Source: Psammoneis japonica | Taxonomy: Eukaryota | NCBI GenBank assembly: GCA_008632985.1 | Contig: QPGO01000110.1 | Span: forward strand, 186,001 to 250,000 | DNA: 64,000 bases | Reading direction: 5' to 3' | Shown here: positions 1 to 64,000 of the stretch, piece after piece | Numbering within the stretch: the first letter of the stretch is position 1 | Layout of the letters: every line of letters begins with the position of its first letter | The notes under the pieces: generated by a model | What the model saw: the letters and a program-made list of their open reading frames with translations, nothing else | Told to the model about the DNA's origin: nothing | The model's database searches: none | Program-made: the position numbers and the translations under genes

Positions 1-2600
1 CTGCTGCCTTCCGCTCTTTGGCACTTTGAAGCAATTTCTGGTTCTTCCACTCAGCAGCACTTTTATCCTCCAGAGCATCTGGCAAATCAGCTTCTGTGTA
101 AAATGCCTGGCGGTGTTGAGCAACCTTCAAACATTTTGGTTTGACTGGGCTTGGCAGCAGCGCATTGTCACAGACTGGCTGTTCAAGGTCTTCTCCCCCA
201 AATGACTCCCTTTCTTCTTCATGCCCACTCACATTGATGGCTGTTGCAACAAAAAGAAGAGCTTCAACGCCAAGGATGGGCAGGGAAAGCTTCAGCATGA
301 GGCAGGAGCAGCAGTCAACAATGCCATGGAGCATTTCTCTAAAACTGATTTGTTGGTGCAATTTCAGCATGCACTGTGCAGACGTGTGCGCAGATGCTGC
401 CACTGCATGGGAATGAAAAGCATCAGAGCTGAAATCAAAAATTGTTTGATGGACAGACCAACAAAACTGCATGATCGTGTGCATTCATGGCACCAAAAAG
501 CCATGTGTTAAAACTGCTCAGTTCTGGACAAACACATGCAATGCCATTGTGCCAACTTTCGTCTCCTCACTGATTCTTGCACGGTGAGAACCTTGGGCAT
601 TTTCAACATGCTGTGCAACCTCTCAACTCCAAAGCGAGGAATGTGCAAACAGGCCCACAACAAATTGTCAGCTTTTTTGCATGTCAGAAGCTGTGGGCTC
701 TGTGGGTGCAACTCTGCCTTTCTTGGAGGTTTGGGCTCTTTTGCAGGGTCCAGTCTGCACCTGCCTCTCCTCAACACCCTGACTTTGAAGCTGTTTGATT
801 TGTCTTTTGAGGAAAAAAGAAACCCAAGGCTGCGCCTTTTACAGAGCCGGCGTGCTCATTGACTGTGTTTCTTTCCTTGAGTTTTGTTGTTTTCATGTGA
901 TGAACACATGCTCTCTCATCTGTTGTTCCAGGCATCTGACATTTGTCAATTGGTCACCAGTGGTTTTGCACTTTCTCCCATGAACCATTGTGGCTGTGAA
1001 GAGCAGAATCTGCTCCGACTGGATGATGCTCTGTTTGGCCTTTTTGGAGGCACATGTTTGCATCAGCCTTGAGTGATGCAACAACAACATGGCCACTTTT
1101 TTCTCCATGAAATCTGGCAATGTTGGAGCATCCCCAGAAGCTGAAATCAGCCCAGTTTCCTCTTCTTTGTTTTGGTGCAATGCCTGCACTCACTCCTCAC
1201 AATCTTCTGAAAGCACACATTTCCAAGTGAGTGCACATCAATCTTCTGGTCAATCACACTGATGTTTTGGAATGTTTCTTGTTCCCAGTCATTGTTGGTG
1301 ACAGCTGTGCTTCTATCTCATCATGTGCCCAACGTGAAAGCCAGCACTTGGCTGGAGCTGGCCTTGCAATCTCACACACTGGTGCTTGGCAGTGTCAGAG
1401 TGGACAAACACTGAGCACTTGGCTCTGCCAAGACTCTGTGAATGCCTGAAAAAACTCTCTGCTCATTTGCACTTTGGCACAAAGCTGTTTGCTTCACAAC
1501 TCACAACACAGCCTTTTGCACAATTGCAGAGACTTCCATGGGTGGCAAACTCACACAAGGAAGCAGCTCTGCACACGCCACATGTGTCTGTTTGCATCCT
1601 TGACTTGGCTTTGAAAGTGGCAGCTGTTGAGCTTCCCCCATTTGTGTCAAAGAGTTTTCAACACCCACACTGTGTTGTCCCAACAAGCTTCAAAGCCCCT
1701 GACATCCTGCGCCACACTCGAGCCAACCAACCATGCACTGCTGCCTTGCTGCAGTTTGAGCCCATTGTCTTGTGAATGCTGTCACACATTGCATGGAACA
1801 AACTTTGCCAGCTGGACATTTGTGCACATTCTTGGTCAACCACGAGTGCTGCCTTGGGCCCACTTTTTTGATGCTGCCTTTGGGGCAGAGCATCAATGCC
1901 AAGGGTTTTGTCTTGCCCCATCATGTGGTGGTCATCCCAGTTGTTGCAAGGTTGTGATGTCTTGCCCCCCATTGCTGCCAGCAGCATTTTTGGATGATTG
2001 TCATCCATGCCTGCCAGTGTTGTCCATCTTGTGCACCATTTGCTCTGTCCAAATGATGCCTTCTCATCTCTGCTGTCACAGAAAATCATTGGCAAAATTT
2101 TGTTTCCGTCATTTTGCATGTTCTCCCCATGAAGTGAAGACGTGGGTTGGCACAGTCATCTCCTCTCCCCTCAGCTGCTGCTGGCTCTCTCTTTCTCTCT
2201 CCAGCTGGAAAGAAAGAAGTTTGCTTTCAGCCAAGAATGTTCAGCAATGTGCAGACAGTCACACTGTGGCATTGGTGATCCAAAGATGGCATCAATGAGC
2301 ACAAATGAGTGAAGTCCCGTGCTCGGTCAGTGCAGAAATCTGAGTGAACCCTTTCAGTCAGCAAAACCACAGCATGCTGCAGCGCTTGGTGCAAAATTAC
2401 GTGTGCTTCACCATGTTAAAAAATGGAAACCACGGTGAAAGCACCAAGGAAAGAGACAATCTGTTGTCTGCCCTGTTCAACACTGGGGCGTGCCGGTGTC
2501 TTGACTGTGCTAACTGATTGAACAGACATGTTTGACAACACGCAATGAACTTCCACCAAAGGAATCTGCTTCACCACGGGTGGTCATTTAGAGCCTCGTG
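1..2600. repeat. Decayed transposon-derived block, TpA/CpG-depleted, family unassigned
   Basis: Almost no TA and few CG dinucleotides; only short Cys/His-rich Tyr-free ORFs; right boundary approximate (TA reappears at about 2.7 kb). Confidence 0.7.
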
Positions 2601-3039
2601 GAGCATCTCTGGTGTTGATTGCCAGCGATTTGCGAGGCAATTTGGTGAGCGATTCACTGCACTTTGCCATGGTGAAACAAGGATTGTCCAAAATTTTCGA
2701 TTTAACATCTCTGCTGGCGAAAGTTTCGAGTTACATACAGTAATCTTTGCATGTGTCGAGCAACAGTTGTGTGACGTTAAACCACTTGCATTGCTCATGT
2801 GGACGTTCTCCACCCCTCAAACTTTTCACCCCGTGCTTTCACCACGTGATTATGATTTGTGTGGACTGGATTTAAACGTATTTTATGTACGGCATGCTGT
2901 GGTTTGGCCTTTTTCTGAAAACTGAAAGGGTTTGCACTCGTCGATCGTCGCATCGGGTCCGCTCATCTCGGCTCTCGGCTCTCGCTCGGAACAATGAACC
3001 TCACACGCAGCAGCAAAAAGCAACTTTGAAAATCCCACC

Positions 3040-3486
3040 ATGACGAATGATGGCTCCATACGCACCTAGAGTAGAACACCACTGCAGAACAAATCCAGCA
3101 TCGTCCATAATCGTGATGAGGAGCAAATCGTCGCTGATGACTCCTCGTCGTCTACGTTTACCTTTATCAAGGCCGCTGCATTAATATCCTGCTTGCTGGC
3201 CACGGTCTCGTCTCTTGCCGTTGGCATCCCAGTTGCGCTTCGATCAATTCTGTCTCTTCTCCTTTATTGTATTTGTGATGGACAGTATAGTCCTGACAGT
3301 GATATATGTTTCAAACCACCAGAAGTATTGACTTGGTTGTCAATCCTTCTCGTTTGCAGTCTGTTGCCGTTGGTCCAATGGATGGCAGATGTCTACTATG
3401 AGAAGTATCCACAGGCAATTGGATTCTCGATTATTACTTTTGCTTTGTTATATCCTATAAGCAAGTTTGTGATTGCAACAATATGA
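3040..3486 (+). pseudogene. Possible small multi-pass membrane protein; ATG at 3040 is separated from the main ORF by an in-frame TAG (3067-3069)
   Basis: Normal composition; three hydrophobic segments in ORF 3193-3486; the only upstream in-frame ATG is followed by a stop. Confidence 0.3.
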
Positions 3487-3517
3487 TAGCGAGATGCAGC
3501 GAAAACGTCGCTACAAA

Positions 3518-5002
3518 TCATTCTACCTTTGGTACTTTGTTCCGGAGCTTTGGGGCTCCCTTCTGCAACTTTTCTAATTGCTCCTCGAGATAATCTGCAA
3601 TCTGCAAGGCACTTGCTCTCCACTCCGGATCCAACACTAGGGACATGTGCATGGCAGTTTTAAGAGCGACAAACGCCGCGTCGTCATTTCGCTTCAAGTT
3701 ATCCGGCAGCTTTGGAATATCTCCAATCAGGGCATGTCCCAGAGCATCCCTTTCTCCTACTCCCTCGTATCTTTGTCCGTTCGTCAACAGCAAGTAAAAA
3801 ATGTTACCAAGAGCAAAAATATCTACCTTTTCGTCGATCAAATTCCATTCTTCTCGGAATTCTTCCGGAGCACGGAGCTATAAGTTACAATCAAATGACA
3901 ATAGTTAGTGACGAGGAGATACTGAAAGGCACTCTCGAGTTCGGGTTACATTGGAAAGCAGAGGGACCTACCACATGTGCAAGCTCCTTCTTTTTTGATT
4001 TACAGCTCCGATGCCGCTTCTTGTCCCAACCAAGCATAAAGCCTTGGTCCAAGCCACCCAATTGGTATTGTCCGTTCACAAACACGAAGCTCTCTTCGTT
4101 AACATTGTAATGCACGAACGGCGAATATTCCGAGCCACCGAGAGTGTGAACGTCAGCGAGGCCACGTGAAATCTGAGCAGCAGCACGTAATCGTCCTGTT
4201 CGGTCGAGTTTCTTGTAGCTGTCCTTGAGAGACTCTTTCTTTTCTAAAATAGCGGGCTCATGAAATGATGAAAACCCACAGAGACCCTGCACTGTCGTCT
4301 TAACCACGTTCGGCGAGGCTGAAGTTTTCTCTTCAATGATAGTAGCATCGATTTGACGGACCATATCATTTTTCGCAAATGGACTGGTGATCTTATGTGT
4401 CTTTAGAACCCATTCAGTTGTATCTGCCCCCTGTAGAGCATAAATGTTGTGATCGCTATCGCTTGTGAATAGCTTCAGTCGATCCTGTTGCAGCTGTGAA
4501 AAACTCGCTTCATGGACATTGTTACAAACAGGGTAGAATTCTTTCTGCCACACATACATTGGGTCGCATTCATCTTCATACTTTATCTTTTCTTTGATCT
4601 TTGTTCGTTGCTTCTTATCATACAAGTAAAATCTTGTTTTGATCTGAGAGTCTTCTCTGACTAGTTCGATCGTCTCGACATGACCGTCTGGAAAAATTGA
4701 AACAGCAATTGGTTTGCTTTCTGTTCCTGAAGGGGGCGGAATGACTTTACTGACAGCATTTACTACCGCAAGTATGAAGACAAATGTTCCGAGTCTATGG
4801 GACAAGGGCCTGTTCTTCCAAGTCGCAGCACGAGGCGCCTCCCGTCGTGCTTGTAGATTGGCATGGCCGCGGCATTCCTGCGTTCCAGCTGATAGCGACG
4901 TTTGACGCTTCTGCTACTTGTGCCTCTCATTTCACGTACTCGAGAAAGCCCTTCCCAGTCCGTTTCCTCCTCAAACCCCACAAGATGACGAAAAGCCGCC
5001 AT
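3518..5002 (-). CDS. Membrane-anchored protein kinase-like (probable pseudokinase); intron 3878-3971; 5' end uncertain
   Basis: ORFs 3891-4805 and 3518-3841 join via GTAGGT...TAG to give HV|LRAPEE...EKVDIFALGNIFY. Catalytic motifs are degenerate (VHYNV, LGGL). The upstream ATG at 5002 is in another frame (frameshift or unseen intron). Confidence 0.75.
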
Positions 5003-5392
5003 GATGAATGCCACGTAGAACGGAACAGAAGTGTTTCGCCCAATCGATTTGAAAAATTGAAATGCGCACATGTGTTGTTTTTTGATACTCCCACAACACT
5101 ATCTGAGTTTGTGGGTTTCCAATGTTTCATACATATAAAACATTTAAGGCATGCGCAAAACGAACGGCATGTCGGACAGAACACGATGGCCCATTTGTGA
5201 CGAAAACGGAATCTTGCTGATCTTTTTCTAAAACAAGTAGGACCTCATACAAAGCCTATGTGCGTAAAACGCTGTACTATTTTATCGTACAAATCCCAGC
5301 TGTCCGCATTTAGGGCGCCAAACTTTCCCCCCGCAAGAGAGCCTGCCACTAACTAGACCAAGTGCTCGCAAGAGCCGCAACTGCGCCACACC

Positions 5393-5788
5393 TCACTCAT
5401 CACGGTCGCTGTTGCCATCGGACGTCTCGTCTTCAGGTCCATCGCACCCGCGGCAAAATCCGCCTGGGACAGGCCATGAGTCCTTGATGCCGCCCTCAAC
5501 ACACCATGGAAGACGTTTGCGGTTGTTCCAGCCTCGTCCACGATGTCCATTGACAAGAACAGAAGCTCTGCGACAGAGGAGCGCTTTGGCTTCGCGATTC
5601 TCATGGCAGACTACGCGTTTTTCTCCTGTTCCCCGGGTTTCGGCGAACAGCTCGAACTCTTCACGATGAAGCTCCCACAGACAAGGCTCCTGTTTGCAGT
5701 GGCTGCAAATGGTCGCTTCTTTTTCGATCTTGACCTTCTTCAGCAACGGAGGAGAGTTGGAGTGCTCGTCAGATTCGGAGGAAGACAT
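5393..5788 (-). CDS. Small accessory ORF of the Kolobok-like element (CxxC-x3-C motif; RKRLPWCVEGGI), apparently mutated at TA sites
   Basis: Divergent from the transposase inside the TTAA-bounded element; no Tyr; LCRR and GFCRGC are likely Tyr>Cys changes. Confidence 0.55.
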   Translation of the reverse strand: MSSSESDEHSNSPPLLKKVKIEKEATICSHCKQEPCLWELHREEFELFAETRGTGEKRVVCHENREAKALLCRRASVLVNGHRGRGWNNRKRLPWCVEGGIKDSWPVPGGFCRGCDGPEDETSDGNSDRDE

Positions 5789-6167
5789 GTTTGTTGTCTG
5801 CGGCCGTCGACACTTGATTTTTTGTGGGGAAGTGGCCATGTCTCTCAAATGCCATTGGGTGTCCACGGAGAATGCTCAACAATTTCGATTCTCTGCAATT
5901 GCTGTTCCCACAGCACAATTGTTTTCTGTTGACCGTTGGAACTTTCCGTCAGTGCTGACGACAGAGACAGTGGCGATTTGTTGCTCTGCATGGAGATGAG
6001 AACAATGACATTGCAGCAATGTAAAAAACAAGAGTTCCAGTGTTGTGACAATGAAACACATTCACAAATTTTGCCAAGTGTTGGACGTCACTCGTGGACG
6101 TTCATTTTTGAATGCGGGCTGGCGCTCATTCTTTGGACACGACGAATGAGAACGCCATGTCGAGAAA

Positions 6168-8807
6168 ATGGCCCAACGAGCAGACCAGTCTATCCCTCCT
6201 CTGGTCGCCACATGCCGATCCAAGAGAAAATCAGGCGCTGAAAGCTTCACTCCACCGACACGTAAAGAGGTGGAAGCTCTCCCGAAAGGAAAGAAGAAAA
6301 CCGAGTCATTGAAGTTGTCATCCGGAGGCAGCTGTGGCAAGCTCAGCAAGTCGAATGCTGTCGACTCTGATGCGTGGAATTTTCAGCCGAAGAAGCAGAG
6401 GATAACAGCGGAATCTGTATTTGATTATGAAGATAAGGAAAATAGCAGTCCCGCACAAACCGCCATGAACACTACAGCAGTGTCGTCGTCAAGCTCCCAA
6501 ATGGGGGCCTCTGCCGACAATGCACCAAACAGCAGTCCCGCACAAACTGCCTTGAATGCCACTGTTCCAGCATCAACCTCCCCATCTGTCTCCGCCGCTT
6601 CTGCAAAAAAGAAGGAATATGCACGTGCATCCATCGGCTTGGTTCACCTTCCAACCTTAAAAGCACAGATGGAGGCGAATCTTAGATGCGATCAGTGTCG
6701 CTCTCGAGTGGTGCTTACCAGCACGACCATTGGAATTGCATCTGAGATTCAGATACAATGTTCGTCTAAGTCTTGCAGAAAGACAACACTCATCAGCCCC
6801 GCCACGCGCACTACAGAACAAATAAATCCCTCAAGGAATGGGAGGGACAGGCATCTCCTCAACCACCAGCTCATTATTGCTTTCCTAGCGACTGGATCGG
6901 GAGGCCGAGATGCTTCGAAACTCCTTGGACTGCTGGACCTGCCGAACGCAAAGAGCATGGGAAAGAATACCTTTTCGCACATTGAGAAGAAGATAAGTCC
7001 AGTATTGCAAGCAATTGGGGATTCATCTCTAGATTATGCTCTATACAATGAAGTCCGTGCCACTCTGGAAGAAACGCCGCAGGAAGGTGTCAGTTTTGAA
7101 GCGTGGAAATACGCATATGAGAATTGCACACAGCTTGACACTTACCCAAAAATCACCGCTTCTATTGATATGGGCTGGCAAGCTCGTCATAGCGGACGCC
7201 GATACGCCTCTCTCTCTGGACATGCCGCAGTTATAGGTGCGCTGACTCGTAAGCCATGCATCATGACAGTTCTGTGCAAGCAATGTAACATTTGCATGAG
7301 ATACTCAGACGGTGCCTCTCCCACGCATGAGTGCCCTATGAATTACGAAGGTCATTCCAAGTCTATGGAGGCATACGGTGCAGTTTTGTTGTGTGAGAAG
7401 ATACATGCCGAAAAGAAAGTAACGCTGGCTCTAATCGTCGCAGACGACGACTCTACCATGCGAGCTCAGCTCAAATGGCCTATGAAGGACAAGATAGACA
7501 ATGGAGACCTCCAGGAATGGCCTAAGGTACAAAATTCACAAGGCAAAATGGTGAAGGTAAAATGCACAGGAAAATTGAAGCATGGAGTCCCAGAACCTAC
7601 CTTCAACTCGGATCCATCGCATCGCAAACGGATTTTTTCGGATCGCTTGTACGACCTGAAGAGAAAGGGAAAGAAAGTGACGTCGATTACTGATTGTGAT
7701 ATTGTGCGGCTGGTTAAGAATTTTGGATATATGCGAACTCAGCTCCTCGACTTACCTGAAACAGAATGGGAGAATGCGGCCAAAGCCGTTCTAGAGCACC
7801 ACTTCGATAATCATCAGTATTGCGGGACGTGGTGCAAGCGCAAAAATGAAAGCGACGAGGAAAGAGCCAAAACATCCAAGCGGTATCGCAGCAAAGACAT
7901 TGATCCCTACCTGTACAAGCAGTTACAAGACGTGTTAGCAGAGTTCATCAGTTTGGATAGGCTGCGAGATATCGTGCACAAGAACAACACGCAGGCAAAC
8001 GAAGCGCTCAATCAGTTGATTACCTGGTACGCGCCAAAGAACCGGACGTACAGCCGATCTATGTCACTCAACAATCGTATCTCCATGGCTGTTGGTATTA
8101 CAGTTCATGGATGCCATGACTATTTTTGCCAACTGTATGGACAGCTGGGCATTCCTATGCCAGACGGTACGAAAGAATGGTTAGAAACCGTTGACAACGA
8201 CAGAGAGACAAGGCTAGCGAAGCAGAAGCTGGTTGTGAACAAGATCAAGCGGAAAAAGCAGTATTATGAAACACTGAAAAAACACCAAGCTGCATTCGAG
8301 AAGTCCAAGCATGACGGCGACTATGGTAGAGGCATGGGCTTTGCAAAACGTGATGTCGCAGAAGACGCCGACGAAACCAACTCACCCGACGCAACGACGA
8401 CAGCAAAGAAGGCAAGCAAGAAAATAACCAAGGTGTGTAAGTTCTGCCAAGGTACTGGTCACCTTACATGGAGATCAAGCAAGTGTCTGCGTCATGCAGA
8501 GTACCTCAAGTCAAAAGGCGGCGGCCTTGTTGTAAAAGTTGTGGCCATGGACGACATCAACGAGACTGCTGAGGCGTCGCCTGATAATGCGGATGAGTTG
8601 GATGAGTGCGGATACGACGCGATGAGCGAGAAAATCTTGGCACGTGATGACGTCGGCGAAACGAGCAAGAATCAGGAATCCGTCGAAATAGATTTTTCGG
8701 ATTCCGATGAGTGCGATTTGCTCGACAAATTGCCGTTCGAAGCCGACGATGACGATGACACGTTTGAGACGCTCCTAGAAAAAGACTTCGCAATTGGCAC
8801 TTTATAG
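6168..8807 (+). CDS. Intact DDE transposase, 879 aa
   Basis: N-terminal CxxC...C-x4-C zinc ribbon; SIDMGWQAR..Y.SLSGH, CKQCNIC..HEC..NYEGHSKSME, ADDDS, DPSH, EHHFDNH..CG.WC, TQANEALN motifs; C-terminal CxxC-H-C knuckle. Confidence 0.9.
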   Translation: MAQRADQSIPPLVATCRSKRKSGAESFTPPTRKEVEALPKGKKKTESLKLSSGGSCGKLSKSNAVDSDAWNFQPKKQRITAESVFDYEDKENSSPAQTAMNTTAVSSSSSQMGASADNAPNSSPAQTALNATVPASTSPSVSAASAKKKEYARASIGLVHLPTLKAQMEANLRCDQCRSRVVLTSTTIGIASEIQIQCSSKSCRKTTLISPATRTTEQINPSRNGRDRHLLNHQLIIAFLATGSGGRDASKLLGLLDLPNAKSMGKNTFSHIEKKISPVLQAIGDSSLDYALYNEVRATLEETPQEGVSFEAWKYAYENCTQLDTYPKITASIDMGWQARHSGRRYASLSGHAAVIGALTRKPCIMTVLCKQCNICMRYSDGASPTHECPMNYEGHSKSMEAYGAVLLCEKIHAEKKVTLALIVADDDSTMRAQLKWPMKDKIDNGDLQEWPKVQNSQGKMVKVKCTGKLKHGVPEPTFNSDPSHRKRIFSDRLYDLKRKGKKVTSITDCDIVRLVKNFGYMRTQLLDLPETEWENAAKAVLEHHFDNHQYCGTWCKRKNESDEERAKTSKRYRSKDIDPYLYKQLQDVLAEFISLDRLRDIVHKNNTQANEALNQLITWYAPKNRTYSRSMSLNNRISMAVGITVHGCHDYFCQLYGQLGIPMPDGTKEWLETVDNDRETRLAKQKLVVNKIKRKKQYYETLKKHQAAFEKSKHDGDYGRGMGFAKRDVAEDADETNSPDATTTAKKASKKITKVCKFCQGTGHLTWRSSKCLRHAEYLKSKGGGLVVKVVAMDDINETAEASPDNADELDECGYDAMSEKILARDDVGETSKNQESVEIDFSDSDECDLLDKLPFEADDDDDTFETLLEKDFAIGTL

Positions 8808-9823
8808 CGTTATCAATAATACTCGTAAGAACACGAATAGGTAAAGAAAGTCCCCCGGACGAACTCATAATCGTTCGATAGGTCAACGCATAAAATGATG
8901 GTCGGAAAACAGAGCTCGGTATCGGCAGGACGTTTTGCTTTCGAACGGAGGGTGCTGGCGGGGACTTTCATGACTGAATACGTTCTTAAACTTAATAAAA
9001 TAAATGTCTATAAAGACAAAAGACTCTTGAACCCGTCGCTGACATGACAAACTTTACGACAACACACCACCGTCATGTCGCCGATTTTAGCGATGATGCG
9101 TGTAGCGCGCACGAAGTGTCCAGTACAAAAAAAAATCAGAAAGTCAAATCGTCTTGCCATCCATCAGCTCGTTGTGCCATTGCCTTAAAATAGTGTCGTA
9201 CGGTGTGGGTAAATTTTAATTTTTACGAGCTTGAATTTGCACAGGTGCTCGGAGAGGCGGGCGCCACGCATTTACATGGATTTTGCACCAGAAGTCTTGT
9301 TGTTTGGCAGACCAAATGAACCCTTCTGGGACGGGACACACAAGCAGCAGCACAACGTGCTTTTCTTGAGCTGCTGTGTGTCGTTGACAAGTTTTGCATG
9401 GGTTGGAGCTGTGAGCACCCACACACAACAAGCGGAGGCACTGCTGCTTGTTTCTTTTCATGTCATTTGTCAAGCACAGGCAACAAATGAAGCTGGAGCA
9501 GGGCACACGCCAGCAGCTTCCACGCACATCAGAGTGCACGAAATGGCAAAAAAGTGCAGATTTGCGTGATGACAATTCATTGGAACATTGCAAAAAATCA
9601 TTGTCACACGATGACAGGCCAACCTCTGGTTGCAAGTTTGGCACACCAACACTGCAGTGGCTTGTCAAGAATTGTGCGTGCTGTTTTTCACTGTGCCCAC
9701 ATCGCCATTTCTGCCTCCACCTTGTTGCCACATGCCAGTGTGTGATTGCGTTGCCGCACAAACCTTGGTTTGTCAATTTTTGCAAACACCATTTTAAACA
9801 AGAAAAGCATTTCATCGGTCAAG

Positions 9824-11156
9824 TCAATCCCTTGTTGCGTCTGCAGTGCAATGACCGAGTGCTGTGTCAACTGTGTGCACATTTTCTTGCTGCAACTCTC
9901 TCAAACTAAGCTGATGATCATCATTGGACTCGTCTCCATCAGACTCGTCTCCATCGGACTCGCCTCCATCGGACTCGTCTCCTCCATCATTCGTTTTGCC
10001 TTTTGCGCCTTCCTCCTGCTCATCGTCGTTGCCATTGTCGTCCCTGCTGCTCCCCACCATTGGGCTGTTCACTGCCTTCACCTTCTCCACATCACTGGTC
10101 GGTGCTGTCTTCTTCTTCTTTTTTGCTTCTCCGGACTTCTCACACTCACTTTTCTTGATCTCCGCATGCCACTTTTCAAACTCCTTGCCCTCCTTGGAGT
10201 CTCTGTCTTTCGTCACCTCTTTGCACAAATCGTTGAACTGAATGATTCCGTCATCTCCCCAAGACACTCGTTGTTTCTTTGGCTTCGTGCGCCGAGGGGC
10301 AGGCCTTGTTTCTTCGGGCTCCATTTCCTCACCCAATTCTTCCACCGCCTCCTCCTTGTTCCTGCATGCCCACACCTGCTGACATTCTCCATGGCCAATG
10401 GCGCCAAAGCTTCGTCACCTGCCACAAACAACTGTGAGACCTGTGCGTTCCCAGTTTTGACGGCGCTGCTCCATGCCCGCTTTTGCTTGGTTTGAGGCAG
10501 GATGTGATCACAGAACCACTTGCGTGCCTGCTTGTTTCTTCATTTGCCGCCGGCGACAGTGTCTGGGCCAAACGGATCCCATGTCAGCACAAACGTGATG
10601 TCATTCTCTTCATTCTTGTCATGGCTGACTTTTTCCTGCTTTGCTTTTTCCTCCTGACTGCCGCCTTGAGTTTCTTTTCTTTTTCCTTTCCCTCCTCCTC
10701 AGTGACAACGCCCACACAGATGAAGCATCACCGTCATCTTCTTGTGAGACACACGCAACTCTCGAGTCACACACACTGGTCACTTGGCTTGCGGGCCATT
10801 GCCTCCACCCCAATGGCCGAACACACCGTGTTTCTGCAATTGTTGATTTGCCTTTTTACCGCCTTTTTTGCCCATTCCTCCCAAGTTCCTGACCAATTTG
10901 AAGTGTCCATGTTGCCACCAGCAATCTGTTTCTTCACAAACATTGAGACGCTCCCATTGCTTGCCAATTCTGATGGGCTGAGAAACTTCACCTGTGGAAA
11001 GAGATCATTTCCAGCCACCTTCTCCACTTCTGATTTCAATGCACCATGCGCTGCCTGCACACCTGTTGTCTTCAACACTGCCTGAAGTCTTGGGCTCATT
11101 GGCTTGACAGTCTCATTTTTCTTTCTCTTCTTTGCTGGTGGTGCTGGAGACGACAT
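9824..11156 (-). pseudogene. Decayed accessory gene divergent from the Plavaka-like transposase
   Basis: ORF pieces 10767-11156 and 9824-10375 with WGDDGIIQFNDLCKEVTKDR (GWxxxGIxxFNxLxxxVxxDR type); acidic tail. Confidence 0.55.
9927..9987. repeat. 15-bp tandem repeat (gactcgtctccatcg, about 4 copies) encoding DGDES on the minus strand
   Basis: Directly visible. Confidence 0.85.
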
Positions 11157-11608
11157 CTTGATCTTTGCACAGCAACAATGAGAGGAGTGTCACTGTTCGA
11201 CAGTGCAACCGTCGTTTGGGTCGTGTTGAGACAGCCAGCCACTCCATTTTTCTCTGTGACATTGAACAAATTGTTGTCAGCAACATTGAAATTTGAAAAT
11301 GTGTTTGTGTGCAACAATGAACAGTCCAACTCACTTTTTGACATGGCTGTCATTGCATTTCAACGGAGACAATGTCCTGCATTTTGACAGTGAATAAAAA
11401 GCACAACATTCATTGTAAATGCCAGACAACAAATCAAAATGCAGATGCGTCACACCTGTGAGAATCATCCAAATCTGGAAGACAATGCAATGTTTGCCAT
11501 TTTCCCGCCATTTTTTGCGTGTTGTTCTTCTTTTCCCTTGTCATCCACAAGACAAGGGCGACGAGTGTGAGTCTTGATGAAGGCCCTGTCAACATTGTCT
11601 GATCAACA

Positions 11609-14600
11609 ATGGACGGAAACCCTCTTCTCTGTCCCAGGTGTGGCAAAAGTTTTTTGCGAACAGCCTGCCATTGGAGACACTCACCGTGTCACTCAGTTGC
11701 CCAAGAGTTGCAAACCCAAGATCTGATCCCCGATCAAAGCGACATTCCTGCCACAATGGAGGGGCCACCTGAAGAAAGTGGCAGTTCTTCCTCTTTGTCC
11801 TCTGATGATGACGAATCCTGTCCAAGGCGATCTGCTTGCAGCAGATTCCCAAGATCTTCAACGAGTGATCCGAGCAGCAGCCCCTTGTTCCCCTCCCCAG
11901 ATGACGCACCGCACGGAATGGACGACATGTCCTCCATTTCATCCAACCACAGCATGCATGGAGTTGAACTTTCAGCAATGAACGATTTGGATGTTGGCAG
12001 TGGTCAATCCTTTGCTGCAGTGTCAGACGTGACAATGGAGGAGGAAGAGGACATTCACGATGAGGATCAACATTTGGGGATCAGGTGTCACACTCCTGCA
12101 GAAGAGGCCTTGGCTTCTACTCCCTCTTTGACAAATCTTGACGGAGCTTGCGTAGAGTTGTGCAAGAAGCTCATGGACACATGTGGTGCTCCCCTGGAAT
12201 TGTGTGAATGCATTGTTGATTTCATTGAGAGACACACTGGGAACAGCAACACAGAGCTTGGTGCAGTTCTGCCAAGGAGAAAAGAGTTGATGCGCACCTT
12301 AACTGAGCATTTCCCTCTTCCGCCCAGTGAGTCTGTTCCTGTCACTCTAGAAACCAAAAATTTCAAAACCGGTTTGCCAGTGCCAAGATGGGATTTCACA
12401 AAGGTTTGGGAAAAGTTTTTGCTCGATCCTCACCTGTGGTGCAGCAGAGAGAATGTGGCCGATCCAGACAATCCTTTTGGGAAGTGCAAAGCGAAGGGAC
12501 CAGATGACAAGTGCCTTTTGGTGGGTGAGTGGTGCAGGCGCAGTTGCAAAGAACGGACAGCTGTCCCGGAGAAACAATTTCTCGAGTGCAATGTCATTTA
12601 CCTCGACAAGACTGGCAGGACACAAGGGATGGGATCACATTGCAGAGAACCAGTGGTCATGACCTCTGCGCATGTTGCCTTCAACAAATGGTCAGACAAG
12701 AGTGTCTGGAAACCAACCGGTTGTCTCCCTGATTTGGAAAAGATGTCATCATCTGTGGCAAAGAATCTCTCAAACAATCACAAGGTGGAGAAGGGACGCT
12801 CGTCAAGAGACCACCACACTTGCTTGCGTGTCATTTTGGAGCCACTTTTGGAAGTCATGAGAAAAGGAGGCATGAAAACATGTGTGTGACAAGGGGATGA
12901 GATGCGACACCTCCACGCAATCCCACTGATCGTTCTGATCACAGGAGATGCAAAAAGCGGCGACTGTCTCGTCGGACGATGCGGTCACAACTGTCGTCAA
13001 CGTTGCTGTCATTTTTGCCTCACTGGCTTCAACAAACTGGACGACCCATGGATTGAATGCAAGTTTGTCCAAGGACTGGATCTCCAACAAGTGCAAACTG
13101 AGGCCAACGACGACAACAGATCAGACCAAGAAAGGAAGCACTGGTTGGGCATCTTGCATCACCTCAAGCAACACAACGCACCTGCCAAGTGTCTTTTTGA
13201 GGCAGACTTTGGCACACAACCACATGGCATTGCCCTTGCGACAGCAAGCAACATGATGCATCTCTTTGAAAATGGCACCTTGAAAAGGGTGGTCAATTCA
13301 TTTGTAGACAGCATGACACCTGTGGTCGCAAGTGAGGTGGACAGCACAGTGGAAAGGATTTTCAGCAATCACCGGTCAACTTGCAAAGCATCCTTTTTGC
13401 GAACAAACTTCAAAGGAGGAGCAACGTCACTTGCCTTCCTCAACTCTCACCACTGGGCTGGAATGGCTTTTTTTTTCTGCCTTCTCCTGTTGACCAGCGA
13501 GGGACGAAATGCATGTGAGTCACGCTTCCTTGACGAGGACGCAGACGAACCCATTCTTCCAGAGAATCGCAAGACACCCAAAGCAAACTTTGAGAGTTGT
13601 TGCCAACCCAGTGAGCACTTGGACTCTGACTGTGAAAGGTCAGAGGAGTCTGAAGAGGGTGACTGGGACGAAAATGGTGCAGGCCAGGCGATCCACCCAT
13701 CACAAGCGCAACTCCCAGTTCATCTGTTCAGAAAACAAACAAGAAAATCCGTCTCCTCATTGCCTGGACAGTGCAATTCGTCCCGCGAACAGAAGGATGC
13801 AGGTGGAAGCTTCAAAAGCTTCATGAAACACTCCATCTCCCAGTGTTTCTTCATTGTTGCCGACATGCGATGAACTTTGACGCAGGCTTGGGGGAATGTC
13901 TCTTGAAAGACTTTTTCAAGCTGCCATCATCCACCGCACAACAACGCAACCTCGATGGTTTTCTGAAGCAGGTCGTGTCGCGTGTGGAGGACCAAATGAG
14001 GCTCAACGCTGCAATTTCAGCTGACAGTTGGATTTTGCCAACTGGGAAAAAGGAATCATCAAGAGTCAGGATGGACAATCACACGCTGGGAGGAAGTGCG
14101 TTCACTCTCACCTGCAACCGAGGGATCGGCGCTGTGACGTTTGAGTGGAACAGCTTGCATGCTCGTTGCCAAGTTCACCCTGTGTTGCCAAACTTCATGT
14201 CGGAAAAGTGGGAGGATTGTGTTGGTGAAGACAATGAAAACACACATCTGACTTGTGAGACAGAGTTTTGCAATGCAAGCGGGAGGGATGCACACCGTGC
14301 GCGCCCCAATTGCAAAAGCAAAGGCCCATGGCATGACTTTGCGCATGTCACCTTTTGCACACAAAAGGGCGATCAACAGTTTCCCTCCCATTTGCTGTGT
14401 TTCTTCAAACAGGAAGACACAGGATCAATTTTTGCAGTGGTCCATCCAACTGCTTGTCAAGCTGACCAGAGAACTGTGAGGCAATGGCATCAGCACACAG
14501 ACTTGGTTGGTTGCTGGCAGCTTGATCACAAACAAAACAGCTGGCTTTCAATGCCTGAGAAGACTCAGTGCTCACCCAAGTTGCGGGTTGTCCCTGTCAA

Positions 14601-14730
14601 AGCAATTGGGGACAATGTTTTGGTTTGTGAAGAATGTCCAGGAGTGGCAGAAGCACAAGAAAAGGCCCCATTTGTTTGGGCTGCACAGGACAGAAGGAAG
14701 TGTTGGTCAGATTTGTTTCTAAAATGGGAT
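11609..14730 (+). pseudogene. Plavaka/CACTA-like transposase pseudogene
   Basis: N-terminal C2H2-like finger (CPRCGKSF); IYLDKT, EPVVMT, GDAKSGD, MHLFENG, KLHETLH and HRARPNC..GPWHD (YRAHPNY..GPWYD-like) motifs; in-frame TGA at 12887 (probable CGA>TGA) and a frameshift near 13.75 kb. Confidence 0.8.
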
Positions 14731-14745
14731 GCGCGCATCAATCTG

Positions 14746-17090
14746 TCATTCACTCACAGTGATTTCCCAAATCTTTCTTGCAAACATGATGAGTTTGATC
14801 CTTTCAGAATTGGCAAAGTCATTGTGGTGCACGTGAAGCAGCGCGGTGCGAGCACCTTCCATTGCTTTTGTTCTGATGTCTTCTTTGGAAACTCCAAGAT
14901 GAGCTTCTTCCTGATTGGAAGGCTTTCCCAACCACCACTCTCGTTGTTTTGCAAAGAATGCACTCGCACGGCTCTTTGCAGCATCGTTGTCCATTGTGCA
15001 CATGTCGAACACAGCCGATGATTTCTTCCATTGTTTGACAACCTGGAAGAAGGTTGCAAGAGCAAAGGGAATCACCATGTCCCCCCCTTCTTCGTTTTTG
15101 GAGAGCAAGGCCCAAAGATCAATTAGATTCTGGAAAAATTGAGTCGTCCCAAAACGACTGTCGTGCCACTCTCCATCTGGCATCCAGCAGCAGTCCAACA
15201 TGATTTGGTCAAACCCATGATTGTCGAAATCAACAAGTTTCTCAAACTGCTGCTTGACTCTCTTGACGAAATCTCTTGCTTTCACATTGCAACCCAAGTG
15301 CAGATCAGGATGGCTGTCTTGGAGAGAAACTGTTGGAACGACGTTTGTGATTGTTTTGTCAGTTTCCTCAAATGCCATTGCGCGGGCCTTGTCTCGCCTG
15401 TGTTGGTCGGACGACACTGAGGCCACCCCCTTCTCAGAGCACAATCATTGAGAAGACAGTTGCCTTGCATTGAGCGGACGGGTCATCCCCAACCACAGCA
15501 CATTGTGTGTTTCCCCGTCAGTTTCGTCACTTGCGAAACAATCTCCTAAGTTGCTGTGGTCCTCTTCACCGATGTGTTTTCATCCCAGGTGAGAAACGCG
15601 CATGCGGAGGTGAGACGTTTCGTCTGTCCCTTTTCCGTCGCCGTGCTTTTTGTGCGAGCAAATCTGACTGGACTTTCCCCTGATTTTTCGTTTCTTCTTT
15701 CCACAGACATGTTTATTTTGAAAAGCCAGCCGTTGTTCTCATTGGTTGAAGGGTGCGCACAAGAAAAGTGCTGTCTCGAAAGCGGCATTTTTTGGAGTGA
15801 AACTGACAGCTGTCTGCTCGTTGTTGTTGTTCTGGTGCATTTGAGAGACCATTCTGCTGTTTCTTTCACCGAATCTGACTGCTTTGAAAGAATGTACGCA
15901 TTGTTCATTGTACAAAGAGCTCATGCCAAAAAAGAACGGCGTTCTAACTCTGTTGTTTACATGAGAAAAATCGGGGGAACTGACTTCGCACGTGATTTTT
16001 TTGCGCGATCGGCCATTTCAAAGATCGACTGATTTGTCGACCTGTGTGGGACACTTGAGTGAATAAAACAAGGGGATTGAAACAGCAGCGTCAAAGTTCA
16101 ATGTGTGTCCAGTCATCATGTGATTTGACATGCCTGGGTGGAGTTAAAGATGAAACATTGACAAAATTTCACCGCTCAAAATGACTGGTTCTATCTTAGA
16201 ATAAAATAAAATGGCTGCAACACTGGGATGTCGCCAATGGCATTGTTCTGCTTTACAGTGATGAAACTGTCACACTTGCATCTGAGATTCTTTGTCCTTG
16301 CACACCCTCAAAACCGAACACACAACGATTCTCTTGTCGGTGGCGAAATCTGATGTTGTCGCGTGACCCAAAAGCGTCGTCCACAACGACTCAAAGTGCG
16401 GACGATGCATTGTAAGAATCACAGCAACGTGTCATAGAAACATTCTTCGTTGTCAGCATCCGGTGTCAAGTGGATGGAGCAGCGCGTTGACGAGAATCCC
16501 ACTTCGCAAGCTGAGGAAGAGAGAAAGAGGCATCAAAAATGTCATGAGTCAAAAGGCTGTCCATGAGGCACAACAAAAAACAAAGATCAAATTTTCAACC
16601 ACACCATCGCACTGAGCGTTGTCTTGTTGACCTGTCTCGGCATTCTTGCCTTCTCAGTCACAACATCTGTTGGTGCAAGAATGGACGAGTTCATGGCGAC
16701 AGCATGGTGCCATTTTCGGTTTGCGCGAATTGTGGTTTGTGGTTCGAGACATGGAAAAACATGTTTTTGCTGTCATGGAGCTCGTTTTTTACTAAGATTT
16801 TTGGTGCCAAATGTACGTCTCATGTAGAAACACGTAGAAAACCTCGTGATGTGTCCAAAAGTTTCTCACCTGGGATGAAAACACATCCACCCTCGGAGCA
16901 ATGTGCAACTTGGTTGTGCTCATCGTCAACAGGCTCTTTGCTTTTGTCCTCTTCACCCACACAAGCAGTTGGAAGTTTGCTTGTTTTCTCATCAATTGAC
17001 TCCTCCTCGCAATCGTCACTTTGGTTCATTGCGAATGACAACAAATCACCCCGGCGGCCTTCTTCCTGTTAGAACGAGAATTCAATGTGA
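14746..17090 (-). pseudogene. Decayed cargo gene (VLWLGM...RDKAR...FDQIMLDCCWMP), split by a 1.3-kb TIR element
   Basis: Removing 15571-16887 plus one TSD joins ORF 16820-17044 in frame to ORF 14746-15444, with one internal TGA. Confidence 0.6.
15571..16887. mobile_element. Non-autonomous TIR element, 27-bp perfect TIRs, 4-bp TSD CACC (possibly Sola-like)
   Basis: gatgtgttttcatcccaggtgagaaac at 15571-15597 and its reverse complement at 16861-16887; CACC at 15567-15570 and 16888-16891. Confidence 0.9.
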
Positions 17091-17104
17091 CAATGTCAGC
17101 ACAA

Positions 17105-19470
17105 TCAGACAAAAAACAAATGTGATTGCCATGAAAAAGTGACCTCTCTTTGCCGTTCCAGTTCAGCTCGAACTTCATCAATCGGCATGAATGGGGCTGG
17201 CTCCCACTCATGCCTTCCAAACCGCTTGATCATTGATTGCCCATCAGAGAACAAGAGCAACAGATGCTGCCCGCAACAAAAGACATCGCAGATTCCCATC
17301 TTTTCATGAGCTGCACTCAGGTCACACAGCAAAGACTCTGGGCCATTCTTTCCACAGTCTTCCAAATCAAAATCACCCTCCATCCGTTCCAAGAGTAAAC
17401 CGCGCTCCTCCACCGGGACCTTCATTTCCTCCATTTGCTTTGCCGCTCCCAACTTGGCCACCGGATGGACAAGATTGCGAAGGTCAGGGTGAGGATGGAT
17501 CCCCATGCCACACAGCATCAACATCTGCACAGAGTTCATGCATCTGAACTCTCCACAATCAGCACCTGCATGATCCCATGTTTGGGCCACGGTTTTAAAC
17601 ATGTCCTCGATTGCCTTGTGGTCAAACGTTGGCTTGCCAACATTGTCATTGATCCAGTCAATGATGACAACCAGTCCGCCAACAAGCAAGTCCATCAAAC
17701 CGTCAAGTTTCGTCCCGCACTCTGCCACATGAACCTCCTTGAAATCGAGTCCCAGGCTCTGCATGTGTCGGTTGTTGCGATCCCCCACAATGCTGCCGAA
17801 TGGCCTCGCAGCTTCTCTGAAGCAATGAAGGACATGATCGCCAGCCACGAAAGGACGCTTCACAGCATCTGTGTTGCACAACAAGCAGCAAAAATGGGAG
17901 AATCTGGTTTGACACCCAGCCACAACGGCACAATGAAAGCAATCGTGTGCACCAACCTCATCGAGGTTGTCGATGATTGCCGAACAACCGCACGAGAAAT
18001 TAAAGTCCTTCACGATGGCAAACGGAAGACGTTTCCTCGGCATGACAATGACGGGATGCTCAACTGTGTCAGATGGAAGATTTGGCTTGCCAATTTCCTC
18101 TTCCACCCACACAGAGTGAGGGTCAAGGAAAAAATCTTTGATGTTTCTGTGGGTCAGCTTGCCAGATGGAGGACGACAAGGGCCACGGTGTCTCATCATT
18201 TCTGCAGCATGTGACAGATCAAGTTTTGCGAAATGACCATGCACACGCGATCGGAACTCGGCATGCCCATGTGCCAAACTGGCACAGTTTCTAGCATTGC
18301 CTTTTGATGCAGTGATGACCTTCAATGGCCAAGAGCAACCAACAGCGTCTCGCAGTGACGAGCAAAGAGCACCAGTCTTGGTGCACCCATCCATGTCACA
18401 ATCCTCTTTGTCAATGTGCAGCTCGGTTTTTGAATCAACGGATTTTTTGCCGGACGACGAGATGCACTTCACTTGAATTTCCATGCCTTCCCTTCTAATG
18501 TGCTTGGCTCCAACCATCTTACGGAGCTCAGCCGCGAAAAGACTGTCACAGCACAGGTCATGGAAGGAACGCATTTCTTTCAAAGCAACAAGATCAATTT
18601 CATCCTCGCAGAGTTGTGTGGCGTCCAAGATTGAGGCCATCATCACCTGCACATCCTTTGGAAGCTTCTCCCACTTGTCCCTGCCAAAGACAGCACCAGG
18701 CTTGTGAGTGGGTCCCACTTCAGCTAACTCACCATCTGCGACTTCGTAATTCTGGCCACAACAACCAAAACAGATCCGACAGCGCAACTTGCATTCTGGT
18801 CCATCCCTTTTTTTGTTCGGCTCGCCATGTTCCAACACTGCACGGAGTGTCGACGACACACTGAACCACAATCCAAAAAAGCATTTCTGATGCATCTTGT
18901 CCGTGTGTCGCAAACAAGTGACCACGTCGGAAAAATGAGAGGTTGACTGGGTTGGGCAAGTGATCGCAACCATCAATTCTTGCGTCGGATCATTGGGAGC
19001 TGCGCCGTTTTCAAATCCATGCACAAACTTGCGGAGGTGATTCACCAAGTGGAAATCAGAGATGCTGTGGAACAACTGGTGCTTGACACAGTTCCCTCAA
19101 AGGCACCTGAAATTTTGGTTTCCTCAAAGATGACAAGGTGAGAATGTTGTGGCTTCACCTCACCCGGAATCGCAAACAGAGATGGTTCAGGAAAAACTTT
19201 CACAAGCTCTTCTTTTGTGAAATTGTCTGGTGGAGGAGGAGGTGACTGACAAGTCACACCGAGGGTCAGCCACTTTGTTCAGGAACGTTCAAATTGTTCC
19301 TTGAGAGTCGGCACATCTTGGAGAATCAGCGATTTGTTCTGAGAAACATCAGAAGGTTCGCCATCTTTGGGGTTTTTGAGACTGGGGCTTGAGGAACAAA
19401 GGGAGGCGGCTAAAGAAGTGGCAAGAAGAATGGAAGAATCAGAGGTGAGAAGAGGAGCATGAACAATCAA
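17105..19470 (-). pseudogene. Decayed large cargo gene of unknown function (656-aa open segment)
   Basis: ORF 17105-19075 reads like a globular protein but has a single Tyr; upstream pieces 19042-19470 probably belong to it. Confidence 0.6.
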
Positions 19471-20600
19471 TCAAACAATGTGATGCATTCACACCATTTA
19501 GATTTTTTTGTTTCCGAGCATTTTTCATAACGGATGGAATTGCATTGCCGATTTCTTTCTTCTTGCACTGAGTGGCAAAGTCATGAAGCCTGGCTTTCCA
19601 CATGGCCTCAAAACGATCCCTTGCAGCCTTGCTTTTGCTGGAATCATCAGCGGCAGAAACCACACAATCAATTTTCACACATCTTAAAAGAGTCTCATCG
19701 ACATGTGTTGCACGCATTTGTTCTCGCTTGACATCGAGCATCGCCAGTCGCGTGGGCTTTTCCCAAGAATTTTTGTGTTGGCGGAACAACAACTTTACAA
19801 ACTCAGGGAAGGACATGGGGCATTTGTCTTTGGTCGTCTCACAGCAACCAAGAGCCAAGAAATTCTCCAAAAAGTTGATGTGAGTTGATGTCTCGTCACA
19901 TTCGCCAAACAGGGAGTGCAGCCAACAATCGCAATCACCATTCCTTTCAGGTGTGCATGGTGGAATCTTGTCACGTAGAATCAAAAAACCAATGTGAAGG
20001 CATTGTGCATGACGCAAAACCTTCCCTTCAAAACTTCTCAGCTTGGTGTGCTTGACAAGTGGCTCTCCCTTTGGGTCGCACAATCCGGGATCATGGAGAA
20101 GCTTGTGCAACATGGAAATCTTTGCCATCATGTTGGTTGCAATGTCTGTTGATTTTGCCTTGTCGCCAACAACTTTCATGTCCTCTGCTTTGGGAGCACG
20201 GTGATGCTCCAACGCATGAGGATGTCTGGCGCCTTGACTGGAACAACTCCATCCTTTTGTGGAAAGAAAGTGCAGCAAGATCTTGCACCCAAGTTCCTTT
20301 GCAACAGTGCGGTTCACAGCCATCAGTTCTGCAAAAAATGAGGTCTGCCCTTTGACTTTTGCCACACATGGGCAAGCGCGATCCAATTCAGAGAGGGGTC
20401 ACAAGTGGAGTCGTGGTGAAACTGAACCTTGGATTTCACCGTCTCGATTGTCGCTTTGACATGGCTCCGCTCGTTGCTGTCGATCACTCCAAAACCATTG
20501 GCAAAGAGAGATTCAAATGCGGCCTCCTTGAGGCAGGAACCATTGTTGTCTTGTGACAGAGAGGCGACCGACAGGTCACGCGGCACCATGGTTGCTGTTC
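19439..20600 (-). pseudogene. Decayed cargo ORF, unknown function
   Basis: 315-aa Tyr-free ORF 19439-20386 co-oriented with the neighbouring cargo ORFs; 5' limit approximate. Confidence 0.4.
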
Positions 20601-21399
20601 CAATGCCAAAACATCTGGTTTCTACAGAAACACACCAGAGTGGTGTGTGGGAGAAGTTGCATGCACGCCTGGCATGATTTGGAGTTTTAAACACAAAAAC
20701 CTGCCAGACGCGCATGTGACTTCTCCCAAGGAAACCCTGCGTGAGATTGTGCCGGGAAAGGGCAGTGCGGAGTGTAGAACTGATGAAAGAAAATGTTGTG
20801 CAAAACAGCATCAGGAAAAAGGGTGCATGTGCTGGAAAACAACATGGATTTCTGCATGCACGTTAAGGTGCGTGAAAAACACATGGGTGTCTTCAAGTGA
20901 CGCGTGCGAACAATCACAAAGAAACACTCGGAAATGGAGATGGCGTGGAGAGAAGTCAGAAACATGGATCCAAAACAAAGTGATGCACAACAGAAAAAAA
21001 AACAACAACAACAAGAGATGAAGGCGACGGCAATGGGATCAATGAAAAAGAAGGATTCGGATGGAAAGATGCCGGAGACGGTGAAAACAGGCAGTGCCAA
21101 GACGAGGAAGGAAGAGAAAAATGGGGCGGGCAAAATGAAGAAAGAGAAAAAGAAGCCGACGACACGACATCAAGAGGGGAGCAGCAATGCAATTCAGCGT
21201 TTTGAGGGACCTCTTCCTCTTGATGATGTTCACCCAAATGCAAGAAATGCAGTGTGGCTTTTTTGGAATGGTGACGAGGAAACATCCAATGCGGCAGCGG
21301 CACATTTGAAATTCTTGCAAGAGAGCGGACAAGACATGTGGAATGAAGAGGATGATGCGGACGACTGGGCAAATTGGAGCACAGTTGTTGATTGAACAA

Positions 21400-24215
21400 T
21401 CAGCGCACACTTCGCATGATGAAAATTTCATTGCATGTGATTGCAATGTTTGGCTTGTCATTAAAGATCGCCAGTTGTTGTGAAAAAGGCAGAGCACAAA
21501 AATTAAAAAACACCTGTGTTCAAACATGAAGAGCAGCAGGAGATTGACAATCAACTGAACAACAAAACCGTCATGTGCAGATGAGCAGATTTTATGATGT
21601 GGCGACATGTTTTTGTCATGTGTGCAGATGTTACGACATCGTGCACTCTGATGCAGAGACAAAAAGCAGTTGCCAATGGGCAGCTGAAGGAGGCTCAGCA
21701 GCTGGCCAGTCAACTGCAGCCAGCCTGACACATGCAAAAGAGATGGCGGGAGCACTGGGCAACTGAGAGAAAATGTGAGCAGCGCCTGCAACACACACAC
21801 TTGTCCAACTTTCTTGTCACCGTGTGTGTGTCCATGTTCCAACTCTGATGCTGTGGTTGGATGACATGGGGCTTTTCCCTTCTGGGATGCCAACAATCTG
21901 GGTGTTGTCCCCGCAGCCAAGATTTTCTTTTTTCCTCAAATTTGTCTGGCAAGATGCCACTGCCTTGAAAATTTGGCAACTGCAAAAATGTTTGTGGTTG
22001 ACAAGCTCCAATCTTTCAGGGAGCAAATGCCCTCTTTCATGGGTGAAAATGTGCCACAATTTGTGCTTGCTCTGCTTTCTGAGTGTTGCTTGCCTTGTTC
22101 CCCCCTGCCTCAATGTTTGTGGCTGAACATCTGGCTGCATTTTGTTCCACTCAAAAATTTTGTGTTTTGCATCACTTCAGTCTCACCAACTCTTCTCTGT
22201 TGGACTTTTGTTGGTGTTGGGCTGCTGCCATCAATTGTCCCTCCCTTTGTTTTTGCCATTGCCTTGACATTGTTTTTGTTGTCTTTGTTTTTTTTTTGCC
22301 AGCTGTCATGTTTCTCCATGTTTGCCATGCCACACTCACAGAAAATTGCACTTTGTTGGCAAATTTTGCAAATGATGCACACACAGCTCACAATTCTCTC
22401 CCATGCATTGCAGGCTGCTTCTTTTGCAGATGACACTGTCACTCCCCATGTGTGACCTTGTGTGGCCTGCATGCCACCCTGTTGTCAACATCTCCACTGA
22501 GGTGACAGATTGGAGTGAAAATGCTGGTTTGCCATTTGCTGAGCCAACAAACGCATCATCCAAAGATTGAGCCACATCACACACATGCCTTGCAGGACTG
22601 CAACTTCTCTGAACAAGTGGTGAGCTGCCTTCCTGCGACTTTGGCTGATTGACTTGTTCCTGCAGATCTGCAAGTTTGCCAGTTGTTGGCTGCCCATGTG
22701 CCACAAGCTGTGCTTGGCAACCAGGCTTCAGCCATCGTTGGCTGGGTGGTCGTGGTTGCTGGCACTGCTCATGATCCACATCTGCCATGCACAAGTTGCT
22801 CCACTTGAACAGACAGGCTGTGGCCAAAAGCTGATTGCTGGCTCAACCACCAAGTTTTCCATCACCACCCTTCTTGCATTTCAACCAAGGATGGCAGAAC
22901 GTTTTGGCCAAATCAAAGCTTTTTTCTCAAACCTGCAGCAGAAGGAAGCATGCTTGTGTTGCAGCCACAACTGGTGTCAGATGAAATCTTTCATGACCCT
23001 CTTGACAATCCCAAGAAAAATGAGATGCGTTGGGACGTCCAAGAAAATGAACATAGAAACGCCAATCTTGCATGTCACCAAGAAGCTCAAACACTGCTTT
23101 GACCATGGACCCTGTCTTGTGATGGCAGAGCTGATGAGGATTGACCAGATTGGACAGCTGAGCGTGTTCTTTTTAAAAAGATCCCATGTTGGCCGATGAT
23201 TGTTTTTTTGTCGCTGAGGAAAAGAGAAACAAGCTGTCATCTGTCTGCAACCTTGTGTGAATGGGGGGCTCTGGCATGCATGGGATGCAAGATTCAGCTG
23301 TTTGAAGGGGTTGGTGTCATCATCCCATGCAAAAAAAATGGGGAGCATCAGCCTGTTTGGGAAGGTGCTGCTGGATTGTGCAGATTTCACAATCTGACAC
23401 ACATGCTCAGTCTGACAGATGGAAAAGAGACAGGGCTGTTGGGAGATTTGTCCACAGGAACAAGCAGCTCCATTTCATGTGGAAGTCCAAGGACATGTGG
23501 CACGGCACTGTTTGAAAGAGAGAGCAGCAGCGGGCATGCCCGTGCAGCTCAACTCCAGTGTGTGTTGGCAGATTCTTGGGGCACATGGCACGCATTTTCC
23601 ATCCAGGGTGAATGAACGAGCATTGTTGATGATGTTGGTGCAGGCGGGTCACATGAAAACAGTGGTGTCCATGTTGGGTGGGTTCACAGTGCCAGAGACA
23701 AAACTGGACAGCAAGCTCACATGAGACAAAGGAAGCGTCTTCACTGGCATGGACAGTTTCATCATCTGGGTGGCAATGTGGGGATGACAGCAGACCATGC
23801 TGGTGAGCTTTGCTTTTGACAAATTGCCTTGGCCACCAAATGCTCTGCTTCATGGCCCAAGTTTGCACCGGGAAGGTGAGAGCGGGCATTGCGAATGATG
23901 AAAGAGAGGTGCGTTGCATCGTCGGTGCACAGGGGACAAATTGGGGCAGCACCTGTCATCACAAGTTTGGGAGGAACAAGCCAGGATGAGAAAAATTCAT
24001 TGCAGGTGTGGGGGAATTTGGCTGACCTTCGTCCAGACAAGACAAGGGTTGCTGGTGGGCTGTGGGGGAACAAGTGTGGGGAAATTTGCTGGTGGTGGTG
24101 GGGGNNNNNNNNNNNGGGGGGGGCAACAAAATTGCAGGTGCGTTCCATTGCTGGTAAAAAACCAGAAATGGATGCGACCAGCAATGTCACAGGAAGGCAG
24201 GTGCGTGCCAGTGAT
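21400..24215. repeat. Heavily decayed repeat block, TpA- and CpG-depleted
   Basis: Composition only; normal TA content resumes at about 24215. Confidence 0.6.
24105..24115. other. Assembly gap (11 N) inside a poly-G tract
   Basis: N run flanked by G runs. Confidence 0.99.
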
Positions 24216-24648
24216 TAAACTTTTCTATTTGCCAGCAATGCTTGTATTCCTGGCAATCTCGCGAGCTGTTTCAACGCGCTCGTCATCATTTTTTTGTGTG
24301 CGTTCAACGGTCCACCCTCCTTTTTTCCCTTTTCCTTTTTTCCCGCAATTATTTCACAAGAAGACTATGGGGGACGTCTTCGGAAGTGAGACTGTCGAAG
24401 AAAGTTACGTAGAATATGTACTAAAACAGCCTGTCAATCAGTGCGATTGGGTGTTTGGGAACGCTGGACAGATCTTCCGTGTTTTTTCTTGTGCGTACAA
24501 ATTGTACCGGGAAAACCCCCAGACGCACTGGCGATCAGACCGCCTTCGACGTTTTCACTCCCAAAGACGCCCCCCCCAAGACGCACAGGATGAAAAAAAT
24601 GTGCATGACCAACCCCCAGGTCGAGTCGACATTCTAGATGAAGTTCAG

Positions 24649-26116
24649 ATGTTCAGTCTCCAGAGAATACTTCGTTTAAATGGTTTGCGAAGATGCGCTT
24701 CCTTCCTCCTTTTCGTGCTGGCCCTTTACATTGCGTTGGTCGATGTCTTTGGTAAATGGGGAAGTGGTTTCATTAACGACACGACACATTCTATTGGCAT
24801 TCTTTCAGTGAAACAACCCGATGGAATTGTCGTACCAGCAGGGCATCCTTGGCATCGATGGTCCGCACCAGAGATCGACACGGATTTGATGGTGCACATG
24901 CTGGAAACTGCAGAAGGGAGTGCCGCGTGCTTGACTCAGGCCGACAAGAGAGACTCGAAACAATGCAAACAACAGCATCAAATTGTCCCGCTGATCATTC
25001 GCAATGGCACAGTCTATCATTCTCTTATCCAAAGCAAATTCATCATGAGAGTGCGTAAAAAGGAGTGGACGAGAATCCGAGCATTTGAAGAGACACTTCA
25101 AATGGCTCTAGACATTGCACGAAAGAGCTACCATCAGGACAAGAGGTTGGCGAAGATTGCCCTGTCTGAGTTCCCCCTCTTTGTCAAGCGGGGTGACCCT
25201 ACTCGATGCATTTCCAAACCCATCTTAACTTGGGCGACACAAGTTGACAATGTCAATTGTCGTGACTCGTGGCCTGTTCCATCTTACCATCTCTGGCAGA
25301 GCAGCTTGAACAATACCCAAGAATGGAACCTGCGGTTTCAAGAGTACATGACCACATTTCCATGGGAGAAGAAGCGTCCCATGGCCGTGTGGCGGGGTGC
25401 ACCCAATGGACCCACACACTCATCATGGGAGGATTTGCCACGGGTTAGGCTCGTCCAACAAGGCATGATTCATCCAGATCTCATAGACGCAGCAATGGTG
25501 GGGATGCGTCCGCGGTGGAAGGATTTGAAACCCGAGACAGTGAACGCAACGATCTTTGCAGATCCAATTGAAGAACGCGACTTTATGAAATACATGGCCA
25601 TCATTGACATAGATGGAAACAGTTGGAGCAGTCGATTCGGACACTTGCTGTGCTACAATTCGGTAGTACTTAAGGTGAGGGGCTCGGATGTTGATTGCCT
25701 TGGGTTGCAAAAGCCGTGTTTTGCTTTAGGTGAAGGATCAACTGTTCATGGTGCTCACCAATATGTTCTTTTCTCATAAGGTACAACCACACGATGTTGA
25801 CTACTTTCAGAAGGAGCTCAAACCATGGAAGCATTATATTCCTGTTTATGCAAATCTATCAAACATGGTAGAAATGGTGGAATACGCAGTGGCGGAGGCG
25901 AATCGTGATGAAATGAAAAAAATGGTTCAAACCGCAAACGACTGGTGCAGCAAGAAACTTGTTCGTGCGCAACTGGCAATGGACCTCATGTGGACCCTGG
26001 TGTCCTATGTTGAGTTGCTTCACAACGACAGTAAGGGTTTTCTCGAGACTTGGAGAGAAAGCAGAAATGCTTATGACCTGCCGGCTCTCCAGATGGAACC
26101 AGTGCCCCTACTGTAG
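24649..26116 (+). CDS. Glycosyltransferase family 90 (CAP10/KDELC-like), type II membrane protein; intron 25675-25780
   Basis: PWEKK..AVWRG, FMKYMAIIDIDGNSWSSRFGHLLCYNSVVLK|VQP..LKPWKHYIPV; GTGAGG...TAAG phase-0 intron; alternative start at 24367. Confidence 0.9.
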
Positions 26117-26491
26117 AAGTCAGTCAGTTCTTGTTCAATATCAATTCATGAAACAATTCGTTCTCAATTATGAAAATTTTCTAGACACGTCTCGTCTTTG
26201 AGGGATATCACCATACATCATGCGTTCAACTAACGGTGGCTTTCGCCGCGTTGCTCAGAACGTCTCCATTCAAATGTTCTAGTTTTGGTTCGAATAGATG
26301 GATGATCAGGTATTAACATTAACGCTATGTCGACACGGCTTGTGCACGAGAAGCTTTGGAGGTACTATACTGTAGCGTCGGCCCTAGCTAGCTAGGCAGT
26401 AGTAGCTAGCTACTACTCTCTAGCTAGAGAGCTACAGACAATACCGGTAGATACTAAAAGGAAGGGTGTCTTTCTCCTCAATCTGAGTATG

Positions 26492-27997
26492 TTATGCTTT
26501 ATTATTCCCTTTATGGCCAGCTTTTCTAAGCTCTGACTTGTTTAACTTGTCCCATTCGCTTTGTAGAAAATCTGCAACTTGTTTCGCTGTAGCTCTGTCT
26601 TCCGGTTTCAAAGGCAAGCACATGTGCATTGCCTTTTTCAGCGCCACGACAACAGGATCGGTGCTATTTTCCTTTCCATTTTCGAGTATAGGAATGTCTC
26701 CTGCCAGAATGAGCTTTTCGGCCTCTGCTGTGTGAATGTGATTGTACTTGCGCTCGTCCATGATGAGTTTGTAAAAGATGTTTCCTAACGAGTACACGTC
26801 GGCCTTTTCCGTAACGTAGACTTTTTCTGCAAAGTATTCCTCGGGGGCTCGATTCTGTTGTTGAAATGCAGCACTCAACAGGTCAAGTCGGGAGCATTTC
26901 TAACGTTCGCCAGTGCAGCACAATGCGCTTACCTTGTCGCCTGCTCTACCACCTGCGGAAGGACAGGTTTCATTCTTGGCACTGTCCCACTCCAATAATC
27001 CAGCCGTATTGAAATCATTGATTTGGTAAACACCTCGGATGTAGACAAATTGTCGTACAGCAATATCAGAATGGACGACTGGCGAATGTTCTCCACCACC
27101 CAAACCATGAACATCTCGTAGCCCCTTTGCTGCCTGGAGTCCAGCTTCCAGTCGAGTCTCTCGCTTCATGGTTTGATAATGATCTTCCAGAGTACCTTCC
27201 GATGCAAAGTCATACAGCGCTGACGCTCCACAAAAATGGTAAATGTTTGCAACATACGGGGACGACGTGGCCTTTTCCGATATAATGGCGTCAATAATCT
27301 GACCACTGAGGTCCTTTTGGCTGAGTTCATATTCTTCACGCAACGTCTTGAGTGCAAAGCTCATGTCGTCGTGTCGATATTCCCACACGTCTCGCCACAA
27401 ACCATTATTCACCAGGCGCGTTTCGACAGAAGTTAAAATATCCATTTCATGAAATTGATTGCACGACGGATGAAAGGATGTTTGCCAATCATACATGGGT
27501 CGGCATCCAGCAAGACCAATTTGTTTTGCGTTTCGTGCACCTTGATCTGTAGCAACAGCCTGGGGTTTCGCCTCTAGATTTTTATATTTTCGTACAGTCA
27601 GACCTCGATCACTAGTATCAAGCGCTGTCGTCATGAATCTCGGCTTGGTCCTAAATCGAGATGTGCCAGAATCATCTCCTCGGGGAAGCAGAGCAAAGAG
27701 AGCTACCTGCCATACTAACGCTGCAGCCAGCAAGAGTTGAACAAGTCTTACGACGGTTTTGCCCTGACTCTGAATTTTGTTTCTTAGCATAAATTTCATT
27801 CGTCGTATTGGAGTCATGGAGCCGGAACTGCGTCGCTTTCCGTCGTCATCATTAGGATTCGACCGTGTAGCACTGCCGTTCAATGGGGGTGACGTATCTC
27901 GCACGCTCGTAAACTCATTGTGATTATTCGGATTCCGCTCTCTCAATCCGTGTCGCAACGAAGCAGCGTTGGAAGATGATGCTATGGGAGAAGTCAT
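26492..27997 (-). CDS. Membrane-anchored protein kinase-like (PKDCC-like family); intron 26855-26932
   Basis: GLWRDVW, FALKTL, VVHSDI, INDFN, K|NRAPEEY, EKADVYSLGN motifs; GTAAGC...CAG intron; single TM segment. Confidence 0.88.
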
Positions 27998-28483
27998 TGT
28001 GTGAACAAGAGTGCGAGTGCGAGTGATAGGGCTTACAATGCCTCTCTCCTCTCTATAATCGCAACAACTCGAACGTTGTGCTTTGTTGCACTTTGCGCCT
28101 GCTTTTCTGCACGTGTCCGTTGAGCGCGCAGGCGTTGCTGTCGGCGGCATTTTTTTGATTTTTTGCCTTCAAATTAAAATATATACAAGTACGAATAGTA
28201 TGATAAGACCTATCTATTCGTATGCTTGTCTGTCGGTGCGCTTGTTCCATCTTATTCGCGCATCTGCTTCTGCGTCGTCTGCGCTCTGAGATAAAAGATG
28301 CTACCGTACTGCGGCTGCGGCATGATTTCGCCATGATGTGTGTATCGCAACGGCGGCGGCCAACAACGTTCGTCTCACAAAGCACTGCAGTATACAATAA
28401 GTACTTGACAAACACCATACAGGATTGCCTTTCCTGATCTGAAGAGAAGAAGAGAGAGTGTGTTTCCCTTCAAGCAAAGGTTC

Positions 28484-28972
28484 ATGACAAAAATCCAATC
28501 GAAAACCAGCAAACAGTCTCTCTCGACGAAACGAAGCGGAGCCTTCTTGGCTGCAGGATTATTCATATTGATCCTGCTTGGTGTGACTTACTCCATGGTA
28601 TATCCTTTCTCATTTTCGTCCACAAAGACTGCCAATACTCACAGCAACACGAGCATGAAAGGATTTGGGTTTACAGTGTTTGGCAAGGTTCAAGGTGTCT
28701 ATTTTCGAAAGTACACGCAGAAAAAGGCTCTAGAATTACAACTGCATGGTTGGGTCCAGAACACGCCAGAGGGAACGGTCCGTGGCCAAGTGATTGGTAC
28801 TTCTAGCGAGAATTTGAAAAAGATGCGCTCCTTTTTGGAAAAGGAAGGATCGCCCAAGAGCAGAATTGATCGAGTTGATTTCACAGACTTGACACCAAAA
28901 CAAGTTGAGAAGCTTTTTTCAGAGACAAAACAAGATGGATTCGTCGTATTGAAAACGCCAAGGCGCCATTAA
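28484..28972 (+). CDS. Acylphosphatase with N-terminal signal anchor
   Basis: VFGKVQGVYFRKYT..A..L.L.GWVQNT..GTV signature and GSPKSRID; hydrophobic N-terminal segment. Confidence 0.92.
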   Translation: MTKIQSKTSKQSLSTKRSGAFLAAGLFILILLGVTYSMVYPFSFSSTKTANTHSNTSMKGFGFTVFGKVQGVYFRKYTQKKALELQLHGWVQNTPEGTVRGQVIGTSSENLKKMRSFLEKEGSPKSRIDRVDFTDLTPKQVEKLFSETKQDGFVVLKTPRRH

Positions 28973-29335
28973 CGCCTCGTTGGTATCGTTTCATTTAAGA
29001 TATGTAAAGTTATCATACGCAACTTTTGCTTGTTCCTCTTTGACATGCGCTCCCTCCGGGGTATTACAAGACGGGAAAAAAGTCGCAAATCATAGTACGG
29101 AAAGGCCCGTACAGGAGAGAGAGGAAGAGAGAGTTTCAAAGGATCTCTAGTGTCATAGTCATAGTTCTTAATCTTTTTGATCCATGACACACTTGCAATT
29201 CCATTCAATGTTCGGCGTACAAGGCATAAATAATATAGACATGACCACCAAACAATGTTCATAGAGGCTCAAGTAATAGCATGTCCACAAAATGTGCAGG
29301 AGGTACACATTGGTGCTGCACTCCGCTCCTTACAT

Positions 29336-30015
29336 TTAGGAAGCACCGCCGTGCTTGTTGGCAGGATGATTTTTCTTTTCGTCGTTGCCTTTTCCCTTCT
29401 CTTCAAGCCGCTTGATCTTTTCCTCCTCAAAGAAACGTGCGCATGCCTGCACAATGGCGTTGCCACCATCGTGGTACGATTCAAACTCGTCGCCGTCTGC
29501 GATTCGATTGAAAGCTCGAATGGATGCCTCGGAGAAGGTTCCTGGGGGAATTGAGTCAAGCGGAAAACGCCAGAAATGGACTTCTTTTCTCTGAAAGGTG
29601 CGAAACTCATTCTTGTCGAGATCGATGGCATGGCCCCATTGTTCAGAGCTGAGGCTGTTGAGGAGTGCCTCTTTGTCAAACTGGAAAATGGACCCACAGA
29701 AGCATCCAGACTGCAGCGTCTTTGTGATGCTGAGCTGACATTTTCGAGTCAAGCAGTGCCAATCATCATCTGATTGTCTGCTGACACCGAGATCTGTGTG
29801 CTCGTGCAAGGCGACCTTGTCAGCTTCCGTGGGAGTTCCAGTGGCATGTTTGATGTTGTCGAGTGCCCACTTCCACATTTCCAAAAGTTCCCCAATTGAA
29901 TGTCATGAACCAAAGTCCAACCCAATCCAGGACGCTGTGGGCAGGAATCGAAGTGGTTGCATGCAAGGCAAACTTTGCCCTTGCAGACGATCGCCCAATG
30001 GCCGCGGGTTCCCAT
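29336..30015 (-). pseudogene. Frameshifted, TA-mutated hypothetical gene (MGTRG..YNHxDSYP..LG type)
   Basis: MGTRGHWAIVCKGKVCLACNHFDSCP, then after a frameshift TDLGVSRQSDDDWHCLTRKCQ...WGHAIDLDKNEF. Confidence 0.6.
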
Positions 30016-31602
30016 TGTCTCTCGTGCAGCGGTGCAGCAGGATGAAGTTAAAAGCGAGCAAAAAGCACGCCACAGACAGGTGATCAAGTCTCGTGCCAAC
30101 ACACAAGACAAGCTGCAGAGAGTCAACACTGTGCACAAAGAGATGTTCACTGGCTGTTGTGAGATGATCAGAGCCAGTCTCTGATCCGAAAGTGAGCGAC
30201 AGCAGCTTGATTGACATCGAGTCAATCCAAGATCCAACAAAATCAGTCCCACCCAGATGGAATTTCAGTCATGGTTTCCTGGAGGGCAAATGCATCCGGT
30301 CATGAAGCTCTGTGTAAAACTGGATGTGGTCTTTCTTTTGTGTGTGTCACATGAGCAGTGTGTGGCTTTTCTTGCGGCGGAACAAGGAGATGGGTGTGTT
30401 TACCGAGTGATGAAAACAGGATTGCATCGAGAAGAACCCTTCCACAATCGTGGAGAGGATGCATGGCTGCTGAGCATGCCAACAAACAACAGCTGATTGT
30501 TCCTTCTCTTTGACAAGAAGCAAGTGCTCCCCCGCTTTCTCTTGCGAGATGGCGACAAGTTGTGCTGCACCTTTTCATTTTGGTCTTGTCAAAAAGTCCT
30601 CCCTGTGTGCTCCCATCATTGGAATCCATTGGATCTGACTGAAAATCTTTGTCCCCATCGCAGCCCTCTCTCTTTCTCATTGGAGTTGCTGTCGTCATCG
30701 TCTCTCGTTTTCTCCAGGAGTCTGCACTGAGCATCAGACCCCGACTCCTCGTCATCATCATCCTCCAAACCTTCACTTTCTGCTTCATTTCCAGTCTCCA
30801 GGATCATTGTCTTCTGACAGTTCCAGCCTCTCCAATGATGCTCTGTTGGCTGGCCATTCATGTGGAGTCATGTCTTTGCACTCATGACGCACTTTGCGGC
30901 ATTCACAAGGGATCCTTCAGTGCCCAATTTCTGGGCAACCATCCTTGTCAGACTTGCTGAGACCACACTTGTCACTGTCATGTGGTTGTCTTGCATTTTG
31001 TCTCCTTGGTGCTGGGAAATGTACCGGCTTCCTGGGTGTGCTGTTCCCCCCAACCCCCCAAGAAGGTGAAGACCCCCCTTCTCTCAGTGCATCATGAGTG
31101 GCCCACCAAGGCAATTTGGAAGCATCGCGGCTCTTGTCCTTGGCTTCAGATGAGTCATTGTTGCCAGGTTGTGGCACAGCAGTGGCTTGACTGTTTGACT
31201 TGGCTGTTCCTCCCACCACTTGACGTGAGCTCACCATCATCACACAACTTTCTTCAGCACTGCACAGCCCAGCAAGTGATTTTTTTTTCTTGTTGTGGCT
31301 CTTGTTGCTGCTGCTTTTGTCTTTGGGCATGTTGCAGAGTCAGAGCCAAGAAACATTGTTTTGTCAAAATTGCCATGTGGCTTTCCAGTTTTCTGCACAA
31401 AAAATCTTTCCCTCCCACAACACATGATGACAGTGTTGTCATTGCCACCACTGCACTCTTTTTGTGTTGAGCAACAGATGCGTGTGACAATTTTTTCAGG
31501 AGAATCTGTGGTTGGGCAACTTGCCTTTGCTGCTTTCATCACTCCCAGCAACTCATTGCCTCTGAGACAAACCCTCACTTGGTTTGGGGTTTGAGCCATG
31601 TT

Positions 31603-31810
31603 GCCATCCAGGTCAGAGAGAGGAGAGGAAGATGACAGAAGAATCACAGTGAGAGCTTTTGCAAGAATTCCTTTGCAAAACTGCTGCATCCCTGCAATCA
31701 AGAGAGTGCCATCCAGGTCAGAGAGAGGAGAGGAAGATGGCAGAAGAATCACAGTGAGAGCTTTTGCAAGGCTTCCTTTACAAAACTGCTGCATCCCTGC
31801 AATCAAGAGA
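31603..31810. repeat. Tandem duplication of a 105-bp unit
   Basis: Units start at 31603 and 31708 (gccatccaggtcagagagagg...); ctttgcaaaa vs ctttacaaaa is one of the differences. Confidence 0.9.
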
Positions 31811-32199
31811 ATCGTCAAGAGCTCAGGAGCTCAGCCCCTCAGCAGGTTCAAGAAAGCAGCACTTGCCAACTTTGAAACCAAGCACCTGTGGACTTTGTCT
31901 CATGCCAAGCAAGGCAGCCCCAGCAGAGCTGGTGGCGAGACTCACTCACCCACCTTTTGCACATGCACTCCGCTCGGTGATGTGAGTGCCACCCACCTCA
32001 GGCAGCAAGGTGGTTCGGGCAAACAAGTGTCGCGTGGAGACTTGAGACACCACCTTGGGTCTCTTTTTCATGTTGTCATGTGGCAGCCTCAAGCGATCTC
32101 CTTTTGGGTCCACCCATCTCACACTGTCAAAAGAAGAGCTGTTTTTGAAATCAAAAGCCCACTTAAAGTGGTCCACAAGTGGAGTCAAACTGTGCTGCC

Positions 32200-33230
32200 A
32201 TTCGTGTTGCTTTTCTGCACAAGCACCCACTGGCAACCCCCACGTGTGTTTCTACGTGTGCTCTCGTGCTGATGTTGCCCTTTTCAGACAGCATTTTGCT
32301 GAGTCCCCTGTCAACCTTTTGGCCCCTTCTGCCATTGGTGCACCCTTTTATCTCCATGATGTGCAATGATTTTCAGTGGAAAACGACTGGCATTGACACT
32401 TTGTGGTTCGCATGCTTGTTGTCTCATTTGGTGATTTTTTGTGGATTCGGTGCGATTTCTGCACAGAATCCAGCACAAGTTCTACGCGCTTCAGAAACAC
32501 ATGCCGACAGTCATTGCGTCTCCGACACGATCAACTTCCATCCTCACCCGAAAGCCCCCAACAATTTCTTTTGCTCCTGCTGGCCACTCAAGTTCTTCAC
32601 CTCATGTGGTGAAAGTGCTGTCTCTGTTGTGGTGCCTGCGAGTGTTCGCATGGACAAACCATCGGCATCATCTGACGACCGTCCATTTGCTGCGCGGATC
32701 GGTTTTTCTGTGCAAGACTCAGCGTCAATTCTGCGTGAGAACAACATTTCTTCCGACGACCTTCTCGTCACATCACCAAGAATTCCTGTTTCATCCTTGC
32801 AAGTCACGAACATCCCCTTTTCCACTTGCTGGCCCACCAAGATCACTGTTCCGAGCAGTGAACTGCACATTGTTGTTCTGGTTCATGCAATTGTGAAATT
32901 CAATCAGTCTTTGTTGAAGACAAAAGATTCTCTCTCAGAGGCAAAGATTTTCTCTCAGAGTATGCGCTGACTTTGAATTCTCTACTTAACTTGATTGTCC
33001 TTTGCTGTGGTGGTTTGGGTGCCTTACATCCTCTCCGAAAGAAAGCAACAATCTCATTCTGGTGCAATTTTTCCTTGACCTTTTATCACTGGTGCGTGTC
33101 GCTGCAAAGCGGCGCGTTGACCGACTGATCGCACGATGTTCTGCCGCACTCTCCTCGCAGGGTGCACTGGAAGTGTGGGTTAGCCGGCGCCGGTGTTGCT
33201 GGGCAAAGGTGTGATAGCACTTAAAATTAG
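32200..33230 (+). repeat. Dispersed repeat, copy 1 (about 1 kb; copy 2 at about 60865-61885), part of a decayed element with a minus-strand ORF
   Basis: Colinear homology visible at the DNA level and between ORFs 32179-32970 and 60865-61698. Confidence 0.9.
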
Positions 33231-33434
33231 GTTTTGGTTTTTTTTTTTGTGTTGCCATTCGTGTTGACAGAAAAAAACTTTTCCCAAGCGGTTTTCATGT
33301 CATGCCTTTACAAGGTTCTTATCTTCAACCACAGGATGGGTCAGGGCGGAGGGCGCTGCATGCAATGCGCTGCCGCACTGAAAGTCGTAAAGAGAACACA
33401 AATCGAATCTAATTACTAAAGCATTAAAAACACT

Positions 33435-33512
33435 CTCTCCACGAAACCACATCAGACAAAATCTCACGTTCGGAGAACGCAAGAGATCTGTCGTCATTCC
33501 ATTTCATAAAAG
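33435..33512 (-). promoter_or_regulatory. SECIS-like stem-loop in the 3' UTR of the UGA-containing gene
   Basis: Minus strand: tttatgaaat-gga-ATGAC-gacagatctc-tt-gcgttc-tcc-gaacgt-gagattttgtc-TGAT-gtg-gtttcgtgga: helix I, AUGA/GA core, 10-bp helix II and apical mini-stem; lacks the usual apical AA. Confidence 0.7.
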
Positions 33513-33570
33513 AAAGCCTCTTCAACACCCCATGATCCTCCAAACCCATCCACTGCAGCTACCCAACCCT

Positions 33571-36465
33571 TTACGATTGCGATGACATCAAAACCTGTTT
33601 CACAGTCCATGAAACTAAATCTTGGATGCAGTAGCCACCCACAACGCGTGGTTCGGCAATGGTCGACATCCGACGATCACGGACCGATCCAATGCCATAC
33701 CAACGGAATGGCCAGCATGAATACAATTCATGAAATTTGTTATCTTCGGCTGCATCTACCAAGCGTACAAATTCATCGCCCACACCAAGTTCCGTCAAAC
33801 GTTCCCGGGCCACCTTCATGCGTTCGTCTGTAGATTGTGCCTGACGGATTTCTACCGGATGACCCACCGGCCACTCATCGGAAGCGTGTGCTTCAGCAAT
33901 GTAGACAAAGGCAAAGACCATACGATGACCAAACGTTTAGGCCAACGTTGACAAAAGTCCAGCATTTGCCCGAAATGGGGGTCAGGTATACGACGCTCCC
34001 AAAACTAAAACAGGGACGTCCTTCTTGCTGCTTTCTGGGCATTGTTCCCTGCATCGCTTTTCGATCTCTGACCAGAGAGATGTTCGACGTCCGTGAGTCA
34101 GAGTGAATAGATTCACATCAGGAGCGACATCACCAATTTTTAATAAGCCCTTAGTGCAGCGATTGTGCCGGACATAGTGTGATATCATGGCTGTCTCGGG
34201 GAATAGAGTCGAAGCTGAACGAATCAATTCAATACCCAAAGATGGTTCAACGTTGAATTCGGACGCGACATGACCTTGCAGGGCAGTTGTAAAGCTAGTC
34301 CCTTTCTCTTCGTTTTCCCCACAGTCTCTGTAGATAGCCTGAATTCTTGGGTGCAAACGCAGTGCATTCTCGCGACGTAGCATCGCCGCAAGAAGGACTT
34401 GAACCTGGTTCACATCGAATTTCGATAGCGTACAGCGAGTGAGTGCAGGTCTGGCTCTGTTGTCGGAAGTGGGCATGAACTCCGTGTCCAGACCATGGAA
34501 GGAAAAGGATCCATATGCCATGTTGGTCTTTCGTTTTGTTGATTGAGTAGGTAACGAGCATTCTAAATGATCCGAGCATAATCGAACAGAGTCAATCCTT
34601 TCAAAATTATTCCGGCCGTTGACTACGCCCAGCATGCGCACGACCATAAAACGACGGTCCTCTCGACGTTCCCTTTCTTCAGCCAATCTATTTGCCTCGT
34701 CAATTCGGTTACTCCATTCTGTAACAGACGTTTGCCCTTGACGCGGGGTGTACATGGTTTCACTATGTAACATGGTCCGACGATACGTCGAATCGGTCTG
34801 AAAAAGACGCAGTACTTTCAACATGTCGCCCGACACAAGTCGCCGTTGTACGGCCGTCGCCATGACGACTGACGGAACCGGTACAAAGGGTAAACGTATG
34901 AGGGTCACAAGAGACTTAGTTTCTTCGTTCGTGGCTTGTGTCGCATCCGACCAATTGAGAACAAGGTGCAAAAGCTCGTCCTCGGGTAACTCGACGAAAT
35001 TGGAAGTTAGCATCTTTTGCAAGGCCTGCAACGATATTTCGCTTGGTTGTGCAGCCAATACCCCTACATTCCGACAGAGAAACTTGTGACATTCCCAACG
35101 TAGGAAAGTAGCGTTGTACTGTTCGGCAACATCCATGATAAGTTGCAAATTATGTGGTTGCAGTTGTGCAGCGATAGATTGTTCACATTCTCGTGTGGCA
35201 ATCTCCAAGCCAAAGTATATGGCACAATCCATTTCTTGAGCCACAATACTTTCCCAAGACTTCTGTTTGGAATCCAGCTCCAAGGAATTTCCGTAACACG
35301 AACATACCAACGCCTTCACACTATCGGCAGAAAAAAGATCTGAATCGAGACGAAAGATTCTCTTGAATTTCTCTTCGTGAGTCGTATCTACTTCCACGGT
35401 CGTGCTATCTGTCGCAGTAGCAGCTACTGCTGTCGATGTTGACGAGGCCGGTGATACCCAACGTTGGAGAAAGTTACGAAAATATTGAGAATGGGCGCAT
35501 AGAAGTGAAGCATGAGCGGGCACGGTCCATTCCACGGGGGCCGAGGGACTTCCTCGACGGCACCCAACAATGGCAACATCTGGTTTACCCAGAGGGGAAA
35601 GTGACGCTCTGGCATCAGCTTGGTCATCGTCAGATTTGAGTTGTGCCTTACTGTCTGCCTGGGTTACTATTGAGTAGGCTTGTGGATTGGACGCTTGAAG
35701 GAAGTGGGTCAGATCTTTCGTTACGGATTCTGCCTGTAAATTGGCTAACCAATCCGCTCCAAACAAATCTTCAAAAGCCTTGGTTCGATATTTTTTACTG
35801 CTTGCTTTCTCCGTCGGCAATTGTATGGAATCATCAAGGTGCGCTGTGCTGTCGCTGCTACTACTGCTGCTAGTACTGCTGCTGCCGCAACTCGAGTCTT
35901 CGCTATTTGTGCGACTACGGCGGTTGGCAGCGACATGCCTCGCCCAACCCACCACTCCATAAGCACTCGCTACTGCAAGGTGTAAGTAATGTGGATCTTG
36001 GGCCAATACACCACCGGTAATGGTTAAAATCAAGTCATTGCCATTGTCTTTTGTTTCTTTCCATTGACGTAACAGTTCTTCCGTTGTTTCCTTCGCTTCC
36101 CAAAAGAGTTTGGGTAAGCGTGCCAACAGGATAGCCCAATGAGCCCGTACCGTTGACACTGCGACCATGGGAGTCGTTGTTGTATCGTCGGCGGCCTCCG
36201 CAAGTACACGGATCGTAACGTCACAGGCAATTTCCTCTTTCCATAGTGTTGCCACGTTCGTAAGAAAGATATCTTGAATAGACAACAAAGCTGTTGGATC
36301 AACACAATCGGCAGGGAAGGTCATCTTTCGTTCCTCTTCGAGACATGTCGGTGTTTTCTCTCCTTCATCATCGGAATCAGACAGGACCCAATCGTCGTCA
36401 TAGTTTTTGACACACTTTCGGATAGAGCTGAGTGACCAGGATCGGTAGAGTTCTAATGTTTTCAT
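33571..36465 (-). CDS. BTB/POZ-BACK protein fused to an iodothyronine deiodinase-like (thioredoxin-fold) selenoprotein domain; Sec UGA at 33982-33984; additional in-frame TAA at 33937-33939
   Basis: Two BTB-like segments (CDVTI..RAHWAILLAR; PAHASLLCAHSQYF) and a BACK-like region (ELPEDELLHLVLNW..IRLPF), then LKIGDVAPDV..VLVLGASYT-UGA-PPF..FVYIAEAHASDEWP, matching the deiodinase SxTUPPF and YIxEAHxxDxW motifs. Confidence 0.8.
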
Positions 36466-36893
36466 GTTGTTCGTGTTTACGGCAGAGGTGGCAGCCACAA
36501 CCGTGTCCCCTGTAGCAGCAGCTCCGATGCACTGTATCCAGTATACCTCCTCCTCCTCCTACACTACTACTACTTCTTCTTCTTCAACGAATGGTGGTGG
36601 ACGTTACACAGGCTGTGGACTGTGGACGTTGTGGCCCCGACGGGCGTCTGTTCATGGTGATGAGAAAAGCGAAAAGCGAATGCTGTTTTTGCGATCGAGA
36701 GCGCGCGCGAAAGGCGCGCATGCACGGTGTGTCGCGCACTCCATTGCTATTAGGCCGTCGTGCTTCCAACAACCAGAAAAAGGTGCGTGCGGTGATTTGA
36801 GTTGCGGGTGCGACGATGATGAACTAAGGCCGAAAGATCAAAAGATCAATCCTCTCATCACGATCGGTACTATTTCCAGCTCTAAAGAAAGCC

Positions 36894-39800
36894 ATGGACG
36901 AGCTAGAGCCGTCATTACCGAATCGCTATTTACTTCAAAAGCAGGCCATCGTGGGTGGACCAATAACGAGCGTTGTGTTCTTTCGCAACGGAGAGAGCAT
37001 ACTTTTGCTTGCTGCACAAGGGCCTAACCTGCTGTGCTATTCGCTTTATGAGAAGGATCCGATAGCTTCCTACAAACCCTTTCAAAATGGAGGAACGATT
37101 CATGGCATTAGATTTGGGGATAAAGATGAATTATCTGTATCGAATGATGTAATGTTTGTGTTTGGGGGGCGGCAGTTGGCATTCGTTCGAACAGCAACGA
37201 GTGCTGAAAACGAGCCAAGGTTTACTCCTTTGCATCTAATTCAACCAGATGGTTCATTTCAGTCTGTTATTACTGTTTCTGACTGGATTTGGGATGCAAA
37301 CCTTATTTATGGCAACAGTCGAAACAAAGGCTTGACGTTGGTTGTTGCCATGGCCCACAACGTGGCTCACAAGTTCCAGATTGAAAATCAAGAGGACTGT
37401 TACAGAATTGCGTCCGTCGAAAGAATAGTCTGTTCCAAGAGATGTATCACCTACTCCATGTCACTCTATCGGTCCGCTGCAAATGATTTGCTCATAGCAG
37501 CTGGGACGGTTGAAAACGAAGTGCTGCTATGGACCGTCAGTAGCGTGGACGAAACAGCTGTTGCCGATGATGAAACAAATCCTCCTGTACAATACAAACA
37601 AGTCAATCACGTTTTGAAAGGTCATAAAGGCGTGATTCACTCAGTTACAGTAGCTCAGTGCGGAATGTACGTAGCTTCCACCTCAGACGATCGGACGGTG
37701 CGACTATGGAAACGAATGGAGAACAACAATATTTACAAGTTGATGTGGACGGGATGGGGCCATACCGCCCGAATATGGGATTGCTGCATCACTCGAGGTG
37801 TAGTTATTTCGGTTGGGGAGGATGGGACAGCACGTATATGGAGTTTGTATTCAGGAAATCATAGGGGTGTCTTTCGGGGACAAAGAGTAAAATCATTCTG
37901 GACGGTTGCGTCCCTTCACAAGGGATGCGACTCGGCGTGGATCGCTACAGGTGGTAACGATGGAACGGTCAAGTTGTGGAGCCTATCTGCCTATATTGAG
38001 TCCCTGTACGAGGATGTTGAAAAAGGAGAAGAAGTTCAAGAAGAAACTATTCCGTTACCAAACAACGTGCGTTTGTCTCTTGTTGTGCCGAATGACGACA
38101 AGTCTTCACCTGATGCTCCGAACGATGGCACTACTCAACAGTCAAGTCAAGAAATGCACAATGAATCTGAAGAGCTGATAAATCCTAGTCAAACAAAAAG
38201 TAAGAAGAAGAAGAAAAAGAAGAAGAAACGTGTTGGGCAAGTGGTGTTTGGAATGAAATTTCACAATTCTATCCCAAACGACTATGAGTTACCAGACAAG
38301 TTGCTAGTAGCCACTCGAGCCGGATCGTTGCTCTCGTATGATTTAGCAAATAGCGATTGGACTCGACTCCAACCATGGTTGCCTCCTGTTACCAGTAAGG
38401 AGGACAATGATTCTGTTGGGACTATGAATGGCTCTTGCATTGCAATACACAATCGTGAATCGATCGTTGCAATTGGAACTACTCGTGGTCACGTCGTACT
38501 GGCTAGTTTGCAGGCAACAAAAGATCCTGGTAGTGTTCCAACGACAACACATTCGGAATACGGAAAGTCGGTACAAGGGATAGATTGGCTGGACTCTGAG
38601 ACACTCGTTGTGTTTGACATAAAGGGAGTCGTGATTCTATGGAAGCTCCAGGCCTTCGCAGGAGACCGATTCCAATTGGAACTACAACACGTGCTGCATA
38701 CCGGTACCGTAAGTGTTCCAATGTCATTTGCAAAGTCGCGCGATTTATTGTTTGTGGGTGACAGTCGGGGAAATGTTGTTTTGTTTGACCTCAGCGACAA
38801 CAAGAAGGGCACGAGTCCTACAATTGTTGAACCTCAACACCCAATTGGCACATTCACCCGTGCTCACAAGAAGGAGCACGTTACTGACATGCTCTTTGAT
38901 GAGCACATGCATCTTTTATCCGTCGGAAATGACGGATGTATAAGCGAATGCATTGTTTTTGGGGATGATACGACAAAACCGGTGTGTTACCGAAAAGCAA
39001 CTTCGATTCCAATAGCTTCGCTTTCTGGCATCGCTCGTATTTGGAGATTGCCAAACGGTAGCATTGCAGCAGGTGGTTACTACGGGAATCGCTTTGCCAT
39101 TATCGACGTGACTTCTGGCTTCGAGTTTTGTAAATTTGATACAGGAGGGCGACAGAGAACACTGGACTGTTTTCTTTCAGCCGACGGAAACACAGTATCG
39201 TATGGTATTGCGGTTTGCACCACCTTGAAGGACGGCGCAAACAAAATTCTTCTGAACTACTCTTTCCCAAAAGTAATTCTTGGTCAGACATCCTCAACGA
39301 GGTACAACTTTGGAGTTGGTTTGCATGGTGAAACCATTTTTGACGCATCGTGGTTATGCTTGTCAAATGATACGTTCTTCGTCTTGTCTGGGAGTGAAGA
39401 TTGCTCTGCAAGACTGTCGCTGTATCAATCAAGTGGTACACTGACGCAATCCAGGGTGCTTCAGCCACACGGAAGCGGAATTAGGGCAGTATGTTGTAGC
39501 TTGGGGATACGAGATTCGCTTCTTGTCACAGCTGGAGGCAAGCTATCTGTGCAATTTTATTCTGTCGTTCACAGCCACCGCTCGGCGACGAAGTGTTTTC
39601 CACCAGTCATTTTCTTGGGACGTGGAAGGTACGCCTCGATGAATGATACAATCGATCATCGCATTAACGCAGTGAAGGCGATCCAGCTTCACTGCAACGA
39701 CCGTGGTGAAAATGTTGATGAACCACATTTGGTTGTAACCGGTGATTCAAATGGTGGACTGCACTCCTTTCTAGTTTCAACTACAGATTATGTTCAGCAG

Positions 39801-40487
39801 TCCTCCAAGCCATGTCGACTGCTTCATAGAAGCGAACGCCCAATCTTGTCCTTGGAGCTTGTCAGAATTGACGATTTGCGTCTCCTCCTTTTGGCTGGGA
39901 CCACAAGCGGTGACGTACTTGCATGGATCCTACCTGGGTTTACAGTTGCCTGGGATGATCTTCTAAACATTCCGTCTCTGGCGACATACAAGGCTCATCA
40001 GATGGGAACCAACTCCCTGAGTGCAATGGCGTTTGAACACTTTGCCGACAATGGCAGGGAATTGATGATTTGTATTTGTAGTGGAGGCGACGACCAAGCC
40101 ATTTCTATATGCAAGGCTCGGCTTGAGAGACACGACGAATCCTCTTATGAATCCACCATCAAGATTCTTGACGTCAAAGTGACACGGGAGGCCAGCTCTT
40201 CGGCTATCAAGGGAGTTTGCTTTATCGACCGTGACTTGGTGGTGTCGGTTGGATACAGCCAACAGTTTGCTGTGTGGGTATTGAAGAACAACCAATTATC
40301 TCTAGCTTCGAGTACCCCGGTAGACGTCGGCGATGTAAATTGCCTTTCGTTTTGCGTGCAAGGGAAAGAATCACACTTTAGTGGTGGAGCCATAGGTGTT
40401 GCAGCTGTAGGAGGTGAGGGTTTGGAATTCATCTCTGTTCGTTCAAGTGTTGAATCGAGAATGGAGATACTGATGAAAGATGAATGA
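36894..40487 (+). CDS. WDR6: WD40-repeat protein, WDR6/Trm734-like (tRNA 2'-O-methyltransferase partner)
   Basis: 1197-aa intronless ORF; AAGTV.NEVLLW, LKGHKGVI..STSDDRTVRLW, GHTARIWD, GGRQR, LHG, AHQMGTNSL, SGGDDQAI, SVGYSQQ motifs. Confidence 0.8.
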   Translation: MDELEPSLPNRYLLQKQAIVGGPITSVVFFRNGESILLLAAQGPNLLCYSLYEKDPIASYKPFQNGGTIHGIRFGDKDELSVSNDVMFVFGGRQLAFVRTATSAENEPRFTPLHLIQPDGSFQSVITVSDWIWDANLIYGNSRNKGLTLVVAMAHNVAHKFQIENQEDCYRIASVERIVCSKRCITYSMSLYRSAANDLLIAAGTVENEVLLWTVSSVDETAVADDETNPPVQYKQVNHVLKGHKGVIHSVTVAQCGMYVASTSDDRTVRLWKRMENNNIYKLMWTGWGHTARIWDCCITRGVVISVGEDGTARIWSLYSGNHRGVFRGQRVKSFWTVASLHKGCDSAWIATGGNDGTVKLWSLSAYIESLYEDVEKGEEVQEETIPLPNNVRLSLVVPNDDKSSPDAPNDGTTQQSSQEMHNESEELINPSQTKSKKKKKKKKKRVGQVVFGMKFHNSIPNDYELPDKLLVATRAGSLLSYDLANSDWTRLQPWLPPVTSKEDNDSVGTMNGSCIAIHNRESIVAIGTTRGHVVLASLQATKDPGSVPTTTHSEYGKSVQGIDWLDSETLVVFDIKGVVILWKLQAFAGDRFQLELQHVLHTGTVSVPMSFAKSRDLLFVGDSRGNVVLFDLSDNKKGTSPTIVEPQHPIGTFTRAHKKEHVTDMLFDEHMHLLSVGNDGCISECIVFGDDTTKPVCYRKATSIPIASLSGIARIWRLPNGSIAAGGYYGNRFAIIDVTSGFEFCKFDTGGRQRTLDCFLSADGNTVSYGIAVCTTLKDGANKILLNYSFPKVILGQTSSTRYNFGVGLHGETIFDASWLCLSNDTFFVLSGSEDCSARLSLYQSSGTLTQSRVLQPHGSGIRAVCCSLGIRDSLLVTAGGKLSVQFYSVVHSHRSATKCFPPVIFLGRGRYASMNDTIDHRINAVKAIQLHCNDRGENVDEPHLVVTGDSNGGLHSFLVSTTDYVQQSSKPCRLLHRSERPILSLELVRIDDLRLLLLAGTTSGDVLAWILPGFTVAWDDLLNIPSLATYKAHQMGTNSLSAMAFEHFADNGRELMICICSGGDDQAISICKARLERHDESSYESTIKILDVKVTREASSSAIKGVCFIDRDLVVSVGYSQQFAVWVLKNNQLSLASSTPVDVGDVNCLSFCVQGKESHFSGGAIGVAAVGGEGLEFISVRSSVESRMEILMKDE

Positions 40488-40650
40488 TTACTTGGAAGTT
40501 GACGGTGTAGATCAAAATGATGCAAGGGTATTTATACTGAAATGCGCATCAGGCGCGTTTTGTAGCTAGAAGTTCAATAATAATAGCGTTCTTGGTTCTT
40601 GCTTTTCCCGGCTTCAGCATCGGTGTTGCGGAAACTGGACAAGACGTTGG

Positions 40651-41208
40651 TTACATGTCCAGAAGGAAAATCCCGTCAATAGAGGCTTCAAGTGACAGCC
40701 CATCACGAACACTTGAATCTGGAGAAAGAGTGCATTGAGAACACGAAGCCTGTTGTATTCGTTCTCGACGGGAAAGCCTGTCCAGCGAATGGTCGGTTGC
40801 CTGGAGTGCATGATTTAAAACGATGCTGTCTTCTCTGTTGAGGCGTGCATTTTTCTTCCTCCTTTGCTGCTTCTTGATACCGTCAACAATTCGTTTACAC
40901 ATGCAAAAGTCTCTATATTGTGCCATTTCTTCGTTTTGTGCGAGTTGAATTTCGGATTCCGTCCGTGTCAAGTGCGAAACGATCGGAATTGGTCTTGATG
41001 ATTCTGCCATGGTTGAACGTTGTTTGGGGGAGTTCTTATCGTTCGCTGTTGCACCTGAAAAGCCAATCTGCGTAGTTTCGCTCCTATTGTTCATTGATTG
41101 TGGACACACGACAAAGATCCTGGGCTGGCTTTGGCTCGGAGAAGTGTCAACTTCGATTGCGGTCATTGTTTTGTGAAGGGTCGACGTTGCTGTCACGCCC
41201 GCTATCAT
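40651..41208 (-). CDS. Hypothetical protein of a diatom-type family (SRPIPI..RTESEIQL..E.MAQYRD.CM..RIVDG..IFLLDM)
   Basis: 185-aa ORF with normal composition. Confidence 0.65.
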   Translation of the reverse strand: MIAGVTATSTLHKTMTAIEVDTSPSQSQPRIFVVCPQSMNNRSETTQIGFSGATANDKNSPKQRSTMAESSRPIPIVSHLTRTESEIQLAQNEEMAQYRDFCMCKRIVDGIKKQQRRKKNARLNREDSIVLNHALQATDHSLDRLSRRERIQQASCSQCTLSPDSSVRDGLSLEASIDGIFLLDM

Positions 41209-42658
41209 TTCCCGCGCAAAGGATGGGAAAAAAAAAGCATGTCAAGAAACGGGACATCTTCGTGACACCAGTTATGTGACACGTCATTCGGAATCAATTT
41301 GATTGGAGCATGGAAGCGAAGTCCTTCGGATTCGCAGGTGGTGAAAGTGACTATTTAAGTAGCTTGAAGATATAGTTTGTTGCTGACGTTAGCTTCTAAA
41401 TTCTTCATATGTGAACTTGTTCGATGGAATCGAATCGGTAAACGAGTTCACAACAGACAAGTTGTTCTTCTGCAACATGCCGTCTTGCATGTCCCTCGTC
41501 CTTATGAGACAACCAGCAGACCCCCCCCCACAACACTGTTCCACCCAACCAACAATGTTCTGCTGGAAATCTTGCAACCCAGAACCTGGGCAAGAAATGC
41601 AGCGCTTGGAGTTGAAAACAGAAAAATGACCAGATGTTTGTCTCGTGCTGTTGCCAGCTTGTGGCTTTGTGCTTAGAAAATGAACAAGCCCAGCCCACAC
41701 CCAACAGGAGATGCCAAAATCACAGGCCGCAAAATCAATCAAGCGCCAATCTCCGACAGCATGTGGCATGTGGCACATGACCAAAAAGTCTCATGTCACA
41801 AGGAGTGTGCAGTGCTGGCACAATGGCTGGCCCAGAGCTGTGGAGCACATTTTCCTTTGAAAAACCAAAGAAAAATGAAGCAGCTGACACTCAAAACACT
41901 GCCAAGAAAATTTGCAGTTGGCGCACAACATTTTGCACAGAAAGCACATGGTGCAGAAGAGTGAAAAGGCAAAGAGCATCATTGCCATGGTGGCAACAAT
42001 TCTGCCAAATGTGTGCACAAAACAGAGCATCCCTTCAGGACCTTTGGCGTCTCTGTTGTTGGCGCAACTGCCCCATGACCCGCACAGCGTCCCCGGGAAA
42101 GCTGGGGCATGATGTCCAATCACACACATGGGACAATCCTGCAGATGCTTGTGCAGAGTTGCAGTCCAAGGGTTTCATGTCAACAGCCACAACAAGCAAG
42201 TTGTGCAGTGGCAGGAAATTTAAAATGCCCGTCAGCTGTGAGGGGGGCCTCTGATGACTCTGGCACATGTGAGGGCCGGAACAGGAGGGGCAGCAAGTTG
42301 TCAACATCTGCCAAGGAAGACATCAATGTCCTGGGTCTCCAAAGCAGGTGCAGAGAACAAGTGGTGGCCATGTGTGTTGCAAAAAGCAGCAAGCAGTTTT
42401 GTGCAATTTTGGGTTGACCGCTGTCTGGACAAGTTCTTCAAGTTGCCTGAGCAGCCACACAGATCACAGCAATGATCAGCCCATCCAAGCAAAGACACTG
42501 TCAATGCAGCCAAAAAGAACAAATGTGGGCTGGGGCAGCACAAATGTTCTTTGAAAACCTGTCTTTGTTGCCACCTCACATTTTTGGGGAGACAGAGCTG
42601 CAACTCCGCTGTTGGAAAGACACAAGTCAGATTTCCAAACCACAAAACAACGGCTTTG

Positions 42659-42854
42659 TGTCAGCCTGCTCATCCACATGTCGTGTGATGGACAGACTGG
42701 ATGCGGATGATGGCTGGACCATTTGGACAGATGAGCAGATCTCTCTGAGATCTGCTTCTCACTTTCTCATCTGCTGGTGCTTGTGTTGTCACAGTCCTGG
42801 TGCTTCAGGGAGTCTTTCATGCCTCCATCATCATTGACCTTCGGCATTCTGTCA
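42659..42854 (+). repeat. 5' LTR
   Basis: tgtcagcc...ttctgtca; matches 51135-51330 at 176/196 with no indels. Confidence 0.97.
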
Positions 42855-43032
42855 GGTTGTGGCCTTGCGCTGTGCCACAGACCTCTGCACCAAGCTTTCC
42901 ATTTTGACCCATTTGTTTTGTGAGCCGATCGAGCGAGCCTCATTGTCTGATCAGACAACTTTTTATCTCACTTTCCCGGCATTTTTTACGCTCGTAGAAA
43001 CGTGCCAGATTTCTGTGCGTGCATGACCAAAA

Positions 43033-45083
43033 ATGGCTCCACCAACTAAAACCATGGCGTCTTCCGACCCCACAAAGCCCGCTCTTTCATCCATTGCAGA
43101 GATCCACTGCGAATTCGAGGCACATGCAACGACGCCACATCTGCACAATTGCCTGAACACGATTCATGCGGACTCCATGACTGATCTTGACCCGTTCTTT
43201 GACGACCCAGAGCACACGCAACCCAAGAAAATTTTGCGGACACACTTCGTGATTGCTTCATCCATGAAGCATTTCCACCCTGCACAGCTGATCCTGCGGA
43301 TGTGCAATCAATCAAGACGATTGTGGATCAAGCCCCGTTCCGACTTGTTGACTCTCAAAGACCTCGTCCAGTCCGTTTGACAACTCCGATCTTGTCAAAG
43401 ATGATCAAGACGAATCTCCTGAACAATGAGCAATCTTTGTTTGTTCTCATCTCCACCCAACACACATGTGTTGATCTGGACATGACATGGAATTGTTGCA
43501 ATTGGAACGAATTCTCGCTCACACCCCACCAGCAGAATTAGCAGCCTCCGTCTTCTTCTCAGAAAACTGCAGGACCTGCTACATTGACTGTGAGTGACTT
43601 GGTCAACGCACTCAATGCATGCGCGTCGAGCCATGCTCCGCCTTCTACAGCTTCTGCCAAGACATCTGGAAGCACCACATCTTCTGCAACATCGAAATGC
43701 CTCTTCAATCCGAACACACTACCTCCAGATGTTTGTGCACGCTGCGACCGCAAAGAAGATGGAAAAGTCACTCTTCAGAGCTCTCTCATCCCTTGTGACC
43801 ATGGATTCCATCACTGTGTTGATTCATCCAATCGCATCATCCTCAACGATGGCACCCTTTTTATCATGAGCTCGACTCCTGACCAGAAAATGTTGTTCAG
43901 GGAACCTCCTGCATGTCATGACGACTCTCCCCCTGGGATGCGAGCATGGCATCAAAATTTCCAACGTCATGCCTTTGATTCAGGACACTGCACACATCCA
44001 CTGTGGTGTTTCAGCAAGGACCACGGTGGTGAGAAGGGCTTCGAGATCGGAAACGGCAAGGATGATGACTTGCCTCAACGCATGTGTGTCCACTGCAAGG
44101 AGGCTCAGAGCTCTCCACACAAGATCCTGTCCAAGTCGGATGTGTTCCCCAAAAACAGCAAATGTTGTGGGATTGTTGCATCATGCTGCGGCAATGGACA
44201 CAAGGCTCTCAAGCAGATTGTCTGCGAGAATCATCCTGCTTTTGACCACGATGCTGCTGGACTGGTTGACTCCCATCCTGTCCAAGGCAATCATTCATTG
44301 ACAGACTGCCACATGATCTTCAATGATTTCCTGCAGCTGCGTGCCTACATTTTTGATGCGGACTCTACGTTGAATGATCCACGAGAGATGACTGTTGTTG
44401 TCAAGAACACCAAGCACTCCAAGTTCTTGTCTCGAGCCACCAGAGATGAACGGAAGTCTCCAGCTGTGCAGAAGAAGTGCGCGGATGCACAGATTGTCGA
44501 GACTCTCTCTGATTTCCTCCACCTGCCAGATGGTCCATTCCTTGCCACTCGTACGACGCAATCCAATCCCTGCTGTACATGGAATCGAGCAGCTGCTGAT
44601 GCGCGACGCACACCTGTCAATGTCAATGCTCTCGAGATCCCTGAGATGCCCACTCATGAACCAGTCGATGAATCTGCCACTGAAGATGCTGGCACGGAGT
44701 CTCCGCCTCCGGATGCATTTGATGCTCTTTGCGATGAATTGCACAAACTCGAGATCCCTTCTACGGACGAAGATCGACTTCTTCACCATGCACACTCAGC
44801 TTCAGTTTATAAACTGAAAAATGCTCCAAATGAAGCCTCCAAGAAACCATGTCTTGTCTGCTCCGGAGAGCATTTATTTGATGACTGTCCGGTCCTGAAG
44901 AACAACCCGTACATCAAGGGATTTCACATCCGTTTTTGTCAATTCTTAAAGCGGGAAGCAGCTGTGCGTGCTTCTGAGTTTCAAGGACCCCAAGGATCAC
45001 TCCCACCCCATCATGAACACCCTGAAAATCCGCCCAAGTCTGGCACTCCACCCTCGGATTTTCAATCGGGCCATCGCAGCTAG
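43033..45083 (+). pseudogene. Copia gag (disrupted)
   Basis: ORFs 43033-43380 and 43584-45083; zinc knuckle CLVCSGEHLFDDC. Confidence 0.8.
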
Positions 45084-47178
45084 TTTCGGATCTCCGACGC
45101 TGCCCGTTTTCTCCTCACCGAGACAAGACTAACGTCAGCGGGATGACCTTGAAAGAGGGACTAACCGTCTCGTCATCTGCCACTGAAATGCCTCTTTCCT
45201 CGCAAATTGATGTGGATGCCACCCCTTCCACCACCGCGACGATGTCATTTGATGCCAGCAAGTCACCAGATGATGACCCTGCTCTTCAAGAACCTGCCGT
45301 CGATGCTGCACCTGCTCCGGATCCTTTGGAACAGGGGAGGGAAGACCCAGAAACACCAGATTTTGAGGAACATGTTGACCTCACCTACGATGACATGGCT
45401 GTTGAAGATGGTTTTGCTGCCGTCAATTCTGTTCGTGTTGCTCCGATGGATTCATGCCGAATGAGTCACTCTCCTCAGCCAGAACTGCTCCGCTCCACTT
45501 GTTCTGTCAATGGGGTAAATTTTGCTCCGAATGAGCGTTGTGCCCAGTTGGACACTGGTGCTGATGTTGCATGTGCAGGCGACCGTGACCTCCTCCGCCG
45601 ACACCAAGACTTCACTCCGTCCCATCCCTGTCCCCTTGCCGTCAATCCGGCACTTGGCCACCAAGCTGTCCCAGTTGGATTTGGATGTCTTCACATCCCT
45701 GCAGAGAACTCTGCCGGATGTGTTGAGGTTCGTGCATGCTGCCACCCACAGATTCAATCTACGTTGGTCGATGAGCGACTCCTCCTTCGTCAAAATGGTT
45801 CTCGTTGTGCAGATTGCAATGTGGACTGCACCCTCAAGTTCCATGATCTCGGTTCCTGCAAGTTTGTTGCACGACACCGATTGCGCAAGAATCAGGACAT
45901 CATTGTCCATGGGAAATTGATGAACAGCAAATGCTTCACTCACCCTCTCATCCTCCCGGAATCCAATGATGAATTGGACGCATCTGTTGAGCGCCTCAAG
46001 ACCAGTGACCCTTCCTTTGCCAATGAGTGTGAAGCAGTTTCTGTGCACATGATTGAAACACATCGTGCCCGCCAACATGACGCTCTTCGTGCTGAACACA
46101 AGTTGATCCCCAGAGTGCATCAGGATGTTCCTTTTGAGCAGCATGCGGAGAAGACTGTTCCTGTGCAATCTCTCAAGGCCGACACGGAACGCCTTTTATG
46201 GCATCAGCGACTTGGTCATCTGAGTGATCACCACCTTTGTCATGCCCATGAACACATTGACGGCATCCCCAAGTTTGCCCACGGAACTTCTCCTCTTGAC
46301 ACTTGTCCCACATGCATGCAAGCCAAGCAGACAAAGGAACCTGCTGGTCCGAACACTGCTCTTGCTGCCACCCAACCACACCAAGGCCTCACGGTTGATT
46401 TTTCTTTCTCTGGCCTGCGGTCCAAGAACTCGGAGCGCACTGAAGACTGTGTTGGATTGAATGGCGAGACTTGTTGGATCACTGTCTACGATCATAAAAC
46501 GAAGCATCTCCATGGTGCGACCCGGGTCTCCAAGGCAACCCCTTTGAATTGGCTTCACCACTTTCTGGAAGAGCACTCGCCAAAATGTCCAGACAAACAT
46601 GCATTTGTGGATCAAGGAGGTGAATTGCATCAAAACCCAGAGGTTCGGTGACTTTTCGAGGATGACTTTCACTGTGCAATTTGTCCTGCAGGAAAAGATG
46701 CTTCAAACCAGAGTGGCCCAGTGGAGCGCAGTCATTTGACTGTTGCCAATGCCATCTGGGCGATGCTCATCGGTGCCAACTTGCCCACAAAATTCTGGCC
46801 CTGTGCTTTTCATCATTTCATTCGAATTGGCAACGCTGTGCCATCCCGCGGACAAACTGCTGCCCCGATTGCTCTTGCCACTGGTCGGAAGGATGATTTC
46901 AAGAACTTTTGTACATTTGGTTGTTGAGCATGGGTGCGTGCGTTGAATCACCGCCCAGCAAAATTTTGGTCTGTTTCTCGCAAGGGCACATTCTTGGGCC
47001 ATCTTCCGGACACTGCCAAGAACATCCTTTGGTGTGACATTGAGACATCGCGTGTCAAGCTTGCCAAGCACATTCGTTGTGATGAGGGCATGAATGATCT
47101 GCCCCACGACTCTCTCCCACCGAATGTGGTTCACTTGGAACACACTCAAGATGGCAAGGCTTTGCCTGCCGAGACTGA

Positions 47179-48220
47179 CATCCGCCGTCGGATGCGACGC
47201 ACCCACGATGCCTGGCACCCGGATGCCAACCTCTCACTCTATCGTCTCTCACCAACTGCGCCTCTCCTCATCTTTCCGGTCTTCACAGGTCCAACACGCA
47301 ACGGCCACTGGTCCACGCTCGTACGCCTTCGCCCCATCCCCAACGGAGCGGTGCGTTTCATGCACCTCGACAGCCTGTGCAGCAGGGACAGAACTGCAGC
47401 CCTGGAGCGAGTCTTGCAAAGTGCCATTGATCAAGACAACGACACTCCCGCCCTGTGGAAAACCGGCCCCACCAACTGGATGCCGGCGCACACCCCTCAA
47501 CAGACTGAAGGCGGACTGGATTGTGGGGCATGGACCATTGTGTGCATTGTCCTTGTCCTCCAGGCATGGCGACGTGACCCGACGAACCTGATCACTGCTC
47601 ACACCCTACGAGTGCGCACCCGAGTGCCCAACGATGATGAGCTCGGCTTGCAACTGTGACAATTGCTGCGCCTGTTCATCACAACCTGCCAGGCCAAACA
47701 TGCACAACAATTTGAAACGCTGCTGGAACTGCTCGCCTTCCGATCATGACATGACCTTTGCTGCACTGCCCCTGCCACTGCCCGGCGCATGTGACAAGCG
47801 ACGCGCTGGGTGGCAATTTGACGGAACCATCAATGTCCCTCGGAGCTGACCAGACACATGACCGTCAACATGGTGGGGATCAGCAGTGCCAGGGGACATG
47901 AAAACCTGGGGGGCCTCGCTGTGCAATGCAGCCCCAGGTTCCCTGCCACCTTTTGAGATGACAGGGCGGGGTGACACTCGTGGAGCCCGCCCTGGGCACA
48001 ACGTCCCAGAGACCTCTTTCGGGACCTGAGCGGGCGCCTTTGACCATGCGTGTCAAGGGCGCTGACTGCCTGCAGGAGACTTGGTTTTTGCCACATGGCA
48101 GCCCTCTGGAGGTGACACGTGCTTTTGTGGTTGCCAGGTCCCCTGGCATGAACCAGGGAGAGCACAAAGAATGCTGCCGCCTTAGCCTGCTTAAAACAGA
48201 TCCCCACACACACACACACA
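47179..48220 (+). mobile_element. 5'-truncated non-LTR retroelement-like insertion carrying a Ulp1/C48-type protease fragment, (CA)8 tail, 14-bp TSD
   Basis: cctgccgagactga (47165-47178) / cctgccaagactga (48221-48234); NGHW..HLDSL..PQQTEGGLDCG; excision restores pol (LPAETE-ESTMDEL). Confidence 0.85.
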
Positions 48221-49713
48221 CCTGCCAAGACTGAAGAATCTACGATGGATGAGCTTCACTTTCATGGGAATCCTTTTGCCAAGACCATTGCGCGCACAAT
48301 GAAGGGACCGTTTGCTGATCCGACATTTGGACTCTCCTTGGCTACGGACGATCTCCATCGGCGCGTGTTTGTTTCTGACATTGAGCGTGGTTCTCCTGCT
48401 GCACGTCTTTTCTCTTCTTTGAAGGCCACCCGCAACAAGATCAAGGGTGCGCATGTCGCATCGATTGATGATCATCCTGTCTTCATGACAGAGGAGGCTG
48501 TCAAATGTTTTCAACAAGTCCATGATTCAGGCAAGACTCACTTTGAAATCGACTTTGCGCCGGAACGTCAACTGGACTCCCAGGCTCTACAACGTGCCCT
48601 GATGGAACATGACATCCATGCACCAACTCCTGACCCTGATGATGAACATGTCCCGGAAATTGCCGCTGCTGACACACGCACCATTGCTGCCATCCGTCAC
48701 CCTGACAATGATTTTTCTGATGTGGACGATGATGACGTCCCTCCGCCGATCCACGTCGACTGCGACAATGGTGTGGTCAACACATGTGCTGTTTCATCTC
48801 ACGCGATTGCTCTGGAGGAACAAGCGTCAGGTGCTTTCACTCACCATCCTCTCAAGAAGTTGGACACCTGGCCCGAATGGCATGCGGGTGAATTCAAACA
48901 ACTTGACCAATTTCATGAGTTGGGGATGTTTGGTGCACTGATTAAACGTCCGAAGGATGCCACAGTCCTTTGTCCACATTGGCAACATGATCTCAAGCAT
49001 GATGGTGCGCGATGATCTTGACAATGCTGCAATGGATCTCCACGTGCTGCGTCGATCCTCCACCGTCTTCATTTGACCTGCTCCTCTTGTGTGGAACAAC
49101 CCATCCAACGCATGTTTTTTGCCCTTGCTGCAACCATGAGCTGCCCTGCACATGGTGGCGATGCTCGGGATGCATGTTCACACTCTCCGCGACCATCACA
49201 CCCTGTCTGTGTTGCCATTGACGAAGCATGCGCGACTTGGTGCAAGGCTCGGTTTGGTGTTGATTTGGATGGGACCGTGGTGCTTCCAGTGCAACACGCC
49301 CTTCAGGGACACCCAGAAGCTGGCGTGCTCTGGGAGACGCACATCAACAGCATTTTGTCCGATGTGAATCTACTTTTTCGCAATGCTGCTCATGACAAAT
49401 GCATCCATTCTGCTGCTTTTGAGGGACACAAGATCTTGCTCCTCCGTCAGGTTGATGACTTCTCCCTTGCGTGTCCTGAAGAGTCCCTTGCGATCAAGAC
49501 ATGTGACAAGATTGGCAAAGCTCTTCAATTGGAATCGGAAACTTCCCCGCCTTTCAAGCATCTTGGCATGATTGAAGAGTTCAATGGTGTGGACATTCAT
49601 CAACACATGATGATTCCATTGGTGTTGCTGTTCACAGCTGTGTTGATCGGGTTTGTACCTCGCATGGATGGTCGACACCGACAGACGAAGAACTCGACGA
49701 TGACTGCAAGGCT

Positions 49714-50109
49714 GACGCGTTCCAGACGTAGGTGGGAATCCGTGTGACATTGGGCCCGTAGACTTCTACGTGCGAGCTCCGTAGTAAAATTATACGGTAA
49801 TTAAAATGTCAATGATCGCCAACAGAAAATGAGGCAATTTTGCGAACGCACAAACTCGCACATGATTGAAGTACATCATTTTTTACTTAGCCAGTTACAT
49901 TCTTCAGACATTGAAGAATGTAACTGGAGCATTATTGTTTCTATAAATTTGTTATATAAAACGTCTGGGGCTTCGCAAAACAGCGAGTCTGGACAATTTT
50001 TTTTAAATATCACACGTAGAAATCTACGTACGAAACATACGACGGATGATAAAAATTATTGTTGTCACACGTCAGTACTACGAGCTCCCACCTAGGGCTG
50101 GAACGCGTC
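49714..50109. mobile_element. 396-bp MITE with 24-bp TIRs and 4-bp TSD GGCT
   Basis: gacgcgttccagacgtaggtggga vs reverse complement of the right end gacgcgttccagccctaggtggga (22/24); GGCT at 49710-49713 and 50110-50113; AT-rich interior with TA intact. Confidence 0.92.
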
Positions 50110-51134
50110 GGCTGCGCCAATTCCGGTTGACTCCATTCGTGAACTGTGCACTGCTGTTGGTCCAGCTGAAGGAACCCCGGAACATGCGGAGTTACAACAG
50201 GCTGCTGGTTTTGGGTGCCGCACTCTCCTTGGTGAATTGTTGTGTGCATGTGTTGTCTGTCGATTGGATGTTGGCTGTGCCATCACCACTCTCTCCAAGT
50301 TCTCCACCTGCCCTGCTTTTGTTCACTGTGGTGCACTCAAGGGAGTGTGCAAGCACCTTCGACGCACCAAGCATTGGGAACTGAACTGCAAAAAGCCTGC
50401 CCGAGACTCACGACTGCCCACCTGCCCCTTCGAACGTCTCACTCCGGACCTGACCCTGCCTTCGTTCCCTTTCTCAGAATGTGATCATCAACTTGTTGCC
50501 TTTTTGGATGCTGCACATGGCAATGACCTCCGCAACCGTCGCTCTACGACCGGCTGTGCTTGCATGTTAGCTGGCGCTGCCACATCCTTTCGATGAAAGA
50601 CCCAATTGGTGGCTGCTGCAAGTTCTGCGGAAGCTGAATTCTGCGCTGCTGGCACTGCTGCCAAGCATGTCCTTTGCCTTTGTCACATCCTGCATGACCT
50701 GGGCTTCCCTCAGACGAAGGCAACCCCGTCATGCATTGACAACAAATCGGCGATCAAGATCATCAATCATTCGATCCCGACCAAGCGATCCCGTCACATT
50801 GAGATCCAGTTTTTTGCGATTCAAGAATGGAAGGAAGTGGGCAAGATTGTCACAAGACATGTCCCTGGCATTGTCAACCCCAGTGATGACCTCACCAAGG
50901 CCCTTGGCTGGGCACTGCATGCTCGCCACGCTCGACGCATGATGGGACACTGCTGTTGACATTTTTTTTCGTGGTGGCATCCCTGCTGCGCATTGCCCCC
51001 CTTGTTTGATGGCGCATTGGGCATGGACACTTGTCGTGTCCCCTGTCTGGTCTCTCTGTTTCCCTGCATCATCCCTGTTCTTTGTTTTGATCTGCACTGC
51101 TGTCTGTGTTGAGACATTGCAGATCAGGGGAGGG

Positions 51135-51330
51135 TGTCAGCCTGCTCATCTACATGTTGCACGATGGACAGACTGGATGCGGATGATGGCTGGACCATTT
51201 AGATGGACGAGCAGATCTCTCTGAGATCTGCTTCTCACTTTCTCATCCACCAGTGCTCGTGTTGTCACAGTCCTGGCACTTCAGGGAGTCTTTCACACCT
51301 CTGTCATCATTGACCTTCGGCATTCTGTCA
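51135..51330 (+). repeat. 3' LTR
   Basis: Preceded by a polypurine tract and followed by TSD CTTTG. Confidence 0.97.
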
Positions 51331-53884
51331 CTTTGGCTCCAGCCACCCTGACTGGGGTTGAATGTGACCCTTGCATCAACCACCAGACTGGAGAAGAGCA
51401 GTCGCTGTTGTCAGTTTTTCTTCAAGCCACATCAGAGGCAGTTGCCAGCTGTCCATGTGGTGGCCATTGCTTTTTCAATGATTGCTCTCATCAGTCTCAA
51501 CATGCCAGCAAGCAAAGGCAGTTTTTCCATTTGCCACTTCTGGTCCAGGGCATTTTCACAGGCATGGGCCAACCTTTCCATCAACTTTCAGCCGCACCAC
51601 ACCACACCACAAAATTTGAATTTTCTTCAAAAAAAAATGTTGCACACAAAGAAGAGGTGGGCACAAAACTGTGCTGCAAAAGTGGTTGTCTGTTTTTTTC
51701 ACACTGAGACAAACACTCTCATGATCAAACACACATGGAACTCTGTGGGTGTGCCACCCAGAGCTGCTGCACATTTTGGCTTTTGGAAGTGAGTTGTCAG
51801 TCTGCTGCCCTTTGAGTCAGAATGTTGTGAGATGGAACAGGCATCTGTTGTCAGTGGCATCGGCACTCAAAAGCCGGTCTTTTCACAAGACACCTCTCTT
51901 GTTCTTGTGTCTTGTTTGCAGAAAAAAGTTGAAGGGGAGGGTTTCATGATGGCCCTGTTGCTTGCAATCCAAAAAGTTGTTCAGCCCCGCTCAGGCAAAA
52001 AATGAACCACCAAGTGGCCCGCAACTTGTGCAACGTGAAACTCGCAACTGACACAATGAAGTGGTGCCAGATGAAGCAATTTGCAGAGACAAAATTTGTT
52101 GGAGACAAGACAAATGGAGACAAAAGAAAAGTCAGGAGACAAGACAGATGGAGATGGGGACAAAACAGACAGAGACAACAGAGACAAACAGCATGCTGCG
52201 ACCATGATGATGATGCAAGCTGGCCTTGCAGCAACCCTGCTTGAGCCCCATTGCTCTCAGCTTTCTCTCTTGTCTGTGTCTTTTCTCTGGGTTGGCTCTG
52301 GAGTCATCTGTCTGGGCATTGGGAAAGTGTCAGGCCCCCCCTGTTGCACCCCAAGTTGTGTGTCTTTGTTTCCACATTGCCCGCTTGAGATGAGCTCCAG
52401 CTTCAGGTGGACCTTGCTCCAGCAGGAGAGACTGCATGGCATTTTGCTCTTTTTGACATCTCACAGCACAAAAACTTTTGATGTTTTTGTGAGCTCATGT
52501 TCTCTGATGACGTCTGCAGAGTGCAGCCTTGCACACATGCACACACTCTGATTTTCACAAAGAAGGGTGTGCACAAAGAGGCACGCTCAACCATGCTGCA
52601 AAAGAAGTCATTTGTTTTGATGTTGAAAACAAAAAATGCACGGGCCATGGAGCTCTTGCACAGGTTTCTGTGGGTGCAATGTTGTGGCATGCCCCACCCA
52701 GAGCCGGGGGGGGCCAGAGCCGGGGGGGGGTCTCTGGGTGACGTGTTCCAGTCCCAGGTGACACACAAAACGACAATCAATTTTGAGTGCAAATCATGTG
52801 TCTCTCGTGCATGAAGCATTTGCATGTAAAATGCTTGAGCAGATGTGCTTTTGCAGGTGCATGGAGTGTGGACATCTAATTGGTTTTTTTCATTGGCACG
52901 CAAGTTCTCATGTGACATGTGTCGTGAACTCCCTCAGCAGACTCAATGCTGATTGCATGTCAGTGCATTGCACACAGAGATTTGTCTGCAGGCAGAAGTC
53001 ATGCAAGACAGGATCACAGAAAAATTGTTCATGTCAACATCAAAATGACAGCAATGTTTTTGCCGAAAATCATCCGTTGTGTTGCGATTTGTTCGCTGCA
53101 ACAAAAAACAAAGATTGCACAAAAACAATGACATTGCAGCACTGACGCGAGTCTTGTTGGTGTTGCAAAACATTCAAACTTGCATGAGTCCATGCTTTTT
53201 GGTGGAGAAAGCTCGATCGCAAGTTAGAGACCGTGCAAAAATTGCACAAATGTCATTTTTGTGCACGACTTGGTTCACGCACGGCTGGAACACATCAGGT
53301 GCAGCCTCGAATTTCCTGGGAAAGTTGGCAGCTTCAGCCAGACTTTGACCCCTTGCGCCAGAGCCAGAAACACTCAAGAGATTGGCATCGTCAGTCTGCT
53401 GCCCTTTGAACCAGCATGTTGTGAGATGGAACATGCGCTCATTGTCAGCGGCACCGGTGCTTGAAAACCGGGCTTTTCACCAGGCATCTCTTGTTCGCAG
53501 GAAGTTGAAAGGGGGCAATTTTTTGTGATGGCTCTCCACACAACTGACCTGGTGGCCCTGTTGCTTGCGACCCCACCAAAAGTTGGCTGGGCCCAGCCAG
53601 CTGGCTAGAGCTTTGCATTGGCATGGCATTGGTCGGTTTGAGAAACGCATCAGGCATGAAAACGGGGTTTCGCAATCACCCTCCGCGTGGCACCTGCCAC
53701 CATTAGCAGCTAGAGTCTACGGCACCACGTGGTTGGGCGCAGCGCGTCGCGTAGTCTTCTTCTTCGTCAGCCCGTCGCAACATCGCGCAGTCTCCGCGCC
53801 GCCAAGTGATGCTTGTGTTGCGGTGTTGGTGTTCAGTCACCAGTCACAGTCACGCCGCACAATGATTGTTAGGTCGCAACGACC

Positions 53885-56800
53885 ATGAGCCAAGTCAGTC
53901 AAGAAGAACCACCGGAGGCTCGTCATTTACCGAGAGCTTCGTCCCCATTAATCTCAGAACTGACAAAGTTGAACTTGAATGAATTGCGACTGTACGGAAG
54001 ATGCAATGAACTCGAAGAGCTTCAAGTTATTTATGGCAAGGTCGATAATAACGCAGCCAATGCGGTATTTGTTTGCGGAAATTCGGGTGTAGGAAAAACG
54101 ACGCTGGTTGAAACATTTCTAAGGGGTTTGTCATCATCATCGTCGTCCTCGAGTCGTAAGCGGAGAAGGCAGTACTCTGTCTCGGCGAAGTTTGATCAAC
54201 ACGGGGTAGGTAAACCGTACTCAACGTTAGCGGTGGCCTTCAACAGTGTATGCGACCAAATTCTTTTAGACTCCGACTCGAAAGAAGAAATAATAAAGGA
54301 AATTCGCATGACAGTTGGATCCGAAGCAAAAGTATTGAAGGATGTCATTCCTCAGCTTCATGAGTTACTTGGTGGAGAGGATCAAAGCCCCTATGAAACG
54401 ACGGAGGAAAGCGCATCAATGGAACGAGGAAGTACTGCGGAGCAGGCATTCAACAGAATAGCATTTGCCTTTCGAGCCTTTCTTAGGGCTGTTTGCTCTC
54501 ATATGGTTCACCCTCTTGTTATATTCATTGATGATCTTCAATGGGCTGATTCATCGTCGCTCAAGCTGGTAGAGTCCATGCTTACAGATTCGAAGTCCAA
54601 CAACTTGCTCGTTATCGGTGCGTACAGAGACAATGAAGTTAGTCATGACCACAAATTGTCCAAGATGATAGAGCAAGTGCAAGAACAAAGATCAATTTAC
54701 AATATTCAAGTGAACAATTTCGAAGTTGCTACTGTCAATGAGCTGCTTACAAACGTGCTCAAGGAGGAGGATGCGAACGCGACCATGCCGCTTGCCGAAC
54801 TTGTACACCATCGTACCGACGGAAATATTTTTTTCGTGCTGCAATTCCTCGATCTTCTGTTAGAAAAGAGGTTGCTTCAATATTCTCTTGTCTCTTACAA
54901 GTGGACTTGGGATCTCGCCGGTATCAGAGAGAAAACCAGTATTTCGGACAATGTGGTGGAACTGGTTGCTAGTAGATTGAAAAGATTGGACGAAAATGTA
55001 CAGTATGTTCTTCGAATTGCAGCCTGCCTTTGGTCGACGTTCGACGTGACCTTTTTGGAACCGGTTCTGTGCCGATTAGAAGAGGGAACGGCCAGGTTTG
55101 GAAGCAAGGAGGATGTCATTCGAATTCTCGACTTGGCGGTTCAAGAGGATCTGGTTGAAAGGGAATCGGATTTGCGATATCGATTTTCTCATGATCGGAT
55201 TCAACAGGGAGCGTACTCTTCGCTTCCACAAGGCCGAGAACGAGATCGCATGCACATACGGATTGGCGATATTGTATTGAAACTAAGCAAAGAATACAGT
55301 GGATCGAAGGAGTGGTTGATGTTTATTGCCGCCCATCAATTGAACATTGGAGCAGCTTGCATTATTGACCCAACCAAACAAGTGGAACTGGCTGAATTGA
55401 ATCTAGAGGTGGCTAAGATCGCCATTTCCTTATCTGCCTTTGTTCCAGCAGCAGAGTACCTCCAGTCGGGGATCGATATTTTGGCGACTCAGCAAGATTC
55501 TTGGGACAAACACTACAGCTTGAGCTTACAGCTCCATACTGCATCGGCAAAATTGGAGTTTTGCAATGGAAATGTCGAACATGGCAAAAATGTAGTCAAC
55601 GAGGTATTGGCCAATGCCCATTGTTTACGAGACAAGCTCCCAGTGTACTTTGACTTAATTGATGCTCTTCTCCATAAGGAGCGCAAGTATGATGAGTCAA
55701 TGAAACTTGGACTTGACGTATTGTCGCAATTAGGTGAGAATCTCCCTAAGAAAGTGTCGACATTGCGTATCGTGCTGGCTCTTCTCAAAACGAAGCGAAT
55801 AGTACGGAAACTGAGCAACGATGACCTTAAACAACTTCCCATGATGAAAGATGAACACAAGATCGCTGCGATGAATGTGCTGAACTTTTTGGTTATTTGT
55901 GCATTTTGGGCGGAAACGCCAGAATGGTTTGCTTTTTCAATTCTGCGCATGATGCAGCTTACTCTCTGCTATGGGGTCACCAACGCTTCTTCGATTGCTT
56001 TTGCGAATTTTGCCGTACTCTTGTGTTCACTTGGTGATTTCAAAGAGGCGTATCGTCTTGGAAAGGTTGCGCTGGATCTTGTTGAGAGACTTCAGGCAAA
56101 GGATTGCATAGGGCGTGTGCTTTTCTTGATGTATAGCATTATAAACCCCTGGCAGAAGCCTCTCCACGACTCCCTTGAACCTCTCTTACAATCTCACAGA
56201 ATTGGAATGGAAAGTGGAGATATCGAGACGGGCGTTAGCAGTTGTGGAAGCTACGGGCTTGCATATCTATTCTGCGGTTTGCCGCTGGTCGTAAGTACTA
56301 TCGCCATTCTCTTCTGTTCTATCGGCTTTGTTTTAGGAACTGATTCACACTTACCAACCAATCATACCGTGTTGTATGAAATTAGCCTCTTGAGAAGGAT
56401 TTTCGTTCTCACATTGAGCTCATGAGGGAATACAAACAGGCAACTGCATTGCCTGGAAATCTTCTTACTTGGCAGTTCATCCTGAATCTTATGGGAGAGT
56501 GTGAAAATCCTTTGGTGTTGACAGGAGAGGCCATGAATCAGGATACGTTCCTCGACAGCACGAAAGAAAAAGATGCTTCATGGGGGATGTACTGGTTGCA
56601 TCGACTTCAGCTTGCATATTACTTTGGCGATATAGACTTGGCCCTAGATATGGCCGAGAAATTCCGGAAAAATTGTAAGAACGTGCAGTGTCACTTTATG
56701 ATGCATGTTTTTACCTTCTTTGAGGGCCTTTTTTTTCTGGAGATGGTGCGAAGAACCAAAAAGCGCAAGTACAAGACTCGCGCTCAACGTAGTATCAAGA

Positions 56801-57351
56801 AAATGAGGAAATGGGTCAAGTTGGGAGTGGTAAATTGCTCACATAAACTTCAGTTGTTGGAGGCAGAATACAAGTCACTCACAGGTAAACCAGATGATGT
56901 GAAGGATGATTACGATCTTGCAATCACATTCGCTAGAAGGTCGGGGTTTTTTCAAGATCACGCTCTAGCCTGTGAAAGAGCCGGTGTTTTCTTTTATAGC
57001 AATGGCGACAACTATTGGGCTACTTTGCGCTTGACGGATGCTCATAGTCTCTACCGTGAGTGGGGAGCCACCATAAAAGCCGATCATTTGTCGGAGCGAC
57101 ATGGACATTGCATCTCATCTGAAAGCCGTTCATTCTCGACAAGTCACAAAGGCAGGCAACGATTCACGGACAAGTTTTCCAAGATGCACAAGAAACTTTC
57201 CGTTGAGCGAATAGAAGAACAGAGTTCCTCGGAATTGTTTCGCGCCCAGGATTATCATAGTTCTGGAAGCTTTCAGACACCGAGATGCAGTCCTCAGAAC
57301 TTGGAAACGTCCAATGAAAGTTCTGTAGAATTTCAACTATCCAGTGGTTAG
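53885..57351 (+). CDS. STAND/AAA_16-type ATPase with long helical (TPR-like) region; intron 56291-56385
   Basis: LYGR, GNSGVGKT (Walker A), IFIDDLQWAD (Walker B), GAYRDNEV, TDGNIFF, FSHDRIQQ, ALACERAG, EWGA..KA; GTAAGT...TTAG phase-0 intron. Confidence 0.9.
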
Positions 57352-59739
57352 GTCGAACTAAGTTAAACCGTCCACTCGACAAATTCATACAGCCTTTTTT
57401 CCATCCGGGGCATCTAACGTCCTGCAACGCTGAAACGTACCAAGCGCTCAGCCATCATGCCTTGCCGGAGGGCGAACCACCTCACGGGCATGCCGGCACA
57501 CTGTTGTCAGAGTGCAGCCACAAGTGCAATTACATCAGAGAAATGTGCAGGTGGTCAATCCCAACGATGCAGCGCATTTGGCGTGCATTTGTCTCTCGAG
57601 CATTGCAACAGCTTTTTGCAATGAAAGCAAGTTGTGGTGTTCTTTTAAAAAGGCTTGTGCTGGCATGAGGATTGAGCAAGGAAAAGTTCTGCAAGGACAC
57701 AGCTCTTTGCTCACAGTGCCATGCAAACAAGAGAAAGGACTCTGGGCACATTTCAAAGAGGAGGTCAGGAGCACTTGTGTGTTGGGTCATCTGGTCATGC
57801 ACCAGGCATGGACAAGCTCACTGCAGGCTCTGTGGCCATCACTGCCACCTCCATTGCTGCGGTTGACAAACTGGGAGCATCAGAAGGGCAAAATGGCATT
57901 GGAGTCAGGGGCTCAAAGAAATCACGTTTAGCCAGAAACAGCAACAATGTCCCAAGAATTCATGGGCGTGCCACATTTGAGATTTCAGTTGTCAACGAGG
58001 GGCAACTCTTGAGCACACTCACAGCTTTTGCTGACTCAATTCCAGTTTCAGCCAATCAAGCCCTTGAAGTCAGTCAAACACCAACTTTGAAAAATGGCAG
58101 CTTGTCCAGTGCTGCTGCTGTGTCAAGCCTGCCTGCAACTGGCAACATCTGGCCCCAAGCGAAAGAGCTCCATGTGACATGGGCAGCAAAATTGTCAAGC
58201 AACGAACATGTGGGGACAATTGCCAACAAAAAAGAGGCAGTTTTGTGAGTGCATCTCCTCCTCCACACTTGAAGTGCATCATTTCCAGTTTGTCTGGGTG
58301 TGTTTTTCAAACACAGAAGAGCACGCCCAGCCTGTGTTGGCTTTCGCACAAATGAAAAAAATGGGAAGAGCCTTTGGCTTGGCAAAGCAAAGAGCATGAA
58401 GCAGTTTTGCAGCAGACCACACACAGAAAGGCATGTGCATGACATGTGACATGGTCCAAATGACCCTTGTGTGTCACAGTGCTTCAGCACGAGGCCCCAC
58501 CTGGAGCCAGGGCATGTCTCTGGCACTTCTTGAAAACTGGTGGTGGGTGCAGCTTGCCTGCAGGAGCCAGACAGCCCTCACAGCAGGGGCTTCACACAAG
58601 ATTTGCAAGGTGTTTGGGGGCCCTCAGAGTCATTGCAAAATGGTGTGGGAGGGCTGTGAGAAAAGTGGATCTGGGAAAAAAGCTTGTGCTGCATCAGAGC
58701 ATGCAACACAGTGATCGGCACCTCCTTTCTCATGGTGATTTTTGTTCCTTTTATGGATGTCATTTTTGTGGTTTCAAACCTCATCAGTTGTGTGGCGGGC
58801 AATGACATGTCAACTGTGATGGATGAGCATTTTTGTGCTGTGGGATTTGACCCCCTCTCCCTTTGAAGACAACTCATTTCACTGTGAAACAGGGGCACAT
58901 TTTCCCTGTGAGAGTGCCCACCCTCTGTCCCTGCAAAACCTGCAAATTAAAATCATTTGCGCTGCTCCACAAACACTCCACTTTGTTGTTTGCATTGAAG
59001 CCAAATGGCGCTGATGGAGACAACACCCTGGAGTTTGCACCAGCAGCTGCAGCTTGCTTTCTTGAAGTGCCGCTGCTGGCAGCCACCTTGTTCACCACCA
59101 AAAAGTTCAGAGCACGTTGTGAGAGTGCAGCGTGGATGAGCCAACACTGCCAACAGGAACGGCAATGTAGACTCACTGGTGCATCTGGTGCCGCTGCTTC
59201 TGGAGCAGGTGAGTTTGCAGCAGGAGCTGCTGTTCCATGACTTGAAGTGCCGCTGCTCTGTTCCACCTCATTCATTGCCAAAAAGAGTGGAACATGTTGT
59301 GAGAGCACAGAAATGTGGCAACATGGACTCACCAGTGCATCCGACACTGCTGCTTCTGGAGCAGGCAAGTTTGCAGCAGAGAAGCACTGTTGCTCTGACC
59401 CACCTCATTCAGCACCAAAAAGCACAAAGCACATTGTGAGAGCACAAAACAGATGAGCTGACATGAGCTGCAACACACTCACTGGTGCATTGGTGTGTTT
59501 GGCAGCACCGCTGACTCCATGGACACCGGTGTGTTGTGCAAGACGTTGAGCACCCATGTGGTGCAAGATGTTGAGCACCCAGCTCCACCCCTGCAACTCA
59601 AAGACAAAACACAGAAAGAAAGCATGTGAGCAAGCAAAAAACATCTTAAGTGCCACAGAACGCACTTGCTGGAACAGCCATGGGAACAAGCACCACCTGC
59701 ATGTGCACCACACTGCACAAGGTGCTGCTGCACAAATGA

Positions 59740-60210
59740 CAAAGTCATGTGGCAATGACCAAGTTCGCCCCACACCTCCCATGCTGTGGATGGTTCATCA
59801 ACGACATGTTTAGAGCATGTGCCAGAAACAGCAGAGAGACTTGGAAAGCCTTTAAAAATGAGCCTGACAACTCAGGCAACCTCCAATGGGTTGCCTCCCC
59901 ACTCTCCAACTCTGCATTGTTTCTGGATCTGGACGTGGAAATTGGAGAAGATGGATGTGATGCAAGCGAACATGTCAAAAACCAATGAAGCTCTTTTTGT
60001 GCATGCCTTTTTTGAAGAGTGTCACATGTGGCAAAGAACTTTTTCATGCGTGTGATTCTGAGAGCTGCAGGAACAAGCACCGCCTCCAGTCTTGCTGGAT
60101 CTGGACATGGAAATTTGAGAAGATGGATGTGTTGTCAGTGAATGCATCAAAACACCAATGAACCTCTTTTTGCACATGCCTTGTTTTTGAAGAGTGTCAT
60201 TTGTGGCAAC
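59740..60210 (+). mobile_element. Penelope-like reverse transcriptase fragment, with a local duplication (59923-60034 / 60095-60209)
   Basis: FINDMF..W.AFK..LQW..LSNS..FLDLDVEI, then a KPMxLFLxMP-like segment (KPMNLYLYIP-type thumb motif). Confidence 0.55.
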
Positions 60211-60864
60211 TCATGATGATTCTGGATGCAAAACTCTGACATGCATGATTGCACCAATGCTGCAGAAAAGAAAGTTTGTGATGTGCATGCACATGACAAC
60301 ATGCCAGCAGCTCAGCATTCTGGATGCGGCAGATTCATGACAGCACACTTGCAATCACGAAACTCAAGCTGCACCCAAATCAAAACCCATCTTGGCCAAC
60401 CAGAAGGACAGCAGGTCTCACCATGCATTGAGCTGCTGTCATTGGCCAATGGGGCAAAGTCTTTCACCACCATGGCCGGTTGTCAATTTGCAGATTTGTG
60501 ACCACATGTAGAACCCACATGAATCACAACAGCGCACACTCTCACTTTTTGACTTTTGGGGAGAGGGTGGGCTGTTGTGAAGTGTGTGGAAAATTGCACA
60601 CGTGAAAAAAATGCTGAAAACACCGTAGACCAAGGGGCTGCAAAAATCTGGGGAAGCATGAAGAGGAATTTTTAAAATGGAGGGTGGGTCACATGCATGT
60701 GTGAAGCAAACTGCACACATGCAAACACATGCACATGAGTTGAGGAAGGCCAAAGTGGAGGCCAAGTTCAAACTGATGACCATCAAAAGGAAACCAAACC
60801 ATGCATCACAAAACACAGATGTCAGCTCCAACCAAGTTCAACATTGCATGCATTTGATTGAAGC

Positions 60865-61885
60865 TTGTGTGCTTTTCTGCACAAGCACCTGCTGGCAGCC
60901 CCTTCTTGTGTTTCTGCATGTGCTCTCATGCTGATGTCACCCTTTTCAGATTGCATTTTGACAGGTCCCCCTGCAACCTTTTGGATCCTTCTGCCATTGG
61001 TGCACCCTTGTCTCTCCATGATGTGCAACAATTTTCAGTGGAAACAGACTGGCATGGATGCCTTGTGGCTTGCATGCTTGTTGTCTCATTTGGCAATTTT
61101 TTGTGGATTCGGCGCAGTTTCCACACAGAATCCAGTGCAAATTCCACGTGCTTCTGGAACATCCACCAATGATCAGCACGTCTTTGATGCGATCAACTTC
61201 CTTCCACACCCAAAAGCTCCCAACAATTTCTTTTGCTCCTGCTGGCTGCACAAGTTCTTCACCTCATGTGGCAACAGTGCTGTCCCTGTTGTGGTGCCTG
61301 CGAGTGTTTGTTTGGACAAACCATCTGCATTGCCTGACGACCATCCATTTGCTGTGCTGATTTGCATTTCTGCGCATGACTCAGTGTCAATTCTACGTGA
61401 GAACAATGTTTCTTCCAACGACCTTCTTGTCATGTCACCAAGGCTTCCTGTTTCATCCTTGCAAGTCCTGAACACCCCCTTTTCCATTTGCTGGCCTGCC
61501 ATGATTGCTGTTCTGAGCAGCGAACTGCATGTTTTTGTTCTGGTGCATGCAATTTTGAAATTCAGCCAGTCTTTGTTGAAGACAAGACCCTCCCTCAGAA
61601 GCAAAGGTTTTCTCCCGGAGTTTGTGCTGACTTTGAATTCTCTGCTCAACACGATTGTCCTTTGCTGCAAGGGTTTGGGTGCATTGGGTCCCCTCTGAAA
61701 GAAAGCAACAACCTTGTTCTTGTGCAACTTCTCCTTGACCTCTTCTTCTGCACATCACTGCAAAGCGGCACGTTGACTGACTGGTTGCACAATCTTCTGC
61801 TGCTGCACCCCTTGCAGAGTGTGCTGGAAGTGTGGGTTGGCCAGCACCGGCGTTGCTGGGCAAAGGTGCAACAGCACTAAAAACT
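60865..61885 (+). repeat. Dispersed repeat, copy 2 of 32200-33230
   Basis: Colinear homology; many differences are TG/CA/CG/TA exchanges. Confidence 0.9.
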
Positions 61886-64000
61886 GGATGTCTCTTGTGT
61901 TTTTTGTTGAAGCTTGTGCAAGAAAAGCCAGTGAGATGTCAGATGAAATGCAAAAAAAACAACTGCAATTAAAAATTTTGCAAAGGAAAGCAGAGACCAC
62001 TGCATTGGGGCCTCTGACATGGCAGACTCCATGTGCTGACAATGTGTTCCAGCTCTCTAGCCAGGTGGGACCTTGCACTGCTGAACTGTGACATCAACAG
62101 TTTTTTGGATCATGTCGCACGTTGCACACGCACATTTTTATGTGTGATGTTCTGCCAAATTGTTTCATGCTCCCTGTTTTGCAAAGCCAAAGGCTTTCTG
62201 TTTTCAACATTTTTGAGAGAACAAAAATGCACTGGGTGCATTCTTTAATGTCTGTGAAACACACCCGGGCAAACTGTCAATGATGTGCTCCAAGTGTGAA
62301 GGAGGAGATGCGTTCGTAACACTGCCTCTTTTTCTGTTGGCAGTCATCATTTGCATTTTCATTGCTTGACAAATTTGCTGCGGAGCTCGCACGTAGAGCT
62401 CCATGGACCAAATGTCACACGGAGTCCCGCCTGAAGCTGGAACCTGTTTGACAAAGGCGGCCGGCTTGTCTGGTGCATTCTTGCCCACAGACACAACCTG
62501 TTTTGCACTGCACGGCCGAATTGCCGTGACACCTCCTGAGCCAGAATTTTGTCACCATGACAAAACCACGGCTGCTGGTGACATGCTCTTTTGTTGTGGT
62601 GACTGCTCAACAAGACGTTTGCTTTCCCTGACACCACTTGCACACTTGACAACAGAAACCAAGAGGTTTGCATCAAGCAAGTCACATTCCTTGTTGTGCA
62701 CTTTCCACGGGCTCAGGAAGCATCAGTGCTGATGCTGTTTTTTTCTCTTCAGCTCCCATCATGGCACAACCCAACACATCTCACTTGAAGATGGTCATCT
62801 CCATTGCCATCAACTGGAGCCTGCCACCACTGGCATGTCTGCCAGCTTTGGTGCTCCTCTTCCTGTGGGAGTGACAACAGACAAATCATCCACGCCCTCT
62901 CCCAACCGCAAGCAAGATCCTCAGAGGAACCATCACAATGGTGTCTGACTTTGCCCTTGCATCTGCCATGTGAAAAAGAAGAATGCAAACAGAGTGTGAA
63001 GGACTTCATTGATGCTGCTGATCAAAAGAGATGTGTTGTCATCATTGCCTGTCTTGTGCCAACAACAGGAGGCCACGTGGAAGTGGCAATGTCAAGAGCA
63101 ACAACATGAGGGAGGTGTCCTGCATCCTGCTGTCACCTGTTTTGGAATTCTTGTTCACCACCTGAATCTTCCGGCATTCATTGATGGAAAAACATTGATT
63201 TGGGACAGACACCATGCAAGTCTGTGCTGCTCTTGATCGCTTGCTGTGCAGCGAGAAAACTGATTCAAGCGGTGGCCTTTTGATGACATGGTCAGCTCCA
63301 ACTGGTTTTGCATTTGAGCACTTGGGTCTCTTTTTGGACAATGCCCTGAGAATCGACTGTGGAAGGCAGTTGACCCAAACAGCATTTTGTTTGCCAATGA
63401 GCCACACCAGTGTTGCATGACATTGGCAGTTGTGCTGTTGTAAGATTGCACACTGAAGCTGCTCCAGTCAGCTGCAAACACTCTGTCAATGACAACGGCG
63501 GGGACCCAAGACAACCGACATCATGTTCCAGCTCTGTGACAGAGCAGCCCCAATCAAACACTGCTGAAATCAACTCTTGATTCTTGTTGCCAAACTCTTC
63601 CAGATGAGAAGCCCTGTCATGTGACCCCCAACAAAGCAAAGGACAACCACAATCTCAATTTGGATCATGACAAATGTCACCGCAACAATTTCCAAGCTTC
63701 ATCTCATGCTGCTGCATTGTCAACCAGGCATTCAAACAATGTGGAATGGGAGTTTTTTGCCACCTCCATCAGTTGCGACAGATTCAACAATGCACGCTGA
63801 AACTTCAAATGGGGGCTGAGGCAACACAAACCCCGAGACAATGGTTTGAAGACTCTGCCTCCTTTTTGCAACTTTGTCTCTTGCTGCAAGTTTTCTGACT
63901 TTCTCACGAGCTTCCTTCTCTGCTTCACCAGCTTCCTCGACTGCTGCAAAATTTTCCTTGACTTTCTCATGAACTTCCTTTTCTGCTTCCAGCATTTCTT

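Follow-up and report, generated by a model that had tools for sequence, protein, structure and literature searches.

We found that about 40 kb of the window, i.e., the whole 64-kb stretch of DNA that was analysed, is transposon DNA in which almost all TA dinucleotides have been rewritten to TG or CA. The change is from A:T to G:C at adenines preceded by T, on either strand. It affects a Copia retrotransposon, a Plavaka-like DNA transposon, an element family without a name, small elements with terminal inverted repeats (TIR), and older relics (Table 1). We are highly confident that this element-targeted TpA hypermutation is real. The fuller statement, that mobile elements of a diatom underwent hypermutation of TpA to TpG or CpA at the DNA level through what would be a deaminase, is probable. 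The hypermutation took place after integration, stops sharply at the edges of elements, can come close to saturation and far outpaces background substitution. It is separate from the slower decay of CpG to TpG and CpA in the same blocks.

Segmentation on 200-bp windows gave seven low-TA blocks totalling 40.4 kb. They contain 163 TA (observed/expected ratio, o/e, of 0.06), i.e., 0.40% of their dinucleotides, whereas the TA frequency of the remaining 23.6 kb predicts some 1,650. This gene sequence has 968 TA (o/e 0.58, 4.10% of dinucleotides). Overall, 94% of the expected TA are missing from the blocks, and 100% in some 1-kb windows. Counted per kb, the o/e of TA was 0.00–0.2 in the blocks and 0.5–0.8 in the intervening genes, while in the blocks that of TG and CA was 1.5–2.3 and that of CG 0.09–0.8. 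The initial annotation had described nearly TA-free, CG-reduced blocks next to TA-normal genes, which these ratios and the segmentation confirm. Its list of blocks lacked the 1-kb patch at 5401–6400 and the TA-normal island at 49601–50200 within the block that it placed at 41.4–53.7 kb. CG represents 2.93% of the block dinucleotides (o/e 0.48) against 5.34% elsewhere in the window, and TG plus CA 20.6% against 14.9%. The gain in TG and CA (5.7 points) balances the loss of TA and CG (6.1 points), which we count as a mass balance for the change of TA to TG or CA. TG and CA are about equally frequent in each block, i.e., there is strand symmetry, and GC content was raised with the removal of TpA (0.493 vs. 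0.466). AA and TT are not depleted (AA o/e 1.24), in line with the earlier proposal of a TA-specific context that leaves A-runs intact. Block edges are abrupt, with successive TA at 5354 and 5612, at 9273 and 9795, and at 29337, 29475 and 30049.

Table 1. Features of the window, with low-TA blocks, mobile elements and host genes.
Feature	Position	Strand	Basis and remarks
Low-TA blocks (seven)	1-2600, 5401-6400, 9401-24200, 29401-33200, 41401-49600, 50201-53600, 57401-64000		200-bp segmentation
Relic block, TA- and CG-depleted	1-2600	.	Dinucleotide counts; TA o/e 0.02-0.2, CG o/e 0.1-0.6
Low-TA patch, 1 kb	5401-6400	.	4 TA; directly upstream of the TA-normal Mutator-like ORF
Mutator-like transposase ORF	6150-8807	+	Intact, 885 aa, TA normal, 26 Tyr, unhit
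Largest low-TA block	9401-24200	.	59 TA in 14.8 kb
Plavaka-like DNA-transposase frame	11603-13873	+	Degenerate, 1 internal TGA, 1 Tyr in 757 residues
ORF of a mobile-element family without a name	17105-19096	-	663 aa, 125 relatives, 1 Tyr
Host gene region, Glyco_transf_90	23902-25779	+	TA normal
Low-TA block	29401-33200	.	Includes repeat copy 32208-33250
Host gene BTB/BACK	33982-36558	-	TA normal
Host gene WDR6-like WD40	36828-40487	+	TA normal
Low-TA block	41401-53600	.	Older CG-poor relics (41.4-42.65 kb, 51.3-53.6 kb) with Copia inserted into them; excepts TA-normal island 49601-50200
Ty1/Copia LTR retrotransposon	42659-51330	+	LTRs 42659-42854, 51135-51330; 5-bp target-site duplication CTTTG at 42654-42658, 51331-51335
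Copia pol frame (gag-pre-integrase, integrase, RVT_2, RNase H)	45026-50950	+	tblastn segments 45527-47176, 48221-49606, 50090-50950, in a single frame
MITE-like small element, TA-normal, CG-rich, inside saturated Copia	49711-50112	+	27-nt TIR 49711-49737, 50086-50112
Host AAA_16 ATPase gene	53873-56425	+	TA normal
Low-TA, CG-poor block	57401-64000	.	23 TA in 6.6 kb; includes repeat copy 60870-61907
Small TIR element, TA-free copy	58183-58526	+	0 TA in 651 nt examined
Small TIR element, TA-depleted copy	62033-62448	-	

The window is nuclear DNA of a diatom or of a very close relative. Named full-length relatives of one host gene belong to diatoms or their sister group (Attheya, a "Thalass..." MMETSP record, Seminavis, Triparma), the two best feature-search clusters of the AAA_16 gene are commonest in Bacillariophyta, and the named relatives of the Copia element come from Nitzschia, Fistulifera and Cylindrotheca. 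The host is a diatom and not a fungus, and the fungal framing that the initial annotation gave to a RIP-like defence is not supported. A scaffold gap (11 N, 24105–24115) lies at the edge of the Glyco_transf_90 region. In run X1, 9.6–21.6 kb reaches summed word depths of 4,000–20,000 against about 60 in genes, i.e., it is high-copy, and the adjacent 21.6–24.1 kb, at single-copy depth, is both TA-free and CG-poor.

An error of assembly, polishing or base-calling, e.g., a modified base in the elements that is called as G, is a very remote explanation of these blocks. The bases are supported by contigs from the public run of one sample, which is possibly the source of the assembly. Yet these contigs agree with the assembly in one TA-free block, where an X1 contig of 2,530 nt at depth 62 spans 21574–24103 with three other letters. 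If a modified base were present symmetrically, the reads at every site would be a mixture of TG and CA, whereas each site has a single fixed outcome. Moreover, the blocks stop at element borders, and metagenome assemblies from other studies carry the same signature in related elements.

The two LTRs of the Copia element differ at 20 of their 196–197 positions, all 20 within dinucleotides that are YpR in both, with no other transitions, no transversions and no gaps. The differences comprise seven TG|CA doubles, two TA|TG-or-CA and four CG|TG. The TG|CA doubles could also arise from ancestral CG and are by themselves no proof of ancestral TA. Since LTRs of one insertion differ at TA-derived sites, the changes postdate integration, and the exclusive presence of YpR changes implies that TA was lost at a rate far above background. 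The pol frame, which is broken by an insert of about 1 kb (47177–48220) and by a small TIR element, retains 3 Tyr in 1574 residues. At the 17 columns with Tyr in at least 80% of 62 Copia relatives, the window reads Cys seven times, His six, Phe three and Ala once, never Tyr, and other residues are retained at 58–100%. Relative P0002 has 47 Tyr, of which none is kept, 23 being read as Cys and 17 as His. RRSTTGCAC in the window aligns with RRSTTGYAF in a relative. Among 388 conserved columns we counted 77 changes. At TpA, A>G after T accounts for 14 (plus two ambiguous) and T>C before A for 11, i.e., 25 changes against four A>G or T>C in other contexts (about 6-fold), and only about 15% of the A's are preceded by T. 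CpG-type changes number 13 (plus one ambiguous); CpG decay accounts for the changes of Arg to His, Cys or Trp and for the CG|TG differences between LTRs.

The other elements gave concordant results. The 12 conserved Tyr columns of the Plavaka-like frame read Cys five times, His twice, Tyr once and other residues four times. The protein readings of the initial annotation hold. The ORF at 17105–19096, noted earlier for its single Tyr, does have only one; it matches no Pfam family among the seven scanned, and its six conserved Tyr columns read His, Cys and Phe, twice each. In the TA-normal copy of the small element, 27 TA compare with CA at eight, TG at eight and TA at none in one depleted copy, and 30 with CA at ten, TG at ten and TA at two in the other. 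The LTRs, these copies, the Tyr columns and the context counts together support the claim of A>G changes at TpA on both strands, confined to mobile-element DNA, acquired after insertion and distinct from CpG decay. The three outcomes that the initial annotation had named as refuting its reading were each tested, and none was observed: relatives of the Copia element have normal TA and keep Tyr, A>G is enriched at TpA over other contexts, and the contigs of the public run agree with the assembly in a TA-free block.

One might suppose that the elements are natively TA-poor, through their own composition or that of a TA-avoiding donor, and that no mutation of them took place in this genome, given that dinucleotide biases vary among genomes and elements and that the normal o/e of TA is already 0.58 here. 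This is the least credible of the explanations that we weighed, since the relatives retain Tyr and have normal TA. In 75 metagenome loci of related Copia the o/e of TA ranged from 0.16 to 0.81, at least 0.32 in 74 of the 75 and around 0.6. The window copies are also broken, with TGA at 14 of the 14 stops in the pol frame, and differ between LTRs and between copies of the small element at TA-derived sites. These observations contradict the natively TA-poor reading.

Silenced chromatin might also mutate passively, with a context-dependent bias (e.g., from error-prone repair synthesis or from a TpA-specific lesion) that acts during long residence in heterochromatin and needs no dedicated enzyme. 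This reading appears unlikely, if less so than the explanations above. The blocks are also CpG-depleted, as expected for methylated, silenced DNA, and the oldest-looking relics are lowest in TA and CG alike. The absence of other changes between the Copia LTRs speaks against it. So does the MITE-like element, which coincides with an island of TA at 49729–50093: being TA-normal and CG-rich within a saturated Copia, it shows that residence in that domain is insufficient for TA loss. TA is kept in this 400-bp element, in the intact Mutator-like ORF and in a short high-copy repeat at about 24.4–24.5 kb, which we weighed against targeting by repetition.

A related environmental Copia family provided an independent replicate (42 copies, in metagenome assemblies of other studies). 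Transitions in TA context affected 2.7% to 30% of sites per copy, and the copies range from untouched to heavily hit. In six hit copies A>G reached 22.5% after T, with 6.3% in AA, 7.3% in CA and 3.3% in GA; the corresponding values in 12 unhit copies were 4.6%, 5.3%, 4.6% and 1.9%. In contrast, C>T at CpG was equal in hit and unhit copies (11.6% vs. 11.7%) while TpA changes differed 5-fold, which further disfavours a passive bias. The polymerase-eta-like repair initially listed as an option is disfavoured as well, because its WA signature should extend to AA, and AA is spared both here and in the window. Some hit contigs have a common hit pattern (L043, L055 and L059; L041 and L044), hence we count about five independent hypermutation events and not eight. 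Consensus TA sites were read as TA in 307 cases, TG in 157, CA in 112 and CG in three. The outcomes for the two strands were randomly interspersed (runs tests). TpA changed more often before pyrimidines (C 27%, T 25%) than before purines (G 16%, A 15%). TA survival in the window agrees with this +1 trend for nine of ten contexts (e.g., ratios of 0.39 for TTAA and 0.004 for ATAC/GTAT). CTAG survival (0.057) is below the prediction of the TAY rule, and the +1 base does not fully order the contexts.

The effects on both strands, and on DNA transposons as well as a retroelement, point to a process acting on DNA. RNA-level A-to-I hyper-editing by an ADAR-like enzyme with a 5' U preference, fixed by reverse transcription and reintegration, would match the neighbour of the changed adenine, and the best-studied element here is a retrotransposon. 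It is nevertheless highly improbable: the LTR differences arose after integration, the strands are affected equally, and DNA transposons and non-coding relics are affected too. RNA editing as the main cause is refuted for the LTR differences and the DNA transposons, and is at most a minor contributor.

DNA-level TpA hypermutation resembles several known systems in part. RIP changes C to T, chiefly in CpA, so that TpA arises and the DNA becomes AT-rich. With ascomycete RIP the present process shares dense transitions in mobile or duplicated DNA, sharp borders, destroyed frames and a post-integration DNA substrate, but its direction is opposite, as TpA is lost and GC rises through A>G at TpA, and the host is not a fungus. 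Deamination of 5-methylcytosine also yields TpG and CpA, and CpG decay is present in the same blocks; however, it cannot remove TpA, and its rate is independent of TpA hits in related copies. APOBEC3 is likewise a deaminase-type defence against mobile DNA, but it changes C to U on single-stranded cDNA in strand-coordinated clusters, whereas here A>G changes are interspersed at random between strands and include DNA transposons. ADAR and TadA/ADAT2-3 convert A to I, read as G, with a 5' U or T neighbour. ADAR prefers U or T on the 5' side of the edited A, and A34, the residue that TadA and ADAT deaminate in nature, follows U33 and, in tRNA-Arg(ACG), precedes C, a context that fits the T-A-Y preference found here. 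The known substrates of these enzymes are RNA, or DNA once they have been engineered (TadA base editors), whereas the substrate here must be integrated genomic DNA.

The signature, for which the initial annotation knew of no precedent, is reported in a 2026 preprint for an unrelated alga, Bigelowiella natans, as T/A>C/G hypermutation of integrated viral DNA at TpA only (Mettrop et al., bioRxiv 10.64898/2026.01.13.699255). Of 231 mutations that two viral inserts gained in its mutation-accumulation lines, 230 were A>G or T>C, all stated to lie on TpA and to give TpG or CpA. Its discussion also gives the 5' U preference of ADAR and cites reports on amphioxus and trypanosome ADAT2 (10.64898/2026.01.13.699255). 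Both cases consist of A>G and T>C changes alone; these fall on TpA, yield TpG or CpA depending on the strand, keep to invading or foreign DNA next to unaffected host genes, and are uneven (some lines in B. natans, some copies here). In both, genomic clusters are depleted in TpA and enriched in CpA and TpG, and adenine deamination has been proposed. The hosts differ, a diatom (stramenopile) here and a chlorarachniophyte (rhizarian) there, as do the targets, transposons of both classes and relics against inserts of giant viruses or virophages. TpA is far more depleted here (o/e 0.06 across 40 kb, falling to 0.00 in places, vs. a Rho of 0.45 for the B. natans NCLDV region), and our evidence is comparative only, whereas theirs is mutation accumulation in real time. 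Three features come from the present analysis and do not appear in the sections of the preprint consulted: the preference for a +1 pyrimidine, the scarcity of TA>CG and a rate of TpA change independent of CpG decay.

The mechanism that we propose, to which we lend about equal belief and doubt, would involve a nuclear polynucleotide adenine deaminase, TadA/ADAT2-like or analogous, that the silencing machinery would direct to mobile DNA. Adenine would become hypoxanthine and be copied as G. A single hit would remove the site on the opposite strand, as TA to TG leaves the opposite adenine preceded by C; this would explain the rarity of TA to CG doubles. Under such a mechanism, this rare process would be a functional, adenine-directed counterpart of RIP, of the same kind as in B. 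natans.

Segmentation by TA count per 200 bp delimited seven low-TA blocks (see table) that sum to 40.4 kb, which confirms the depletion seen in the initial annotation. The blocks contain 163 TA and the other 23.6 kb contain 968, i.e., TA represents 0.40% vs. 4.10% of the dinucleotides (observed/expected of 0.06 vs. 0.58). Per kilobase, the TA observed/expected ratio was 0.00–0.2 in the blocks and 0.5–0.8 between them. Within the blocks TG and CA rose up to 1.5–2.3 and CG fell to 0.09–0.8, while AA and TT were not depleted. The share of CG was 2.93% in the blocks vs. 5.34% elsewhere, and that of TG and CA together was 20.6% vs. 14.9%. This gain of 5.7 points approximately balances the losses of TA (3.7 points) and CG (2.4 points). 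TG was about as frequent as CA in all seven blocks, and GC content was higher in blocks than in genes. Block borders are sharp, within 100–500 bp. The single gap of the window, 11 N at 24105–24115, falls exactly where a TA-free block gives way to the GT90 gene region. With TAA and TAG lost, many overlapping stop-free frames of 150–300 codons run through the blocks on both strands. Those at 20000–24200 and 57400–64000 could be taken for genes by gene finders.

Low-TA blocks and mobile elements in the window (positions in window coordinates)
Feature	Position	Strand	Description	Basis
Low-TA block	1–2600			TA count per 200 bp
Low-TA block	5401–6400			TA count per 200 bp
Low-TA block	9401–24200			TA count per 200 bp
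Low-TA block	29401–33200			TA count per 200 bp
Low-TA block	41401–49600			TA count per 200 bp
Low-TA block	50201–53600			TA count per 200 bp
Low-TA block	57401–64000			TA count per 200 bp
Mutator-like transposase ORF	6150–8807	+	intact, 885 aa; normal TA, 26 Tyr	PF20700, E = 4e-41
Plavaka-like transposase frame	11603–13873		degenerate	closest relative (P0081) bears PF18759
ORF of unnamed family	17105–19096	-	663 aa	125 relatives
Ty1/Copia LTR retrotransposon	42659–51330		196-bp LTRs; perfect CTTTG target-site duplication	Pfam and homology
Insert in Copia	47177–48220		about 1 kb, at the integrase/RT junction; GC-rich (0.59), TA-depleted	
MITE-like element, three copies	49711–50112; 58.2 kb; 62.2 kb		about 400 bp; 27-nt TIRs	

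The low-TA blocks map to Copia, Plavaka-like and other element sequence, and the host genes are spared. The Copia element has the LTR ends (TG..CA) and the 5-bp target-site duplication expected of this group, with domains in the order gag-pre-integrase, integrase, RVT_2 and RNase H. Its pol frame matches those of relatives in three collinear segments, and is interrupted by a copy of the small MITE-like element as well as by the insert. An ORF overlapping the insert (46928–47659) gave a weak match to the Ulp1 peptidase C48 (E = 8e-4, under the curated cut-off). The Plavaka-like frame scored 16 bits with PF18759 (Plavaka, KDZ-type), under the curated cut-off of 26.3. It matches P0081, a protein for which PF18759 is a precomputed domain, with E = 3.9e-102 and 40% identity. 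Another relative, the JGI protein P0084, has 1.6% Tyr and 4.8% Cys (2.7–3.5% Tyr in the other three relatives), and may derive from another partly hit copy. A Pfam scan of seven of the 125 relatives of the 663-aa ORF returned no family.

Between the blocks we found intact, intron-free ORFs with normal TA, encoding a GT90, a BTB/BACK protein, a WDR6-like WD40 protein, an AAA_16 ATPase and the Mutator-like transposase. The first four have TA observed/expected ratios of 0.5–0.8 and 13–30 Tyr. The Mutator-like ORF directly adjoins the TA-free 1-kb patch upstream; around it we found weak TIR pairs alone (18–24 nt at 78–81%), none of them convincing. Possible readings are domestication, extreme youth of the copy, or escape of the element from the process.

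Public sequencing runs, used here as contigs, gave information on copy number and on the assembly. On 9.6–21.6 kb, contigs of the run X1 have a summed word depth of 4,000–20,000 vs. about 60 on genes, so the element families there are high-copy. X1 contigs also join across 11595–14463, 15516–16997 and 9785–10503 (skipping 2867, 1480/1321 and 717 nt, respectively), hence other genomic copies lack these intervals. The first interval suggests internally deleted derivatives of the Plavaka-like element, and 15.5–17.0 kb resembles an insertion that is only partly TA-depleted (observed/expected of 0.10–0.18). One X1 contig (2,530 nt, depth 62) spans the TA-free block at 21574–24103 with three differing letters, and there were none on the neighbouring genes. 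These data count as support for the low TA rather than independent proof, because they are contigs, not raw reads, of one sample that is possibly the source of the assembly. Contigs of X2 covered 9 of 30 bins and none of X3 could be placed. Self-BLAST of the window gave only seven repeat pairs. Recoding to purines and pyrimidines increased identity (from 81.6% to 95.2% for a 1-kb pair, and from 89.8% to 100% for the LTRs), and added few new pairs that scored higher than shuffled sequence (about 66 bits).

The two LTRs of one element are identical at integration, so that their differences record later changes. Those of the Copia element differ at 20 positions, all of them transitions in aligned pyrimidine-purine (YpR) dinucleotides; there were no other transitions, no transversions and no gaps. 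By class, there were seven TG|CA doubles, two TA|TG-or-CA and four CG|TG. A TG|CA double is ambiguous, as ancestral CG yields the same pattern as ancestral TA, and we rejected the doubles as proof of ancestral TA. Arithmetic on the LTR counts, with CG|CG and CG|TG at 2:4, predicts about one double from CG and about six from TA. We therefore relied on outgroups for direction. At the 17 Copia pol columns with Tyr in at least 80% of 62 relatives, the window has seven Cys, six His, three Phe, one Ala and no Tyr. Against the single relative P0002, 47 Tyr columns gave 23 Cys, 17 His and no Tyr. The 12 Tyr columns of the Plavaka-like frame are now five Cys, two His, one Tyr and four others, and the six of the 663-aa ORF are two His, two Cys and two Phe. 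Columns of Gly, Glu, Trp, His and Cys in Copia were 94–100% kept.

The small element provides a comparison at the nucleotide level. Over 701 nt examined, its copy at 49711–50112 retains 33 TA and 39 CG; the copy at 58.2 kb has no TA, and the one at 62.2 kb has 6. The TA sites of the copy at 49711–50112 read CA 8, TG 8 and TA 0 in one depleted copy (n = 27), and CA 10, TG 10 and TA 2 in the other (n = 30). Among 75 related Copia loci from metagenomes, the TA observed/expected ratio ranged from 0.16 to 0.81 and was at least 0.32 in 74, so this family is not natively TA-free.

The changes are specific to TpA. The window differs from its relatives at 77 of 388 conserved Copia columns: 14 A>G after T (plus two ambiguous), 11 T>C before A, 13 of CpG type (plus one ambiguous), one C>T outside CpG, 18 transversions and 13 multi-nucleotide changes. 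Outside the TpA context, A>G or T>C changes numbered four, vs. 25 within it, which bears out the enrichment that had been proposed. As about 15% of the A's in normal sequence are preceded by T, we calculate an enrichment of approximately 35-fold. At least six of the seven Thr>Ala changes fall under A>G after T. Both strands were hit, since TG is about as frequent as CA in every block and Tyr>Cys about as frequent as Tyr>His. A lesion-bypass polymerase of the eta type, with its WA signature, is disfavoured because AA is unaffected. The TA that survive in the blocks agree in outline with a preference for TAY (TA followed by a pyrimidine): the ratio of frequencies in low-TA and normal sequence was 0.39 for TTAA and 0.25 for CTAA/TTAG, vs. 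0.009 for ATAT and 0.004 for ATAC/GTAT. CTAG, at 0.057, is an exception.

A metagenome scan uncovered a 42-copy Copia family (76–99% nucleotide identity, mostly from microbial-mat samples) in which the process can be followed in assemblies from other studies. We scored the copies against the family majority consensus (5,977 columns, 248 TA). Transitions in the TA context ranged from 2.7% (locus L036) to 30% (L041) per copy, and other A/T transitions were 3–6% in 33 of the 42 copies and up to 12% in the most diverged. In six hit contigs, i.e., those with TpA hypermutation, A>G after T reached 22.5% vs. 4.6% in 12 unhit ones. The rates after A (6.3% vs. 5.3%), C (7.3% vs. 4.6%) and G (3.3% vs. 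1.9%) rose by at most 2.7 points. In the hit contigs the consensus TA became TG in 157 cases, CA in 112 and CG in three, and remained TA in 307. Double hits were rare, as would be expected if the initial change deprives the opposite strand of its required 5' T. In this family, too, sites with a pyrimidine following the A were favoured (C 27%, T 25% vs. G 16%, A 15%). Runs tests on TG/CA outcomes in eight partly mutated contigs gave no sign of strand-coordinated or tract-like clustering (P(runs ≤ observed) of 0.33–0.93); the TG and CA outcomes were randomly interspersed along each copy, as were mutated and unmutated sites. Hit patterns are common to L043, L055 and L059, and to L041 and L044, so the independent events number about five. 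Nine loci (these five, L068, L075, L061 and L009) show partial Tyr>Cys/His and TpA>TpG/CpA with sister copies untouched. This partial signature places the process in at least one other, uncultured diatom.

CpG decay is also present in the window blocks, as a loss of CG with a gain of TpG and CpA. It explains about 2.4 of the 5.7 points gained by TG and CA, and none of the loss of TA. The TpA process is separate from it, since CpG C>T was equal in hit and unhit environmental contigs (11.6% vs. 11.7%). In the Copia interior and in the high-copy families, TA observed/expected ratios are 0.02–0.16 and CG, at 0.45–0.8, resembles that of intact relatives; the relics around them have CG at 0.1–0.3. 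Hence, the loss of TA was fast and early and that of CpG slow. The TA-normal small element exactly fills a TA island within the saturated Copia, and either arrived after the hypermutation episode or escaped recognition. A second repeat, at 24380–24580 in or beside the GT90 ORF region, has an X1 summed depth of about 3,900–13,800 and a 103-nt present/absent joint at 24405–24509. It holds many TA (24406–24505), so a short high-copy element was not hit. Either a length threshold or youth fits these two short repeats (about 400 bp at 49.7–50.1 kb and about 100–200 bp at 24.4–24.5 kb).

The initial annotation set the signature beside fungal RIP, and a fungal framing was not borne out. Judging from sequence affinities, the host is a diatom and not a fungus. 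The named Copia relatives among the matches listed are Nitzschia, Fistulifera and Cylindrotheca; two more in that list are metagenome bins labelled Flammeovirgaceae bacterium, and the others are ENA, Logan or JGI sequences. For the AAA_16 gene, Bacillariophyta is the most frequent group in the two top feature-search clusters. The WD40 gene has as its named full-length relatives, at an identity of 36% at best, Attheya, a Thalass... MMETSP record, Seminavis robusta and Triparma (a sister-group alga). Intron-free ORFs of 850–1219 codons also suit diatoms better than agaricomycetes.

To our knowledge, the textbook cases of genome defence by targeted hypermutation all concern cytosine (RIP, APOBEC). 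RIP can be ruled out as the identity of the process, as its defining chemistry is the opposite: it makes C>T/G>A changes (CpA>TpA), creating TpA and AT-rich sequence, whereas the window loses TpA and its blocks are GC-richer. RIP also operates before meiosis in fungi with RID/DIM-2-type machinery; here, the host genes and the Copia group with diatoms. As for the duplication and length dependence of RIP, the high-copy 9.6–21.6 kb is hit and the two short repeats retain TA. ADAR-type RNA editing fixed by retrotransposition predicts that only retroelements are hit, only on the sense strand, and with both LTRs alike. It is disfavoured because the LTRs differ at TpA sites, DNA transposons are hit and both strands are affected. 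The accessible part of a Rhizoctonia paper (PMC7884421) gives ordinary RIP indices, a different signature from that of the window.

A system with this signature has been described, contrary to what was first stated. In the accessible part of a preprint on Bigelowiella natans (bioRxiv 10.64898/2026.01.13.699255), A>G and T>C account for 230 of the 231 mutations in two viral inserts, and all are stated to fall on TpA, giving TpG or CpA. Only some lines were affected, and an elevated rate was measured in real time. The same source gives 124 TpA-depleted clusters genome-wide and a Rho(TpA) of 0.45 for the NCLDV insert, and proposes ADAT2. The window shares with it changes that are nearly all A>G/T>C, specific to TpA and on both strands, in mobile or foreign DNA with host genes spared; CpG-type C>T is present as a separate process. 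It differs, as far as the preprint is accessible, in its lineage, in the transposons of both classes that are hit and in a far deeper depletion. By analogy, we would file the window signature as the same kind of TpA hypermutation, new for diatoms. In the literature outside subscription journals, this preprint was the sole match, and neither for diatoms nor for fungi did we find TpA hypermutation described.

Acting on DNA that has already integrated, the process is confined to TpA, strikes both strands site by site and stays within element borders. Copies are affected individually and irrespective of CpG decay, with TAY preferred. Each of these traits constrains the mechanism, as would the protection that a first hit seems to give a site against a second. 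We are highly confident that this is a real, targeted TpA hypermutation. The initial interpretation stands for A>G changes specific to TpA (25 vs. 4), on both strands and in elements only, and falls for the fungal framing and its claim of novelty. The changes would result from enzymatic deamination of adenine to hypoxanthine, the agent being a polynucleotide deaminase directed to mobile DNA; we see an adenine deaminase in this role as an evenly balanced possibility. The natural substrate of TadA presents the context U33-A34-C35, which the T-A-Y preference resembles. More tentatively, and with some doubt, the two systems may reflect a dedicated defence enzyme shared by, or separately evolved in, diatoms and chlorarachniophytes. 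This would be a natural T-A-Y DNA adenine deaminase, steered to mobile or viral DNA soon after its integration, where it would quickly erase all Tyr codons, TAA and TAG: an adenine-directed mirror of RIP, widespread in SAR and visible in environmental diatom DNA.

For adenine-directed targeted hypermutation there is a single report to date, the 2026 preprint on one algal species, which in its accessible part gives no known enzyme. The window adds the signature in another major lineage, the diatoms, in ordinary transposons of both classes and with near-complete depletion. TA-free relics escape similarity-based repeat annotation, inflate open reading frames because TGA is the sole stop left, and skew composition-based analyses of diatom genomes. 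If the proposed enzyme is real, it would amount to a natural adenine editor with chromosomal DNA as its substrate. Transformable laboratory species exist among diatoms; should the process operate in them too, both the enzyme and its guidance would be open to direct testing.

Follow-up and report, generated by a model that had tools for sequence, protein, structure and literature searches.

A sub-kilobase patch of TpA erasure inside an otherwise intact Kolobok transposon of Psammoneis japonica

Repeat-induced point mutation, or RIP, acts as a transition mutator with dinucleotide specificity, which inactivates mobile DNA and skews the dinucleotide content of a genome domain by domain. RIP converts CpA/TpG to TpA, requires duplicated sequence and creates stop codons. 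It has been described in ascomycete fungi (PMC2621366). A mutator of the TpA dinucleotide has been reported from Bigelowiella natans, where TpA-restricted hypermutation affects integrated giant-virus and virophage DNA and new mutations appear in mutation-accumulation lines (Mettrop et al., bioRxiv 10.64898/2026.01.13.699255). As this preprint describes it, the hit regions measure 186 kb and 25 kb with TpA still making up 3.3% of dinucleotides, and domains of DDE endonucleases and reverse transcriptases are over-represented in coding sequences with low TpA. Apart from this 2026 preprint, a full-text literature search found TpA erasure described for neither diatoms nor transposons, and the process is known from this single report on an unrelated alga. 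Among mobile DNA, Kolobok transposons are characterized by TTAA duplications, 5'-RR...YY-3' ends and a DDD/E transposase with the C/DxxH signature; Kolobok and MuDR have a signature motif in common, and the Kol0 lineage is defined by a second protein, KolX, that has a P2X7 ballast fold (Kojima and Bao 2022, PMC9587614). The same survey lists a single diatom, Fragilariopsis cylindrus, among the carriers of Kolobok and places Kol0 in diverse animals (PMC9587614).

We analysed 64,000 nucleotides of Psammoneis japonica DNA, referred to below as the window (GenBank assembly GCA_008632985.1, contig QPGO01000110.1, positions 186,001 to 250,000 of the forward strand). The window contains a Kolobok element with a patch from which TA has been nearly completely erased, and the features of this locus are as follows, in window coordinates.

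5144..5147, unstranded: left TTAA target-site duplication, which pairs with TTAA 9185-9188
5148..9184, plus strand: Kolobok (Kol0-type) DNA transposon of 4037 bp, flanked by TTAA and bounded by GG...CC
5148..5163, plus strand: left terminal inverted repeat, GGCATGCGCAAAACGA (a 21 nt pair including TTAA, 81% complementary)
5148..5354, unstranded: left terminus, normal in TA (12 TA, all in 5229-5354)
5355..6190, unstranded: TA-erased core of the patch, 836 bp with 2 TA and normal CpG
5393..5839, minus strand: accessory gene KolX, an open, tyrosine-free frame that encodes a P2X7 ballast-like protein of 148 aa (from the ORF and its relatives)
5453..5455, minus strand: KolX codon 129, TGC (Cys), with Tyr in 23 of 30 relatives (family alignment)
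5543..5545, minus strand: KolX codon 99, CAT (His), with TGT (Cys) in three other read contigs
5573..5575, minus strand: KolX codon 89, TGT (Cys), with Tyr in 27 of 30 relatives (family alignment)
5840..6167, unstranded: intergenic stretch with 1 TA, flanked by the divergently oriented genes for KolX and transposase; presumed shared promoter
6168..8807, plus strand: intact transposase ORF, 879 aa (PF20700, E = 4.3e-41, residues 168-437)
6191..6402, unstranded: ill-defined right margin of the patch, 212 bp with 2 TA (approximately the first 78 transposase codons)
8725..9184, unstranded: right end, multi-copy in reads and TA-normal in this copy (21 TA in 8808-9184)
9169..9184, minus strand: right terminal inverted repeat, partner of the left repeat
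9185..9188, unstranded: right TTAA target-site duplication, read from the sequence

The element begins with GG (5148-5149) and finishes with CC (9183-9184), which fits the 5'-RR...YY-3' rule, and its inverted repeat is weak, with 12 of 16 positions matching between the ends. The Pfam name of the transposase match (PF20700) is "Mutator-like transposase". Mutator-like elements duplicate ~9-10 bp of their target and carry terminal inverted repeats that are long; this assignment was rejected in favor of Kolobok, as long inverted repeats are absent here and the duplication is the 4-bp TTAA. Relatives of the transposase were found at 34 loci in metagenomes, the closest with 32-45% identity, and TTAA-flanked inverted repeats are present in four of the six examined. 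A protein homologue search returned no match for KolX or for the transposase, whose low-complexity N-terminal words may swamp candidates. KolX has 32 relatives (best E = 1.7e-9); PF20478 (P2RX7_C) is matched by 13 of the 31 alignment members, and the KolX profile matches P2X7 structures (chain 9e3q_A, E = 1.3e-5), while the window ORF by itself matches no Pfam family. The element therefore resembles the Kol0 transposons of the published description in its TTAA duplications, RR...YY ends and second P2X7-ballast-type protein, but differs from them in a KolX copy that lacks both conserved tyrosines and in that the closest transposase relatives found are without KolX. A tblastn search of the KolX relatives against the 34 transposase loci gave no match; the Kolobok relatives of 3.27-3.43 kb lack KolX, and thus KolX is possibly dispensable for movement. 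The promoter role of 5840-6167 is presumed from gene orientation. Two other readings of the patch were discarded. A view in which the patch is old flank and the transposon starts near 6100 is contradicted by the TTAA and GG...CC ends that bound 5148-9184, by the TA-normal flanks at both TTAA sites and by a read contig that joins 5234 to 9128. A plus-strand THAP-like domain in the patch (an "AVPT" string in ORF 5670-5999) was rejected as no Pfam match at E up to 10 was found in the seven frames or ORFs in or overlapping the patch.

Within 5401-6190 (790 bp) TA occurs twice, at 5612 and 6022, against a base-composition expectation of 46.9 (o/e 0.04), and CG occurs 49 times (o/e 0.95), which is normal. 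The span with no more than two TA extends over 5355-6190 (836 bp) between TAs at 5354 and 6191. A two-state HMM on TA density assigns 5355-6402 to the depleted state (1048 bp, 4 TA, CpG o/e 0.92), which makes its right edge fuzzy; the left edge is knife-sharp. Of the 132 TAs in the element, two lie in the 836-bp core, while the remaining 3201 bp contain 130 (40.6/kb); the binomial probability of this split is 3.1e-11, and random placement of 132 TAs in 20,000 rounds never yielded a span this long with two or fewer (p = 5e-5). With approximately 2 of 34 expected TAs remaining, the patch is saturated (2.5 TA/kb), and its CpG is undecayed. The transposase core (TA o/e 0.62, 40.5/kb) and the left and right termini (49/kb and 55.7/kb) are comparable to host genes (38.7-40.8/kb). 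The original prediction, made from the letters of the window, had described a Kolobok-like element with only two TA dinucleotides and abundant CG in 5401-6190, and with normal TA in the transposase ORF and both termini; its count is exact and its other particulars hold, including the family assignment, which the ends, the TTAA-flanked relatives and the P2X7-ballast accessory ORF all support. An acidic coding stretch of the same element (8501-8750) is likewise low in TA, with five.

Several features indicate that the patch is a product of mutation. In the 328 bp of intergenic DNA, CA+TG reaches 204/kb versus 146-150/kb in normal DNA, with CA and TG equally enriched (o/e 1.65 and 1.64), and this gain matches a loss of ~50 TA/kb. 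ORFs of at least 83 aa from ATG are present in five frames of the patch, as is expected once TAA and TAG have disappeared from a sequence. The window KolX ORF has no tyrosine, compared with 2-15 in 31 of its 32 relatives; in the KolX core there are none versus a mean of 4.1 (range 0-8) among the 30 relatives of alignment A1, from which P0004, with eight matched stretches, and P0013, with two, were omitted. Both tyrosines that are Cys at codons 89 and 129 are also present in P2X7. As a TpA to TpG/CpA change never makes a sense codon a stop under the genetic code, KolX has stayed open despite the loss of these conserved tyrosines. At codon 99, three contigs carry 5544 T>C and 5545 G>A (among the 40 of 324 differences listed), so that they read TGT where the window reads CAT; these are the two one-step products of TAT and suggest independent hits in different copies. 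The same pair could alternatively have arisen from CGT if its CpG was deaminated on one strand or the other; in the family column, Tyr and His (6 of 30 each) are commonest, and Arg is outside the five commonest residues. Collectively, these comparisons show that the patch formerly contained TA. The KolX ORF has a GC content of 55%, a CA+TG density of 150/kb that is not raised and a TG o/e of 1.03, and native GC-rich coding composition may lie behind part of its TA poverty.

The type of change can be read directly in metagenome relatives. Between loci L025 and L029, 97 of the 166 substitutions are TA in L025 that became TG (49) or CA (48) in L029, with none in reverse. TA falls from 108 to 6 between the two while CG numbers 61 and 68, and erasure thus proceeded with CpG intact. 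Strand-coherent runs of TG-type versus CA-type changes were not found in L029 (53 runs versus 49.5 expected, p = 0.79), so there is no sign of long single-strand processive events. For the pair L013 and L014, 32 of 39 substitutions are TA-type and form four alternating copy-specific runs (p = 1e-5); copy-specific runs measure 171, 526 and 1035 bp, and the clusters are part-converted (6/10, 10/14 and 14/32 TA). In a third pair, L003 and L006, 7 of 14 differences are TA-type and 13 of 14 lie inside the element. The pairs show that related elements have been hit in copy-specific, sub-kilobase clusters, and that the same process operates in at least one other eukaryote. These results bear out the remaining claims of the original prediction: that the TA loss is mutational, which the Cys codons at two near-invariant tyrosines, the missing tyrosines and the intergenic CA+TG gain support; that it is uncoupled from, and faster than, CpG decay; and that it acts in sub-kilobase tracts, as the alternating runs of L013 and L014 bear witness for the relatives. 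The left region (5050-6660) and the right end have no similarity to the 34 metagenome loci. Consequently, the relatives give no site-by-site ancestor, and conversions in 5355-6190 are not countable singly.

TA poverty as such is not what distinguishes the patch, as 63.5% of the window is TA-poor by the HMM and TA o/e over the whole window is 0.26. Rather, the patch stands out by its small size, its intact host element and its kept CpG, with a CpG o/e of 0.92 versus 0.23-0.62 in the six other erased domains of the window. CpG decay in methylated transposons also gives an excess of TpG/CpA. That decay has been active in the older erased domains here and is absent from the patch, and, unlike the process in the patch, it is incapable of removing TpA. 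Neighbouring genes have been spared, with host-gene segments at 38.9-44.1 TA/kb and a CpG o/e of 0.93-1.06. An old erased domain starts at 9274, only 90 bp from the element's unhit right end, while the patch lies ~3 kb off at the opposite end; the patch is thus probably not the result of spreading from an erased neighbour.

Neither blastn nor a search on purine/pyrimidine-collapsed sequence, nor tblastn with the transposase and relatives of KolX, turned up a second copy of the element within the window, and no second full-length copy was seen in the reads. The read contigs come from X1, which is possibly the source data of the assembly itself and thus not independent support; run X2 has no contig over the patch. 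The right end (8725-9184) has a summed word depth of 1225-2483 versus ~53 in the flank, is represented by up to 39 variant contigs, and drops to single-copy depth at 9196; the contig that joins 5234 to 9128 is a deletion derivative that keeps both element ends. Positions 5428-5741 are covered by four to five contigs and 5742-6212 and 6527-6840 by one each, although contig counts reflect copy number only approximately. With the right end multi-copy yet unhit, and single-contig 5742-6212 erased, copy number is probably not the trigger. A contig over 5386-5666 is identical to the window. The sole contig over 5684-6254, which spans erased intergenic DNA into the transposase ORF, has two differences, one of them TA (contig) versus TG (window) at 6053, and a flank contig reads TG at 9192 where the window reads TA. 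Two of the four differences in near-identical contigs are therefore of the TA/TG type, a hint that mutation at this locus may be recent.

As far as the B. natans process is set out in the preprint, the patch resembles it in TpA depletion with CpA+TpG gain and in a foreign or mobile target, although the gain is confined to the intergenic half and is absent from the KolX ORF taken alone. In B. natans the change is restricted to TpA to TpG/CpA on both strands. Such substitutions are read in the relatives; in the patch, changes of this type are suggested indirectly by Tyr to Cys at two conserved codons and by CAT/TGT at codon 99. The patch differs from the published B. natans regions in that erasure is near-complete, with a core below 1 kb inside a single transposon. 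It shares with RIP dinucleotide-specific transitions, mobile targets and a domain-wise dinucleotide skew. However, the direction is opposite (TpA to CpA/TpG), the duplicated right end is unhit while the single-contig stretch is erased, and stop codons, which RIP makes, are impossible products of the process here.

The explanation that we favor, with about an even chance of being correct, is that a local TpA-specific A:T-to-G:C mutator (TpA to TpG/CpA) hit an otherwise intact Kol0 element in place. The hit would extend over ~0.84-1.05 kb and cover KolX, the intergenic region and the first transposase codons of an element whose full-length form is single-copy. The responsible activity would be the process that also erased TA from most of the window, perhaps an adenine deaminase-like activity that attacks T-A steps in either strand, in line with the proposal made for B. 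natans. The hit would have followed insertion at the present TTAA site, and its aim was probably local (a transcription unit or chromatin patch), set by neither copy number nor spreading.

The principal alternative, a serious contender that we nevertheless rate as distinctly less probable, keeps the same mutator but moves it earlier, to a previous location or donor lineage, with the element transposing here afterwards with its damaged KolX. This timing would account for a saturated, sharp-edged patch beside a wholly untouched remainder and for the near-identical contig over 5684-6254 that is equally erased save one site, and a damaged KolX would perhaps be no hindrance, as the 3.27-3.43 kb relatives lack KolX and transposase plus ends may suffice. 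Conversely, that one site lies within the patch and indicates that conversion continued after window and contig split, near-identical copies such as L013 and L014 do gain private clusters, and there is no second copy with the same patch, 5742-6212 and 6527-6840 being single-contig. Saturation beside untouched DNA is more reminiscent of the edge of an old domain, or of a recombinant join, than of the part-converted clusters of L013 and L014. Ectopic gene conversion or recombination with an erased KolX paralogue, which would have pasted a TA-free segment into an unhit element, is improbable. Conversion tracts are typically sub-kilobase and sharp-edged, as the patch is, and the four to five contigs over 5428-5741 reveal KolX paralogues that are possible donors; but 5742-6212, where the signature is clearest, is in one contig with no donor seen at 80% identity or above, the three paralogue contigs with TGT at codon 99 are not donors there, and the intact CpG implies that the donor itself would have to be freshly hit.

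The next reading, in which the KolX gene and its promoter are natively TA-poor and nothing was mutated, is already close to refuted: the GC-rich KolX ORF without CA+TG excess and the TA-low acidic stretch of the same element favor it, but it conflicts with the lost tyrosines, with non-coding DNA that is just as TA-free and has a matching CA+TG gain, and with the five-frame ORFs. An artefact, either an assembly chimera of erased and unerased copies or base-calling errors at a modified T-A base, is equally hard to credit, as independently built contigs match the patch (5386-5666 and 5684-6254), one of them bridges erased DNA into the transposase ORF, and metagenome contigs of other assemblies carry the same signature, even though the left edge is unbridged among the contigs listed (record 1 stops at 5192 and record 3 begins at 5386) and X1 may be the data set of the assembly itself.

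More tentatively, we put forward, as a possibility on the unlikely side, that in a transposon that is still active the mutator targets a defined transcription unit or a promoter patch, rather than repeats as such, and acts in fast-saturating sub-kilobase quanta. If so, the element would capture a eukaryotic DNA-editing defence at its first targeting step, and recognition would be local (through RNA or chromatin) and would not depend on cytosine methylation. The element adds constraints that fully erased domains cannot provide: one hit may saturate less than 1 kb and leave the remainder of the element untouched, hits would be independent of copy number and would not spread from an erased domain 90 bp away, and TA erasure precedes, and is separate from, CpG decay. 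As these changes never create stops, heavily mutated genes stay open and get annotated as intact; tyrosine-free, Cys/His-rich ORFs are thus a warning sign in annotation.

The depleted patch lies within a transposon with the following features.

5148-9184, Kolobok element of Kol0 type, TTAA on both sides, GG...CC ends, carrying transposase and KolX
5144-5147 and 9185-9188, TTAA target sites
termini, beginning GG and ending CC; as terminal inverted repeats they match weakly, at 12 of 16 positions
6168-8807, plus strand, transposase ORF of 879 aa, Pfam PF20700 'Mutator-like transposase' (E = 4.3e-41)
5393-5839, minus strand, KolX ORF of 148 aa, the 'accessory ORF' of the original prediction

The portions of Kojima and Bao (2022, PMC9587614) on which we draw describe Kolobok elements as having TTAA duplications and 5'-RR...YY-3' termini, and the original Kol0 lineage as coding for a transposase and for KolX, a protein with the P2X7 ballast fold. 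Because TTAA sites, RR...YY ends and a transposase accompanied by a P2X7-ballast KolX fit this description, the element is a Kolobok of Kol0 type and its accessory ORF is KolX, which bears out the earlier label 'Kolobok-like'. KolX has 32 relatives in a representative library (best E = 1.7e-9), 30 of which were aligned with it (alignment A1); P0004 and P0013 were omitted as their matches are split over several stretches. Thirteen of the 31 aligned members match PF20478 (P2X7 intracellular domain), and the KolX profile matches P2X7 structures (9e3q_A, E = 1.3e-5). The element borders agree with a contig that fuses 5234 to 9128, as expected of a deletion derivative, and with a fall in read depth to flank level (53) at 9196. 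In metagenome contigs, 34 loci encode proteins related to the transposase core, 30 of them at 32-45% identity, and TTAA-flanked inverted repeats bound elements of 3.27-3.43 kb at four of six loci inspected. KolX was not found in a search of these 34 loci, and the left end in the metagenome relatives is 533-582 bp upstream of the core domain versus 1512 bp in the window element. Additionally, contigs of a second read run (X2, guessed to be DNA) cover only 6998-8724, part of the transposase, with seven joints at which the skipped parts start CT and finish AC, corresponding to GT..AG on the minus strand; these resemble spliced transcripts running antisense to the transposase gene.

Counting confirmed the observation that 5401-6190 contains only two TA (at 5612 and 6022) with abundant CG, as 46.9 TA are expected from base composition (observed/expected, o/e, 0.04) and 49 CG are present (o/e 0.95). 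The nearest outside TAs are at 5354 and 6191, leaving an 836-bp span with at most two TA. Element-wide, 2 of 132 TA fall inside these 836 of 4037 bp (binomial P = 3.1e-11), and none of 20,000 random placements of the TAs matched the length of the TA-poor span. The left edge is sharp, with 12 TA in 5229-5354 and none in the next 257 bp. The right edge is gradual, since a two-state HMM on TA density extends the depleted state over 5355-6402 (4 TA, CpG o/e 0.92), such that the patch fades across approximately the first 78 transposase codons.

In at least some of the patch, TA was lost by mutation, probably through conversion of TpA to TpG or CpA. Window KolX has no Tyr, while Tyr averages 4.1 over the aligned core of the 30 relatives in A1 (range 0-8) and at least two Tyr occur overall in 31 of all 32 relatives. 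The two most conserved Tyr columns (Tyr in 27/30 and 23/30, and also in P2X7) read TGT and TGC in the window, which is TAY with A changed to G; at residue 132 the window has TGC where relatives have Phe (14), Tyr (8) or His (8). In the 328-bp intergenic region CA (1.65) and TG (1.64) are equally enriched, and their sum of 204/kb, versus 146-150/kb in normal DNA, offsets the ~50 TA/kb lost. The KolX ORF is without such an excess (150/kb) and, being a coding region of 55% GC, may have been TA-poor in part from the start. The patch has ORFs of at least 83 aa from ATG in five frames, as expected because TAA and TAG are gone. TpA to TpG or CpA changes never turn a sense codon into a stop, and thus the open KolX frame is no sign of function. 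One relative, P0023, is the only one of the 32 that lacks Tyr (11 Cys, 8 His); both of the conserved Tyr columns hold Cys in this protein, which is probably another erased copy.

The metagenome relatives support the proposals that TA conversion outruns CpG decay and acts in copy-specific, sub-kilobase tracts. Loci L025 and L029 are 90.7% identical across 1891 columns, and 97 of their 166 substitutions are TA in L025 and TG (49) or CA (48) in L029, with none opposite and the two outcomes in random order (53 runs versus 49.5 expected). TA number 108 in L025 versus 6 in L029 and CG 61 versus 68, so near-total TA erasure can come before any CpG loss. In a microbial-mat metagenome, a whole Kolobok relative (L029:872-4269 and L030:444-3841) is TA-free with sharp edges and TA-normal flanks; L025, 90.7% identical to it, is unhit, so the same process acts in another organism too. 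Loci L013 and L014 are 98.8% identical across 3180 bp, and 32 of 39 substitutions are TA-type, in both directions and in four alternating runs (permutation p = 1e-5); three of these runs, 171, 526 and 1035 bp long, have 6/10, 10/14 and 14/32 TA converted. TA-type changes account for 15 of 37 substitutions between L023 and L024, for 7 of 14 between L003 and L006 (13 of 14 differences inside the element), and for none of 8 between L029 and L030, both already erased.

No second copy of the element exists within the window. Copies were compared through contigs at 80% or higher identity from one sample (run X1, which may have served for the assembly itself). There is effectively one full-length copy, with one contig each over 5742-6212 and 6527-6840; the KolX core (5428-5741) is covered by 4-5 contigs, and 8725-9195 reaches a summed depth of 1225-2483 with one variant in up to 39 contigs. 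We classified 40 of 324 differing places: ten, none of them in the patch, are window TA versus TG/CA in other contigs (8122-9192); two are window TG versus TA elsewhere, both in the patch (5545, 6053); six are window CpG versus TpG/CpA and four the reverse; five are other transitions and 13 transversions. Many multi-copy right-end variants in 8725-9195 read TG/CA at window TAs (8806, 8812, 8821, 8920, 8980, 8996, 9056). At 5544-5545 the window has TG and three contigs CA, giving in the KolX frame CAT (His) versus TGT (Cys). As these are the two one-step products of TAT, the site favours the view that separate copies were converted independently; descent from CGT is also compatible, but the family column has Tyr and His, not Arg. 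Over 5684-6254 the sole contig has two differences from the window, one of them TA at 6053 where the window has TG, and at 9192 a right-flank contig has TG and the window TA; both fit a process still running at the locus, though counts are small. A second contig, ~85% identical (33 mismatches, 17 gap positions) over 4800-5122, the start of a neighbouring kinase-like gene, loses similarity at 5122, 26 bp short of the transposon, and represents a paralogue or else a divergent allele that lacks the element.

We give about even chances to the patch having been hit in place. A very recent hit of this kind is disfavoured because the private clusters of L013/L014 are only partly converted, while the patch is saturated and begins abruptly on the left. 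That the element was hit before it last transposed is given a lower probability, and recombinant origin, native composition or artefact jointly take the small remainder.

How the process picks targets is narrowed by this patch. The right end, where the element is most repeated, retains 21 TA in 377 bp while a single-copy segment is erased; a process triggered by duplication, such as RIP, would not be expected to give this pattern. Fungal RIP, whose duplication rule the patch fails, also has the opposite chemistry. Simple spreading is unlikely, since 90 bp separate the untouched right end from an old erased domain (starting at 9274), while the patch is 3 kb off at the opposite end. The left edge of the patch lies no more than 40 bp from the stop codon of KolX, and the patch takes in this gene, the intergenic region and the transposase start, a layout that suggests erasure may be aimed locally at a transcription unit or chromatin patch. 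Mettrop et al. (bioRxiv 10.64898/2026.01.13.699255) describe the same signature in Bigelowiella natans, where integrated viral DNA undergoes TpA-restricted hypermutation over regions of 186 kb and 25 kb; the patch differs from that case in scale, degree of erasure and host. A full-text literature search found no other description of TpA erasure beyond that preprint, its supplements excepted. The patch adds a new example of this process, from a different lineage and on a finer scale. The original prediction is confirmed in its observation and supported in its reading.

Across the whole window TA o/e is 0.26, and CA and TG o/e are both ~1.5. Seven TA-depleted HMM domains make up 63.5% of the window (2.5-5.1 TA/kb), and the host-gene segments between them have 38.9-44.1 TA/kb and CpG o/e of 0.93-1.06. 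The patch is the smallest of the seven and the sole one with normal CpG (0.92), the others having CpG o/e of 0.23, 0.53, 0.47, 0.62, 0.42 and 0.26. Within the long erased domain 9274-24154, 15500-17000 has intermediate TA (0-6 per 250 bp), perhaps as a further segment that is younger or only partly converted. Additionally, an untouched ~400-bp element at 49711-50112 within an erased domain, with 27-nt inverted ends that are 89% complementary and a very high TA content over 49729-50093 (82/kb), looks like a small element that was inserted after erasure or escaped it.

Follow-up and report, generated by a model that had tools for sequence, protein, structure and literature searches.

The locus described here raises the question of which process made the two LTRs of a single Copia retrotransposon, identical at insertion, differ only by transitions, every one of them at a YpR dinucleotide. 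The element lies in the window, which is the whole 64-kb stretch of DNA that was analyzed, and its host is most likely a diatom, judged from the names borne by homologs and from an Atlas lead. Our results indicated that the element and the surrounding repeat domain very probably underwent local TpA-specific mutation after integration, with a slower decay of CpG superimposed.

The element belongs to the Ty1/Copia LTR retrotransposons and has two ORFs (Table 1). It was bounded by direct LTRs with TG...CA ends and a 5-bp target-site duplication, and its integrase preceded its reverse transcriptase, the Pol order of Ty1/Copia, with a PF13976 match above the cut-off and a weak RVT_2 match. In tblastn, the polyprotein was collinear with 1426-aa Copia polyproteins carrying PF13976, PF07727, and PF25597. 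The product of ORF1 is probably Gag-like. Of 80 metagenome loci, more than 30 gave tblastn matches to this ORF (lowest E = 1e-106). The insertion of about 1 kb in the polyprotein was represented by few contigs in the Logan assembly of sequencing run X1, with a summed depth of 51-207; apart from the MITE and the LTR-rich ends, the remaining bins reached 1100-4000. A contig joint from 47139 to 48221 ran across this insertion, whose weak likeness to Ulp1/C48 (PF02902, E = 8e-4) lay below the Pfam cut-off. At the nested MITE, joints from 49709 to 50110 were found in three run X1 contigs with very high summed depth. No RNA data sets were listed as containing the element.

Table 1. Features of the Copia element, its repeat domain, and the related MITE copy (positions in the window).
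Feature	Position	Strand	Evidence or remark
TA-poor, CG-poor, TG/CA-rich repeat domain holding the element	41500..53650		100-bp bins, 1-kb profile
Target-site duplication CTTTG, left copy	42654..42658	+	identical to 51331-51335
5' LTR, 196 bp, TG...CA	42659..42854	+	alignment
ORF1, 513 aa	43542..45083	+	without Pfam family; 5' of polyprotein, conserved in related Copia loci
Polyprotein part 1 (homolog residues 18-664; gag-pre-integrase/integrase region)	45221..47179	+	frame +2; tblastn, PF13976
Insertion of ~1 kb, absent in homologs, TA-poor	47180..48220	+	gap in tblastn alignment
Polyprotein part 2 (homolog residues 660-1110; reverse transcriptase)	48221..49603	+	tblastn; weak RVT_2 match
Nested MITE-like element, 27-nt terminal inverted repeats, unmutated	49711..50112		inverted repeat 89% complementary
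Polyprotein part 3 (homolog residues 1145-1424; RNase H end)	50111..50950	+	tblastn
Polypurine tract aggggaggg, adjoining the 3' LTR	51126..51134	+	read from sequence
3' LTR, 196 bp	51135..51330	+	holds both surviving TA of the LTR pair (51151, 51200)
Target-site duplication CTTTG, right copy	51331..51335	+	read from sequence
Mutated relative of the nested MITE; polarity test	62063..62443	-	comparison with the nested copy

Since a perfect 5-bp target-site duplication flanks the LTR pair, the two LTRs belong to one insertion event. Aligned with MAFFT, they filled 196 columns without gaps and showed 20 mismatches, grouped into 13 sites, which reproduced exactly the figures of the initial annotation, made from the sequence before this analysis. 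All 20 mismatches were transitions, with no transversions, and each was placed by script within a dinucleotide that reads YpR in the 5' as well as the 3' LTR. The script also returned the class counts given earlier, namely seven TG/CA swaps (5 + 2), four CG/TG sites (1 + 3), one TA/TG site, and one TA/CA site; the unchanged classes were CG/CG at two sites and TA/TA at none. YpR dinucleotides occupy 96 of the 196 LTR positions, and the probability that 13 independent sites all fall in them by chance was P ~9e-5; that of 20 transitions among 20 mismatches was P ~3e-4, even with two thirds of changes taken to be transitions. No difference was observed at the 100 positions that lie in YpR in neither LTR, against an estimated per-LTR TA loss of about 0.92, a comparison that gives a relative bound only. 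The view that the mutations arose in place, after integration, and far faster than background is supported. With a raw LTR divergence of 10.2% (20/196) beside no difference outside YpR, the element looks much older than its real age, and LTR-divergence dating is badly inflated, as had been suspected.

Beyond the earlier observation on the LTRs, the signature spanned whole repeat domains of the window and one DNA-transposon copy. Within this 64 kb the DNA formed a mosaic, in which mutated repeat domains totaled 37,503 bp, more than half of the window. TA occurred at 4.2/kb in the mutated domains (o/e 0.06) vs 39.1/kb in the normal (genic) domains, and CG at 28.5/kb vs 53.7/kb (o/e 0.47 vs 0.97), whereas TG reached 104/kb vs 76/kb and CA 103 vs 73. 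The o/e of the 12 non-YpR dinucleotides shifted by at most 0.10 between domain types, the YpR o/e sum was nearly constant (3.86 mutated, 3.92 normal), and G+C was unchanged. The edges of the domain bearing the element were sharp to ~100-200 bp, and TA counts per 100-bp bin fell from 2-7 to 0-1 near 41500 and recovered near 53700. The TA remaining in the window was enriched in TTA/TAA and depleted in ATA/TAT. Two further ORFs were noted in the window: a BTB/BACK ORF was without a match at E <= 0.001, and the nearer relatives of an AAA_16 ORF included bacterial entries and a few from diatoms or MMETSP.

The direction and the dinucleotide specificity of the change were read from 741 conserved columns of the polyprotein compared with 12 intact diatom Copia homologs. 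None of the 33 conserved Tyr columns was kept; 16 now read TGY (Cys), 13 CAY (His), and four TTY (Phe), and none had turned into CGY. Other residues were retained (Cys 11/11, Trp 14/14, His 31/34, Gly 53/57). A-to-G at codon position 2 was found in 16/33 TAY vs 1/34 CAY, 1/19 AAY, and 1/48 GAY, and T-to-C at codon position 1 in 13/33 TAY vs 1/44 TTY, 1/36 Ser columns (Ser to Pro CCT), 0/11 TGY, and 0/14 TGG. Over the whole polyprotein, Tyr accounted for 2 of 1394 residues (2/653 in part 1, 0/461 in part 2, and 0/280 in part 3) vs 3.0-4.1% in the 12 intact homologs and 1.9-4.1% across all 30 matches; in ORF1 it accounted for 3/514. The polyprotein contained five in-frame stops, two of them in part 1, and all three aligned segments remained in frame +2. 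A:T to G:C change confined to TpA was thus found in the Tyr columns (29/33 to TGY/CAY), and it was found again in the MITE pair (19/21) and in the LTR pair of one environmental locus, L035.

Decay of presumably methylated CpG also left its mark, since CG was depleted and 15/48 CGN Arg codons inside the element had decayed to TGN/CAN. As in methylated transposons, CG changed to TG/CA on both strands, which explains the four CG/TG sites and about one third of the CGN Arg codons. Such decay leaves TA untouched, and it was slower here (loss 0.31-0.5 vs at least 0.9 for TA). That it accounts for everything, with the seven swaps once CG and the two TA sites produced by C-to-T at CA/TG, is scarcely credible. 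Its premise is sound in that diatom transposons are CpG-methylated, in a DNMT5-dependent manner, according to one study (PMC9998398); CG is depleted in the domain, and the LTR counts by themselves are in no more than moderate conflict with a per-LTR loss of 0.8. However, CG at all swap sites needs that loss of 0.8, which is rejected by the internal loss of 15/48 (P = 4e-13), and at the internal rate only 0.3-1.0 of the seven swaps would be expected from CG. In L035, moreover, swaps coexist with ten CG/CG sites and one CG/TG site. The nine-fold TA deficit, the Tyr columns, and the loss of 19/21 TA from the MITE copy are left unexplained and already contradict CpG decay as the full account. Because Tyr was kept in 0/33 columns while only 15/48 CGN Arg codons decayed, most TG/CA swaps appear to descend from TA and not from CG, with the ancestry of each swap site resting on rates rather than an outgroup. 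The earlier proposal that the swaps go back to a TA or CG mutated on opposite strands is thereby upheld and refined to TA as the main ancestor.

Copies of the family were compared by placing 5832 run X1 contigs at a likeness of at least 80%, which gave 1773 variant rows. None of the 40 rows listed lay inside the LTRs. Five rows of one contig (45459-45465) were left out of the tabulation, and the 35 tabulated rows were a mix of YpR and non-YpR subfamily differences, by which the swaps were not polarized. The rows listed included several non-YpR events at which nearly all family copies differ, e.g. CG in the window vs CA/TG in the family. Ordinary divergence is also present in the family. An unmutated LTR of this Copia family was found neither among the rows listed nor among the 80 metagenome loci.

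The independent Logan assembly of run X1 agreed with low-copy parts of the window, among them the TA-free stretch 51303-51600, with 0-2 differences in matches of 290-781 bp. The window may itself have been assembled from run X1, and the agreement supports the base calls without being independent for the biology. Some long-read platforms make systematic transition errors at methylated motifs, and the signature might on that ground be ascribed to base calling or assembly at modified bases in heterochromatin. Such an artefact is very improbable in view of the agreement of the k-mer contigs of run X1, the coherent Tyr to Cys/His changes and stops in the polyprotein, and the recurrence of the signature in metagenome contigs of several projects.

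When the RT ORF of the window served as the query, a metagenome scan returned no relatives, and the 80 loci of a second scan had a DNA identity to the element of at most 68.5%, with an LTR match in none. The signature also occurred among these unrelated environmental Copia loci. Among the 67 with enough columns, at least 25% of the Tyr columns read Cys/His in 15 and none did in 13, and TA loss was limited to the element itself in L035, L048, and L072. The LTR pair of L035 had 13 mismatches, 12 of which were YpR transitions, and its classes were TA/TA 7, TA/TG 2, TA/CA 5, swaps 2, CG/CG 10, and CG/TG 1. Among these independent loci, partial stages of the process are seen. TA loss and CpG loss appear to be separable, because L072 (Tyr lost 17/23, Arg-CpG lost 6/37) and L042 (1/24 and 12/40) showed opposite patterns. 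Across the environmental loci, Tyr loss and CpG loss were correlated (Spearman 0.46, P = 9e-5), and they may have a shared cause, e.g. the time spent silenced, or shared machinery. A +1 base preference was not found in these loci, in which 85/185 TAT and 55/122 TAC were converted.

In the environmental loci with strong loss, Cys exceeded His (86 vs 54, P = 0.009), i.e. sense-strand A-to-G exceeded T-to-C. This excess would fit a contribution of edited transcripts, or exposure of the non-template strand, and so it lends something to editing before integration, ADAR-like on RNA or APOBEC-like on cDNA. We give such editing very little credence, and as a sole cause it is already contradicted: RNA editing would leave the LTRs identical, editing of single-strand cDNA has one direction and yet TG and CA outcomes occurred in each LTR, and the flanking repeats and a DNA transposon copy carry the same signature. 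The likeness to APOBEC3 and ADAR lies in deaminase-type, clustered transitions that inactivate retroelements, and a preference of ADAR for a 5' U is cited in 10.64898/2026.01.13.699255. Unlike those enzymes, whose targets are RNA or cDNA not yet integrated and which hit a single strand, the process seen here acted on both strands after integration and reached a DNA transposon copy too.

The MITE, which is highly repeated, provided a second test of polarity, with one copy untouched and another mutated. At the 21 TA of the unmutated nested copy, the relative carried TG at nine, CA at ten, and TA at two, so that 19/21 were lost; the reverse case occurred twice. The nested copy held 31 of the 76 TA in the element. 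Because this TA-rich copy escaped, we infer that the mutation process had ended or paused before it inserted, although the MITE could simply be very young. The process would then be episodic, a reading based on one unmutated MITE.

In the mechanism that we propose, TpA is converted to TpG or CpA through A:T to G:C changes, which can strike one strand or the other because the dinucleotide is its own complement, and in repeat domains the conversion ran close to saturation. The LTRs would be struck independently, and loss of the top-strand A in one and the bottom-strand A in the other would yield a TG vs CA swap. TG and CA would no longer be targets, so that the process would stop by itself and conserve the YpR total. 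A separable, slower decay of CpG to TpG/CpA would be added, as expected for methylated transposon CpGs. As to the chemistry, adenine deamination in DNA is our guess, tentatively preferred over a miscoding thymine or adenine modification; in sequence alone, a deaminated A and a miscoding T look the same. The alternative is that no dedicated defense is involved and that a TpA modification in silenced chromatin (e.g. oxidized thymine or methylated adenine) was miscoded or misrepaired, with 5mC deamination at CpG in addition. A symmetric mark would fit the palindromic target and the similar numbers of TG and CA products (16:13 within the window), a chromatin state would fit the sharply bounded domains, and the correlation of Tyr loss with CpG loss points the same way. 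The unmutated MITE inside the domain counts against a rate that is steady across it, except if this MITE inserted very recently, and we know of no TpA modification mark of this kind in diatoms. We consider this by-product unlikely, though it deserves serious weight.

For TpA-directed hypermutation, the only matching report found was a 2026 preprint on the chlorarachniophyte Bigelowiella natans (Mettrop et al., bioRxiv 10.64898/2026.01.13.699255), and a search of the literature outside subscription journals yielded none on TpA loss in transposons of diatoms. The preprint describes TpA hypermutation at viral inserts, observed directly in mutation-accumulation lines, where TpA changed to TpG/CpA only, on both strands, locally, and ~1000-fold over background. 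TpA-poor, CpA+TpG-rich clusters, only 124 genome-wide, were enriched for reverse-transcriptase and DDE domains, and ADAT2-like candidates for the enzyme were proposed only (10.64898/2026.01.13.699255). The TpA signature is identical to that found here, and its local restriction recurs in the sharp domains and in the element-confined loss of the three environmental loci. The activity was seen in only some B. natans lines (10.64898/2026.01.13.699255), which fits episodes. The two cases differ in their hosts, a chlorarachniophyte there and most likely a diatom here, and in their targets, since the proven ones in B. natans are giant-virus and virophage inserts in which TA is still 3.3% and 9.2% of dinucleotides (10.64898/2026.01.13.699255), whereas in the window saturation was nearly reached in LTR retrotransposons, in a MITE copy, and across entire repeat domains. 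The CpG component present here is also not reported in the accessible text of the preprint.

The pattern also resembles RIP of ascomycete fungi in its repeat-directed in-place transitions, dinucleotide preference, sharp compositional domains, and ruined transposon frames. Fungal RIP, however, changes C to T at CpA/CpG, raises TpA (and AT), and lowers G+C, whereas here TA was destroyed, CA and TG were raised, and G+C remained unchanged. RIP is also triggered by duplicated sequence before meiosis and involves a RID-type enzyme; the presence of an untouched and a mutated copy of the highly repeated MITE is neutral as to a duplication trigger. By analogy with RIP, and with a signature equal to that of B. 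natans, a directed, genome-defense-like activity would account for our observations. It is possible, if rather doubtful, that diatoms possess an episodic, RIP-like but chemically opposite defense, in which TpA adenines are deaminated throughout silenced transposon domains until the targets are gone, and that they share it with the rhizarian B. natans; in that case DNA editing of selfish elements would be an ancient immune layer common to SAR eukaryotes.

For genome analysis, saturated copies escape transposon libraries and similarity searches, and TA-free domains, being without TAA and TAG stops, give rise to long spurious ORFs on both strands, which can contaminate gene sets. The partial environmental stages, together with the mutated host element and the untouched MITE nested in it, provide material for timing and for a search for the enzyme. 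If the proposed defense is real, it would be the counterpart of fungal RIP with the opposite chemistry. If TpA hypermutation acts both in diatoms and in a chlorarachniophyte, it would be a widespread genome defense in ecologically dominant algae rather than a curiosity of one species.

Alignment of the two LTRs of the Ty1/Copia element (42659-42854 with 51135-51330) covered 196 columns without a gap and contained 20 mismatches, all of which were transitions, with no transversion. Each mismatch was located within a dinucleotide that was YpR (TA, CG, TG or CA) in both copies, and these numbers exactly reproduced the count in the initial annotation. Positions inside YpR dinucleotides made up 96 of the 196, while the other 100 carried no difference, and the probability that 13 independent sites would all be YpR by chance was ~9e-5. 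Seven sites were TG/CA swaps (one LTR with TG, its partner with CA), four were CG vs TG, one was TA vs TG and one TA vs CA, the TA being in the 3' LTR in both cases. Two CG and no TA were kept in both LTRs. The LTRs ended in TG...CA, the 5 bases CTTTG were present on both flanks and a purine tract lay just before the 3' LTR, which indicated one insertion with LTRs identical at integration. One contig built by Logan from run X1, a sequencing run containing the family, linked the 5' LTR at 42794 to the 3' LTR at 51281, with 8486 bases missing and 9 different letters at the joint; it may represent either a solo LTR from a different copy or an allele lacking the internal region.

The direction of change was read from 12 intact homologs, using the 741 columns in which 8 or more homologs could be compared and ≥75% of them shared a residue. 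At the 33 consensus Tyr (TAY) columns the element contained no Tyr, with 16 Cys (TGY), 13 His (CAY) and 4 Phe. None of the 33 had turned to Arg (CGY), which implied that the product of the first hit escaped a second. Other residues were mostly conserved (Cys 11/11, Trp 14/14, His 31/34, Gly 53/57). A-to-G changes at codon position 2 were found in 16/33 TAY vs 1/34 CAY, 1/19 AAY and 1/48 GAY, and T-to-C changes at codon position 1 in 13/33 TAY vs 1/44 TTY, 0/11 TGY and 0/14 TGG. Tyr accounted for 2 of the 1394 residues of the element polyprotein, compared with 3.0-4.1% across the 12 homologs. The polyprotein contained five in-frame stops and its three aligned segments shared one frame; judged by the usual criteria, this copy is young. 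The Arg columns, with CGN kept in 33 and TGN or CAN in 15 (CpG loss 0.31), reflected a second process, CpG decay.

The swaps had been attributed in the initial annotation to an ancestral TA or CG mutated on opposite strands, which was supported, with TA now favored as the chief ancestor by the rates. From the LTR CG classes (2 intact, 4 single), the CpG loss per LTR came to 0.5, compared with 0.31 internally; these values predicted 1.0 and 0.3 CG-derived swaps, respectively, against the seven observed (P < 1e-4). Ancestry from CG only would require a loss of 0.8 and ~20 CpG in 196 bp, and was rejected by the internal ratio of 15/48 (P = 4e-13). Assuming that six of the swaps and both single TA sites were TA-derived, the per-LTR TA loss was 0.92, consistent with the lower bound of 0.90 obtained internally, and ~14 TA and 8 CG were present in the ancestral LTR, an ordinary composition. 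A mostly TA origin of the swaps is supported by this rate argument, rather than by site-by-site polarisation.

Both TG and CA outcomes were present within each single LTR, and the same signature was found in the flanking repeats and in a DNA transposon copy. The mutations thus arose in place, on DNA and on both strands, and the post-integration origin first proposed from the LTR pair held. RNA editing cannot give differences between LTRs, and editing of single-strand cDNA did not fit since each LTR showed both outcomes.

A MITE-like element nested in the Copia provided a polarity test independent of proteins. It was rich in TA and CG and held 31 of the element's 76 TA (roughly 77/kb vs ~5.4/kb elsewhere in the element), and this contrast was sharp-edged. 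At 21 TA of the unmutated MITE, its diverged relative in the window read TG in 9, CA in 10 and TA in 2, and the reverse case was found at 2 sites. The presence of an unmutated MITE inside a mutated element implied that mutation of this locus was already over or suspended when the MITE inserted, a single case that fits episodic activity. Among the leftover TA, TTA/TAA were enriched and ATA/TAT scarce, a hint of a broader sequence preference. The MITE was skipped in three run X1 contigs from other family copies. Its summed contig depth in that run, a quantity not equal to copy number, was 20-50x that of the surrounding Copia, which suggests that the MITE family is very abundant and recently active.

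The phenomenon first described for the LTR pair was real, and it extended over whole repeat domains and the MITE copy. The window was a mosaic of repeat-like domains (~37.5 kb; per kb, TA 4.2, CG 28.5, TG 104, CA 103) and gene-bearing domains (~22.8 kb; TA 39.1, CG 53.7, TG 76, CA 73), and TA loss belonged to whole domains. G+C was equal in both kinds, the observed/expected ratios of the 12 non-YpR dinucleotides differed by at most 0.10, and the summed ratios of the four YpR dinucleotides were conserved (3.86 in repeat-like vs 3.92 in gene-bearing domains). This composition is expected if TA and CG both became TG/CA and nothing else changed. Loss of TAA and TAG from the mutated domains produced many long spurious ORFs on both strands.

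Coordinates of features in the window
Feature	Position	Strand	Remarks
Short TA-poor island	5400-6100		directly upstream of the Mutator-like ORF
Mutator-like ORF	6150-8807	+	885 codons, open; strong Mutator-like transposase domain, E = 4e-41
Assembly gap	24105-24115		11 N; at a mutated-domain edge
Repeat pair	32208-33250 vs 60870-61907		1 kb; 81.6% identical; one copy at a normal-domain edge
Domain of the Copia	~41500-53650		boundaries sharp within 100-200 bp; host ORFs a few hundred bases away
Further TA-poor, TG/CA-rich domains	1-2100, 9300-23600, 29400-32300, 57400-64000		
Upstream ORF1	43542-45083		513 codons; no Pfam family
Polyprotein segments	45221-47179, 48221-49603, 50111-50950		collinear, in a single frame, with one homologous polyprotein
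Inserted block	47180-48220		roughly 1 kb; covered by few run X1 contigs
Nested MITE-like element	49711-50112		~400 bp; 27-nt terminal inverted repeats
Host AAA_16 ATPase ORF	53873-56425	+	unnamed sequences closest
Diverged MITE relative	62063-62443		

CpG depletion was far stronger in some of the further domains (CG observed/expected 0.1-0.3, vs 0.5-0.75 in the Copia), which makes them look older, and in the further domains long stop-free ORFs without a Pfam match were numerous on both strands. The domain of the Mutator-like ORF was compositionally normal, so this ORF was spared by the mutation process. In the 1 kb repeat pair, the copy at the normal-domain edge kept CG where its partner read TG (15) or CA (13) and TA where it read TG/CA (8); this uneven retention showed that the mutation load differed between copies of one repeat. 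The next relatives of the AAA_16 ORF were mostly bacterial STAND-type ATPases/kinases (30-36% identity) with few diatom entries, and its family may be of bacterial origin. Searches of the protein collection with two host ORFs gave neither identical nor close matches. A language-model look-up of an ORF next to the element also pointed to diatoms; the organism is most likely a diatom and would not be the sequenced Bigelowiella natans strain.

Internal ORFs of the Copia matched the gag-pre-integrase domain, and the RVT_2 match was weak. The closest proteins were Copia polyproteins of roughly 1280-1470 residues, those with names coming from the diatoms Fistulifera solaris, Nitzschia inconspicua and Cylindrotheca fusiformis. 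The polyprotein was interrupted by two blocks, the inserted block and the MITE. The former was low-copy and TA-poor like its host element, separated integrase from reverse transcriptase without shifting the frame, and weakly resembled the Ulp1/C48 protease fold (E = 8e-4, which misses the Pfam cut-off). ORF1 was conserved 5' of the polyprotein in >30 related environmental loci (best E = 1e-106), so the family has two ORFs; ORF1 is possibly an unrecognised Gag.

Over 290-781 bases, contigs of run X1 differed from low-copy parts at 0-2 positions, and a TA-free stretch was among the parts matched. The run supports the base calls, and since the assembly may derive from it, it is no independent biological replicate. 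At 80% likeness or more, 5832 contigs were placed on the element, and transitions (1359) exceeded transversions (410) among their variant places; this family clearly exists in multiple copies.

An alignment of 14 intact homologs was used to scan metagenomes and yielded 219 relatives. Eighty were retained; none of the 80 was close to the element DNA (at most 68.5%) or matched its LTR. Once five near-duplicate rows had been removed, enough columns were available for 67 loci. Tyr-to-Cys/His change was absent from 13 of them and reached at least 25% in 15. The numbers of Tyr kept, Cys and His were 7, 20 and 6 in L035, 8, 16 and 5 in L048, and 6, 11 and 6 in L072, compared with 37, 0 and 1 in L002 and 17, 0 and 0 in L001. 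In L035, L048 and L072 the TA deficit was limited to the element. Of the 13 mismatches in the L035 LTR pair, 12 were YpR transitions (site classes TA/TA 7, TA/TG 2, TA/CA 5, TG/CA swaps 2, CG/CG 10, CG/TG 1); the pair represents an intermediate stage of the same process, with swaps despite nearly untouched CG. TA loss and CpG loss were separable both ways (L072 vs L042) and correlated across loci (Spearman 0.46). In the strongly affected loci, including L035, L048 and L072, Cys exceeded His (86 to 54, P = 0.009), a modest sense-strand A-to-G excess that was absent from the window's copy (16 to 13).

Full-text literature searches returned no report of TpA loss in diatom transposons. According to a 2026 preprint (10.64898/2026.01.13.699255), two integrated viral regions in mutation-accumulation lines of Bigelowiella natans mutate ~1000-fold faster than the remaining genome, in some lines only, with changes almost exclusively A-to-G or T-to-C and all on TpA; transposon domains are enriched in genome-wide TpA-poor clusters, and its authors propose an ADAT2-like adenine deaminase. 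The signature is the same as in the window, but the lineage differs, the targets here are LTR retrotransposons, a MITE copy and whole repeat domains, and mutation here is near saturation with superimposed CpG decay. Fungal RIP is a functional analogue with the opposite direction (CpA to TpA). Diatom transposons are CpG-methylated through DNMT5a (PMC9998398), which would suffice for the CG component. The pattern is likely to reflect TpA-to-TpG/CpA hypermutation in place, directed at repeat domains, together with a slower CpG decay: TpA in these domains would be converted on either strand, and the slower decay of CpG would be superimposed on it. Such hypermutation may represent a dedicated defence acting via adenine deamination.
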